From NCBI RefSeq assembly GCF_963921235.1, contig NC_086106.1, positions 95,666,001-95,730,000 on the forward strand: 64,000 bases of DNA, written 5' to 3'. Position 1 is the first letter of the stretch. Each line of letters starts with the position of its first letter. Below the pieces are notes generated by a model that did no database searches, was not told the DNA's origin, and saw nothing but the letters and a program-made list of their open reading frames with translations. This document shows positions 1 through 64,000 of the stretch, one piece after another. The position numbers were made by a program, and so were the translations under genes. The stretch comes from Mobula hypostoma (Eukaryota).

Positions 1-1990
1 TGGGGATCTTAACTAGGCCAGCTTGGAAAGGTCTAAATAATTATTACCAACAAATCACTTATAGTACCTGAGGAGCCAACACACTGGATCACTATTACAC
101 CTCCATCAAGAACACTTCGTGTGCTATCCTGCACCCACACTGATCACCTGGCTGTACTTCTATTCCTTGAGTATAGGCAGAGACTGAAGTTTGCAGCACC
201 AGTAATGGGGACCAAGAAAGTATGGGCAAGGGAGGTGCAGGAGCACTTACAGGGCTTCTTCAAATCAGTGGACTGGATTATATTCAGAGATTCATCTTTG
301 AGTCAGAGTATGACTGCCATCACCTACTTCATTAAAACCTGCATGGATGAGTGTTTGCCAATGAGAATTTACTGTACATAACAAATTGAAAGCCACGGAT
401 GAACCAGGAGGTTCATAGTCTGCACAAGAAATCCAGGAACGACTTACGGAGAGCTATTTCAAGAGCTAAGGAACAATTCTAAACAGGGTTGGAGATGAAA
501 TCAGATGCATTTCAAGTATGGCAGGGTTTACAGGCCATTACTTCGTATAAAGCGAAACCTAAAACTATGAATGGCAGTGATGCTTCACTCTCAGATGAGC
601 CGAATGCCTTTTATGCTTGCTTTGAAAAGGAGCTATGTAGATCCCGGCAGCACCTGGTGACACTGTAATCTCTGTCTCAGAGGCTGTCTTTCAAAAGAGT
701 GAACAAGGAGCAAGGCGACAGACCTCGATGGAGTACCTGGTAGGACTCTGAAAACCTGTGCCAACCAATTGGCAGGGGTTGTTCAGAGGTTTTCACTCTC
801 ATTGCAACATTCAGATGTTCCCACCTGCTTCAAAAGGGTAACAATTACACCAGTACCCAAGAAGATTGAGCTGCGTTAATGACTATCATCCAGTACTCAC
901 ATCTACACCTTTCAAAGGCTGATATGGCTCAATTAACCACTGTCTCAGCAAAGACCTGGACCCACTGCTATTTGCCTATCCCCTCAATAGGTCTATGGCA
1001 GATGCTATTTCATTGGCACATCACGCAGCCTTGGATCACCTGGACAATGGAAATACCGATGTTAGAGTGCTGGTAATTGATTACAACTCAGCATTTAACA
1101 CTATGATTTCTACAATTCTGATTGGAAAAACTCCAGAACCTGGGCCTTTGCAACTGGATCTTCAACTTCCTAATTGGTGCGGATTGCAATCTGTGCGGAT
1201 TGGAAACATCTCCACCTTGCTGACAAACAATGGCACACCTCAGGAATGTGTGCTTAGGTCACTATTCTACTCTACACCCATGACTGTGTGGCTAGGCACA
1301 TCTCAAATGCCATCTATAAATTTGCTGATGATACAATCATTGTTGGCAGAATTTCAGATGGTGATGAGAGGGCATGCAAGAGAGATATATGCCAGCTAGT
1401 TGGAGCAACAACCTTGCACTCAACGTTCGTAAGATTGAAGAACTGATTATGGACTTCAGAAAAGGTAAGACAAGGGAGCGCACAGGAGTCTTCAAAGGGA
1501 CCAGAAGCAGAAAGAGTGAGCAATTTCTAGTTCCTGGGTATCTCTTGAGGATCTAACCTGAGCCTAATATATTGATGCAGCTACAAAGAAGACACAACAG
1601 TGACTATTTCATTAGAAGTTTGAGAAGATTTGGTATGTCATCAAAAACACTTGAACGTTTCTACAGATGTACCACATTCTAACGGGTTGTATCACTGTCT
1701 GGTATGTGGTGGAGGTGGGAGAGGAGTTACTCCACAGGATCAAAGAAAGCTGCTGATAGTTGTGAACTTGGTTCCATCATGAGCACTAGCCTCTGGTAAT
1801 TTCAAGGAGCGATGCCTCAAAAGATGGCATCCATCATTAAGGCCCTCTATCACCCAGGTCATGCCTTGCTCTCATTGCTATCATCGGGAAGGAGGTACAG
1901 AAGAGTGAAAGTACACTCAATGATTCAGGAGCAGCTTCTTCCCCTCTGCTGTCTGATTTCTGAATGGACATTGAACCCATCAACACTACC
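1..1990 (+). mobile_element. Degenerate Rex1/Babar-like non-LTR retrotransposon, ORF2 fragment
   Basis: Frameshifted RT motifs IDYNSAFNT, GTPQECVL, KFADD and WSNNLALNVRKIEELIMDFRK; C-terminal HPGHALLSLLSSGRRYR. Confidence 0.85.
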
Positions 1991-2479
1991 TCAAAACTTT
2001 TTAATTTTTATATTTGAAACATATTTGGCACCTGTATTTCTCTTCGTGGGTATATAGGACATGGTAGAGAGGAGTATCATAATGAGTAAATGTGCTGCTG
2101 CTCACAATGTGTGATTACAACTTTGATTTCACAGAAACTGTTGTGTTATGTAACATAATTTAAGATTTTATTTTCCTCTTAAAAATATGGCCTAATAATG
2201 CTGGATTTACAGGGAGTTCATTGAAGGAATCCTGTTTTATTTTTGTAACTATTGAAAGGTCATTGAGACACAGCACAGAAACAGGTCCTTCAGTACACTT
2301 AATTCTGCACCAAACATTTGGCATCAATTTGCTTAAGTTCTGTACTAATTCAATTTTCATTCTGCTCTAGATTCTGCTTTTGCCTCTAGGGAGGATCTAC
2401 AATTTTCATGTGAACTAATGGGCCTCTTTTGTTTTTCACCTTCCCCTGCTCTCCTCCCCCCCCCCAACCCCACCAACAA

Positions 2480-2625
2480 CGACTTTGGTTTTGGGTGGAA
2501 ATAGGGCACCCCGAGGAAACTCACGGGGTCATAGGGAGAATGTAAACTCCATGGACAACCCCAAAAATCAAGGTTGACCTTGAGTCACTGGGTCACGAGC
2601 TCTACAAGTTGTATCATTGTGCTGC
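2480..2625 (-). mobile_element. Degenerate tRNA-SINE fragment (HE1/V-SINE-like)
   Basis: gaggaaactcacggggtcatagggagaatgtaaactcc is the reverse complement of the SINE body seen at 55630-55830. Confidence 0.55.
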
Positions 2626-2849
2626 CTTTGGTGTATATTTTGACACCTTTGTTCTATACAGTAGTAGAAAGATCCTTTGTTATCCATTTGTGCCTGTAGT
2701 TGAGTTTGTAAAATTAATTTAACAAATTACCTTTGGTAAAACTTGTATTCTCCTGTATTTCTTCTGAAAAATAGGATTTTTTCCTGTAAGTGAAGTGTTG
2801 AATATTTAATTTGGGATGTATAATTTTAATAATTTATTATTTACTGTAG

Positions 2850-2958
2850 GCAAGAAGAAGAACGTAGAAGACGTGAAGAAGAAATTTTGCTGCGTCAGCG
2901 TGAGAAAGAAGAAATGATGCGAAGACAACAGGAAGGCTTTAGAGGAAACTTTGAAAAT
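2850..2958 (+). CDS. nono: DBHS protein (likely NONO) coiled-coil exon: (R)QEEERRRREEEILLRQREKEEMMRRQQEGFRGNFEN
   Basis: ttactgtag acceptor and gtaaga donor, phase 2 to phase 0; peptide matches the NONO/SFPQ RQEEERRRREEE...EEMMRRQQEGF segment. Confidence 0.92.
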
Positions 2959-3182
2959 GTAAGAGCTAAAGTGAATTAATAAGTGACATTTAAAACACTA
3001 TCAAAGTTATCACACCACTTTGCCAATCATTTTTGCTGTAAGCTATGCTGTGTTGATTTTTCAGACTATTGATTGTGGTAGAGAAAGGAGGGTTGAGGGT
3101 TTTTTTTATAACTCCAGTCCTTTTTCTCTAGTTATTGAGCTGTACATTGACATGATAATAAAAATAATTGCCTGATCACATA

Positions 3183-4835
3183 CAGTGGTGCTAGAAATTT
3201 TGCGAACCATGTAGAATTTTCTGTATTTCTGCAAAGATATGAGCTAAAATGTGATCAGATCTTCACGCAAGCCTTAAAACTAGATAAAGAGAACACAAAA
3301 ACATTATACTTGTTTGTTTATTTATTGAGAAAATAATCCAGTATTACATGTATTTGTTGGAAAAAGTATGTGAATCTCTGGGGTAATGCCTTTACAAATA
3401 TGTTTGGAGTCAGGTGTTCCAATCAATGAGATGAGATCAGAGGTGTGGGTTACAGAGCATAAAAAAGACAAAGGCAGGTTACTGACAGGGCCAGATGTTT
3501 GCAAAGATCTGTTTATATGCACCATTCTTCCATCAAAACAACTCTCAGAAGTATTGTAGGGATGTATGAAGCTGGAAAAGGCTACAAAAGCATTTCTAAA
3601 GACCTGAGTGTTCATCAGTCCACAGTAAGAGAAATCGTCTACAAATGGAGGAAACTGAGTATTGTTGCTACTGTCCCTTGGAATGGGCATCCTGTAAAGA
3701 TCACATCAATAGCACAATGTACAATGTTGAAGGAGGTGTAAAAAGAACCCAAAGATAACAGCAAAAATCCTGCAGAAATCTCTAGAAACTTGCTAAAGTC
3801 TTTGTTAATGTGTCCACTATAAGAAAAACACTGATCAAGATTGGTGTTCATGGAAGGTCATCACAGAGGAAACCACTGCTTGGCAAAAAAAAAACTGCAC
3901 GTCTCAAGTTTGCAGAAGGCCACCTGAATGTTTTGCCATGCTTCTGGGACAATGTTCTATGGACAGATGAGACAAAAATTGAACTTCTTGGCAGAAATGC
4001 ACTCTGTTTGGATGCACACCAACACTACAACCTCTTCCCAACTGTGAAGCATGGTGAAAGGAGCATCATATTTTGAGCAAACAACAGGAATTCTGCAGAT
4101 GCTGGAAATTCAAGCAACACCCATCAAAGTTGCTGGTGAACGCAGCAGGCCAGGCAGCATCTGTAGGAAGAGGTGCAGTCGACGTTTCAGGCCGAGACTC
4201 TGTAGGAAGAGGTGCATATTTTGAGGCTGCTTTGCTGCCTCGGGGCCTGGACAGTTTGCAATTGTTGAGGGAACAATGAATTCAAAATTGTATCAAGACA
4301 TTTTACAGGAGAATGTCAAAGTAGCAGTCCATCACCTGAAGCTTAATTGAAGTTGTATAATGCAACAAGACAATGATATGAAAGACTAGAATAAATCAAC
4401 AATAGAATGTTTTAAAAAGAAAATTCATGTTTTGGAATGGCCGAGTCAAAGTCCTGACTTTAGTCCTATAAACATGTTGTGGAAGGACCTAAAGCAAACA
4501 GTTCATGCAAGAAAGCCTACCAATATCCTAGGGTTGAAATAGTTTTGTAAGGAGGAATGACCTAAAAGTCCCCCAATCCAATGTGCAGTCGTGATAAGCA
4601 GTTAACAGAAACGTTTGGTTGAAGGTATTACTATACTGGGGGTTGGGGCGGGGGGTCACATCAGTTGCTGAAAGCAGTTACTGAATGAACAAGTATAATG
4701 TTATAAGTTATTTATTTAATTGGGTTCTCTTTATCCAGTTTTTGGACTTGCGTGAAGATCTGATCAGATTTTAGGTCCTATTTATGCAGAAATTGGGGAA
4801 ATTCTACAGGATTCACAAACTTTCTAGCATCACTG
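3183..4835 (+). mobile_element. Tc1-family DNA transposon, full length but degenerate
   Basis: TA-flanked long TIRs cagtggtgctagaaa...tttctagcatcactg; transposase pieces GYKSISKDLSVHQSTVREIVYKWRK, VLWTDETKIEL, TVKHGE, EWPSQSPD. Confidence 0.93.
4078..4214 (-). mobile_element. Penelope-like terminal repeat fragment inserted in the Tc1 element
   Basis: 11-bp TSD catattttgag (4067-4077 and 4215-4225); same repeat as 8871-9081 and 53683-53810. Confidence 0.8.
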
Positions 4836-5559
4836 TACTTGTCTGTGCAATAACGTTATTTTTGAGATGTGGATTGCTATCATCGGAAAAGACCCTGCAG
4901 GTAAATGTACATTGTGTCTTATTAACTGAACAATCTTATATTGCCTTTTTACAGTCATGGTTTTTCATCAAGGTTTGGAATACTGGTATGAATTCAGTGT
5001 TGCATTGCATTTTAGCACTTCAGCAGTAACCAAGGAAACTGCACATCAACACACGAGACTGCTTAATGTTCAAAAACACAAAGATTGAAGACACAGTGAA
5101 TTTTTGAGATAACCTGAGGATTGCATGCTGAATGTTGATGTATATCTTTGTCATAGCTTGATATTTAATTAGGCAGTTGTGGTTGATTATGATTATATTG
5201 GACAGTGAGATTCTACTATCTGCCCATTATGTAAAAATTTATTTTGAAAGACAGCTGTCAACAGTTCTGACTAGGATTGCCCTAAATCTATATAAGGCTA
5301 CAGACAATTCCAACTAAAGAATGACTTTTCAAACCTGATTTCATCCCTGATGCATGTTTACTCAATATGGTTACTAGTCTAGAGTATGAAGCTATTAGAC
5401 ATGCGTGTTTCAGAAATGCTCTTCAGGAGAAATCTGACATGTTTGGTTTAGGCTGTAAATGATTCTATTCCTTAAGAATGGTCAACTCTTAAATGGCTTC
5501 TGAAGTGGTTAGTAAATCATTCAATTTTATCATTACTATTGCATTCATACTGAGTAGGA

Positions 5560-7100
5560 GTATGGTGGATGGACTTCTTGGTGTTGTAACATAGTTCTGT
5601 GTCTACATCTGGACATTGGTGTCTAAACTGGGAGAACTGTCCACAGCTAGGTAGTAGTCTGACATAGTCGTATACACATTATTACAGAATGCATGGGAGA
5701 CCTCTCCATGACGTCTCAAAAATTTCGGCACAGACAACCACCAGATGTATTACAGTGCTATATAATCAATGGGGGGGGGGGCTGAATTATCCAGGTCCCA
5801 TCGAAACTCATGGCAAACATGAGAACCAATGCCTCATTACCATTGAGCAACACTTTGAAGAAGCAATGAATATAGCAAAAGTCCAAACTATGCTTTGGGT
5901 GGAAAAGCAGGTGGCTTATAGCAGATTAATAGATCGAACTGTCTCAGTGCTAAAGGATGTAGCTACCAGATGATTGTGGTAGGGAGTGAGTGAACCAACC
6001 AAATGGATAGTCCTACTTGACATCATTCTTGTCTACCTTATAGCTGATAAGTCTGTTCATGATAGCTTCGTTCTAAGTGACCATTCCGCAGTCTGATCTT
6101 CATACTGAGGATGCCATCTGAGTACCACTAAAATTATGCAATTGGATAAATAGAAGCAGATCAGAATAGCGCATCCATGTGGGGCTTGTCCATCAACAGC
6201 AACAGAACTTGACTTTGTGACTTGGCGTATTCCTTACTCTAATGGTCATTAGTGTCAAGCCTAGTTCAACAAGGGATTCAGGGAGGCATAACTGTGCATA
6301 TATACCATGCATACTTAGAAATGGCAGCCCAGGGAAGTAGTAATATGGGCAGAATTGCCTTCTGTGGCCCTGTATTCGGTAAGGTATGCAGTCTCACAGA
6401 TAGTACATCAGTTTGAACCTCTGGACAATGGAAAGAGGAGGCTGCAGGTATTTTGACATTCTTACTGAAACCTGTTAAGCCAAAGGTGCATAATTAGATC
6501 CATTTTATCTTCCATTTGAGTTGCATGCCATTGCAAGCCAGTGTATTTGGCAAAGGCAATGGGGATGCACAGCATCAGATGCATTCCAGAACTAGCTATC
6601 TGTTAGAACATAGTTCCAACAGTGGCATTGCTTTGTCAACGGAAGATTAATCAGGTGTATTTTGCTCTCAAAATCCACGACATTTCCTATGCAGTCAGTC
6701 ACCATGCGGGTAGTCTGCTCTCAAATCATCAGCCAGGTAATGGACTCAGTCAACCATAGTGCTATCAGGCAGCACTTTCCAATAACCTGCTCACCAATGG
6801 CCAGTTTGGGTTTTGTCAAGACTTCCCAGTTCCATAACTCATCAGAAAGGCCAAAAAATTGAACTTCAGATGATGAGAGAGTACTTGCCCCTGATATCAA
6901 AGAAGCATCATAATACACTCGTAAAAATTTAAATCAATAGGTATCAAAAGGATTGTGGTAGTCGGAGGTTAATTTCCTTAGTCCCAGTGCATCATTCCAA
7001 GTGTCTTTCATCACTTCATTTATTACTTTTCTTTCACCATGAGGTTAAAGTGCAATCAGCACACTTCCCCAGTGTTCAGTTCCATTGAACAATGAACCCA
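5560..7100 (+). mobile_element. Old, heavily degraded non-LTR retrotransposon (CR1/L2 group)
   Basis: Residual RT-like stretches (..NNLLT..QFGF.., ..LDIK.A..); a related remnant lies at 13970-14540. Confidence 0.5.
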
Positions 7101-8281
7101 GAAACCTCAAGAACCCTGAAAGGGAAAAATAGAGATAATAAAGAAGGAAATAGAGCTGTTTCTGAAGATGCAAGCAAAGGAATTGCCGTTAGGCGCCATT
7201 GTCTCCTCCTAAGCTGCTCCTCTGAAGCAGCTTCTTAGAGAAATCTACAGAGCATTCAGTTCGTAACACTCATGCCATAATAATTTCTAATGAGAGACTT
7301 GAATTGTCTGGGGTTTTTGTTTATAATGGCATTACTATTGCAGAGTCCCCCATCAACCAAATGCTTGCCATTGGAAACACAGCTACACCATTCATGTCAA
7401 TATCAAGGCCACAAAAACTTTCAGAGACTGATTCCTCTAGGAGTGACTTACCTTTTGACACTATATTACAATGCACAAGTGAGAAATATAGTGGAGTACG
7501 AGTTCAGTACTAACGTTGTGGAGCTTGATATTTAAGCATAAAGTGATTTGCTTGATCAACATCCCAAACTGTTCCAAAATGTACTATACTTATTCAGTCG
7601 GGATACACCAAAAATACCTGCTGCAGAAATTATAGCAGCATTTACTTTCAAGTAGAACATTGTTCTGATTTTAGAAATAACCCGTTGTTTATTGTTACTG
7701 AGTCTTGTACAACAGCTGTATGGAAGAACAAATTACTTGGTCTGCAGTCTTAGATTTGGCTTACAATCAACTTGAAGGCATTAGTACCAGTCATAAGATT
7801 CTGGACTTAGCAATGCAATCCTGATTTTAAAAAAAAATCTATATATTAGATAAATTTATTTGTGAAGCCTTGAATTAAATCTGAGACTCTCAACTTATGT
7901 GTATTTTCACACACTACTTTGCTCTTTTTGAACTGTGGTGGTTGTTCAAGTAATGTCTAAATTGGATTTATGTAGCATTCTTTGATCTTTAATCTTCAAG
8001 ATTTGCTTTTGGAGACTCAGAGCTGATGTTAGCTAGCCAATTGAAGCACCTTTTATGACATCTTCACAGGGAAACAGCATTTTTTTCCTGCCGTTAAGTC
8101 CATGTGATCGGCTAAACTGCATTCCTTGTCACCTCTTTCCAAATGATTTTTAATGCACACCATCAAGGCCCTGATTTTGTTTTATAGCTACTTTTGAGAT
8201 TTTGGATAAGTGTAAGTGTTTTTAGAAATGAAGCAAAGGGCATGACATGACTTGTTATTGTGAATGTTATATTTTTTGTAG

Positions 8282-8336
8282 AGAGAGAACATGAGAATGG
8301 AGGAAATGGCGCAACGTACTGGAATGGCCATGCCAG
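8282..8336 (+). CDS. nono: DBHS/NONO short exon: RENMRMEEMAQRTGMAMP
   Basis: attttttgtag acceptor, cag|gtgaga donor, 55 nt, phase 0 to phase 1; equivalent to the RE-x-RM short exon of NONO/PSPC1/SFPQ. Confidence 0.88.
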
Positions 8337-8870
8337 GTGAGATTTATAAAAGCAGTATTAATGAAAGCAGTATTATTGTGGTGAAGCATATACTAATTTT
8401 ATGTATGAAGGGTTTACTGAGTTGAAAGTAAAATAACTTCCAGTCCGGCGAGCTGCAATCATCACGAGCAGTTGCTTGTTTGGCTGAGGTGGTGCATGAT
8501 TTAAAAAGAGCTCAGGGCCTTTGAGGACCTCTTGTTGGGCTGAAATTATAATGATCTATTCAGCACCAGGCAAAGCTAATTTTTTTTTAAAAAGCAATGT
8601 TTAAGCTGAGCAGCTTAAGTGGACAGTGTTAGAGTGGTCAGGCTTTGGCTCAAGAGGCCTAGGTGAGAAGAGGGCAAAGACCAAGTTTCTAGTAAGTGTT
8701 TTTCCTCTTTATTTATCTAGTAAATAGCTAGTTCTTCATGTGAGATGTGGGAACTCTGAGAGACTTCCAGTCAGGAGATTGTGAAGGTGAAAGACACACC
8801 CAGATGGTATGTTGCCTCCCAGGTTCCAGGGTCAGCGTGTCTTGGATGGAGTCACAGCATTCTAAAGGAG

Positions 8871-9081
8871 GCAACACACATCAAAGTTGCTGGTGAACGC
8901 AGCAGGCCAGGCAGCAACTCTAGGAAGAGGTACAGTCGTCAGGACGAAGGGTCTCGGCCTGAAACGTCGACTGTACCTCTTCCTAGAGATCTAGAGATGC
9001 TGCCTGGCCTGCTGTGTTCACCAGCAACTTTGATGTGTGTTGCTTGAATTTCCAGCATCTGCAGAATTCCTTGTGTTTGCG
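8871..9081. mobile_element. Penelope-derived fold-back insertion centred on a broken hammerhead ribozyme
   Basis: Inverted arms 8871-8938 and 8968-9043; loop contains gacga-agggtctcggcct-gaaac-gtc; TSD attctaaaggagg (8859-8871 and 9082-9094). Confidence 0.8.
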
Positions 9082-10390
9082 ATTCTAAAGGAGGAGAGTG
9101 AGCAACTGAAAGTCATGGTACATACTAGTACCAACGACATAGGAAAGGGAAGAGATCCTCGAAGACAGAATATAGGGAGTTAGGTGAAAAGCTGAAAAGT
9201 GGGATCTCCATTGTAGTACGCTGTGGATTGCTGCCTGTACCATGCGCCATGAGGGTAAAAATAGGATCATCTGGCAGATGAATGAGTGGCTGAGGAATTG
9301 GTTGTGGATCATTGGGAATTCAGAATTTTTTCAGAGGAAGATGTCACCTGTGCAAAAAGAGGGATAGCACCTGACCCTGAGGACTAATATCCTTACGGAC
9401 AGATTTGCTAGAGCTGTTCAGGAGGGTTTAAATCAATTTGGCAGGAGGATGGAGTAGTTGATATTGAATTAGATGCAGTGTGTAGTGAGTCTGTGAGCAA
9501 GGACAGACAAATGATACTGCAAAATTGCAGTCAATGGGATTAGTTGAAGTGTAACATGAGGCCAAAATCGAATGGGGCGATGAATACATTACTGAAGGTG
9601 CTGCATTTAAATGCAGTATATGGAATAAGGATGACCTTGTACCGCAGTTACAGAAAGGCAGGTATTTCGCTATGGGCATCACTGAGTGGTGGCTGAAAGA
9701 TCATTGTTGGGAGCTTAACATCCAAGGATATACCTTGTATTCAAAAGATAGGCAGGTAGATAGAGTGAATGGCTGGCTCTTTTGATTAAAAAATGAAATT
9801 AAATCTTTAGAAAGAGGTGTCATTGGATTGGAAGATGTAGAATCCTTATTGATAGAGTTAAGAAACTGCAGGGTAAAAAGATCCTGACTGGAGCTATATA
9901 CAAGCCTCCAAGCAGTACCTAGGATGTAGAATGCAATCTACGATAAGGGATGGAAAAGGCACATAAAATGAGCAGTGTTGTGATAGTCATGGGGGATTTT
10001 AATTAAGAGAGGGAGTTTGTTGAATGCCTATAAGATTGCTTTTGGTTGAGCCCGCTAGGAGAAAGGCTGATTGTGGTTGGGAGTTGTGTCATGAACCTGA
10101 TTTTGATTATGGAGGTTAAAACAAAGGGCCCCTTAGGAGGCAGTGATCATAATATGACAGAATTTGCAGTGCATTTTGAGAGGTGTCAGACGTATTGATA
10201 TTACAGTGGAGTAAAGGGAATTAGAAACAGCTGGCCAAAGTTGATTGGAGTCCATTATTAAGGATGAAGTTTGCCTGACAAAACTTCTGGAATTCTTTGA
10301 GGTGAGGAAATAGCCGGCAGGATAGACAAAGGAGAGTCAGTGGATGTTTACTTGGATTATCAGAATGCCTTTGATAACTAAGGTGGTGCA

Positions 10391-11992
10391 AAGGATTGAT
10401 GGCCCAATTGGAAAAGTTTAAAAACAGCTGGATTAATCTTACATTAGAAGTATGGCAGAAGGTGGTTAGTTCATGTGGAATCAATAACATGTTAAAACTT
10501 TTCAGATAGTGTGCATATGATACTGAATTCCTTCCCAACAGAGGAGATAAAAGATTTGAACTATGGATAAAGAAAGGTCTTACAACCTACCTCTCATTTA
10601 TACATAAAAGAGTATTACAAAGTTTCCAATTTCCGCAGGACAAACATGGCCTAGAACACAATGACCTTTTTGGGTACCTTCAAGTACGACACTATGTTAA
10701 CCAGAGTTGTAGATATACAGACTTATCAACAGTAGAATTAGAATTTTTCAAGATTATGAATTCGGCCTACAGTTCAATACCAAGTAAATCAGTTTCTCGA
10801 TTATATAATGCACTCTCCCATGCTAAAAATGTAAACACATTGTATATTAAAGAGAAGTGGGAGAAAGAAGCGAGGTTGGTACTTTCAGAGGAGACTTGGG
10901 AGAAAATATGCAGTTTTCAGTGGTCTTCGACTAACTCTTTGACTTGGAGAGAACATTGTTGGAAAAATATTATAAGATACTTCAAGATCCCATATCAAGA
11001 AAAATATAAAGACACAAACTTGACGTGTTGGAGAAGGTGTGGCTCCAAGGAGGCAAATCATTTCCATATTTTCTAGGATTGCCCTAAATTAAGTTTATAT
11101 TGGAAAGGTATTCATAGAACATTAGTTAAGGTACTTAAGACCCAGGTACCTCTGAACTTTGAGATGCTGTATTTAGGGCATGTATTGTTTTTTGAACAGA
11201 AGAAAGATATAAAGTTGCTGCAGGCCCTTTTAAGAAATCAATCACTAGAAAGTGGCTAAATCCAATACCACCTAATTTGGCACGAAATTATCTTGGAAAT
11301 ATTTAAAATGGAAAAGCTGACTTACTCTCTGAGAATTCAAAAAGAAAAATTTTATCAAATTTGGAATAAATGGGTTGAATATATAACCCCAAAGCGAGCA
11401 GACTTTAGATGACTCTCCTAATGATTTATACTGCTCAACTCATCAATACAGTAATATTGCTAATGTAAGCACCCTTGGTCCAAATGTTTACTGTTTTTTT
11501 CCTTTTTTTTGGAAAATAGTGAATTAACGCAAGTAAAGGATTTGGGAAAAGAAAAAAATGATAAGATTAAGTAAATAAGTACATAGGGATTGGATAATTA
11601 TGTTTAGGGGTAGGAGCAAACATGAACGAGTTAGGATATAAACACCTACAGTGGTATTACATAGGCTTACATACAATATTTTGGACCAGAAAGAAATGGT
11701 CCAGAAGAGATATATGGAAATTATTATTAATCCACTATCACTACTATTTTTCTTAACAACTAATGTCATTACTTAGCCTAATAGAGTAGAATTACAACTG
11801 CACATAATTATCTATTTAAGTGCCTAATTAATTTTTATATCATCTCGATGTGTACTTAGGAATGTATAAATAATTATAGATTTATACATATATTAAAAAA
11901 AAGGAAAAGGTTATACATGTGAAAAAAGTTCATGTTACTTGCGAATTCCTTATCCAAATAAAAGTAAAAAATTAAAAAAAGAAAAAAAAAGG
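10391..11992 (+). mobile_element. 5'-truncated L1-clade LINE: ORF2 C-terminus, 3'UTR and poly(A)
   Basis: Zinc knuckle CWRRCGSKEANHFHIFxDCPKL; A-rich tail; 16-bp TSD taactaaggtggtgca (10375-10390 and 11993-12008). Confidence 0.9.
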
Positions 11993-13969
11993 TAACTAAG
12001 GTGGTGCACATGAGACTGCGTAACAAGATAAGAGCCCATGGCATTAACAAGAAAAATGCTAGCATAGATAGAAGATTGGCTGACTGGCAGGAGTAGGAAT
12101 AAAAGGGTGGTTCACTGGTTAGCTGCTGCAGACTAGTGGGGTTCCACAGAGGTCGATGTTGGGATCCCTTTTTTTCATATTATATGTCAGTGATTTGGAT
12201 GATAGAATTGATGGCTTAGTGGCCAAGTTTGTGGGCAATACAAGGATAGATAGTAAGGCAGGTAGTGTTGAGGAAGCACTTAGTCTGCAGAAGGCCTTTG
12301 ATTAGTCGGGTGGACAGCAAAGTAGCAGATAAAATCGTGTAGGGAAGTGTGTGGTCATGCACTTTTAGGTAGAAGAAATAAAGGCCTAAATCAGAGGTGC
12401 AGAGGGTCTTGGGAGTCCTTATGCAGGATTCCTTCATGGTTAACTTGCAGATTGAGTCAGTGCTAGAGAAGGCAAATGCAATTTTAACATTCATTTCAAG
12501 AGGACTAGAATTTAAGAGGAACGATGTAATACTCAGGCAGCACTTGGAGTATTGTGAGCAGTTTTGGGGCCTTTTTCTAAAATGTGTTGACAATGGAGAG
12601 GGACCGGAGGAGGTTCATGGTTATGATTCTGGGAATGAAAATATTAATGCATGAGGAGTGTTCGATGGCTCTGAGCTTGTATTCGCTGGAGTGTGGAAGA
12701 ATGGCGGGGGGGCGGTGGGGGTCTTCATTGGAATTCATTGGAAATGGAAACGCCTAGATAGAGTGGTTGTGAGTGGAGGACCAGAGAGCACTGGAGGGAC
12801 ATCTGTTTAGTACAGAGATGAGGAATTTGTTTTAGCCAGAGGCCAATAATTTTGCAGAATTCATTGCCACAGACAGTGGTGGAGGCCAAGTTGTGTATAT
12901 TCAATGATGGAACAGACTTGATTGGCTGGTCCAATTCTGTTCCATGTCTTCTGCCTTTTGATTTTTATAATAAAAATAGCTTTGTTTCATCTCTTCAAAA
13001 TTGTCTTGTAGATAATTTTTTTTTAAACTCTCCAGTTGCAGCGATATAATTGCATTGATTTAGGGATCCACTAGTGGTGCTTGCAGTTGACTGGAGCTGT
13101 TCACCAGATTCTATTGTCTATTTCACCTTTTTCAATGTTTATTTCTTTTTGGGCATCAATTATAGGGGATCTTTTGTGGCTAAAATCAGTGAAGCTATAA
13201 GCTGGTGAATAGAATTGGTTATAACTAGAGAAATGGCGCAGAAATAGCTCTTTGGGCTCTCGCCGACCAATTGTCATTCATTTACACTAATCCCTTTTGT
13301 AATTCTTACCACATTTCTGCCTCCAACTGTAACTGGCACCTGAAGTCAGGATTGAGCTGGCAACAGCTCAACTAGACTGTCAGTATGCTACTCATTATCA
13401 GATGAAGTTTCTTTAAAAAAAACTTTTGAATTTTAAATTGGATTACCAGGTGGAAACTAAGATGTTAAATAATTTGTAACATAATATTTATGAACGAATT
13501 GCCATCAGCGTAAATTAAGTGTTAAGCTGCAGTAAAGGTGATTACTGAAGCAGCATGTCATTAACAAGCTTGCTTTCATCCTATGCAACAAAATATTCTG
13601 AAGTACATTCATAATTACGTGAAAATGTAATTTCACTGATTCCTAAAATTATACTGGAGGAAGTTGCAGAGCAGTTAATGATAATCATTGACAACTGTTT
13701 TGTCTTTTTTTCATGTGTGTATTCTAGAAATTGTCATTACAACTGCAATGTCCAAATAACTTATTTTTGTCTATGCCTTTTTATAAACATATTAGATTGG
13801 ATTCAGTGATGATTTACTTTTGTTCTTGCTCGCAAAGTTGAGACCTCATGGTTTTAAATCTATTTTGCTAGACCATTTATTTTAAAAGAAAACAAATTTT
13901 CTTGGACTGGCTAAAAGTAATACTGCAGTTCTTAACTGTGAGTTTACTGTCTCTACTATTGAGGCATTC

Positions 13970-14540
13970 CAGGACTAGCTGCACCTCCCGTCAAGCTGTT
14001 CCAGAACAGTAAGAATGCCGGCTCTGATCCGACAATGGAAAATTGCCCAGGTATGTCACACCCACAGAAGACAAATCCAGTTCTGGCTAATTACTGCTCA
14101 CTGAGCCTGTTCTTGGTTATCAGCAATATATTGGATGATCTTGTTGTCATTTATTCCCTCACTAATAACTTGCTCACAATTGCTCAGTTTTGGTTTGTCA
14201 GGACCTCATGGCTGTGGACCTCAACTGCTATGGTCCAAGGACCGAGGCAACTTCTTCTAAGTATGTCATAAAAAAACACCTTAGTGAGCTAATGGGGGAA
14301 GCACTCCACTGGTTTGAGTTGTAATATATACATAGGAAGATTTTGGAAATTGTAATCAGTTGTGGGAGTCCCAAGACCTCACCTTGGGTGTTTCTCTGTA
14401 TAGTGTCCTTGGCTCAGCAATCATTAGCTGATTCTTTCATGATCTTCCGTCTATATTCTAGCCAGAAGTGGGATTATTTGCTAATGATTGAAAAATGTTT
14501 TATTTCATTTGCATTTCCAGACATTGAAACATTTAATGCT
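13970..14540 (+). mobile_element. Old non-LTR retrotransposon RT remnant
   Basis: KTNPVLANYCSLSLFLVISNILD...NNLLTIAQF resembles the RT-proximal NYRPISL motif. Confidence 0.55.
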
Positions 14541-15075
14541 TGTGTGTAATATGGCCACAAAATTCATTAATTCACTTTTCATTTTTTGTGTGTCACTGGT
14601 AGGCAGGTATTTGTTGCCCATTCCTAACTGGGTTTAAGGTGGTAAAGAACAGCCTTCCTCAATAGCTGCAGACTTTCTGGTGAACATGCTTGCCAAGTAT
14701 TGTTGGAAGCTGGTTCAGGATCTTGAATGAGATAAATATATTTCCAAGTTGTGATGGTGCACAACTTGGAAGAAAATTTTCAGGTGATTTTCATGCATCA
14801 CTAATCTTTGTCTTCCTTGTCTGTAGAGGATGCAGGTTTTGATGTACCTGTTGGAGTTATCCGGGCGGGTCATTAGAGTCTATTGTTTTTGTCCGTTAGA
14901 AATTGCAATTGCTGTGCAGTGCTGCTGATGGATTTGATTATTCAGGGTCACAAATGGAGGGCAAAGCACATAGGCTTTGTCATAAATGAAAAGCTGCTTG
15001 TGTTCTGATTACTTGATTGAGAGGACTTTATTGAAGAAGCAACAAAGCCTGGTTGGGCCTTGGATTGTACCCTAA

Positions 15076-15789
15076 AGGCTGATCTATACTCGTGCGTTAG
15101 ATGTACGGCGTAGGTACAGCATAGCTGCGAAACCTACGCAGTATCTACGCTGAATTTTATGCCGTAGCCAAATGTGCTCCTCTCCCAAATTGTAACTACG
15201 CGTCGTGGTGATGCAGACCGAAACAACTGTGATTGGTCCGCTTGGTAGCATCGCATTTCCTCCTACGCTGCAATAGCTTGCCATTGGGCGACTGAAGGGC
15301 AGGGAAGGAACTCTGGCTGCAATGCTTTCCATAAAGCTTTACAGACCTCCGAAATTATGGAGGACCCTGTGCTTGACGCTAGTTTGTAGCTAGCTGCTAC
15401 AGCCTGTTGACTTCCACCTGAAGCTAAAACTTGAATGGTGATTGCCAGTCTCTGAGTATACTGTGCGTACGCTGGTGCGAAAGGAATGGTTGGAGACGAT
15501 GAACCAAATCGTCAAATCTACCTGCCGACATCCGAAAATATTTGAAATGCATTTCCTCGTCCATGTTTCTCAGTAGCCGGACAAGCACAGAAAATTCACC
15601 CTCCTTCAGTTTCAGTCGCCATTGTTTGAAGTGAACACAGTGGCACAGAAACCCCACCACCAACTAGTGTTTTGGCGGTGAATTGCAGAGCGACGCACAC
15701 ACCAACACACAAGTATGAATGCTCACAACGGCGTAGCCCACTTGTGTAGGCTGCGGCGTAAGCTAGTATGCACAAGTATAAATCAGCCT
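15076..15789 (-). mobile_element. Non-autonomous PIF/Harbinger transposon with a transposase remnant
   Basis: 22-bp imperfect TIRs aggctgatctatactcgtgcgt / atgcacaagtataaatcagcct; TAA TSD on both sides; minus-strand peptide [19 protein letters not shown] matches the Harbinger transposase N-terminal FRMS motif. Confidence 0.85.
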
Positions 15790-16249
15790 TAATGAATTTG
15801 CACAGTGGGGCTAGCATGGTTGATGTCCAATAAATGACAGCTATTTTCTTTTGTGTCAGCTCTGGTTCCATTCACCAGAGTCCTTTTGCATTGCAAATTG
15901 ACAGTTTTACCAATGGATTCAAATGCTACCTAATTTATGATGTTCTTTCCATCTCTGGAGTTGGTTTCTTTGGTCTGCATTTGAATCATTGAATAATGTA
16001 TGAAGCTAAATGCTGCTACCTGGCACTCAAACTGGGCGTCAGTGAGCAGGTAATTGGTGTGCTGGTGCCACATTCACTCTGCTGCTGATTGGGTTGTTGC
16101 TGACCAGATAGGATTAGTTCTACTTATTCTGGATAGGACATACCAAGATAATTTTGCAAGTGCCCCTTGCCTCTGCTGCTCTTTGACCAGGCATTCACCT
16201 GGCTTCAAGACTAGGACAGTGGCTTGGTATTCAGAGTTGAATAACTTGC

Positions 16250-16600
16250 TGACAGCACAAAACCTTTCTTCAATCTACAGAGGAAAACTGGGGAATATGC
16301 TGCAGTGTTCTTTACTTCCACTTATTAGGAGTTTGAAGAGATCTGGTGTGTCACCAAAGACTTGTAAATTTCCATAAATGTATGGTGAAGACCATTTTAA
16401 CTGGTTGCACCATATCGTGGCATGGAGCCTCCAACACACAGGTTTGCAAGAGGCTGTTGTAGACATTGCCAACTTCATAAAGGTACAGCCTCCCTACAAC
16501 TGAGTACATCTAGAAGAGATGCATCAAGAAGGCAGCATCTGTCATTAAAGATGCTCACAATCTGGGACATGCCCTCTTGGCACTACTACCTTGATGTGTA
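16250..16600 (+). mobile_element. Rex1-like LINE 3' fragment
   Basis: Resembles 1600-1900 (RSLKRSGVSPKT, ILTGCT). Confidence 0.55.
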
Positions 16601-16739
16601 CAACTTCAGCAACTCAAGCTCAACACTACTTGAGGAAAAAGTTGATAGCTGCCTAATTGCTTTACTGTGTGTCACCTACAGTTACACACTTGGGCTACTA
16701 AGACAGCATCCTGTAAATCTGCATCTTCTGTCCCTAAAA

Positions 16740-17295
16740 AGATAGGAGTAGTACAGGCCCTTTGGCCCCTGATGTTGTGTCGATCTTTTAACCTGCTCTT
16801 AAGATCAGTCTAACCCTTCCCCTCCCATGTAGCCCTCTCTCTATTCTTTCATTTATGTACCTATCCAAGTCTCTTTCATCTCCCTAATGTATCTGCCTCT
16901 ACTATTACCCTTGGTAGTGCGTTCCCTGTATTTACTACACTATTTTTTTAAAAAAAACATCAATGACATCCCCTTCTGTACTTACCTCCAATCACCTTAA
17001 AATTGTGTCGTCTGATATTGACCATTAACACTTAGGTTAAAAAAAATCTGGCTGATCAGTCAGTCTATGCCACTTATCAAGTTATACATCTCTGGGAAGT
17101 TCCTTTCATCCTCTTTCAATCCAAAGAGAAAAGTCTAGATTGCTCAACCTTTTCTCATAAGACACACTCTAATGCAGCCAGCATCCTGGTAAATCTTCAC
17201 TGCACCCTTTTTTCAGCTTCCATGTCCTTTCTATAATGTTGGGACTAGAATTGAACACAATACTCCCAGGTCTGGTCTAGCGAGAGTTTTGTAGA
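16740..17295 (-). mobile_element. CR1 LINE 3' fragment
   Basis: Similar to the CR1 3' ends at 58315-58870 and 59865-60430. Confidence 0.7.
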
Positions 17296-17433
17296 GCCAC
17301 CCCCACCCCAGTCATATTTTCAGTAGAGGGACTGTGGCAATTCAAGGAATCTTGCCACCAGCTCAAAATAGTTAATGGACAGGAAGCATTGATATTCTCC
17401 GTAATGACCAAGTTTTATAAAATAAATTGTGTA

Positions 17434-18770
17434 TGGTTGCAAGAAAAAGTTTGTGAGCCCTTTGCAGTTACCTGTTTTTTTGCATTAATTACTCAAAATG
17501 TGTTCTTGTCTTCATTTAAGTCACAATAATAGACAAACACCATCTTAACGAAACTAATAACACACAATTTTTGTATTTGTCAATACTGAGTACACAATTT
17601 AAACAGTAGCAGTCTGGGTTCAAAAAAAAGTATGTGAACCTCTGGGGTAATGCCTTCTACAAAGGTTATGTGGAGTCAGGTGTTTCAGTCAATGAGATGT
17701 GGGTTGTGGAGGTGCCTTGCTGTACATTTTAAAAAAAAAGATACACAAAGCCAGGTTATCTTCTCAAGAAAGATCAATTTATATGCACCATGCCTTAATC
17801 AAAACAACTTTTAGAGGACCTTAAGAAGAAGAATTGTAGAGATTCAGGAAGATAGAAAAGGCTACATCAAAAGACCTGCAGAAATCTCTGGAGCTTGATA
17901 AGTCTCTGTTCATGGGTCCACTCGAAGAAAAGAAAACAATAAGAATGTTGTTCATGGAAGGACACCATGGAGGAAACCACTGCTCTCCAAACAAAACATT
18001 GCTGCACACTTCAAGTTTGCAAAAGATCACCTGGATGTTTCTTGGACGATGTTCCGTGGACGGATAAGACAAAGGTTGAACTTACTGGCAGAAATGCATG
18101 TTGCTATATTTGGAGGAAGAAGGGCACCACACCAACACCAAAACTTCATCCCAACTGTGAAACATGGTGGAAGGAGCATCGTGGTTAGTGGTTGCAGCTT
18201 GCAATCATTGAGGGAACAATGCATTCAAAATTGTATCAAGACACTTCACAAGAGTGAAGAGCAGGGTAGCGGTCCATCACCTGAAGATTAATAGATGTTG
18301 GATGGTACAAGACAGTGATCCAAAACATAAGTTAAATTAACAACAGAATGATTTAAAAAGAAAATTTGTGTTTTGAAATGGCCAAGTCAGCGGCCAGACT
18401 TTAACCCAATTGAGGATGCTGTGGCGTGATCTGAAGAGGGCTGCTCATGCGAGGTATCCCAGAAATATTGAAGAACGGAATCAGTTTTGTATGGAGGAAT
18501 GGTCTGATCAGCAGCTACAGGAAATGTTAGGTGGAGGTTATCTCTGCTAAAGGAGGTTCCACCAGTTATTAAAGGGTTCACATACTTTTTTCAGCTTGAA
18601 GTGTTAATGAAAAAACAATGTGTTCAATAAAGACATGAAAAAGTATAATTGTTTGTGTGTTATTGGTTTATGCAGATTGTGTTTGTCTATTACTGCGATC
18701 AGACCACATTTTATGAGTAACGCAGAAAGCCAGGTAATTGCAAAGGGTTCAAAACTTTTTCTTGCAGCTG
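17434..18770 (+). mobile_element. Tc1-family transposon, internally deleted
   Basis: TIRs ttgcaagaaaaagtttgtgagccctttgca / tgcaaagggttcaaaactttttcttgca; WTDKTKVEL, FIPTVKHGGRSIVV, KWPSQRPD. Confidence 0.88.
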
Positions 18771-19724
18771 GAGCCCCTACATCCATACTTCGATTCCCTG
18801 CATTTGCTACAACCATTGCTGTACGTGATAAGCATGTTTATTAATGTGACTGTATGGTAAAAATATATTTCCTTAAAATAAATGCATGAATTAAAACTAG
18901 GGTTTTTATTATTTTTTAATATCCCCCCCCCCCCCCCCGGCATCCTGAAAGCTATGTTTAGGTTTGACCTTGATCGCTGAGAAGTCTGTAGACGTAAAGT
19001 GTTCTCTTCAGTTCTGTTTTGTGTAGATTTTTTTTAAGGTTAAATATTGCCCTTTTGGAAGGTTCCAACTGTGGTGTTTCTCATGAATGACTTAAAATTG
19101 TTAAATTGTGCAGTGAAATCATATTTTATTAAACTGTAATATGTTGCATTCTGTGCTCTGAATTTCAGTTATAGTTGTTGCTCATGTTTTTTTGTTTGTT
19201 TTCCTATGTACTGAGCTAATATTGAATGGTTTGAGCTTCTGTATCTTGTCAGATGTTATGCTATTGAATAAGATGGAAAATTTTATTTATGTTTGGAATT
19301 GTAATTTTTGTTCCATGAATACTCTGCTGATGAGCGTAGATAATATTTGAAATGAGCTTTTATTGGTTTTTAGAAGTAAAGAATAATGTATATTGCATTA
19401 TTACCTACACTGAACCTAATAGCTACACTGCTGCATTCCCAAAATTTGTCCAGTGTGTAGTTTGGTAGTAAGCTCAGAAATAATCTGGCAATTTTAGCAA
19501 CATTCTTTCCAGCTTTCCTTCCATTTTTGAGTCACAATAATATTGTGAGATATGAAGGTCAAAATATGTTTACCTCTGCACTTTACCTTTTGAATTTTAG
19601 TGGCTTATTCCATTTCCCAATTTGTAGAATTTATTCAAATACATTAATAATTTGTTCAATATTCATTTAAAAGATAATATTTAAATCTGTTTGTAATTTT
19701 GTTTTCTGTATCTGTTTATTTCAG

Positions 19725-19763
19725 TGGGACTAACTGCAGCTGATTACTCAAACTTGAAAGCAG
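19725..19763 (+). CDS. Candidate in-frame 39-nt cassette exon (VGLTAADYSNLKA)
   Basis: Long U-rich tract ending ttatttcag, donor cag|gtatgg; symmetric phase 1; only the required frame is open. Confidence 0.55.
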
Positions 19764-20065
19764 GTATGGAGTTTTAAACTTATCATAAGTTACACCACTT
19801 ATTTTTAAATGAATGGATCCCAAATCACAGTTTTTGCACGTAGGTAATTGATACAAGGGAACTGTGCAATGTGAATGGTGGTGTAGATGACTGTCTGGTT
19901 TTGTTTCGAACAAAATAAATTTTACTGTTAAAGAGTTGGAACTTGCCATTAGTGATCAGAATTTATACTGCAGTGATCTGCATTTTCAGGCATTTGCTTG
20001 ACCAGTTGAATGCCAAATGTGATTTTTTTCAATCAGTGGTTTTACTGAAATACTGTACTTATCAG

Positions 20066-20193
20066 CCTCTGCAAGCCAAGTTCCTCAGCCACTTATGGGA
20101 ATGAACAGGCCCACTGTGAATACTAATGCACCACCACCTCAAGGTCCACCTGGAAGCCTGGGAAATCAAATGCCAGAAAGCAACATTGGATTG
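20066..20193 (+). CDS. nono: DBHS/NONO penultimate exon: (A)SASQVPQPLMGMNRPTVNTNAPPPQGPPGSLGNQMPESNIGL
   Basis: tacttatcag acceptor, ttg|gtaatg donor, 128 nt, phase 1 to phase 0; Pro/Gly/Met-rich; ends MPESNIGL, compare NONO MPDGTLGL. Confidence 0.85.
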
Positions 20194-20549
20194 GTAATGT
20201 ATTAAACCTATCACAAAATAAATTTAGTATGTATAAAAAGTAGAGCTGTGAACATAAGAAAAGTAAGTGAATTTGAAATTTTAGGAACGTTCTTAATCTT
20301 TCATAAGTTACATTGGAGGTTGGTTGAGATTCAAACTGTTCACACTTGAGTTTGGTAGTGTGGATTTGGTGAATTTCTAACAGTATTAGCAAGACACAGA
20401 GCACTTTGTTCGTATACCCTTGCTAAAAGGAATACTCTTAATTTCGCTTGACCCATGTTTAATGTCACCCGTACCTTTTCCTGTTTTAGGAAAGAATTTC
20501 TTTTGCTTTTCTAGAAAGTTAACCATGCCCTTAATGTAATGTTTTAAAG

Positions 20550-20853
20550 CAGTGGTCCCCAACCTCTGGGCCACAGACCGATACATTGCTGTGAAGAATG
20601 CAGTGGTGCAGCAGTTGTCGGAACACACCCAGCACATCTTTAAGAAAAAGCCGAAATAAGCAAGTCAACTAATTAGGTGCTGCCCGCCACGTAAATGTCG
20701 GCTCAGATCAGAGGCGATTCGCTTGTTAATTAATTAGCTTGTTTATTTCGGCTTTTTTCTTAAAGATGTGCTGAGTGCGTTTCGACTACCGCTGCACCAC
20801 TGCATTCTTCGCGGCAATGTATCGGTCCGCAGCTCGGCGGTTGGGGATCACTG
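20550..20853. mobile_element. hAT (Charlie-like) MITE, almost entirely palindromic
   Basis: Termini cagtggtccccaacc / ggttggggatcactg; 8-bp TSD ttttaaag; inverted arms of about 120 bp. Confidence 0.9.
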
Positions 20854-21477
20854 TTTTAAAGTATTCCTGTAATCGATTGTTGCATGCTTTAAAAAGAAAA
20901 TTATCTGTCTTTGATGTCCCATAGTTTTGCAATATTTCAAAACTATATGCTATTTTTGATTAACTTGATTTGTATAAATTTTCAAATGTCTTATTTTTAC
21001 GTATTACATAGTGACAAATATTCTGGGTTAGGGAAGTGCAGTTATGCAAGAGAAATGGAATTGTAAGAGGTTAAATGTGGTCTAGCTTCTAAGATGCCAG
21101 GGTTTTCCAAATTCAAAGTTTTCACAGGAAACTTTCAGAATCTGAGCTTCATTGTGCAAGGTTTGCATTGAAATGGGTTTTCAACTGATAGGTTATAGTA
21201 ATAAATGTATTGAATGCTGAGAATGATTTTCTTTAAGTGAATTTAATAAAGAATCGTTTCAAGGTAGTGTCAGGAAATACAGCTTCTGCCTTTCTGGTTA
21301 TTTTCTGAAGGGCAAGCTACCATTGAGGAATGCAAGTTCTTTCTAAGGCCTATTTCAATGTTTGTTCAGTAGCAGCTTTTTGTTCCGTTTTAATATTCAG
21401 TAACATTTATGATTGGATAATCAGGCTCCTAACACTTCTCAATTTGCCTCTTTACCTCCATTTGCTTTCTGGAGTAG

Positions 21478-21525
21478 GTCAGGATGAATTATGACGGGTT
21501 CCCTACTGGACCAACGTCTGCATAA
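21478..21525 (+). CDS. Candidate alternative last exon, coding part VRMNYDGFPTGPTSA*
   Basis: Branch-like cctaac, 35-nt pyrimidine tract, GAGTAG acceptor; AATAAA at 21687-21692. Confidence 0.4.
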   Translation, partial: VRMNYDGFPTGPTSA

Positions 21526-24500
21526 CTTTAACACAAGGTTCAGTAAAAGAATGAACTGGGTTTATGTACAGTGCTTGAATGGATAGAATAGTAGAAGAAA
21601 AACTAAAGGGGATAGTTTGAGTGCAGACTTCTGGAAATGCTGATGAGAAGAGGCTTAGTTTAAATGAGTGAAAGTCTATTTCTCAGAATAAAATTCTTCC
21701 TGGAACCATTCTTAAATTGAGTTTTGTGTAGATTTAACTGTTTAAGGCTCCATAGTTACATTGAGAGCAAGTAATATTTAATGTAATCTTTAACATGGAA
21801 ACTGTCACAATAATATTACCTACTATTGCTTGGTTTGTAATTGTCACATTGCTCAATGCAGTTAAAACATTTTCTATGTGCACTCTGTCAACTCTTTTAT
21901 TTTCCTGTATCCATTTTTGTAAAGCTGGCTTTTTAAAATTTGTAGGTTAAACTTAAATAGCCCCCACCAGTGTAGTTACATCATTGGAAGGAGAATGTAA
22001 TTATATTTGTGCTCAGCTGCTTTAGGTATTTTCCATTTTGAATGTGTAAATAGGAATTTATAACGGGAACAGTTATGGGCAGAATATATGAATCTTAAAA
22101 GTGGGGTTGAGCTACCATGAATAACTAATCCCATTTTCACCTGTATTGCACTTGGTTTGTACTCGGCAGTGCTACAGCAGGCTTTCTGTATGATAGATAA
22201 ATAATTGGCAAGCCGATACTAAGCCTCTTAGGTTCTGAAAACATTACTACGTATATTCTGAAATGGAGGATGTGCCGACTATTTACTTATGTACATAGTG
22301 ATTAAAGACAAAGATTCTGTACTGAAATAAAAGGCACTGATGGAACATGAATACTTGTATCACTTTTGATGATGCTGTTATCATACACAACATTTACGTC
22401 ATATGACCCCAACGGTCAGATTTTTTTAAAGAAACTCCACCCTATCTGCCTTGTCACAAAATCACGCAATCTGTAGTTGATACAGAAATTATTAGGCATC
22501 TTTGAGTCCATTTCTACAGTATTAAGGTTATCTTTTGACTTCTGTAATTTATTGGTAGCTTATTGTCAGTTGGAAAGAGTTGTCGTTTTGCTTCCACGAG
22601 CTGTTTACTTAAACAGGATTTTTCAAAGCTGACTACAATGTATGTTTTAAATCAATAATAGGTATAATTGCACTTTGCACAGTAGCTATTTTTTTGGAAA
22701 TGATTTTTCTGTTTTTGAATAGAAACTTTCCTGAACCTATTATCGTATTAGGAGTGCTATTCATAATGAATATATTGGCTCTGGTAAATAATTAAACATT
22801 TATGAAAGAATTTTAAAGTAGAATTATTTGGTATCTTTTGAAATGGATTAATTGGTACAAATTATTATTTTAGGGTAATCATATTTTTCAGGTGAAATGT
22901 CACTATGCAATTAGTTGAGACATCTAGTCATCCTTAAATTGTGACCGAGACAAATTAATGGATTTACAAACTTTGGCATATATGGTGTGGGTGGATGGTT
23001 TGTTTTTAAGTATTATTCAGAGGGTATTCAGTACTATGAAACAACATTTCTGCAAATATTTTGTAAAATACTTTTGAAAATAACTTTGTTTATATGAAAA
23101 AAGATACTTCAGTGAATGAGCTACTGTAATGACACTTTGATACACAGATTCCTCTTGTAGTTACCGGATCAATCCATGTACCAGCAGTGGTTTTTACTAG
23201 TAGGGTTTCTTGTACTTGAGTTTCTGATTTGTATCACCACAAGTTGAATTCCATTAGTTTTTTTTTAGAAAGGTTCAGTTCTTGGGTGGATTATTGAAAT
23301 TCTCTCTGACCTTGTATCACCAGTATTAAAGACACGATTCTTCATATCTTATTACATTAGTATTTTGGATATGCAGTTATATTTTCTAGCAATTTTACAT
23401 ATAATGTCATTTCTCACTGGCAGCCACCATAATTATTCATTGAAATCCACAGCACAAAAATGGGCCAGTGACAACTTCAGAAAAATTTAACTTTATTTTG
23501 CCAAAGTTAAGTACTATTCTGTGTATTTAAAATAATCTTGAGAACCCATACCACTGAAATGATTATTTACCAATGCATTGACTATTATTTGTATTACTAT
23601 AGAGAAATTTTGTGGCAGTTCTGGCTTTGAATTTCTCAGCATTTTATTTCTGGCTAATGAAATACCTCAGAGGCTGCTCATTTATTCTATCTATCATGTG
23701 GTGATCCAGAAGGGCAGTGTATTCATTATGAAGGCATTCTTAATACAACAATTTAATGCTACTGAAGCTTGGTGCCACAGGTAATGATTAGTGCTTTTCT
23801 ATGGATGCATTATTAATGCTTCTGATAGCCATGATATGTCCGAGAGTTATTGATAGATAGCATTTTCAATCTTGTGCTGAACTAGGTAATGATATTTACA
23901 GATAATAACTTTAAAAATCAATACTTATTTCTAGCTTGCAAGGAGTTCAAGCAGTTGACAGAGATTTTTGAAATTTGAATCTGACTATAGGCTTGATAGG
24001 GGAATATTGAAGTTTCCTGGCTACTCTGGAAAATAAATAAACTGCGACTTAATTTGTCGACTCTCGTAATGAGATGGGATAGTAAACTAGAAAGATGAAA
24101 AATAACGATTCAACAGTTTGTATGTATTGAATGCCAGTGAACATTTTGCCAGCCAAATTTGTTGGCATGCCAAATACCAAATGGGATGGGTACATTAAGT
24201 GGGTTTCATTGCTGTCCCCTTGAAGTGATTCTGTTTGTTCCCCATTATTACTGATGAAATATCTTTCATCTACTTAATTCTTAACATAATGGTACAGTTG
24301 CACTATTATGGAAGACATTTGACATGATTTTGTTAATCTCTTTGCCATTTAATATTTCTGGTTCTGTAGTTACTGAGTTGATAGTTCCTTGGACATTCTT
24401 GTTGGTTTAAAGCATGAGTAGACTTGGGGAAAATGTCAGGAGAGTTGTATGGAGATGTTCTACTTGAACTTCAGACCAGGATTGATAACAAATGATTGAT

Positions 24501-26175
24501 ATTTTTCTGCTTGTTCATGTCATTTTTCTTTTGTTTCACTTATAATGGTAACTTACAAAGCTTGCATTTAGGAGTATCATTTTGTCCTGATGACTGACTG
24601 ACTCACACACAAACGTGCTTTCTCGTGTGCGCCCCGTCGTGCTCTCTCAAACACTTGCGCTCTCACAAACATGGAAGCATCATTCATAAAAATAACGATT
24701 TCAGTTGCCCTTTAACTGGTTGATTATGGGAACATTCTGAATTTCTTTTGACAGTAGACTTTTAAAATCTGATTTAAAAAAAAATAGGTTGCAACATGTG
24801 CTGCAATATACTTCTGAACAAAATCATTGTGAGATAATGTTTAAAAGGTGAAAAGAAGACAAACCATTGATACCACTGCTTACTTTTTTGGGCAGGGTTG
24901 TTAAAGTGAGCTGGCATCTCTGCCCACTCCCACCCAGTACCACTACTTCCCTCCGGAGTGACTGTGACGTCTGGGATTCAAGATTTTGTACTGTCATTGG
25001 TTTTATGTTTTTGCACATTTCTTGCTGACATGCCTTTCGCTGTTTGGATAATGAATTTGAAGGAAAGTTGTGACCTACTGCAGATATTGAATCTCATGGT
25101 GGTTTTAGTTCCCTTTTTTATGGATGTCCCTTTCTCTTTACCTGATTGTTCCCCATTCTCTCACTGTTTACTATAGTAGAGGCATTAAGAATAAGATTTT
25201 TAATTTTTAAGATAAATTCTCTTTTTTTGTTTTAATTGACACTAAAAATATCCCTTATTGCTATTGCAGTGAAGCTTTCAGACATAATAGATTTAGAAAA
25301 AGATGGGGCTCTAACTAAGAGCTAGGAGGTGAAATCATTGTTAAATAAAGAAAGTTTGGAATACCTCATATGACAGTTTTAATGGGAGGCATGGTAGATT
25401 TTCTCTTGGTGGAATTGGTAAATATCTTTAAACTAACTTGTACTGCTGCATTTCATATTTATTTGTTTCAATTTATCTTTAGGATAGTTACTTTGATAAT
25501 TTGCTTTGAGCGCCAGTTTAGTGTTTTGCTTTCACCAATTGTTCACTTCTGTTAAGATGCTAATACTGAATTTTGTCACAATAATCATGAGCCTTTCTTG
25601 GCTCGTTTTTTGAGAACTGAGGCTTTCCAGCCAAGCACAGGTCTTTTGAACATGCTTGTAAAGGGAGTGGTGACATGCTAATTAAGTGACCTGTTAACTA
25701 CACAAATCAGAAGTAGAATCTGAAGCTGATTAGTGTGTTGGCAACTATTTCAAATCAAAAATTGCTCAAGCTTTTATGTGGTCATTATCAGAATATTTTC
25801 GACGCATGTACCATTCTGTATAAAAGATAACGGTGACTATTTAGTGTTTGTGTGTTGGCCTACAATTGTTGATATGTTTGGAAGTGTAATCGGCTTGCTT
25901 ATTTTCCCTTTTCTATTTTGAACATCTGTATTTTGTCAGTTTAGTAAGTGCTGTGTACAGACAGCAAGTGAAAGGTTCTGAAATGTTTCCCGAAATTTGT
26001 TATTATCTTGTAAGTCTAATGCAATTACCCCTTTCCCTTTTTTTATCGGTACTTCTGGACCCTGCTGACTTGCATCGTTTCGTTGGGGGATTCTCAACCT
26101 GCCTAATGTTAAATCTACGTCGGACTTGCAATGAACGATAATGTCCAAACCTACGTATTTTATCTAAATAAATAG

Positions 26176-26313
26176 CCTAATGATCGATTTGTTCCTGGAA
26201 ATATGGATGGTCAAGCAAATAACATGGGTGGACCGATGGTTGGGAGCCCGGCTGGGTTTCCCCGTGGAAATCAAGTTGGAGAGTTTGGTGCAAATAAACG
26301 CCGTAGATACTAA
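26176..26313 (+). CDS. nono: DBHS/NONO terminal coding exon: PNDRFVPGNMDGQANNMGGPMVGSPAGFPRGNQVGEFGANKRRRY*
   Basis: In frame with the preceding exon; ends in the NONO/PSPC1 NLS NKRRRY followed by TAA. Confidence 0.93.
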   Translation, partial: PNDRFVPGNMDGQANNMGGPMVGSPAGFPRGNQVGEFGANKRRRY

Positions 26314-27165
26314 ATACAGACCTGAAAATATCCAGTAGCCTTTAGCCATTCCACTTATTGCCTCAAGTTTTTTTGCAGATTGTATCAGTTGTAATGAGCT
26401 TTAGTACATAAGGTCTTTTTGGTATTTTACTGTTTCAAATATTATTTTAACTTCCTGTTGGATGTATTTAGTGAATGTGCATGATATGTTTCAGTAATCT
26501 AAAATGTACATAATGTAATGCACAAGTTGCAGAGAATTTGGACAAAAAGTCTCTCTGAGATGTTACTATTTTGATATTTGTTTAGCTACTCTAGTACCAT
26601 CTTCAATGAAACAGTCTTCTGGAACGATTTTGTCTTTTGTGATTTTTGTTTTTTTAAGTGATTTCAGACAGTAAAATTGGAATCTCAAATGGCCTATGTG
26701 TTTTTATTTTGTATTGCTGTAGGCTTTTTGTTGATATGCTTGGTATTTTAAATATAGATGGGGATTGGGATGAGGAAATGTAGGCAATAGGTGGGTTTGC
26801 ATTTGAGTTTGGTGGAATGGGCTTAAGCTTTTTTGACATGAAATAGATAAGAATTGAGGTTCATTGATCATATCATGCTGTGTTGGCCTTTTAAGGATAT
26901 TGTGTATTCTGGTTTTGGTAGTTCAAAAGCTCAATATTTCTAACTACTGACAATATTTAACAGGAATAACTTGTATTTGTGGGATGGGGGCATTAGAATT
27001 AAAATTCATCGGGTCTCTGGAACATATACCTGGCTTGCAGGAAAATAAATCAAATATAAACCCACCTTTTTGAACTTGATACCCTCGAGCTTGTTCACGG
27101 ATGCTTGGTATACGTTGCAATACACGCTTTAAGGTGCAAATAAAGTTCTCGGCAATCTTTCCTGT
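26314..27165 (+). other. Probable 3'UTR of the canonical isoform
   Basis: U-rich and repeat-free, between the stop codon and the AATAAA signals. Confidence 0.6.
27139..27144 (+). terminator. Polyadenylation signal AATAAA (a second one at 27044-27049)
   Basis: Followed by a GU/U-rich downstream element (tgtattgtaatgt...ttttttt). Confidence 0.6.
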
Positions 27166-28703
27166 ATTGTAATGTATTCATTTACGCCCTGATTTTTTTT
27201 CCTGTTAATATTTAAAGTTATTCAGTTCATTACTGAGCGGTATTTTTATTCCATACTTCGAGAAGTTTTTTATCTTTGACTTTAATTATTCTTCACTTTT
27301 TACTGAACTGAGAGAGTTGGTAGGAATATATTAAGATTCTTTTGTGTATAGGTGAAACCAGACTTTTTGCTTTGGAAGTTGGCACATAAAGGGAAAAAAT
27401 TAAGCAGGTGTTCTATTCAGAAAATGCCTGTAATTTTGTAAATGGTCAGAATTTTTATCTGTTTCCCAAACCTAAATATGACTCATCAGAGGAAGCTGAC
27501 AGGTTAGTCTATCCAACACTAAATTGTTCAATTTGTAAATGGTTTGCCAGTTAACGAATATTGTTTTATTCCCTTTGCTCTTCACACATTTGATAACTTG
27601 TAAATCTGTTGCCCTGCTTACAGTTTAGTGGATGTAGTTTAATACCATAAGATAGGCTGGTTGGCCCATTGAGCCTGCTCCACCATTCAGGTGGGTTACC
27701 GAAATTGTATATGGTAGGAAAAATAATGGGATCAGAGAAAGAAATGTTTCATGAAATATTTTAAAACTGCCAAATCAGTTTTTATTCAAAATAAAAATAA
27801 TGATACCAGTAAGATAGAAAGCTAATCATTCAATAATAGCTGAATGGAAGAACGTGTGGATTCAGAAACAGGCTCACTCCATACTTACTCTTCATACGTC
27901 TTTCCCTCAAGTTTTTTTGCAATGATTTCCTACAGTCAATAGTTACTTCCCTTTTCACAACTTCTGTACTAGAAATGATCAGGTAGAATGTAGTTTGATA
28001 GTTAGCCATTGATTCCATTTTTTCAACCATTACTGATCAAACTTTTTATGTGCTTCAGTTAGTTTGTAAGCTGATGTCAAGGCGATCTGTCCACAGTCCA
28101 GTCAGCAAACATCTCCCAAGTAGTTTTAACTGTCGATTGTATCCATAAATACATAAACAATTAAAGTTTGCTTGCAGAAATTTTTTTTTATTATATATTG
28201 TTTCAAAGGCATTGTTTCCCTACTTTATTCATTACGAAGGTTTGGAGCATTCCCAGCTAACTTTTCTTCAGCTTATTCCCCAGTGCTTCTGTGCTTTCCC
28301 AATGGTTTTATGAAAGTTATAAATTAAATGCTTTTATAGCTTAATTAGTTATTTTTTCCATCCTGATACTGATTCTGTTTATGTTACTTCATATGCTTCT
28401 ATTTAGTCATGATACTATAATCTGATATTTTTGTCCACATACAATTGATGGAAATCATTCTGAGGAATCATGATTTTTTTTTTAAAAACACTGGCTGCAC
28501 ATTTGTACTTGATATGTGATGATATTGTAGTTCTTCTTTCATAATTTCAAATATGAAAAGTAATCTAAAGATGATGCTTGTCACAGATCAATGTGGTCTG
28601 CATGTGCTAATACTACGTGAAACCAAATCGTAAGTAAAAATTATGCTATGAGATTATGCACATTCTCTACAAAGCTAATAAGCCAGCTATCTATAATACC
28701 ATA

Positions 28704-29012
28704 AGGCATCCGTTAGTCTTGCGAGACCATGGATCTATGCCTGGAAAGTTTTCACTCTCCAGGGCACAAACCTGGGCAAGGTTGTATGGAAGACTGGCAG
28801 TCGCCCATGCTGCAAGTCTCCCCTCTCCACGACACCGATGTTGTCCAAGGGAAGGGCAAGGGCCGATACAGCTTGGCACCAGTGTCGCTGCAGAGCACTC
28901 TGTAGTTAAGTGCCATGCTTAAGGACACAACACGCTGCCTCGGCTGGGGTGGGAACTCACAACCTTCAGATCGCTAGTCGAATGCCTTAACCACTTGGCC
29001 ACTTGCCCACAC
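28704..29012 (-). mobile_element. tRNA-derived SINE with a CORE-like domain
   Basis: Reverse complement has a tRNA-like head gtggccaagtggttaaggc and a CORE-like tgtgtcctt...ggcacttaac; near-TSD ctataa(t/a)acca; same family as 47883-48195. Confidence 0.8.
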
Positions 29013-30830
29013 TATAAAACCACAAGACATAGCAGAATTAGACCATTTTGGCCTGTTGAGTTTGCTATGCCATTCCATCACTTCTGATTCTGGATCCCAC
29101 TCAACCCCAGGCACCTGCCTTCTCGCCATTCCCTTTGATGCCCAGCCGATCAGGAAGCAATCAACTTCCGCCTTAGATATACGCATGGACTTGGCCTCCA
29201 TCGCAGTCTCTGGCAGAGCATTCCACAGATTTCCTATTCTCTGGCTTAAAAAAAATCCCTTCTGCCTTCTAGTTCTGGATACCCCCACCATAGGAAACAT
29301 CCACCTTATTGTAGGTTTCAATGAGATCCCCCGCATTCTTCTGAATTCCAGTAAATACAGGCCCAAAGTTGCCAAATGCTGCTGATATCCCGTCATTCCA
29401 GGAATCACCCTTGTGAACCTCCTCTGGACTCTCCAACGACATCACTTCCTTTCTGAGATATGGGGCCCAAAACTATTGACAGTACTCCAAGTGTGGCCTG
29501 ACTAGTGTCTTATAAAGCCTCAGCATTATCTCCTTGCTTTTATATTCTATTCTTTTTGAAATAAATGGCTACTTTGCATTTGCTGCCTTTACTGCAGACT
29601 CAACCTGTAAATTAACCTTTTGGGAGTCTTGCACGAGGACTCCTAAGTCCCTCTGCACCTCTGATGTTTGAAACTTCTCCCCATTCACACAATAGTCTGC
29701 ACTATTGTTCCTTTTGCCAAAATGTATTACTGTACATTTCCTGACACTATTCCATCTGCCACTTTTTTTGCCCGTTCCTTGTCCCACTGCAATCGCATTG
29801 CTTCCTCAGCACTGCCCACCCTTTCACCTATCTTTGCGTCATCTGCAAACTTCACCACAAAGCCATCAATTCCATTTTCTAAATTATTGACAAACAGTGT
29901 GAAAAGTAGCTGCCTCAATACTGACCCCCCCGAAGAACACCACTAGTTACCAGCAGCCAACCAGAAAAGGCCATTTTATTCCTTCTCACTGCTTCCTGCC
30001 TGTCAGCCATTCTGTAATCTATGCCAGCATCTTTCCTGTAATACACTGGAAGCAGCCTTGTGTGGTACCTTATCAAACACCTTCTGAAAGTCCAAGTTAA
30101 TGACATCCTCCGTCTCTCCTTTGTCCACCCTACTTGTTACTACTTGAAGAACGCTTAACAGATTTATCATCAAGATTTCTCTTTACAGAATCCATGCTGA
30201 GTTTGACTTATTTTATCATTAGTGTCCCAAGTACCCTGAAACCTCATCCGTACCTCAGTCCAACACTGAGATTAGTCTAACTGGCCTATAATTTCCATTC
30301 TTTTGCCTTCCTCCCTTAATGAGTGGAGTGACATTTGCAATCTTCCAGTCCTCTGGGACAATGACAGAATCAAGTGATTCTAGAAAGATCACGACCAATG
30401 CATCCATTATCTCTTCAGCTACCTCTCTCAGGGCTCTGGGATGTAGTCCATCTGGTCCAGGGACTCACCCACCTTTGAGTTTGCCTAGCACGTTTTCCTT
30501 TGTTAATAGCAATGACACTCACTCCTGCTCCCTGGGTACTCATGGACCTCTGGCATGTTGTTAGTGTCTTCCACAGTGAAAATAGATGCAAAGTACCCAT
30601 TAAGTTATCTGCCATTTCTTTGTCCCCCATTACTGCCTCACCAGCATAATTTTCCAGTGGTTAATATCAACTCTAAGCTCCCTTTTAATCTTTGTATAAC
30701 TGACAAATTTTTCAGTGTTCTGTTTTATATTATTGGTGAGTCTGTCCTCGTGTTTCATTATTTCCCTTTTTGTGGCTTTTTAGTTGCCATTTGTTGAATT
30801 TTAAGAGCTTCCCAGTCATCCAACTTTTGC
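29013..30830 (-). mobile_element. CR1 LINE ORF2 3' part, degenerate
   Basis: Minus-strand peptides LFTLFVNNL...KFADDAKIG, KCTVIHFGKRN, QRDLGVLV, LYLLEFRRMRG. Confidence 0.88.
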
Positions 30831-32249
30831 TGCCTTATATGCCTAACTTTGCTCACCAACTTTAATTTTTAATTCTAGTAACATTTCCAGACTTGAGCTG
30901 GGTTGTTTCTGGAAAAAAGTTATACTGTGATGTCTGTGGTGCTTGCATTCATTCATGGTATCTGTGAACACCATCAGGTATTTGTCTCCACCTTCCATTA
31001 ATCATGTTTGCCGCATGCAAATTTTGTTTCTGGATATAGGAATGGATTTTTCTAATGCTACTTCAGAATGTCTGTTTTTCTTTAGATACTTAGATTCTTT
31101 ATGGATCTGTTCATTTTTCATTAATACACTTGTGTTATGGATTGTAGCATATCTACTGTTACAGGAGTTTGTCCGTAATCATTATGCATGTCAGCTGATG
31201 TGAAGAAGCGATTGTGTATCGCCAGCAACTTGTGATTTTTAAAAAAAATTGGCTTACCCATGAATTCCTGGGTTAAAGGTAATGTATACGTTCAGATCAG
31301 GGTATGCATCTGTGATACTTGCTCTGATCAGATTTTTAATCTATTGACAAGGGAAATAATTACTTTATACTCCCAAGAAATTGAGTAGAACAAATTGGGG
31401 GAGAGTCTGCAAATGTCCACAGCACATTTCCACTGCGAACAAATGCAGTAAACAAAAAGGCCAAGTTCAATGAGAAATGGAATCTGAACAAATAATGACT
31501 GCAATGAAACTGTTGAGAAGTAGGGAGTGTTAAAGTGTGTTTGACTATGAGTAGCTGCCTTCATGGTGAAAGTTTTATTAGCACAATTAGAGATTAAAAC
31601 TGGAATTGAAAGAATCGTAAACTGGTTTAAATGTGTGGAAAAGAGAAGTGAGAAATGAAATTAAACTGCTAAATGAGAACCAAATCTACACAAATATTCA
31701 GGAATTTTTCGTACTTAAAAGACAGCTGAAATTAATCAAGTTGTCTGTTAGCAGCATAGTGGAGATATATTTTTGCACTAGGTAGTGAAGTTATCAATAC
31801 TGGATAAACAACACCTGAAAAAGATTGCTTTGGAAGTGCTTTTTAATTTGGTGAGAGATGCTTTCAAAACAAAAAACACAAGTAGGTCGGAACATCTTGG
31901 GCAAGAACAAAAATGAAAATGTGACTAAACTGTTTATTTGCTTCATTGAAAATTGGGTTTGATACTTGGTGAAAAATGTCATGGAGATAATTAGATAGAT
32001 CCCTGAGCTCCAGTACTCAGGTTTAACAATGCAATTGTCTGGCATTCCATGCCAGTGTATTCTATTTGACTATCCAAACAAAAACATCTGTAAAATCCAG
32101 AATATATGTAACATTAAGTTCCTAGTAGTTATACCTCTAACCGTGTTGTTCCTCAGAAAATAAGAGTTATTTTCACCTTTACCTTAGTGTTTCTTGTCAT
32201 GAGTCTTTTTCTTCTGCACTTAATTTATTCAGGCTAAATTTGTTTATTT

Positions 32250-33925
32250 CAGTGGTTTAATCAGGGAAAAGAAGGAAACATATGTCAAGTGTTGGAAGCA
32301 ACAGGAATTCTGCAGATGCTGGAAATAGTTGGTATTGATCAAATCACTTGAAATTCATGGGGGTAAAGGAGAAAACTCAAGAAATTACTTGGTGAGTGGG
32401 ATTTAGCAGATTCCGAAAACATTAAGTGGATTAGAAACAAGTGATGGCTAAGGAAGTAAAAAGTCCTTGGGGATCAGGAGGTAATTTATACATAGAAATT
32501 AGGAACCTGAGTGAGCTACTAAATGAATACTTCTCATTACGTGAAGGCTAAAGGGAAAAGGCAAGGGTACAGTAATATTCATCAGCCCATAGCTATCAGC
32601 AAGGAAGAAATACTAGAAATAACGAAGCAGATTAGGGTGGATAATCCCCACAGCTTCATGGATTTGTCGCAGGATGCAACAGGAAGCAAGAGAGGAGTTT
32701 ACTGGGGCTCTAGGGACTTGTACCACTGACAGTCATGGGTGAAGTGTCTGAAGACTCGATAGCTAATGTTTTCTTATTCAAAAATGGCAGTCGGGATGAG
32801 CGTTGAAACTATAGGTTGGTGGCCCATCCACCGGTGATAGGGAAATTGTTGAAGGTTCTAAGAGACAGGATTTATGTTGACTTAAAAAGGCAGTGAAGGA
32901 TTAAAAGTTGGTTTTGTGCTGCAAAGATCATTGGGGATCTTTTTTTGATAAGGCAGAGTGAACATGGCTTACATGGACTAATCACTTTTGACAATGTCCT
33001 GAATTGTAAGCTGGTTCAGAAAAATTGAGGCAAACTGAATCCAAAGTTGACTTGCTTTTAAGAGGCAGATGGTAGTGTTGGGAGGGTTGTTTTTTGACTG
33101 GAAATATGTAACAATTTGTCTACTACCGTGACCTGTGCTGAGACATTTGTAATGTATACAGATATTTGTAGGTGGTCTAGTTAGGAAATATGAAATTGAT
33201 ATTCTTAGATAAGATGGAACAGCTGGACAGTTGGGAGGACCAATGGCAGCTAATGTTTTACACAGATGAGTTAATGCACTTTTGGGATCTTGGGTAGGAC
33301 ATATAAAGTAAATGGCATTGCTCCCTGTAACCGGTAACAGGGGTTGATAGGGTAGGAAAAATGCTTGAATTTGGAGGTTAAGGCATTGAGTGTAAGAGTT
33401 GAGACCTCATTGTCGTCGTAGAAAACACTGCTTAGACTGCATTTGGAGTAATGTGTACAGTAATGCCCACGGGAAGGATTTAGTGGCAATAGGGAAAGTG
33501 CAGAAGAAATTAACCAAGGTGTTGCCTGGAATGAAGGCTGTAAAATCGAGAGGTTGGATAGGTTGGGTGTATCCTGACTGGAGCATAAGGAGATATGGTT
33601 TGATGGAAGTTTTTATTGAGGGGCGAGACAGTATAGATGGTTAGAATCATCTGAGGGCAGGAGAATTGAAAACAGTACGGCACAGGTTAAGAAAATTGAA
33701 TTGTAGGATATCTGAGTAGGTTTTCCATAAGAGGATGGTGAATATTTAGTTTGAACTGCTAGATGAGGTAGTGGGGCAGATATAATTATGTTTGAAAGTT
33801 GTCAATATTTTGGCAAGTTGTTGACTGATAGGTCTAATGCAGGTAAGTGGGCTAAGCTTAAATGGGCATCACGGATGACATGGATGAGGTGGGCCTACAG
33901 GACCGTTTTCTGTATGGTACATTCC
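32250..33925 (+). mobile_element. Old CR1 LINE ORF2 remnant
   Basis: KEEILE...IRVDNP, KVQKKLTKVLPGM and a CR1-like tail. Confidence 0.75.
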
Positions 33926-36900
33926 TGCGATTCTTTGGAAATCGGTTCAACTTTCCACTTCTTTGACCAGTTGTACAACTCTCAGTTGGTTTTGCAGTTT
34001 GCAAAACACTACCTAATGAATTATTGTGTGGAGGACTGTTTTCTTCATTCTTTCTGATTTCCTACTTTAGATTCCAGACTGATGTTCACCCCACTGGTCG
34101 TGAAGCGTTTATGACTTGGGAAGATTCATAATTGGTATAATCTGAATACTGCTTCTGTGTCAAGTTTTTGTTGCAATTTTAAAATGTGTTGGGGAGAATG
34201 TGTTTAACCAGAAAATTTCAGTTTGAAGAAAACAGCTTCAAGAAAATGGCAATTAAGCAAAAGAAGTTTACAGATATGTATGTAGTTTTCATTCAAAATA
34301 CTGCATGTTTATTCAATGACCAAGGTTTAATGGATTTTTTTTTGGGAAGAAGTTAGAAAAATAAACTGATTTTTGTTTATACAGCCAAATATGATTTCTC
34401 TTTATTTGTAATTTATTTGCCTTTTTTTCCTACCTCTAGTTTACCATGTATGCCAGACTAAATTTGATCTGACTGAATTGCCAGTTTTCAGATGCTGGAT
34501 AAATTGCTAAACCTTGGAAGCCACTGTAGACAGTGGAAAATTATCCCTGTCATCAAGTACTCCAGAACGGTCTCGGCTGAAATGAAATTGTAAATAAATT
34601 AAACGTGAATAGTCCTTGTTTATCTTATTGTCAACTTTATCAAACAACTTGAATCTCCAAAAGAAAGTTCAGATTGATAGAGAAATAAAATTCATATAAA
34701 AATAAATAAAATTTAAAAATTGAGCATGCAGATTTACAAACACTAAAATCCGACAGAACCAATTGAAAGAGTTTGATAAAATACTTGAAATGCAACAAAA
34801 CTTAACATATTGAATTTGCTATAACTTGCTGACGAGTCCCTTTTGCAGGAATGTAAACTTGTATGCTTTTGGAAGAATATTAGACACCACATTTTTAAGC
34901 AATCTATATGGGGGTGGGGACTTAATCTGCCCACTGATTCTGCAGTCTACTGCCTGCACATGGCTGTATATTGATTTTCTTGGATCTCAGAATTTTCATG
35001 CAGGATTATTTCAACTGTTTTGATATGCTGATGTTCCTGTTTCTGGTGGAACAACTTCCAAAAACAACTAATTTCAGCATATTTTCTTTTTGCAGATTGA
35101 GTGTTGAGTACACTTCAGAAATGATTGCTAATGGAAAGGAATGGAGTTTTTGCATTTATTCGTTAAGTTATAAAGAGCCATAACTAAACCATTTGTGAAT
35201 CCACTGAGGCATCTATATTTTTGCACTGTATAAAAAGATTTACTTTGAGATCATCAATTTTTCAGAGGTTTATGTTACTAGCACGCAACAAGCACATGCT
35301 TAATGTAAGGCTGTCAGCTGTGTTTGGTCCTCGTTTGAAATTTTGTAGTTTTGTTAAGTTTTTCCTTAATTTATACTTAATGTTATTTTGTCGAACATTT
35401 GTTATTAATTGTAGTCATTTTTCTTTTGTCAACTCTAATGCCTGTAAGTGCAAGGGTTATTGGTTGAAACTCACTGCAAACACAAGCATTAAAGATATTC
35501 CAGTGCAGCATAATCACTATACTGTACTGTCAAAAACTAAGGCTATAATGCAGTGCTGAAAGTACCATGTTTTGGTTGAGATATTAAATTCAACAATTAC
35601 TGAATTTAAAAAGTAAATTTACAAGAGTTGCCCCCTTTGTCACCAAACCAGTTTATAATTATCATTATCACTTTGCTATTAATGAGATGTTTGTTCAAAT
35701 TTCTTAAGGAATACTGAATGCATGCCACTTTTAAGTGCTCTGTGGTCGTAGAACATGAAAGGTACTGCAGGCCGTCTCTGGGTTATGAATGGATTCCATT
35801 TTTATGTCTGTGGGTTGATTTTGCTCATAGTCAGAAAATAATGCAAAATCACTCTGCTCACCATAGCTCTATATTATTATAATGAATGATATTGTTGAGG
35901 GCTAGTTATCATGAACTTCTATTTTCTACCCCTGCCTCATTGCAGTTGTACAGAATCAGTATTTTCCCAGTTTCACAGCCGCTTCTGAGGGGCTTTAAGC
36001 TTCTGTGGATTTCACATTGTTTGAGTATCATTGCACAAGTACTACTAAAAACAATTGCTTGTCAATTTCCAGACCAGCTCTCAAATGTACCATGGTGAAA
36101 CTAGCAGCCTGTATTCTTGAGGCAATGATCTCTGATTACTGCAGATAGGTTACATGTAAACAGACTTTTTTAAGACTTGCGTTTGTTTGGTTCTAATTTG
36201 AATTTATTGTTTATAGGTGCTTGCTCGCATGTACCAGTATCCGTAAGTCAGGTGTGTGTAATCAGGGAGAGAATTTATATAAATATGTCTCATGTATACT
36301 TGAGTATCTTCTTAAACTATTTGGCATCTCCTTCAGTTTTTTTTAGACAGTCCCTTAGGCCCAAGAATCTGCTCTGACCATCAGGCAGCTACTTACACCA
36401 GTCACAATTTTTAATTTTCCCCATTTTCTACGTAACTGCTCTGATTCTACCTCTGTACACAAGGGGCAATTAGCAGTGTCAACTCATATCTCTGGGAAGG
36501 AACCAGAGGAATTTGTAAATTGCACGCAAAACTGGAGATCAGGATTGAAGATGTGATGCAGCAGTTCTGCTAGTTGCACCATTATATTTGTATTCTTCAT
36601 TTCCATTGTGCATGTCTAACATTTGGTTTTATAAGTGCCAAGATCATGTTATTGTACACACATGGTCAGCAGGGTTCTGGGTATTCAGTAATTTCTCTAC
36701 TTCACATTGTTGCCTTTTGGAAACCTTTTGCAAGTTGTAAATAATGAAGCAAAAAGCTACTACCATTTCTCTGCCCCTTTTATGAATGTTGGTTTTTGAC
36801 CCGTAAGTGGAATATATTTAAAAATTAATATTCTAGTGAGCAATGGAGTGATGGCATTCAACAATATAAAACAATAAAACTGGTTTTCCACTCTCAGTTT

Positions 36901-39900
36901 CGTACACCGGTTTGTTCTTGGAGCTTGAGGACTGCTTTATTATTAGGTGTAAGTGGTGAACATGTTCTTCCTGTTTATAATCTATAATAATTGCAAAACT
37001 ATTTTGCATATTTTAGTTTTCATTTAAAAAAGGAACATTTTAGTATATTAAGCTGTGTGCAATTATGCACAAATGTAATGAGCAGTGTATCAGCTAGCAT
37101 TTGGTAAGAGAAGTTAACATTTCAGAATGATTAATTTGGCAAAAGCTGCTCAAAGTTAAATCAATATGAATTTTTGACATTTTTTCTTTCTCCACAGATA
37201 CTGCCTGGCTTTGCATTTCTATTTTTACTTAAGTTTAATATTTTGGTTTCTTTTAGAGTATTTGGTATGTATTATTGAGTACTAGTACTAAACTGAAGTG
37301 TTGACATTCCAGAGTTTATTCTCATAGTTGGTAGACTTTATCCATCCTATACTTTAAACAATAAATATAACTCAAATTTCCTGTTTGTAACAGATTATCA
37401 TAATTCTTAATACTAGTGAAGACAGATGGAATTATGAATTCATCCAAGTGTCAATTTCAAACTTTAATCTGCAAGCCGTGAGTGTCCATAGCCCCACTCT
37501 GAATTTTGTGCTGTTTACTCAGCTGGGTACTTCCATCATATGGTTGACTGTTCAGCACATGAGACCCACCCTGAGTTTGGGACTAACTGCTGGCTCATTG
37601 GAAAATACTAAATCACGGAATGTGTAAGGTTGTTATTGTTAATGCACAAATCTTTCTGCTCTTTTCTTGTTCAAAGAAAAAGTGAATCATAATGCTTTTA
37701 CAACAATATTTTTCCGATTTTTAAAAATAGCATTATCAGCCTTATGACGATGTCTTGTCATAGGATATGGAAAAGTACGTTGTGAAAGACAAAAGCATAA
37801 TCTTGTACAGAACATATTGATCAGTGAATTTCCTGGCTGCCAGTGGAAGTGGCTAGAGGTAAACCAGAGTATATGCGTCTAAAGAAAATGGCAATATTTT
37901 CTGTTTGTGTTGACAGTGTGTTTCACAATAAATAGAAGTTTTAAGCAAATAGTAAAGTGTTTAACTGTACTGAACACAGCAATGAATTCAAAAACTTCCA
38001 TATTTCATTTCTGCAATGCAAACTTTTCATCTTTAAAAGTTCATTGTAAATACCATCAGTTTGCAATTGTCTTTCTATGTCTTAAACTAGGGTCCTGAGT
38101 GTTCTCGTCGGTTATAAATATTACTTGACGAAAAGTATACCATTCTAAATCTGTTCAAAAATTTGTATTTCACTGTAAATGTATCTTGGATGGAGACAGA
38201 GTTTCAAACTTGTAGAAGGTGCTAGCTGATATAGATGGAATCCCTTTTTCCTTCCACTGTACATGAGTTCTTTTGGAGTTATTTTGTCTTCATGTATACT
38301 GTGTGTAATTGGCTTTAACTGACTTTAGTCTTTATGTTACATATTGCTTATAGTACATCCTGTGACCTGTATGTCTTGTTATTGAGGCCTGCTTGTGAAG
38401 ATTCTTGTCTTGCATACTGCACTTTCCACTTAAGGGTAGAACTGTATATTAAATGCTCTCTGTCCTGCTTATTGCACTTGGCTTTCACCTGTGCATAACA
38501 ATGTTTATTCTGGATTCTTTCTAAAATATTAGCATACACGTTTAAGTTAATTTTACCATTCTTTTTAATTGGTCTGGGTTGTTATCAGTATGTCATTTGA
38601 TTCTGAGTTGAGTAATGAATGTGCAATCTTGGGTTTGAGCTTTTGTGAATTTGATTCACTATGGTTTGGTCACTCATATTTTCTTCCTGATACTTCCCCC
38701 AACTGTTCTCTTCCATTTAGAACCTCCTTTAAAAAAAAAGGTGCTTTTGCCCATCTATTGTCTCATTCTTTGGAGTCTATTTATTTTGGCAAGCTATCTG
38801 TGATGTATGGTTACTTTTATAAAACTTTTGAAATGTGAATAAATTTTTAATATTTGCTATTTTAATCTTTGGCGTACATTTGCGCCATTAAGTCCTTCAC
38901 CATTTGTTTTTCTCATTTCTATTAGTTTATTTTCTGGTTATTTGTATGTGGTTTACAGTTAGAAGAGGAGAAGCTCGTTCCTTACTGCAGCTGGCAGAAG
39001 ATGGAATTTGTAATGGTTGGTAATTAAGACTAGGTACAAAATGTATTAAATTCATTTCAAGACTCTTAGCAAGGTGAGTTTTCATTACATGACTACATTT
39101 TTAGCATTGAGATATTCTGATACTCCATTATTTCAATAGTGTTTTTGTAACTGATTTTTCTTTTGCTACTGAATTATTAATTGACTTCAATCTGTCTTGG
39201 CCCAAATCTCGCTTTTCTGCATTCCACACAACATTGTATTTTTTCTCCAGTTACTCAGCTTGAATGCTTTCTAATTCAGTACTGAGGTGGTGCATGTTCA
39301 TGGAAGCTATTAATACTGAAGTGCTGTGTAATGACAAAACAAAGTAAATCCACGTTCCAGGAATATTTTTGTTTTTGCAATGTAACTTGTTATTTCAGGC
39401 CTTGAATGAGAAGCAAAATGGAAAAAGCAAAGAAAATGAAGGGATAATGGGATGTTTTGCATCTGAAACATCAATATTCCAAAAATTTATTTTGCTTAAT
39501 GCTCTAATCTCTAACAAGTACTAAAACAACTTTAAATGTTTTTTTGCAACTTATTTGGATTTTTTTTTGCCTTCACAACACTAAGTCATTGGACAGGCAA
39601 CAAAAGTAGCAAAATTTTTGCAAGAATTTCATTATATATAAAAATATTGCAAAAATACTTGTATTCCATCCATGATTTGATAGCTTGAAGAGTAAAGTGA
39701 ATTTGTGCGTTACTGTGTTCATGTACCTGATTGTCAGATTTCATGACAAGTCAGGGCAAGAAAGAACTTGACTTGTTAATGGGCTGTTGCCTCTTTTTCT
39801 TAATTGGGCCTGAAACCGAGTGGTTTGCTAAGTCATTTTAAACTAGAGGCAGATGAAGACAATTGAATTTGTTGTGTCTCAAGTTGCATACAAATCTGAC

Positions 39901-42900
39901 AAGGTGAGGAAAGCGAATTTTCTTCTCTTAAGTACATTGACTAACCAGATTGTTATTAACAACAATAACGCTTGACTGGTTTTGTGGTTAACAAAATGAT
40001 ACTTCTTTAAAATTTCAGATTTTCTGAAATTCTCCCATTGTGGGGCTCAAACATTTGTGAATCACTAATCCAGTTATGTGCCAACCAAATCTTAAAAACA
40101 ATATAAACAGAAAGGAGATGGCAGTTATTTGAATTGTAATATATTCAGGAAATTACAAAGAAAATGGGATTGAATTCTCGTAGAAAAGGTCTGTGGTGTT
40201 GTAAGCATTTTCTACTAGTTCCCTCCCATTCCCTCTGTAACATGGTTTGTAGTTTTAAATTTACACAAAGAATAAGAAAAAAAATAATGATTTTACTTGC
40301 ATTTAAAATGAATGACCTACATAAAAGTGCAGCTTACGTACTTCCCTGTAAACTTTACTCTGTAGACATGCTCTCTTGTATAAAAATTTTATGTTGCATC
40401 TTTAAACAGCAAAGATGAGTATTTTGCACTTCAGATAGAAACTTTATTTTGCCCTTTTATCTTTGCAATGTGCACTTCTGATCAAGAGATCATTTTCCCT
40501 TTGTTCTGATGTTTTAAAACAAATGGTTACACTGAGGTATATAAAATGAAAATTACATTACATAGATGCAATATACATTAATACTAGAATCCCTGAGTGA
40601 TAATTATGAAATAAAAAGTGCTTTAATTCTGTTAAAAGTATTTTTCATTCAGATTAGCCACCAATTGTTAAAAGTCCTTTGATCTTAATGGAAATGATTG
40701 TGATACATAATTTTTGGGGAAATCAAGGTTATTTTAGTGAAATGAACCTACTGTTGTTACACCAGAATATATTTTTTAAAAGTCACTCATGAACGGTTGG
40801 ATTTCTTTGGGGCTTCTATTCATCATTTTCTTCCATTTCTTTTTTTTGTTTCACCTCCCACATTCGATGTATTGCTTATTTTTCTTCTGCTAAAATAAGA
40901 CCCTTATTTATCCATTCAAGAATGAATCAAATATTTGAATTGTCTTTTATTTTCAAAGAGGAGTGCTCAGAACTGGTTTTGATGAAGGATAGCTAAAGCA
41001 GCTCAATCACTTGAATTGATATGAAATCAAATTTGAGCTTTTACTTAAGAAGATATGACAAGTTGATATGGGGACAACATTTTTGGTTATTGTGCTTGAA
41101 CTGTTTGTATTTTAAGTGGAGAGTATGGAATTTGGTTGTTGAATTCTATTTTTTTGCTAATAGTCTTCAACCAATTGAGTTTCTTCGCATTGTATTATGG
41201 AAACAAATTATTTCCTTGTTCAATTTTTCCCCCCACTTTCCTCTTTGTTTCTCTTATGCAGTCACCCCAACATGGACTCATACTTTCAGAGATCATATGT
41301 TTGGAATCCTTGAATTCCTTCACTCTCAGTTTTGCAAAATCAGATTTGTAGCCTAATGGCATTCTAATCAATAAGAATAAGTAAATTAGTCACTAATAAA
41401 CAATTTGTCTAAATCTGTCAAAATATTCCATGTTCAACACCCTGTCAATCCTGAGCAGTTCCAATAATTTCCAGATTGTATTTGTTGCATATCATCTTGC
41501 TGATGTACCAAAGTTCAATCTAATCTCAATAGCTTTTGAAACATCCATTCCCAGTCTTCATGGCTTATCACCGTCATACTGATAATGATTGTTTGTCTGT
41601 GGCTGAGTTTCAGTCCCGATAAGTGCTGCCTGCAGTGCTAAACCTCCTCTTGGTCCATCTGTCATCATTAATGAGAAGTAGCTGCAAGTATTATACTAGT
41701 GCTTGAGCAACGGCTGCTATTCTGCTACTGCAGCAGAATTGGGCCATATGATTTTTTTGGTGTTGTAAGTAGTAGAAAGTAATTCATTTTTAGAGCAATA
41801 TTAAACATATGCTTTAGTATTTGAGTTTCTGACTTTTGGAGTAGATGTTAAAGCAAAGTGTCTCAGTTGGGTATCAAAGATCCCTTAATGTGTTGATCAA
41901 TATTTACAGTATCCTTTATGCTTTCTCTATTGTCCCTGCCAGACACTGAATTGTGGTAAAAATCCAATTAATTACAATTGCAGCCGCATAATGTGCTAAT
42001 CTGTTTTACTGTATCCTGCCTTTAAAAATAAAATTAAAGGATTAGGTAATGATTAGCACCAGACATTTGTGATATTCTCCCTTTTGATTAAGGTGTTAAA
42101 TTAATTGATGTCTATTTGTAAAAGATCGATGATAGAACCGAAACAATTTTTCTGAATATTTTGGCCCATATTTGTCATTACATAAAAACAGATTTGATTT
42201 ATCTTGCTCATCATGGCACATTACTGGTCCAATTCAGCTACTTCCTTATTTGCCATTCTCGCAATAACTATGAAAATAATGAGCTGACAAACGTTCTGGG
42301 CAATCCTGGTGCACAAGAGGCATTCTAAACCTTTGGTTCTGATTATTTCATGCTCCTGGGAAGCCGGGATAAAATGGAGATTGGTATTATGTGACAGAAA
42401 TAAAGTTGAACTAGTTAAAATACCATGTAATTAAAAAAATCATTCATACCATGTTACTGTGGTATATCACATAACACCTGTAGAGCAGCATAATTTTGAG
42501 CTGCATTTAATTATTTTTTGTACTTTTAATTATGTTTATTTAAAGCATTTTTTGGGTGCTGATTTCTTGTATGTGCATTCAACTCGACCATATTTTTTAG
42601 AAAATGTGAAGTATGTAGGGCATATGGAATTTAAAATTCAAATAAACGAATTTTGGGAGTCTCACGATAACTTGACTGATTTTTTTTTGTTCAGCTGATG
42701 TAACTAATGTTGGATGGCTTGGGTGGAAACTGTTAAGAGTTCATAGTTTAAGGTAGGAATGAATATGTGTCCGGTTTCAGGATTTGCTATTAATACCACT
42801 TTAATTGATTGGCCTGTGCTGAATAATCAGAGGATGAAATCACAGGGAGCAAGGAACACTGCTATGCCATGCTGTAAATTTTATTTGCTTATAAGTTGAA

Positions 42901-43835
42901 GATTACCCTGCAAGTTAAGGCAAAGGAGGCATAGTCTGTTTTACACAAAAGTTGAAGATTTACAATTACAGTGTAAAGGAAGCAGAAGGTGATAACGAGT
43001 CATCTGATTTCTGTTATAGTTATTTAGCGTTATTTAACTGTGAGAGTGAATGAATGCATCTTAGTTTAGTGAAAGAATAATACATTGCACATTACTGTCC
43101 TTGAAAATTTCATGATAGTGTATTATCTGTAACCATGTAATTGCAGACTTGTTGATACAGGAAGAATACCATACTATAATTCTTGTTTCCATTATATTTA
43201 TTATGTTGCAATATGTATTGATTGAGGTTTTTTTTAAAGTAGGGAGATAGTAATTTTAAATTCTTTCAAAAGTAGTCATATTTCATGAGTGGGGTTGTCT
43301 GCACTTGCAGCCTTTTCACCAAATTTAACTATTCTGGATTTGCGTAGCCTATCACACTGCCACAGATCATCCCTGAGCCAAATGGTAAGGTGCTTAGTTG
43401 CAGTAGGCTGTGTAGGTTCTGATGGTGAAGATGGATGAATATAAAACTCAAGCCTGACTGTAAAACTCAAATGAAAATATTCAACTGACCATAAAGCCCT
43501 GTCCCACTTTTGCTATTTATCAAACATGTACATCGAAAATATGACATTCCTTATTCTTCCCTTTCATCTCCACAGCCCTATGATCCCTGTTCAGATGAAT
43601 GGAGACGAGTTCTAACTAAGAATGCATTTGCCATTGTAAGTACTGGAGAATCTTTGGAAGTTCTTGCTTCTCCAATGGACTTAATGAGTAGTCCATTGAC
43701 AGACTACAGCCAGGACATTGATAGCAGAGCTTGACCAGAAAGTCTGAGACCTGTTCTAACGTGTGTGTGACCTATAATATACCAGCACATATGCCAAACT
43801 ATTAGCATAATCTGTACCAATAACACTACAATGTA

Positions 43836-45211
43836 TAGTACCTTAAATTATTTGGCCCCCACAACTATTTTCACATTTTACTGTCTTATTTCCTAAATTT
43901 AAAATATATTTAAGTGTGATTTTGTAGATTACCTCTAAAAACTTACCACATCATGTCAATTCCAAAGAAGAATTCCAAAGCCTGCCAACAATGTACTAAA
44001 AATTCAAAACCAAAAACTTTCCTTGGGTATACTGTCTATTACCTTATCAACTCACTCAAATTGATGTAGAAAATTGATGATAAAGAAGCAAAAACCTAGG
44101 GACGGGTAGAAGACCATTTCAAAGGCACTGAAAATACCTCAAAGCACAGTGCAGTTCATCATGGAAAAAGTGGGGAAAAATGCGAAGCTACAGCCACACT
44201 GCTTTAGGCCATGGAAGAATGGCAGTTGTAAGAGAGGCTACTGTCACACCAATATTTACTGAGTGTCCTGCAGAAGTTGGTGGCTGCAACTGAAGATGAG
44301 CTTCAGGCTACCCAATAAGGCCTTGTACAAAAAGGGCATTCATGGAAGAGTGGCAAGGAAGAAGCCCTGGCTTGAAAGTATATCTTTGCTTGTAAAGGCT
44401 TTTCAAAGCATCTCTCATAAAATGGCGTAAGGAAGGAGCTCTTGTGGTTGGATGACACTTTTGGCCACCAAAAGTGGACATTTTTGGCCTCAACACTATG
44501 TGGTGTCTGGCATAAATCTAATACTGGGTATCAGTCAAGTAACACCATTCCTACTGTAAAGTATGGTGGAGGTAGTATCAGTGTATAGGGATGCTTTTCA
44601 GCAGCAGGGACTGGAAATCTGGTCAGGATTGATGGGAAGATAAATACAGAGACCTTGGATTAAAAAAAAAACTACCTCTACCAGAAAGCAAATTCATCTT
44701 AAAGCAGGACAACAACCCAAAACCCAGAGCAACCATAGAGTGACTCCAAATGAAGAAAATTGATGTCCTTGAGTACCCCAGAGTTCTGACCTTAACCCTA
44801 TCAAACATTTCTGGCAAGACCTCAAGATTTCTGTTCATTGCCACCCTCCCCCCCCCCCCCAACTAACCTGGCACACCTTGAACAAATTTTGCAAGGAGGA
44901 ATGGGCAAATCCTGTTCCATCACATTGTGCAAAACTAATACTTACCCAAAAAGACTTGCTGGCTGTAACAGTTGTGAGAGGTGATTCAACCAAGTACTGA
45001 GCAAAAGGTGATGAATACTTCTGAACTGCCATTTTGGTTTTTGAATTTTTAGTTTTTCATGCTTTACAATGTTCCCTGCTTGTTGGCTGTACTGTTTTTT
45101 AAAAAAAGCATGTGATTCACAATTTAAAAATTTTCAGTTAAATTGATCAGAATCCTTAGTTGTAATACTTATCAATGAGAGCTGGGGGCTGAATACTTTT
45201 GCAAGGCACTG
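43836..45211 (+). mobile_element. Tc1-family transposon, degenerate
   Basis: 3' TIR gggggctgaatacttttgcaaggcactg followed by TA, decayed 5' TIR; IPTVKYGGGSI...CFSAAGTG, QDNNPK, SSDLNPIKHFW. Confidence 0.85.
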
Positions 45212-47160
45212 TATGTGACAGCTTCCACCAACAGCAAGTATGGTACTAGGTTACAAACGTGGAATGTGAATTTCCATAAATTGTTTTGTAGAGCTGTGCA
45301 ATCACTTTGTTTAATTTTTCAATTTAAGGACGTGAACATTTGTGAAATTGAATTAGAAACATCATTATAGGGGAAAGGTTTATACTCTCAAACATTGACT
45401 CTGAATTGTAGATGAAAAAATGATTACACTTACAGTAGAAATGGTGCATTTAAGGAAAATGCAACAATTCCTTTGAAATTCCTGTGACCATACCAAAAAG
45501 GAAGTATTATTAGCAGTATACTTAATTCTAATTCAAGGTAGTTATGTTGGTAAGTATGTGCTTTTGCTTTAGAACAAATATTGTAGTTCTGCCTGATGTA
45601 GTTGAAACTATGCACGTGATGGCAACAGATTGGCTATGAATAGAATTCAATTATAGTCCGTCAAGACCATGTGCATAACTGGGTATCAAATTGTTCAATG
45701 TTGGCAGATTTGGAAATTCAAGTTGTTTCTTGTGTCATTGCTGATAATAAAATAACTGTGCCCAGAATACTCTTACAATTCAACCACACTTTATTTTACT
45801 TGTGCACAAGGAGACTTGCATGACCCCTATCTCTGCACTTCTGAACCCTGAAAAGAGAAATGTGATTTTTATACAGAATTGGCTAGCAGTAACAGATATT
45901 GACTATTATGTAATCTCTACATAATGCAGGTGTTAAAAGTCAATGGAAACTGCAAGTTGGCAACTGATGATGCTTCAAAGTTTATAAGCAATTGTCTTTT
46001 AGTTGGTGTGTATATCCTGGATCGCTTATGTTTTCTCAAAGACCCCTGGTGTGCAAAGGGAATCTCGGCTCTTCATAGACCTTTGTTACCTGGGCTGTCT
46101 GCAGTCTATCCTTGCCAGGATATTGATAACCCTGGAACTACATTGGGCAACTATAATGAGCTGAGCGGATTTTGGAGTCTGGCCCAGTAGTATTATGGTG
46201 GAAAGAGGATAATCACTGAGCATCTGTGTTTGTCAATTTCAACACAAATGTTACTATCTACTCGATGTGCCGAACACCAATTTATATTTTCAGTACTGAA
46301 TATGCCAGTTTTAATGGAAGAGAAGCTTGCCTGAATGTCATTGATTGGTTGTATCAGTAAAACTTGATACTTTCTGGTTTAAGATTGACCACCGGCCTCA
46401 CCAGTCTTATCACTGCTAATCTGTCATCTGGAGTAGCAGCAGGTATTCTAAGTGATTGCAGGCAGTTTTGAGAGTTGATAGATATTTGGAACTAGTCCAG
46501 ATTTTTTTTTTGTTTTGGTGGTTTGAGGGTAAACAGAATTGAGATGTCTCTTGGGAGTACGTGGTCCTTGATTCCTGCAAGTTTTTCTTATTTACTTCTA
46601 GTTGGGTACTGCAGCTACATGACGTGGGCACATTATTTTCACTGAACCATCTTTATTTTACCTGAGTTTAAAAACTTCAAGCTAGTTCAGTGGTTCTTCT
46701 GATCACACCTTGAAACTTTTACTTCTGTGAAATTCGATTCTTTTGGCTAGTGGCTCAGCTGTTCTTAATTGTTGATTGTTTTGGTGATCCTAAATCATAA
46801 TGTTGGCACTATCTGCAAAGTTCCATATATTGTATTAATCTCAACTATACCACATTGATATTTTCTGCATTTTCAACCCATGTTGGGTATCAAAGGTTAT
46901 TCTGAATCCCCTGGATTTATTAATCCCCTTGTATGTCTATGATCACTAACATTAGCAGCCCCCAAATTAAGTGGATGCACTTTGCCTATGCTATTTCAGT
47001 TTGCTAATCTCTGATTTTTACTGAGAAGAGATGGGCAGTTGACTTCTTCTATAAGGGGTATGCATCTCAAATAAGATGTGATCTTTTTGATATTTACCTG
47101 TTTTGCAAGCTTTGCTAAGGAATCACTGAAACAAGGTGAGAGCAGCTCTGGGAGGATCTT

Positions 47161-48250
47161 GCATGCAAAAGTTTGGGCACCCCAGTCAAAATTTCTGTTA
47201 CTGTGAATAGCTAAGCGAGTAAAAGATGAACTGATTTCCAAAAGGCATAAAGGTAAAGATGACACATTTCTTTAATATTTTAAGCAAGAAATTTTTTTTT
47301 ATTTCCATCTTTTACTGTTTCAAAATAACAAAAAAAGGGAAAGGGCCTGAAGCAAAAGTTTGGGCACCCTGCATGGCAGTATTTAGTAACTCCCCCTTTG
47401 GCAAGTAAATGCTTTTTGTAGCCAGCGAAGACTCTTTCAATTCTTGTTTGGGGCTGTCTTGCATGCACTGCTCCTTTGAGGTCTATCCACAGATTCTTGA
47501 TGATGTTTAGGTCAGAGGACTATGAGGGCCATGGTGAAACCTTCAGCTTGTGCCTCTTGAGGTAGTCCATTGTGGATTTTGAGGTGTGTTTAAGTTCATT
47601 ATCCTGTTGTAGAAGGCATCCTCTTTTCATCTTCGGCTTTTTTACAGATGGTGTGATGTTTGCTTCCAGAATTTGCTGGTATTTAATTGAATTCATTCTT
47701 CCCTCTACCACAAGATCACAAGACAAAGGAGCAGAAGTAGGCCATTCGGCCCATCGAGTCTGCTCCGCAGCTCCCCCATGAGCTAAGCTATTCACCCATC
47801 TAGTTCCAATTTCCAGGCTTTATCCCCATATCCCTTGATACCCTGACTAATTAGATCTTTTACTCACTTAGCTATTCACAGTTGTGTGGGCACGTGGCCA
47901 AGTTAAGGTATTCGACTAGCGATCTGGTGAGATTGAGCCCCAGCTGAGGCAGCGTGTTATGTCTTTGAGCGAGGCACTTAATCACACAGTGCTCTGTAAC
48001 AACGCTGGTGCCAAGCTGTATGGGTCCTAATACCTTTCCCTTGGACAACATCGGTGTTGTGGAGAGGGGAGACTTGCAGCATGGGCAACTGCTGGTCTTC
48101 CATACAACCTTGCCCAGGCCTGCGCCCTGGAGAGTGAAGACTTTCCAGGTGCAGATCCGTGGTCTGACAAGACTAATGGATGCCTTTAACTTTAACTATT
48201 CACAGTAACAGAAATTTTGACTGGGGTGCCCAAACTTCTGCATGCCACTG
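47161..48250 (-). mobile_element. Deleted Tc1 (IR/DR type) carrying a nested CR1 tail and a SINE
   Basis: Inverted gcatgcaaaagtttgggcaccccagtcaaaatttctgttactgtgaatag; inner repeat at about 47353; peptide VEGRMNSIKYQQILEAN...LQQDNELKHTSKST...WPS. Confidence 0.85.
47883..48195 (+). mobile_element. tRNA-derived CORE-like SINE inserted into the Tc1 TIR
   Basis: 11-bp TSD ctattcacagt (47872-47882 and 48196-48206); (tttaac)n tail. Confidence 0.85.
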
Positions 48251-49269
48251 CATGCAATCCTTTTAGTGTTGTTAAGGACCTAGGGAGACCTTACCCCCTC
48301 AATTGGATCAATTTTGTTGGTTGTGGAGTCCTTCAAGGTTCACAGCCTGACTGGAAGCCAAGTCTATCACTGGCAAAAGCTACATACCACATTAAAACAA
48401 CAGGTGAGCATTATCTGGCTTAAATTACCTATCAAAACCTTGTGAAGCCTGTTTACACAACTCATTCCAGTAAATCATTCAAAACCTGACATCCTTCGCA
48501 CCTAATCTGTACACTCTAAACGTTTATTAGATAGCTATGTTCACCACCCTCTATTCGAGTATAGCTTCAATTTTCTTCCTTGTACCTTATTAACACCATC
48601 TTTTCACTGACTTTCCATTTATTACCACACGGCAGCAGGAGTTTCATCTTATTTCTGATGACAGCTATTAGAATGAACAAGCACTTCTGTTTGTGCCTAT
48701 GGCATTCCTGCCACTTCTGTGGGACAGTCTTAGTTATCAGTTAGCGGTGTTAATCAACTCTTAGAATTAGCTGTACAATGATAAGAGTGCAAATTTGAAA
48801 TTGCTAAGAGATTAAATGACGCTCGCAACAACCTCAAGCAACTACATTAATGCTTTTTTCTTCTGGCAGTCTACCTCTGATCTTACTATATTAGGAAGCT
48901 GGTTGGCTGCCAGGGCAACTCTTAAGATGCATTGGTTGCTAAACTACTAAATTGTCAATCAAGTGGTTAATAAAAATCTTTGCTTTAAACTAAATCTCTG
49001 CTTGCTAATGCTATTTAGTGAACCTTTGTGACATCACTAGAGATTGATTGCTTTTCTTCCTATTCTGTTGAGATTATCTTAGTTGACATGTGAGTTTTGA
49101 ATCTTATAAACTGCTGCATCTTTATCTACTATTGGGTTTGGATCGTATTTGTGCTTAGAGAAAATAGACCAGTGGATGAGAAGTGATTGATATACGTAGA
49201 TACCTGACCCACCCCTAATTTCTCCTTGCCACTGTTTCAGTCTTGGCTCACCACTTTCCTGCTACATTT

Positions 49270-49750
49270 GGACTGGTGTTTTTTTCCTGCATTTTTGTAA
49301 TCAATGGGAATAACCTGTGACCCAATCTCTCTTAGTGGCACTAACCAGAATCAGTCAGTCATGCCCTGCAAGAATATCCATCCTTGGATAAGGAGACCAA
49401 AACTGTACACAGCATTTAACTTGTGATTTCATCAAGAATTTGCATAACTTTATCAAGGCAGTCCTGGTCCAGTACTTGAATCCACTTGCTATGAAGGCCA
49501 AACTGTTACTTGTGCATGCTTGCTTTCATTGATTGGTGCACAAGGATGCACAGGTCTCATTATACCTCACCCTTTCTAATATAATGAATAACCAACCTTC
49601 TTTCCTTCCTTGTTATAGCCTCAACCTGTTCTTAGAAGTGAAATAGTTGGGTTCTATTAGTTGTCTTCTCATCTAGTGGAGCCACTTAAGCAATAAGAAA
49701 TTAATCAATGCCTCTGCTACTTTCAGAGCAACTTCCTAAAGTGCTGTAAC
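49270..49750 (-). mobile_element. Old CR1-like fragment
   Basis: accaaaactgtacacagca...gaaggccaaa...acaaggatgcacaggtc resembles the other minus-strand CR1 copies. Confidence 0.5.
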
Positions 49751-51159
49751 AGCATGCTAACTTGTGTTTGAGTTGGTTTCCCCTAGTCTCACCAAGTGTG
49801 CATTGTGTGGTTTATAAGTAAGTCACACTTTTAGAAGTATCCTGTTCATTGATGATTCATGAGATATAGTGTAGCTAATTCTCATAGCAGTGCTCCTAAC
49901 ACCGTCTTCATGTGCAATTGATTGCTTGTGATGTGTGAGTGACCTGCGCCAACCAAATTTGTTAGCAATTTCATTGTACTTTTCTGCACTGGTGTGTAGT
50001 CCACGTAAGGCTCGTGACTTGTTCATCCTCAGAATGAGTAACTTCTGAGGATTCTTCAGTATTCATTTGCTGCATCTTTGGTGTATAAAGGCATAAACTA
50101 GGACTATCATGGTAAGATTAATTGCGATTATCTTTATTACACTGTACTATTGATTTTTGATGACTGCAACTACATAATGACTAGCCTGAAATGTGTGTAG
50201 ATGGCACTGATTTTCAGGTTACTTTTAATGTCTAGCTACGCAAGTGTAAGTAGCAATTGTTCAGTGGCAGCTTCTGCTCTCTGGTCCATGCTCTCGTTTC
50301 TGTCGGAGGGCAGAATAATCAGATAGTATATAAGTGTGTGTGAGAGAAAGGCATTACATAATGATTTTTGGTGGCTGGACAGAACTGAATATGCAAAAGT
50401 GTGCATTTTTAGAGGGGATGGTTGTATCTTCAAGAAGAGTTGTGAGTATTGATGTGCAACATCAGGCTTAAGAAAGCAGAGTGAGCAGATAATTTGAGAC
50501 AAGTGGGTATTACTACAGCCATCATTACTTGTGCTGTACTTGTTGATCTATTGTCAGCACAATCAGGAGCAGGCACTAGCATTTTGCTGTATTGGTCTTT
50601 TTGATAGCTTCTTTCTTTTCCCATCCTTTTACCGGAAGTTTATCATCTTCCCTATTTGTAATACAAAGCACAAAGAACCCAAAGGGTTATCTGCAGTCAG
50701 CTATGCTTTAGAGTCTGGAGCCCCATTTAAACTATGGAATTTCCACCTTTGACTTACTCAGGTGCGTGGTTTCAAAGTTCTGGTCAAAATCACAATAAAA
50801 TGTTAGGTGTCATCAATGTGCCACATGCAACATCTTGAACAAATTTGAGGTGTGGTGGATTAGATGGACAGGGAGTTGAAATTAATATAGGATGTACTAA
50901 ACGAGTACATTGCTTAATGCCTCATAATATAAAGAAAATCAAGTAGGATGTTGGAAGCACTCAGCAGTTAATGTTTTATGTATAGGTCTTGGGAATGCTT
51001 TTTGGAACAGAGAAGGTCAGGAAGGATAGATTGAACCAAGGGAATATCTCTTAGAGTAAAACCTAATGACAGTTTGGATCCCTGCAGGCTGCAGCATGCT
51101 CAGGCATATGATGTTACTGGAGCTTGCATTGAGATTCACTTTATTGGAGTGAAAACATT

Positions 51160-53630
51160 ATGCTGGTTGGGAGGCTAGCTAGTGCTACTCAGAAAAGTTT
51201 AAACTAGTTTGGCAGGGGGATAAGATCCAGTGCACCGTCAGAAAGTAGAGAGATGAAAGAGAAAGGTAACTGTCAGGGCCAGTAAGAAGAGACAAGAGCA
51301 AAGTAATATTTTAATGCTAGGAGTATTATGGGCAAAGGTGATGAACTTAGAGCATTGATCACTACATGGAACTACGATGTGGCCATGATTGAGAGAGGGA
51401 AAGGAATAGGTGCTTAATGTCTCAGGGTTTCAATGTTTTAGAAAAGATGGGGGTAAAAGTGGGTGGGGGGTGTTGCACTACTAATCAGAGACAATATCAA
51501 AGCTGCACTCAGAGGGGACATAATGGAGGGCTGAGTCTATATGGGTAGAATTAAGTGTAAAATCAATCGGGTTGTCAAAGCGGACTTCAACTTCCCTAAT
51601 ATAAACTGAGACCATCTTAGTGCAAGAGGTTTGGATGGGGCAGAATTTGTTAGGTGCACTCGAGGGTTTCTTAAATTAATATGCTGAAAGTCCAACAAGA
51701 GGAGGGACTGTACTGGATCTGGTGTAGGGTAGTAAGCCTGTTTAGATGACTGACCTTTCAGTGAATGAGCAGTTAGGGAACTGTGACATGTTTTGGCTCA
51801 CTGTGACACCCTTCTTGAAGATTACCTTTAGGATTTGAGGTGAGGGTTAACTTGGATTGGAACAACCAGCTTGTGCTGGCAGTCAGTCCTTTGTGGTGGC
51901 AATCTTTTCATGATGTTGCTTGTGGCTCTGGTGGTACTGGTGGTCCCTTGGAGGGTCAGACACCCTGAGCCAATAGGCTGGTCCTGGACTTATTTCCTGG
52001 CATAATTTACATATTGTTATTTAATTATAGTTTTATATTGCTATATCTGTACTCTATTCTTGGTTGGTGCAACTGTAATGAAACTCAATTTCCCTCGGGA
52101 TCAATAAAGTATGACTATGACTATGATTTGGTCGGGGTAAATTGAACACTCCATGGAGGAGATGAAGGTGTAGTTTGATCTGTTTGACGAACCTGTTGTG
52201 CTTTCAGGCGCGTGTGGTTGACAGCCAATCTCAAGCTGACTTTTGTTGTTCCTAACAATGTCTCGAATGTTCTTGGGTAAACCGTTTAAGTAGTCTTGCT
52301 CGGGATGCTCAGTTGGGTTTTTGTAGCTGTGTGGTTTTACTGAATAAAGGTTTATTTTGTATACCGGCTTTGTTCTATCTCCTGGTTTCTGGTCTCATCA
52401 GTAGTTTTGGTGAACAAACACAATACCACAGCTCCTTAAACTGAAAGTTAGCTAGAGATGAGGATTAAGTTGGAGCAGAGCAAATTACAAGAGCATTAGG
52501 CAGGAACTAGTGAATTATTTGAGAACAGCTGTTTTTGGGCAAGTCCTCATCAATGAGGAAGGGGTTTAAAAACCAACTGCTCAGGGTATAGGACAGGTAT
52601 TTTCCATTCAGAAGGAAGGACAAGTCGAGGGAGGTGATTAATTTAGTCAAGAATCAAACAGAACCCTTGATTATGAAGAAGCCAGAAAAGAACTCAAGCA
52701 GGGAATTAGGAAAGCCAGGAGTGACCATGAAGTGTCCTTGACAAGTAGGGTTAAAGAGAGTCCCAAGCAATTCTATCCCAAGCAATCAGGAACAACAGGA
52801 TAACTAGGGAGGGAGTAGGACCACTTAAGGATAAAGGAGGGAACATTTGCCTGGATGCATAGGTTGTGGGTGAGGTCCATAATGAGTACTTTACATCAGT
52901 GTTTATGAAGGAGAAGGACGTGGAGTTTAGGGAGGTGAAAGCTGGGGTATCTTATGCTAGGGTGTTTTAGCAGTGTTGATGAGCAGAGGGATCTTCGGGC
53001 TCCAGGTTTATAGCCTCCTGAAAGTGGCTACACAGTGTTATAAGGTGGTTAAGACAGCAAATGAAATGTTTGCTTTATTAGTCAAGGCATTGAGTTCAAA
53101 AGTCAGGAAGTTATATTGAAGCTTTATAAAACTCTTAGGCTGTATCTGGAGTATAACGTGCAGTTCTGGTCACATATTAGGAAGGATGTTAGGTTTTGGA
53201 GAGGGTGGAGAGGTTTATCAGGATGATGCCTGGGTTAGAGGATGTGCTGTAACAAGAGGTTGGACAAACTTGTGTTGTTTTCTCTGGAGCATTGGAGGCT
53301 GTGAGTATTTCGAATAGAGGTTTATAAGATTAAGAGAGGCATAGAAAGAGTAGACGGCCCGTATCTTCTTCCCAGTGTTGAAATTTCTAAAATAAGAGGG
53401 CATGTATTTAAGGTAGGGTTAAGTTTTTTTTAAACACAGTGGTGGGTGCCTGAAAGGTGTTGCTTGGAGTGGTGGTAGAGGCTTAAGAGACCTTTAGATA
53501 GGCACATGAATGTGAAGGTTGTGTAGGTAGAGGGGGTTAGTTTAGTGGCAATTTGATTACTAATTTATCTGGTTCGGCACGACATTGTGGGCCGAAGAGC
53601 CTGTTCCTGTGCTGTACAGTACTATGTTCT
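51160..53630 (+). mobile_element. Degenerate CR1 LINE with a nested insertion
   Basis: FNARSIMGKGDELRALITTWNYDV, DFNFPNI, GPLKDKGG and a CR1 3' tail. Confidence 0.8.
51789..52420 (+). mobile_element. Possible solo LTR, itself containing a short LINE tail (about 51950-52107)
   Basis: Interrupts the CR1; TG...CA ends with imperfect IR tgttttggctcac / gtgaacaaaca; internal AATAAA; (atgact)n tail inside. Confidence 0.4.
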
Positions 53631-53682
53631 ATTTTTGCATTGCAGGAAGCCCCAGAGAAATAGCTGTATGACAAAGGAGAAA

Positions 53683-54500
53683 ATCTGCAGATTCTGGAAA
53701 TCTAAAGCAACATGCACAGAATGCTGGAGAAACTCATCAGGCCGAGCAGCATTCTTGGAAAAGAGTAAACAGTCGATGTTTCAGGCCAAGACCCTTCATC
53801 ACAACTGGAAAGGAAGGGGCAAGGAGTCAGGCTAAGAAGGTGGGGGAGGGGAGGGCAGGAGCAAGTCCAAGGTGGCAGGTGATAGTTTAAACAGGGAGGA
53901 GGTGAAGTAAAGAGCTGGAAAGTTGAATGATAAAAGAGATAAAGGGCTGGAGCAGGTGGAATCTGAACGGAGAGGACAGAAGTCCTTGGAAGAAAGGGAA
54001 GGGCGACGAGCACCAGAGGAAGGTGATGGACAGGTAAGAAAAAAGGTGGGGGAGGGAAACAAATGGGGAATGGTGAAGGAGAAGAGAGGTGTGGAATCCT
54101 GGTAGTTCGAGAAATCGATGTTTATGCCATCTGGTTGAAGGCTACCCAGACGGAATATAAGGTGTTGCTCCTCCAGCCTGAGTGGCCTCATTGTGGCAGT
54201 AGAGGAGGCCATGGACTGACATGTCAGAATGGGAAGTAGAATTGAAATGGGTGGCCACTGGGAAAATCCACATTTTGTGGCAGATGGAGCAAAGGTGCTT
54301 GGCGAAGTGGTCTCTTAATCTACATCGGGTCTCACTATATACATGAGACCATTCCAGGTGCTCCGGATACTGTAGATGACTGCAACAGACATGCAGGTGA
54401 AGTGTCGTCTCACCTAAAAGGACTATTTGGGGCCCTGAATGGTATTGAGGGATGTGTTGTAGGGATAGGTCTGGCACTTGTTCCACTTGCAAGGGTAACT
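53683..54500 (-). mobile_element. Penelope-like element: GIY-YIG C-terminus plus 3' repeat with a hammerhead remnant
   Basis: VYSETRCRLRDHFAKHL, PVATHFNSTSHS, RLEEQHLIFRLGSLQPDGINIDFS; minus strand cagtt-gtgatga-agggtcttggcct-gaaac-atc-gactg at about 53770-53807. Confidence 0.88.
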
Positions 54501-55629
54501 CGTACAGCTCTATGAGTTGGTGGACTTGTAATGAGTGCTTGTGTCTAGCCTGTGGAATGATATTTTACTTATCACTGATGGAATCCTACTGTCAGGCAGA
54601 GAAATGTGTATCTGTTTCATAGTTTCTAAAAGGAAAATCACTGTCAGAATTTTAAGGGTAATGCTTCTCTTTGATATAGACCCAAAAACTGCCACTGAGA
54701 CACTAACTGGCAGGAACCCAAACTCCAAACTGGTGAAGAAAATGCTTGGAAGACTGTGGTGTACAGATCTTGAGCATTAGAGTTGCAGATAAAACAAGTG
54801 AACTTCAAGAAGTCAAGAGTTGAAATAGGCTGGGGTAGGTGTATGATATTGATGGGATTTTGGAAGACTAACGGTAATGAGTCTTAGTGTTATGCAGCAT
54901 TGAAACTGGCCCAGCTAGTCCATGTTAAGGTATCTATTAAATGTAGTCCCATTTGGTTGCTTTTGGCCTATATCTGAACTTTTCTAACCCATACACTTGT
55001 CCAGTGGTTTTTAAAACATTGCATTTGAACCTGTGGTTATCACTTCCTCTAGCTGCTCATTCCACATACCCACCACCATGGGAAGTAAAAGTTGCTCCCC
55101 GGAACTTTTCAGCTCATTTTAAATCTCCATGCTGCTGCTTTTAGAGCATTTGCTCCCTGGAAAAAGGCCATCCGCCTTATCTATGCCGTCATCATTTTAC
55201 GTAACTCAGTCTCCTGTGTTCCAGAAGAGAGAAATGCCCCAATCTATCCAGCCTCCACTATTGGTGTGCGAGGAGGCTATGAATTTTAGATCCTGATGAT
55301 GTAAGTGAAGTGACCAAATAAAACAAAAGATTACATTTTATATTTTTAAACTTCTAAGGTCTGATGCTGGTCTCCTTGCTGCAACTCCAGATCGGAGGTG
55401 GACCTGGGAAATCTCAAGAATAAATAAAAACAATGTCATCTACTTTATAGATTTAGTAATACAGAAGTCAAGAGGTAAGTAAAATCAGTAGAAAGTTGTG
55501 AAACAAATTGAGTCAGTAAGTGGGACAGTGGCAGCACAGAGGCCAGGGTCATGAAAGATGCATCTGAGTTCAACTCTCACCATGTTAGGTGAGCCATTCA
55601 GCAACTAAAACATGAGGTGCTGTAGATAA

Positions 55630-55945
55630 CTAGGGTAGCATGATAGTGCAGCTCTTACTGCTACTGCCCTTGGCTCCAGGAACCAGGTTTGATCTTGACA
55701 TCTAGTGATGTCTGGAATATATGTTCTCTCTGTGACCACATGAGGTTCCTCTGGGTTCTCTGGTTTCTGTCCAAGATTCAAAGATATGCTACTAGGTTAA
55801 TTGGCTGCTGTAAGTTATTTCTTAGTGATGGTAATTGAAGAAGAGTTGATAGGCATGTTGGAGAGACGTTCCCAGAGTACAAGGAAAAGATTATGGGGGT
55901 AGGGGAATTGGACAAATGGGACTGCTTGCCTGGGTATAGTAGGAT
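55630..55945 (+). mobile_element. Degenerate tRNA-SINE (HE1/V-SINE-like)
   Basis: A/B-box-like head, then tgtgaccacatgaggttcctctgggttctctggtttc...aggttaattggctgctgtaa. Confidence 0.6.
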
Positions 55946-56494
55946 CAAAGTCTCTTCTCTCCCCCCCCCACCATCTCCCACTGCCCTGCCCTCACCCCCA
56001 TGCCATGCCATACCCTAACCAACAGACATGCGCACGTGCGCATGCGCTCGTGAAGACCTCCCACCTCAACCCACCTCCTCTACCTTTGTTAAGCTACTTG
56101 CATAAATGCAACATACAACACTGCAAAATTCCAATTATTTTCTTCTCCAGCTCCTGCTAGCCTGTGACCTGCACCATCTGGAAGAGCGAGGGCAGCAACT
56201 GCAAGAACTTTTACATCTGAAAATTTCACTCCAAATCGCTCTACTATTCATCATTATTGGGTCAAGATCCTTGAATTCTGTACCTTGCATCACCACAGGA
56301 ATTGTAGCAATTTGGAAAGGGCAATTGTGGATGGACATACATACATTGAAAAAGTAATAAAAATGTATTTATCAATCTGTTGCCCATAGGGACATAATAT
56401 ATTCAATGCCAGGAATATATAAAATAAAATAATAGGTATTAATGGGTGTTCAGTTAGTGCATGCAACATAATTCAAATATATATAGGTAGTAGA

Positions 56495-57195
56495 AAGTGG
56501 AAAACCTGAAGTTCCTTGGAGTTGTCAAAACAGCTAACGTGGACCACCAACACCTCGCTGCTTGTAAAAAAAAAGGTACAACAAAAACTCTTCCTCAGAA
56601 AGCTGAAACAGGCCAAACTCCCACAAAAGCTGTTGCTTAACTTCTACAGAAGCACAATTGAAACCATCCTGACCTACAGCGCCCCAGTGTGGTATGCCAG
56701 CTGCACAGCCGCTGAGCAACAAGACCTGCATTGCGTGGTGAAGGCAGCCTAGTGAATTGTCAGGATGGAGCTCCCAGGACTGGACACCATCTATTCCAGC
56801 AGACTCAGGAGGAAAGCAATCAGCATAACCAGAGACACCACACAGCCCAGCCACTCCCTGTTTGACCTGCTGCCGTCCTGCAAAAGGTTCAGGACACTAA
56901 AAGCCAGAACAAATAGACTGAGGAACAGCTTCTATCCCAGAGCTGTGGCCTCCATCACACCACTCCCACAGAACAATGACTGAAACTGTGAGCACACGCA
57001 AGGACTCAAATACTTGCACTAACGGCACTTTGTGCATTACCGTGATATTCTGGTGCTGCTGCAACTTAGTTTCTGCTACTTATCTATTTAATACTTTTTC
57101 TATTACTGTCTTGTTTTTATCTACTGCTTTATTTAATTGCCTGAGAGGAAGCCAAACAGTTTCATTTTACCTATGTATAATGATAATAAAGATCA
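56495..57195 (+). mobile_element. Rex1-like LINE 3' fragment
   Basis: LFLRKLKQAKLPQKLLLNFYRSTIETILTY...WYASCT; HSLFDLLPSCKRFR...RLRNSFYPRAV; AATAAA. Confidence 0.85.
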
Positions 57196-57939
57196 CTAGA
57201 TTCAAAAAAAGTTCAGTATTCTCAATAGCACCTTGTGACAGTTGAGGAATGAGGATTTTGAATAAAATTTGTGATAATACATAAAGAAATGAATGTAATT
57301 CTTAAATGATTATTTGTATTTATGTAATTGTCCTGTGCAACAAACTACAAAAATTTAAAAAAATCAGTATTTGAATGTAACCTGTGAGATGGCAGTTTCT
57401 TGATGTATTTGATTTAAATAGGTTAACTATTTTGTATGTAGCAAACAAATAAAAATGGTTTGCATGGTGGAGGAAATTTGTACTGGTGCAAAAATGTATT
57501 ATGAAAAAGATACAACAACATTAGGACAGGGATTGCAACTAAACAGCAAGGCTGGAACTGAAAATGGGTTAAAGCTGCAGCAGGTAAAAGACTACTCCAG
57601 CAGACATGGCCAGAGACAAGTGGTAGTGCAGAAGGAAGGCAAAGGGTGACTGAGGGAGCTGGAGTCTTCAACAATGCACTGGAATATTTCTATTGACAAG
57701 GGGTCAAAATTCTTTTCAAGTTAAAATAGTGATAATGCTCTGGAATATTTGTTACCATAACAAACTATTTGTGACATTTGTATAAACATGGTCATTGCCA
57801 GCAAAATGGCATTTTGCAAATTGGTAGAACTACAATCTCAAGGGTCTCATAAGAATGAACTTTGGTTCTACATTCTCATTTAACTCAATGTAAGCCCTTT
57901 CAAGTAAATCACTGCCTTAATATTGAAATATTTTTCAAT

Positions 57940-59590
57940 ATTAGATATTGGATATAGAGTGGATGTGAAGATGTTTCCTGTTGTGGGAGAGTCTAGGACC
58001 AGATGGCACTGCCTCAGAATAAAAGAGTATGTCTTTGGAGCAGAGATGAGAAATATCTTCAGCCAGAGGGTGGCGAATCTGTAATTCATTGCTACAGATG
58101 TCTGGAAGCCAAGTTATTGGGTATATTTTAAACAGGTTGATAAGTTTTTGAGTAATAACATTCCACCTTAACCTGAGGGGTGCCAATATCCTTAGCAGAT
58201 TTGCTGGAGCTGTTGTGGGGGTGGAGGGGTATGGTGACCAGTGATAAGGCTGAGAATGGGACAATGTGTATACAATTAGATGCAGTGTGCAGTGAGACTC
58301 TCAGGAAACAAAACTTATAGCACAATACAGGCTCTTTGGCCCACAAAGCTGTGGCGAACATGTCCTTACCTTAGAAATTACCTAGAGTTACCCATAGCCC
58401 TCTACTTTTCTGAGCTCCATGTACCTGTCCAAGAGTCTTAAAAGGCCCTATCATATCTGCCTCCACCACTGTTGCCGGCAGTCCATTCCATACACTCAGC
58501 ACTCTGTGTTTTTTAAAAAAAACACAACAAAAAAAAAACAACTTACCCCTGACATCTCCTCTGTACCTGCTTACAAACACCTTAAAACTGTGGCCTCTCA
58601 TGCTAGCCATTTCAGCCCTGGGAAAAAGCCTCTGACTACCCACATGATCAATGCCTTTCATCATCTTATACACCTCTGTCAGGTCACCTCTCATCCTCCA
58701 TCGCTCCAAAGAAAAAAGGTCGAGTTCACTCAACCCATCCTCATAAGGCATGCTCCCTAATCCAGGCAACTTCCTTGTAAATCTCCTCTGCACCCTTTCT
58801 ATGGTTTCCACATCCTGTAGTGAGGCAACCAGAACTGAGCACAGTACTCTGTGGGGTCTGACCAAGGTCGTATCCAGTTTTGCATCCTATCAATGTCCCG
58901 CTGCAGCCTCTGACAGGAGGATGATAGGGCAATAATGCATTGTAATATGGGGACAAAACCTAAAAGGGTGACAAATACAGGACTGATTTGTGATATTTGA
59001 ATGTATGCAGGTAAATGATCTTGTAGCGCAGAGAACGGCAGGTATTTTGCTGTGGACATCACTGAGTTGTGGCTGAAAGAAGATCACAGTTGGAGCTTAA
59101 CATCCAAGGATACACATTGTATCAAAAAGACAGGTAGGTATGCAGACGAGATGGGGTGACTTGGTAAAAAGTGATGTGGGCACAGATTACACAGGAGATA
59201 GAAAATGCATGTCAAAAGGACAATGTTACTGTAGTCATGAGGGATTTCAGTATGCAGGTAGATTGGGAAAATCAGATTGGTGCTGTACCCCAAGAGAGAA
59301 TTTGTATAACACCCATGAGATGGCTTTTTAGAACAGCTTGCAGTTGAGCCCACTACGAAAAGGGTTGTTTTGATGTTGTGTAATGAAACACATTTAATAA
59401 GGGAAGTTAAGGTAGAGGAACCCTTAGGATGCAGTGATTATAATCTGATAGACCACCCAGCAATCTGAGAGGGAGAAGCTTAAGACAGAATTATTACAGT
59501 GGACTAAAGGGAATTATCGAGGCATGAGAAAGGAGCAGGTCAAAATTAACTGGAAGGAGACACGAGCAGGGATGATGGCAGAGGAAGAGT
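57940..59590. mobile_element. Cluster of CR1 fragments in both orientations (minus-strand 3' end at about 58315-58870)
   Basis: ORF 58371-58865 (-) ERVQRRFTRKLPGL...FSLERWRMRGDLTEVYK; flanking + strand CR1 remnants. Confidence 0.8.
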
Positions 59591-59864
59591 TACCTGGATT
59601 CTCTGTTTCAGGAGGTAATCACATCCATTAGATTAGTTGCCTCAAATTTGGTCTATGATCAGGGACAAGAGGGTGTGACAACAAGTGAGGCGGGTAGTGG
59701 GATCTGAGAGACTGTGCTGGAGGAGCCTCAGCCCTTGAGTTTGTCCAAAAGGTCTGAGATTCTAGCTCCCTGTATGGATGAGAGTGGGGGCTGTAGGAAG
59801 GATGAGCAACCTAACTCTGTCACCATAGTTCTGAGAGCTATTCAAGAGGGGGGAGAGAAGAGAC

Positions 59865-62820
59865 CCATAGAACCATAGAAACTACAGCACAGAAACAGAC
59901 CCTTTGGCCCTTCTTGGCTGTGCTGAACCATTTTCTGCCTAGTCCCACTGACCTGCACACGGACCATATCCCTCCATACACCTCCCATCCATGTATCTGT
60001 CCAATTTATTCTTAAATGTTAAAAAAAGAACCTGCATTTACCACCTTGTCTGGCAGCTCATTCCATACTCCCACCACTCTGTGTGAAGAAGCCCCCGCTA
60101 ATGTTCCCTTTAAACCTTTTCCCCCCTCACCCTTAACCCATGTCCTCTGGTTTTTTTCTCCCCTTGCCTCAGTGGAAAAAGCCTGCTTGCATTCACTCTA
60201 TCTATACCCATCATAATTTTATATAACTCTATCAAATCTCCTCTCATTCTTCTACGCTCCAGGGAATAAAGTCCTAACCTATTCAACCTTTCTCTGTAAC
60301 TGAGTTTCTCAAGTCCCGGCAGCATCCTTGTAAACCTTCTCTGCACTCTTTCAACCTTATTTATATCCTTCCTGTAATTTGGTGACCAAAACTGAACACA
60401 ATACTCCCAGATTCGGCCTCACCAATGCCTTATACAATCTCATCATAACATTCCAGCTGTTATACTCAATACTACGATTAATAAAGGCCAATGTACCAAA
60501 AGCTCTCTTTACGACCCTATCTACCTGTGACGACACTTTTAGGGAATTTTGTATCTGTATTCCCAGATCCCTCTGTTCCACTGCACTCCTCAGTGCCTTA
60601 CCATTAACCCTGTATGTTCTACGTTGGTTTGTCCTTCCAACGTGCAATACCTCACACTTGTCAGTTTTAAACTCCATCTGCCATTTTTCAGCCCATTTTT
60701 CCAGCTGGTCCAAGTCCCTCTGCAGGCTCTGAAAACCTTCCTCACTGTCTACTACACCTCCAATCTTTGTATCATCAGCAAACTTGCTGATCCAATTTAC
60801 CACATTATCATCCAGATCATTGATATAGATGACAAATAACAATGGACCCAGCACTGATCCCTGCGGCACACCACTAGTCACAGGCCTCCACTTAGAGAAG
60901 CAATTTTCTACCACCACTCTCTGGCTTCTTCCATCGAGCCAATGTCCAATCCAATTTACCACCTCTCCATGTATGCCTAGCGACTGAATTTTCCTAACTA
61001 ACCTCCCATGCGGGACCTTGTCAAAGGCCTTACTGAAGTCCATGTAGACAATATCCACTGCCTTCCCTTCATCCACTTTCCTGGTAACCTCCTCGAAAAA
61101 CTCCAACAGATTGGTCAAACATGACCTACCTCGCACAAAGCCAAGTTGACTCTCCCTAATAAGCCCCTGTCTATCCAAATGCTTGTAGATTCTGTCTCTT
61201 AGTACCCCCTCCAATAACTTACCTACTACCGACGTTAAACTCACCGGCCTATAATTTCCCGGATTACTTTTCGATCCTTTTTTAAACAACGGAACAACAT
61301 GAGCCACTCTCCAATCCTCCGGCACTTCACCCGTAGACAGCGACATTTTAAATATTTCTGCCAGGGCCCCCGCAATTTCAACACTAGTCTCCTTCAAGGT
61401 CCGAGGGAACACCCTGTCAGGTCCCGGGGATTTATCCACTTTAATTTTCCTCAAGACAGCAAGCACCTCCTCCTTTTCAATCTGTACAGTTGCCATGGTC
61501 TCACTACTTGATTCCCTCAATTCCATAGATTTCATGCCAGCTTCCGTAGTAAATACAGACGCAAAAAACCTATTTAAGATCTCTCCCATTTCCTTTGGTT
61601 CCGCACAAAGCCGACCACTCTGATCTTCAAGAGGACCAATTTTATCCTTTACAATCCTTTTGCTCTTAATATACTTGTGAAAGCTCTTTGGATTATCTTT
61701 CACTTTGACTGCCAAGGCAACCTCATGTCTTCTTTTTGCCCTCCTGAGTATTCTTAAGTATTTTCTTGCACTTCTTATACTCCTCAAGCACCTGATTTAC
61801 CCCCTGTTTCCTATACATTTCATACAACTCCCTCTTCTTCTTTATCAGAGTTGCAATATCCCTTGAGAACCAAGGTTCCTTATTCCTATTCAATTTGCCT
61901 TTAATCCTGACAGGAACATACAAACTCTGCACTCTCAAAATTTCCCCTTTGAAGGCTTCCCACCTACCAATCACATCTTTGCTTGAGAACAACCTGTCCC
62001 AATCCACGCTTTTTAGATCCTTTCTCATTTCTTCAAATTTGGCCTTCTTCCAGTTCAGAACCTCAACCCTAGGACCACATCTATCCTTGTCCATGATCAA
62101 ATTGAAACTAATGGCGTTATGATCACTGGAACCAAAGTGCTCCCCTGCACAGACTTCCGTCACTTGCCCTAATTCGTTTCCTAACAGGAGATCCAATATT
62201 GCATCCCCTCTAGTTGGTCCCTCTATATACTGATTTAGAAAACTTTCCTGAACACATTTTAGAAACTCTAAACCATCTAGACCCCTAACAGTGTGGGAGT
62301 CCCAATCAATGTATGGAAAATTAAAATCCCCTACCACCACAACTTTGTTTCTTGCAGTTGCCTGCTATCTCTGCAGATTTGCTCTTCCAAGTCTCGTTGA
62401 CTATTGGGTGGTCTGTAATACAATCCCACTAATGTGGCCATACCTTTCCTGTTTCTCAGCTCCACCCATAAGGACTCAGTAGACAAGCCCTCTAATCTGT
62501 CCTGCCTGAGCACTGCTGTAATATTTTCCCTAACAAGCAATGCTACTCCCCCACCTTCAACTCCTTGATCACATCTGAAACATCGGAACCCTGGAATATT
62601 AAGCTGCCAGTCCTGCCCCTCCTGTAGCTAAGTTTCACTAATTGCTACAACATCATAATTCCACGTGTCAATCCACGCCCTCAACTCATCCGCCTTCCCC
62701 GCAATACTCCTAGCATTGAAATATATACGCCTCAGAAGATTTTTACCACCACTCACAACCTTTATATCAGCGGATTTGCTTAAACTTTCAACATCATTTA
62801 TTTTCACCCCAGCCACACTG
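59865..62820 (-). mobile_element. Young CR1 LINE with nearly complete ORF2 (APE endonuclease plus RT) and a few frameshifts
   Basis: YFNARSI, VVGDFNFPYIDW, SDHNAI, NYRPVSLTS, YMDFSKAFDKVPH, GVPQGSVLGP, KFADD; (ttctatgg)n tail. Confidence 0.95.
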
Positions 62821-64000
62821 TAATGTAATGGTAATTAGGGATAGTATAGTGTGGGGGAATAGAGTTCTCTGTCACAAAGATAGAGCATCCTGAAGGCTGT
62901 ATTGCCTGCCTGGTGTCCGGGTTTGGGACATCTTATCGGACCTACAGGAATTTGCAGTGGGAGGGGAAAGATCAAGTTGTTGTGGTCCATCTGGGTACTA
63001 ATGACATAGGTAGAACAAGGAAAGAGGTTCTGTTAGGGGAGTTGGAGCATTTAGGGACTAAACTGAAAAACCAAAAAAGCGGTAATCTCTGAGTTACAAC
63101 CTGAGCCACATGCAAATTGGCATAGGGTCAAGAAGATTAGAGAGTTAAATGTGTAGCTGAAGGATTGGTGTGGGAGAAGTGGGTTTGAATTCATGGGAAA
63201 TTGGCACCAGCATTGGGGAAGGAGGGAGCTGTACCAATGGGATGGGCTGCACCTGAACCATTATGGGACCTGGATCCTAGTGATCGCTTAACTAAGGCTG
63301 TGGATTGGGATTTGAACTAAATAGTAGGGGGGTGGATTCAACAGATTGGAGAAGTAAAGTAAAAATGAAAAGTGTGGATAAAGATAAAGAAAATGCAAAA
63401 AATAAAAAAGAGAAAAGTAAGAGCAGAGTGAAGAAAAGTCATGCAGAAGAGTAAAAGATGACAAGATTTTAAAAGCATTATGAACGTAAGTGAACTTTAT
63501 TTTAACGCCTGTAGTGTTCGAAACAAGGTCAGTGAACTTGTTGCATAAATCAGTACAAGGGGGTATGATTTAGTGGCCATTACAGACATATGGTTGCAGG
63601 GTGGAGAGGATTGGGAATTAAATATCTGAGGATATCAGATGACATGAAAGGATAGGCAGGAAGGTAAAGGAGGTGGGGTAGCTTTTTTAATTAAAGATGA
63701 GATCAGGGTGATAGTGAGAGACAATATAAGATCTAAGGAGCAGAATGTTGAATCTATCTGGGTAGAGATTAGGAATAGTAAAAGGAAACACTCACTATTG
63801 GGAGCTGTTTATTGGCCACTGAATATATTAATATTACATTGGCAGAAATATCTGAGTCATGTAAGAATGGAATAGTAGTTATCATGGGGGACTTTAACTT
63901 GCACATAGATTCGGTGAATCAAGTTAGTTGAGGGAGTCTTGAGGAGGACTTCAGAGAGTGCATCTGTGATGGCTTTCTTGAACAACATGTTATTGAACCT
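62821..64000 (+). mobile_element. CR1 LINE ORF1 esterase and ORF2 start (upstream part at about 59590-59864)
   Basis: VMVIxDSIV, CLPGVRV, VVVHLGTNDIG, WDGLHLN (SGNH esterase), then YFNACSVRNK, IMGDFNLHID. Confidence 0.88.

What the first reader, a model, noticed from the sequence alone, without database searches (positions are those of the whole stretch)
19725..43635. Candidate alternative 3'-end / NMD regulatory module of the DBHS (NONO) gene
Seen: a weak acceptor on the NLS-encoding last exon, a stronger intronic acceptor at 21478, and several well-formed short exons 5-17 kb past the stop codon, all in DNA almost free of transposons. Known: the paralogs SFPQ and PSPC1 make isoforms with alternative C-termini (PSF-F, PSP1-beta), and RNA-binding protein genes often use conserved unproductive splicing. 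Inference: the donor at 20193 chooses among nuclear full-length, NLS-less and NMD-destined products. This could be an ancestral DBHS feedback switch that I do not know to be described for NONO.
Basis: partly seen in the sequence, partly recalled or inferred. Interest (0 to 1): 0.8.

Follow-up and report, generated by a model that had tools for sequence, protein, structure and literature searches.

The report
NONO gene 3' end, transcribed tail
The short "exons" listed downstream of this shark-type NONO gene look like chance splice-site matches inside a long RNA that runs unspliced at least 17 kb past the stop codon. The gene's last exon, which carries the nuclear localisation signal (NLS), does have an unusual splice acceptor of the kind seen at regulated exons.

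Summary
The window holds the last exons of a NONO-type DBHS gene on the + strand: 2850-2958, 8282-8336, 20066-20193 and the terminal exon 26176-26313, which ends NKRRRY-stop.

**Not more than chance**
- Exon-like acceptor/donor pairs in 26.3-44 kb are as frequent on the opposite strand and in shuffled sequence.
- 29 AGs in the last intron score at least as well as acceptor 21478.

**RNA-like contigs**
- Contig sets of two species hold 33.7-43.7 kb almost completely.
- One 11.3-kb contig lies colinear over 38.8-43.6 kb. By its length it should reach back to about 32.3 kb.
- Contigs run straight through the laid acceptors 38959, 42695 and 43576, and by inference through 34440 and 36217.
- In two of three runs, one per species, contigs stop on the GT of the predicted donor at 43635.

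**More than chance**
- The terminal-exon acceptor follows a 160-nt AG-free zone, the longest in the window. A branch-like CTAAT and a strong pyrimidine tract head this zone, which is the distant-branch-point pattern.
- Donor 20193 is weak.

**Verdict**
- The listed short exons are unsupported.
- A regulated last intron and a long 3' transcribed extension are likely.
- An SFPQ-like switch stays possible but untested.

The parts
2850..2958 (+). Coding exon of the coiled-coil tail (QEEERRRREEE...MMRRQQEGFRGNFEN), ends in phase 0
   Evidence: Read from sequence. Best solved-structure match is NONO chain 9glc_BD residues 345-376, E 1.7e-4, followed by SFPQ chains.
8282..8336 (+). Coding exon (RENMRMEEMAQRTGMAMP-G), donor CAG|GTGAGA
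   Evidence: Donor scores 11.3 bits.
19725..19763 (+). Candidate 39-nt in-frame cassette exon (VGLTAADYSNLKA); expression not tested
   Evidence: Sequence. Acceptor 6.0 and donor 8.9 bits. Reading frame worked out by hand. Also noted as s1-144624.
20066..20193 (+). Penultimate coding exon (...NQMPESNIGL) with weak donor TTG|GTAATG
   Evidence: Donor scores 3.2 bits against 6.3-11.3 for the other donors.
20531..20872 (.). Roughly 340-nt foldback (MITE-like) element in the last intron, 340 nt after the donor
   Evidence: Inverted arms of 119 nt, 83% complementary. CpG observed/expected 0.95.
21478..21715 (+). Predicted intronic alternative last exon (VRMNYDGFPTGPTSA-stop, AATAAA near 21689); not distinctive, expression not tested
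   Evidence: 29 AGs in the intron score as well or better, and 14 of them have a stop plus poly(A) signal within 400 nt.
26015..26173 (+). AG-free zone upstream of the terminal exon. CTAAT branch-like motif at about 26016, pyrimidine tract 26027-26047, G5 tract at about 26074.
   Evidence: Longest of 4,197 AG-to-AG gaps in the window, 159-160 nt against 121 for the next. CpG observed/expected 0.71-0.84 against a window median of 0.23. No stable fold, z +1.0.
26176..26313 (+). Terminal coding exon (PNDRF...GANKRRRY-stop) carrying the C-terminal basic NLS motif; the 3' UTR continues to at least 27400
   Evidence: The stretch 26176-27400 is held whole by four RNA-like runs of organism A and at 0.48-0.79 by six other organisms.
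32297..43637 (+). Long colinear (unspliced) RNA. Strand inferred from T>A and G>C skew and from the GTAAGT at its end.
   Evidence: X27 contig of 11,341 nt, depth 16.6, no differences, laid on 38800-43637; the start at about 32297 is inferred from its length. X3, X27 and X1 hold 0.95-0.99 of the words of 33700-43699, and organism B RNA-like runs hold 0.12-0.25 against 0.55 for its DNA. Skews.
31165..31278 (+). Predicted short exon; not covered by the laid stretch, chance-level motif pair
34440..36243 (+). Span holding predicted acceptors 34440 and 36217; by inference the 11.3-kb contig runs through both
   Evidence: Colinearity upstream of 38800 is inferred from the contig length and the 0.99 word share.
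38959..39073 (+). Predicted short exon; contigs run through both of its ends, and it is uncovered in organism B RNA
   Evidence: tables 2 and 8.
42695..42752 (+). Predicted short exon; contigs run through it, and it is uncovered in organism B RNA while its flanks are covered
   Evidence: tables 2 and 8.
43576..43635 (+). Predicted 60-nt exon. No sign that the acceptor is used. Donor ATT|GTAAGT is probably used, because contigs of two species end on its GT.
   Evidence: X27 contig ends at 43637, X8 at 43636, X3 runs through. Only two GTAAGT occur in 5,045 unique nt. Acceptor scores 13.7 bits, with 78 nt AG-free upstream.
43845..44799 (.). Tc1-like transposon copy with internal deletions, bounding the unique stretch
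   Evidence: Depth in the hundreds to thousands in all four runs. Loose-end consensus CAGTGCCTTGAA and FQQDNDPKHT-type coding letters.

Best explanation
The window carries the 3' part of a NONO-type DBHS gene.

**Last intron (20194-26175).**
- It pairs a weak donor with a distant-branch-point acceptor. A branch-like CTAAT and a strong pyrimidine tract sit about 155 nt upstream of the AG, followed by an AG-free, CpG-rich spacer with a G tract.
- This is the architecture of regulated or slowly removed introns.
- I infer that removal of this intron is the regulated step.
- If the intron stays in, the reading frame ends after GL-VMY, giving a protein without the last 45 residues and the KRRRY signal.

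**Downstream of the stop codon.**
- Transcription does not end at the proximal poly(A) signals.
- RNA-like contigs of two species cover 33.7-43.7 kb.
- One contig is colinear with the DNA over the laid 38.8-43.6 kb, and by its length probably from about 32.3 kb.
- This is most likely a sense-strand read-through or long 3' extension of the gene.

**The listed short exons.**
- They are chance splice-site matches inside this unspliced RNA.
- The exception is the 5' splice site at 43635, which is probably used with an unknown partner further downstream.

**Shown versus inferred.**
- Shown: the gene model, the AG-free zone, the chance-level motif counts, the colinear contigs and where they end.
- Inferred: that the small contig sets are RNA, the strand of the long RNA, its continuity with the gene across 27.4-32.3 kb, and any regulation.
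For: - **Gene model:**
- **Weak donor and low-scoring acceptor:**
- **AG-free zone:** 160 nt, the longest of 4,197 in 64 kb, headed by CTAAT and a 21-nt pyrimidine tract. High CpG retention there.
- **Literature on long AG-free zones:** they mark distant branch points and go with alternative splicing (PMC1431707). [quoted passage not shown]
- **Chance level of exon-like pairs:**
- **RNA-like runs:** contig sets of 143-241 Mb, against 2.7-2.8 Gb for the DNA runs, hold 0.95-0.99 of 33700-43699. Runs of a second species hold up to 0.25 against a DNA maximum of 0.55.
- **Colinear contigs:** they run through 38959, 39073, 42695, 42752 and 43576 and end at 43636/43637.
- **GTAAGT count:** two in the unique stretch.
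- **Sense-strand signature:** T>A skew of +0.09 to +0.14 from the last intron to 43.6 kb.
- **No other gene or promoter:** no CpG island at 27-64 kb. No Pfam domain in 97 open segments at 26.3-46 kb.
Against: - The runs are only guessed to be RNA, and contigs give neither strand nor abundance.
- Continuity between the 3' UTR (to 27.4 kb) and the long contig (from about 32.3 kb) was not examined.
- Nothing was laid on the last intron, so retention and junctions from 20193 are untested.
- Contigs drop rare variants, so low-level spliced isoforms may exist.
- The contig end at 43635 shows that the downstream RNA is not wholly unspliced, and one run (X3) reads through that site.
- Gene identity (NONO rather than PSPC1) rests on short C-terminal pieces.
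Confidence: 0.5

Rival explanations
1. As in SFPQ, donor 20193 can skip the NLS exon and splice to distal exons in the transcribed 3' region, including the 60-nt exon 43576-43635, which is in frame and open. This would give NLS-less or NMD-sensitive isoforms that are too rare or too unstable to survive contig assembly.
For: - SFPQ does this: its exon 9 donor goes either to terminal exon 10 or to distal exons, and the alternative form is NMD-sensitive and lacks the NLS.
- Transcription extends over the region in two species.
- Contigs end on donor 43635.
- Acceptor 43576 is the best-scoring in the region, at 13.7 bits with 78 nt AG-free upstream.
- The terminal acceptor is of the regulated kind.
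Against: - No contig breaks at any listed acceptor in three RNA-like runs.
- 38959-39073 and 42695-42752 are uncovered in organism B while their flanks are covered.
- The motif pairs are at chance level.
- No short protein fragment containing exon C, whatever its tail, is on record.
- The downstream DNA diverges faster between species A and B (about 1.9%) than the proximal 3' UTR (about 1.1%), as derived from word shares.
Confidence: 0.13
2. The RNA over 32-44 kb is an independent transcript unrelated to NONO regulation. It could be a long non-coding RNA with a very long exon ending at donor 43635, or intron RNA of a neighbouring gene whose exons lie outside the window or were not recognised.
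For: - The 11.3-kb gapless contig is among the longest in its run, where the maximum is 17.8 kb.
- The contig ends at a consensus donor, as an exon would.
- The stretch is free of intra-window repeats.
- Transposon fragments at 28.6-30.6 kb could supply a promoter.
- Continuity with the NONO 3' UTR was not shown.
Against: - No CpG island or other promoter sign at 27-64 kb.
- No coding signal.
- No Rfam family.
- The sense-strand skew runs on without a break from the NONO last intron.
Confidence: 0.27
3. Nothing downstream is transcribed. The 'RNA?' runs contain DNA, or are another kind of library, and the coverage is an artefact.
For: The tool marks the kind as a guess and warns that DNA can be present.
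Against: - The contig sets are only 5-9% of the genome-size DNA sets, yet they hold 95-99% of this 10-kb stretch at depth 10-17.
- Coverage falls with run size, and this is seen in two species and two studies.
- The longest records, at 15-20 kb, fit transcriptome assemblies.
Confidence: 0.05

Closest known systems
SFPQ alternative distal 3' exons (altSFPQ) and intron-9 retention
   Same: It is a DBHS paralog. The last 45 residues, including the NLS, are encoded by the terminal exon. The penultimate donor is the decision point. Transcription continues past the canonical terminal exon. The alternative product lacks the NLS, and the gene autoregulates through NMD (10.1101/464404; PMC12372870).
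   Different: Here no junction from the penultimate donor to any distal exon was seen. The distal RNA is colinear with the DNA. Only one downstream donor shows a sign of use. NMD and self-binding were not tested.
PSPC1 alpha/beta isoforms and Chironomus Hrp65 isoforms
   Same: DBHS genes whose isoforms differ in the C-terminus through alternative 3' exons. NLS-less forms are imported by dimerising with NLS-bearing forms (Kiesler 2003, cited in PMC12372870). The PSPC1 isoforms are from my own knowledge.
   Different: No alternative C-terminal transcript was observed for this gene.
Distant-branch-point exons with long AG exclusion zones (Gooding et al. 2006, PMC1431707)
   Same: An AG-free zone of 160 nt with a branch-like motif and a pyrimidine tract at its upstream end. 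This class is enriched in alternatively spliced exons.
   Different: The branch point is not mapped here, and alternative use of the exon has not been shown.
Downstream-of-gene (read-through) transcripts
   Same: Long, largely unspliced RNA that probably continues from an expressed gene for more than 10 kb past its poly(A) site (reviewed in PMC12564374; 10.1101/2020.06.30.178103).
   Different: Continuity with the gene was not shown. It is present in several samples of two species without known stress, and it ends at a consensus donor.

Membership tests
DBHS protein gene, NONO type | C-terminal coiled-coil extension with the ...EERRRREEE...MMRRQQEGF motif | tested here: met
   The exon 2850-2958 peptide matches NONO chain 9glc_BD residues 345-376 (E 1.7e-4), then SFPQ chains.
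DBHS protein gene, NONO type | C-terminal basic NLS (NKRRRY-stop) on the last exon | tested here: met
   Read from sequence. From memory, PSPC1 ends the same way, so this does not separate NONO from PSPC1.
DBHS protein gene, NONO type | Two RRMs, a NOPS domain, and orthology to NONO rather than PSPC1 | not testable with these tools
   These exons lie upstream of the window. No full-length relative could be fetched. Segment lengths and the GL| exon end fit NONO, but that comparison is from memory.
SFPQ-type alternative distal 3' end coupled to NMD | Penultimate donor splices to exons beyond the canonical terminal exon | tested here: inconclusive
Contigs run through the laid acceptors 38959, 42695 and 43576, and by inference through 34440 and 36217. 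Rare forms cannot be excluded.
SFPQ-type alternative distal 3' end coupled to NMD | Transcription continues past the canonical terminal exon on the sense strand | tested here: met
   RNA-like contigs cover 33.7-43.7 kb in two species. The sense strand is inferred from the skew and the GTAAGT contig end.
SFPQ-type alternative distal 3' end coupled to NMD | Distal exon conserved above its flanks | tested here: inconclusive
   Organism K DNA is 90-92% alike over 38.8-43.2 kb and 93.7% alike over 43232-43676. This is too coarse to decide.
SFPQ-type alternative distal 3' end coupled to NMD | The isoform rises on NMD inhibition, and the protein binds its own pre-mRNA | not testable with these tools
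   Needs experiments.
Distant-branch-point 3' splice site | AG exclusion zone far longer than the usual 40 nt or less | tested here: met
   160 nt, the longest of 4,197 gaps in the window.
Distant-branch-point 3' splice site | Branch consensus and pyrimidine tract at the upstream end of the zone | tested here: met
   CTAAT at about 26016, then acccctttccctttttttatc at 26027-26047.
Distant-branch-point 3' splice site | Mapped branch point; alternative use of the exon | not tested
Read-through (downstream-of-gene) transcript | Continuous with the upstream gene's 3' end, more than 5 kb long, largely unspliced | tested here: inconclusive
   Length and colinearity are met. The stretch 27.4-32.3 kb was not examined.

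The most novel reading that the evidence does not exclude
In cartilaginous fish the NONO-type gene keeps an SFPQ-like 3' switch.
- A DBHS-sensitive distant-branch-point acceptor decides whether the NLS exon is spliced in.
- When it is not, the transcript runs on for 17 kb or more and is spliced from 43635 (possibly via exon 43576-43635) to further exons.
- This would give NLS-less or NMD-sensitive products.
- It would make alternative 3' ends an ancestral autoregulatory feature of the whole DBHS family, later lost or compacted in mammalian NONO.
Probability: 0.13. Interest if true: 0.7.

Novelty: new member of a known kind. Interest (0 to 1): 0.4.

Why it matters
DBHS proteins buffer each other's levels. 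Loss of NONO raises PSPC1 and SFPQ (PMC13648420). SFPQ is known to control itself through an alternative distal 3' end that removes its NLS. My two literature searches turned up no such control described for NONO.

If an early-branching vertebrate NONO has a regulated terminal intron and a transcribed distal region, the switch would predate the split of the three paralogs. That would give a concrete place to look in mammalian NONO.

As it stands, the result mainly warns that sequence-only 'well-formed exons' in AT-rich DNA are chance. It replaces them with two measurable features: the 160-nt AG-free zone and the long downstream RNA with a donor at 43635.

Tried and rejected
- **The search for homologous proteins, exon C and the terminal exon.** No candidates. 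Full-length relatives cannot be reached because of the length rule. So no orthologous loci could be fetched and no cross-species alignment of the splice sites was made.
- **The look-up of encoding contigs, ORF 41021-41353.** Not on record.
- **Protein atlas and solved structures, terminal-exon peptide.** Nothing.
- **Rfam and ARAGORN, whole window.** Nothing. This argues against an RNase P/tRNA-like 3' end at 43637.
- **Fold of the AG-free zone.** No stable structure, z +1.0.
- **Pfam on 97 open segments, 26.3-46 kb.** No coding gene or transposase or reverse-transcriptase domain.
- **CpG-island scan.** No promoter-like island downstream.
- **U1-type motifs, 30.6-43.6 kb.** 18 on + against 6 on -, but about half of this excess is expected from the G+T skew, so it is not counted as evidence.
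- **Minus-strand start site at 43637.** Considered as the cause of the contig ends and rejected as less likely. The ends fall on one of only two GTAAGT in 5 kb, and the skew points to the + strand.
- **Poly(A) site at 43637.** Rejected. There is no signal hexamer and no A-run on the contig.
Full report
**What is in the window**

The + strand carries the 3' part of a DBHS gene.
- Exon 2850-2958 encodes QEEERRRREEEILLRQREKEEMMRRQQEGFRGNFEN. Its best solved-structure match is NONO (9glc_BD residues 345-376), ahead of SFPQ chains.
- Exon 8282-8336 follows.
- Exon 20066-20193 ends ...MPESNIGL.
- The terminal exon 26176-26313 reads PNDRF...GANKRRRY-stop.
- A 39-nt in-frame candidate cassette lies at 19725-19763.
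- The RRM and NOPS exons are upstream of the window.
- The NONO label fits the segment lengths and motifs. From memory, PSPC1 also ends NKRRRY, so orthology is not proven.

**Check of the observation**

- *Downstream exons.* In 26.3-44 kb I counted distinct acceptors that have a donor 25-250 nt downstream, at three thresholds. The counts are 43/17/6 on the + strand, 41/12/1 on the - strand and 49/15/4 in Markov shuffles. The 'well-formed short exons' are therefore what chance gives.
- *Acceptor 21478.* In the last intron 29 AGs score at least as well, and 14 of them are also followed by an in-frame stop and a poly(A) hexamer within 400 nt.
- *Coding potential.* No Pfam domain was found in 97 open segments of 26.3-46 kb.
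- *Promoter signs.* There is no CpG island downstream of the gene.
- *Transposon content.* 20-28 kb and 34-46 kb share no repeats with the rest of the window. Repeats and transposon-like ORFs lie at 28.6-30.6 kb, and a repeat motif shared with about 9.0 kb lies near 32.3 kb. A Tc1-like element starts at about 43845.

**What is more than chance**
- The acceptor of the NLS exon (aaataaatag|CC) ranks 186th of 328 AGs in its intron.
- It is preceded by a 160-nt stretch without AG (26015-26173), the longest of 4,197 such gaps in the 64-kb window. The next longest is 121 nt and the mean is 13 nt.
- At the upstream end of this stretch lie a CTAAT branch-like motif and the tract acccctttccctttttttatc. 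The spacer holds a G5 run.
- The spacer keeps CpG at 0.71-0.84 of expectation, against a window median of 0.23.
- This is the pattern of distant-branch-point exons, a class enriched in alternative splicing (PMC1431707). [quoted passage not shown]
- The partner donor TTG|GTAATG is the weakest of the gene's donors in the window.
- If the intron stays in, the frame reads GL-VMY-stop, so the protein loses its NLS.
- The spacer shows no stable fold.

**Sequencing-run evidence**
- *Proximal 3' UTR.* The stretch 26176-27400 is held whole by four small contig sets of organism A, and at 0.48-0.79 of sampled words by six other organisms.
- *Downstream 10 kb.* For 33700-43699, the genome-size sets of organism A (2.7-2.8 Gb) hold 1.00. 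The small sets of the same species (143-241 Mb, marked 'RNA?') hold 0.99, 0.99, 0.95 and 0.66.
- *Second species.* DNA of organism B holds 0.55, which corresponds to about 1.9% divergence. Its small sets hold 0.25, 0.16 and 0.12.
- *Why these are taken as RNA.* Sets that are 5-9% of genome size cannot hold 95-99% of a random 10 kb unless the stretch is enriched. I therefore take them as RNA and the stretch as transcribed in two species.

**The one read-laying run** (38800-44799; X27 and X3 from organism A, X8 from organism B, X34 as organism K DNA)
- In X27 a single contig of 11,341 nt, depth 16.6, lies colinear on 38800-43637 without a difference. By its length it should start near 32297, at the repeat motif mentioned above.
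- X3 covers the stretch with two contigs.
- X8 covers it in pieces.
- No contig breaks, and no joint is listed, at 38959, 39073, 42695, 42752 or 43576. The joints shown all lie in the Tc1-like element, and 104 further joints were not displayed.
- In X8 the bins holding 38959-39073 and 42695-42752 are empty while neighbouring bins are covered. That is the opposite of what exons would show.
- By inference from the contig length and the 0.99 word share, 34440 and 36217 are also run through.

**One unexpected result**
- The X27 contig ends at 43637 and an X8 contig ends at 43636, with no loose letters.
- Only two GTAAGT occur in the 5,045 unique bases laid, so a chance hit has a probability of about 0.1%.
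- Both runs lack 43638-43856. X3 reads through to 43852.
- Window-identical contigs resume at 43857 at similar depth.
- I read this as a 5' splice site used in part of the RNA, with an unknown partner. The tool warns that holes prove nothing (note).
- There is no poly(A) hexamer, tRNA-like element or Rfam family there.

**Strand and origin of the long RNA**
- T>A skew on the + strand is +0.106 in the last intron, +0.141 in the proximal 3' UTR, +0.112 at 34-38.8 kb and +0.087 at 38.8-43.6 kb. It is near zero or negative in the Tc1 element and beyond 50 kb.
- G>C skew is mostly positive too.
- This is the signature of sense-strand transcription and it continues from the gene without a break.
- Together with the GTAAGT end and the lack of a promoter-like island, it favours a read-through or long 3' extension of the NONO-type gene.
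- An independent long RNA remains a serious rival, because 27.4-32.3 kb was not examined.

**Comparison with what is known**
Its exon 9 donor goes either to terminal exon 10 (45 residues with the NLS) or to distal exons. The alternative form is NMD-sensitive, lacks the NLS and takes part in autoregulation. Its first distal exon is well conserved (10.1101/464404; PMC12372870).
- Loss of NONO raises PSPC1 and SFPQ (PMC13648420).
- The two literature searches brought up no such switch described for NONO.
- Of the features that define the SFPQ-type module, only downstream sense transcription is met here. Distal splicing from the penultimate donor is unshown, conservation is undecided, and NMD and self-binding are untestable with these tools.

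**Verdict**
- The listed short exons and the 21478 exon are not supported and are at chance level.
- The terminal intron has a real and unusual regulatory-type acceptor.
- The region downstream is transcribed as a long, mostly unspliced RNA in two species, with one probable donor at 43635.

Noticed in passing
window 20531-20872: Near-palindromic foldback of about 340 nt (119-nt arms, 83% complementary) in the last intron, 340 nt after donor 20193. CpG observed/expected is 0.95, so it is probably a young MITE. As a long hairpin in the pre-mRNA it could affect splicing of that intron.
   Followed up: partly
window 19725-19763: 39-nt in-frame candidate cassette exon (VGLTAADYSNLKA). Its splice sites score better than those of the flanking constitutive exons. 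Expression was not tested.
   Followed up: partly
window 60357-62340, - strand: LINE with long open frames: a 476-aa reverse transcriptase (RVT_1, E 1.5e-35) and a 205-aa endonuclease part (Exo_endo_phos_2). It looks young.
   Followed up: partly
window 26176-27400: The terminal exon plus proximal 3' UTR is held at 0.48-0.79 of 31-letter words by small contig sets of six other organisms. This means about 1-2% divergence, so the 3' UTR is well kept among related species. Between species A and B it diverges about 1.1%, against about 1.9% for 33.7-43.7 kb.
   Followed up: partly
window 43638-43856: Stretch of 219 nt with no contig in two of three RNA-like runs (two species), although both flanks are covered at equal depth. 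Unexplained.
   Followed up: partly
window 30600-43637: U1-type 5' splice-site hexamers number 18 on the + strand and 6 on the - strand. Poly(A) hexamers number 25 against 38. In the gene's introns and at 45.5-64 kb the two strands are equal. Part of the excess follows from the G+T skew.
   Followed up: partly
window 14751-15750: CpG-rich patch (observed/expected 0.57-0.76) in the intron between 8336 and 20066. It has a minus-strand ORF containing [17 protein letters not shown], which from memory resembles Harbinger/HARBI1-type transposase N-termini. Pfam found nothing.
   Followed up: partly
window 3810-4073; about 17900-18300; 43845-44800: Tc1/Tc3-type transposon fragments. HTH_Tnp_Tc3_2 matches at 3810-4073. 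The copy at 43845 has very high depth in all runs.
   Followed up: partly
window 50762: Strong acceptor-like site ttgacttactcag|GTGCG whose exon would start with GT. That would fit a contig ending two letters past 43635. It is a lead only.
   Followed up: no
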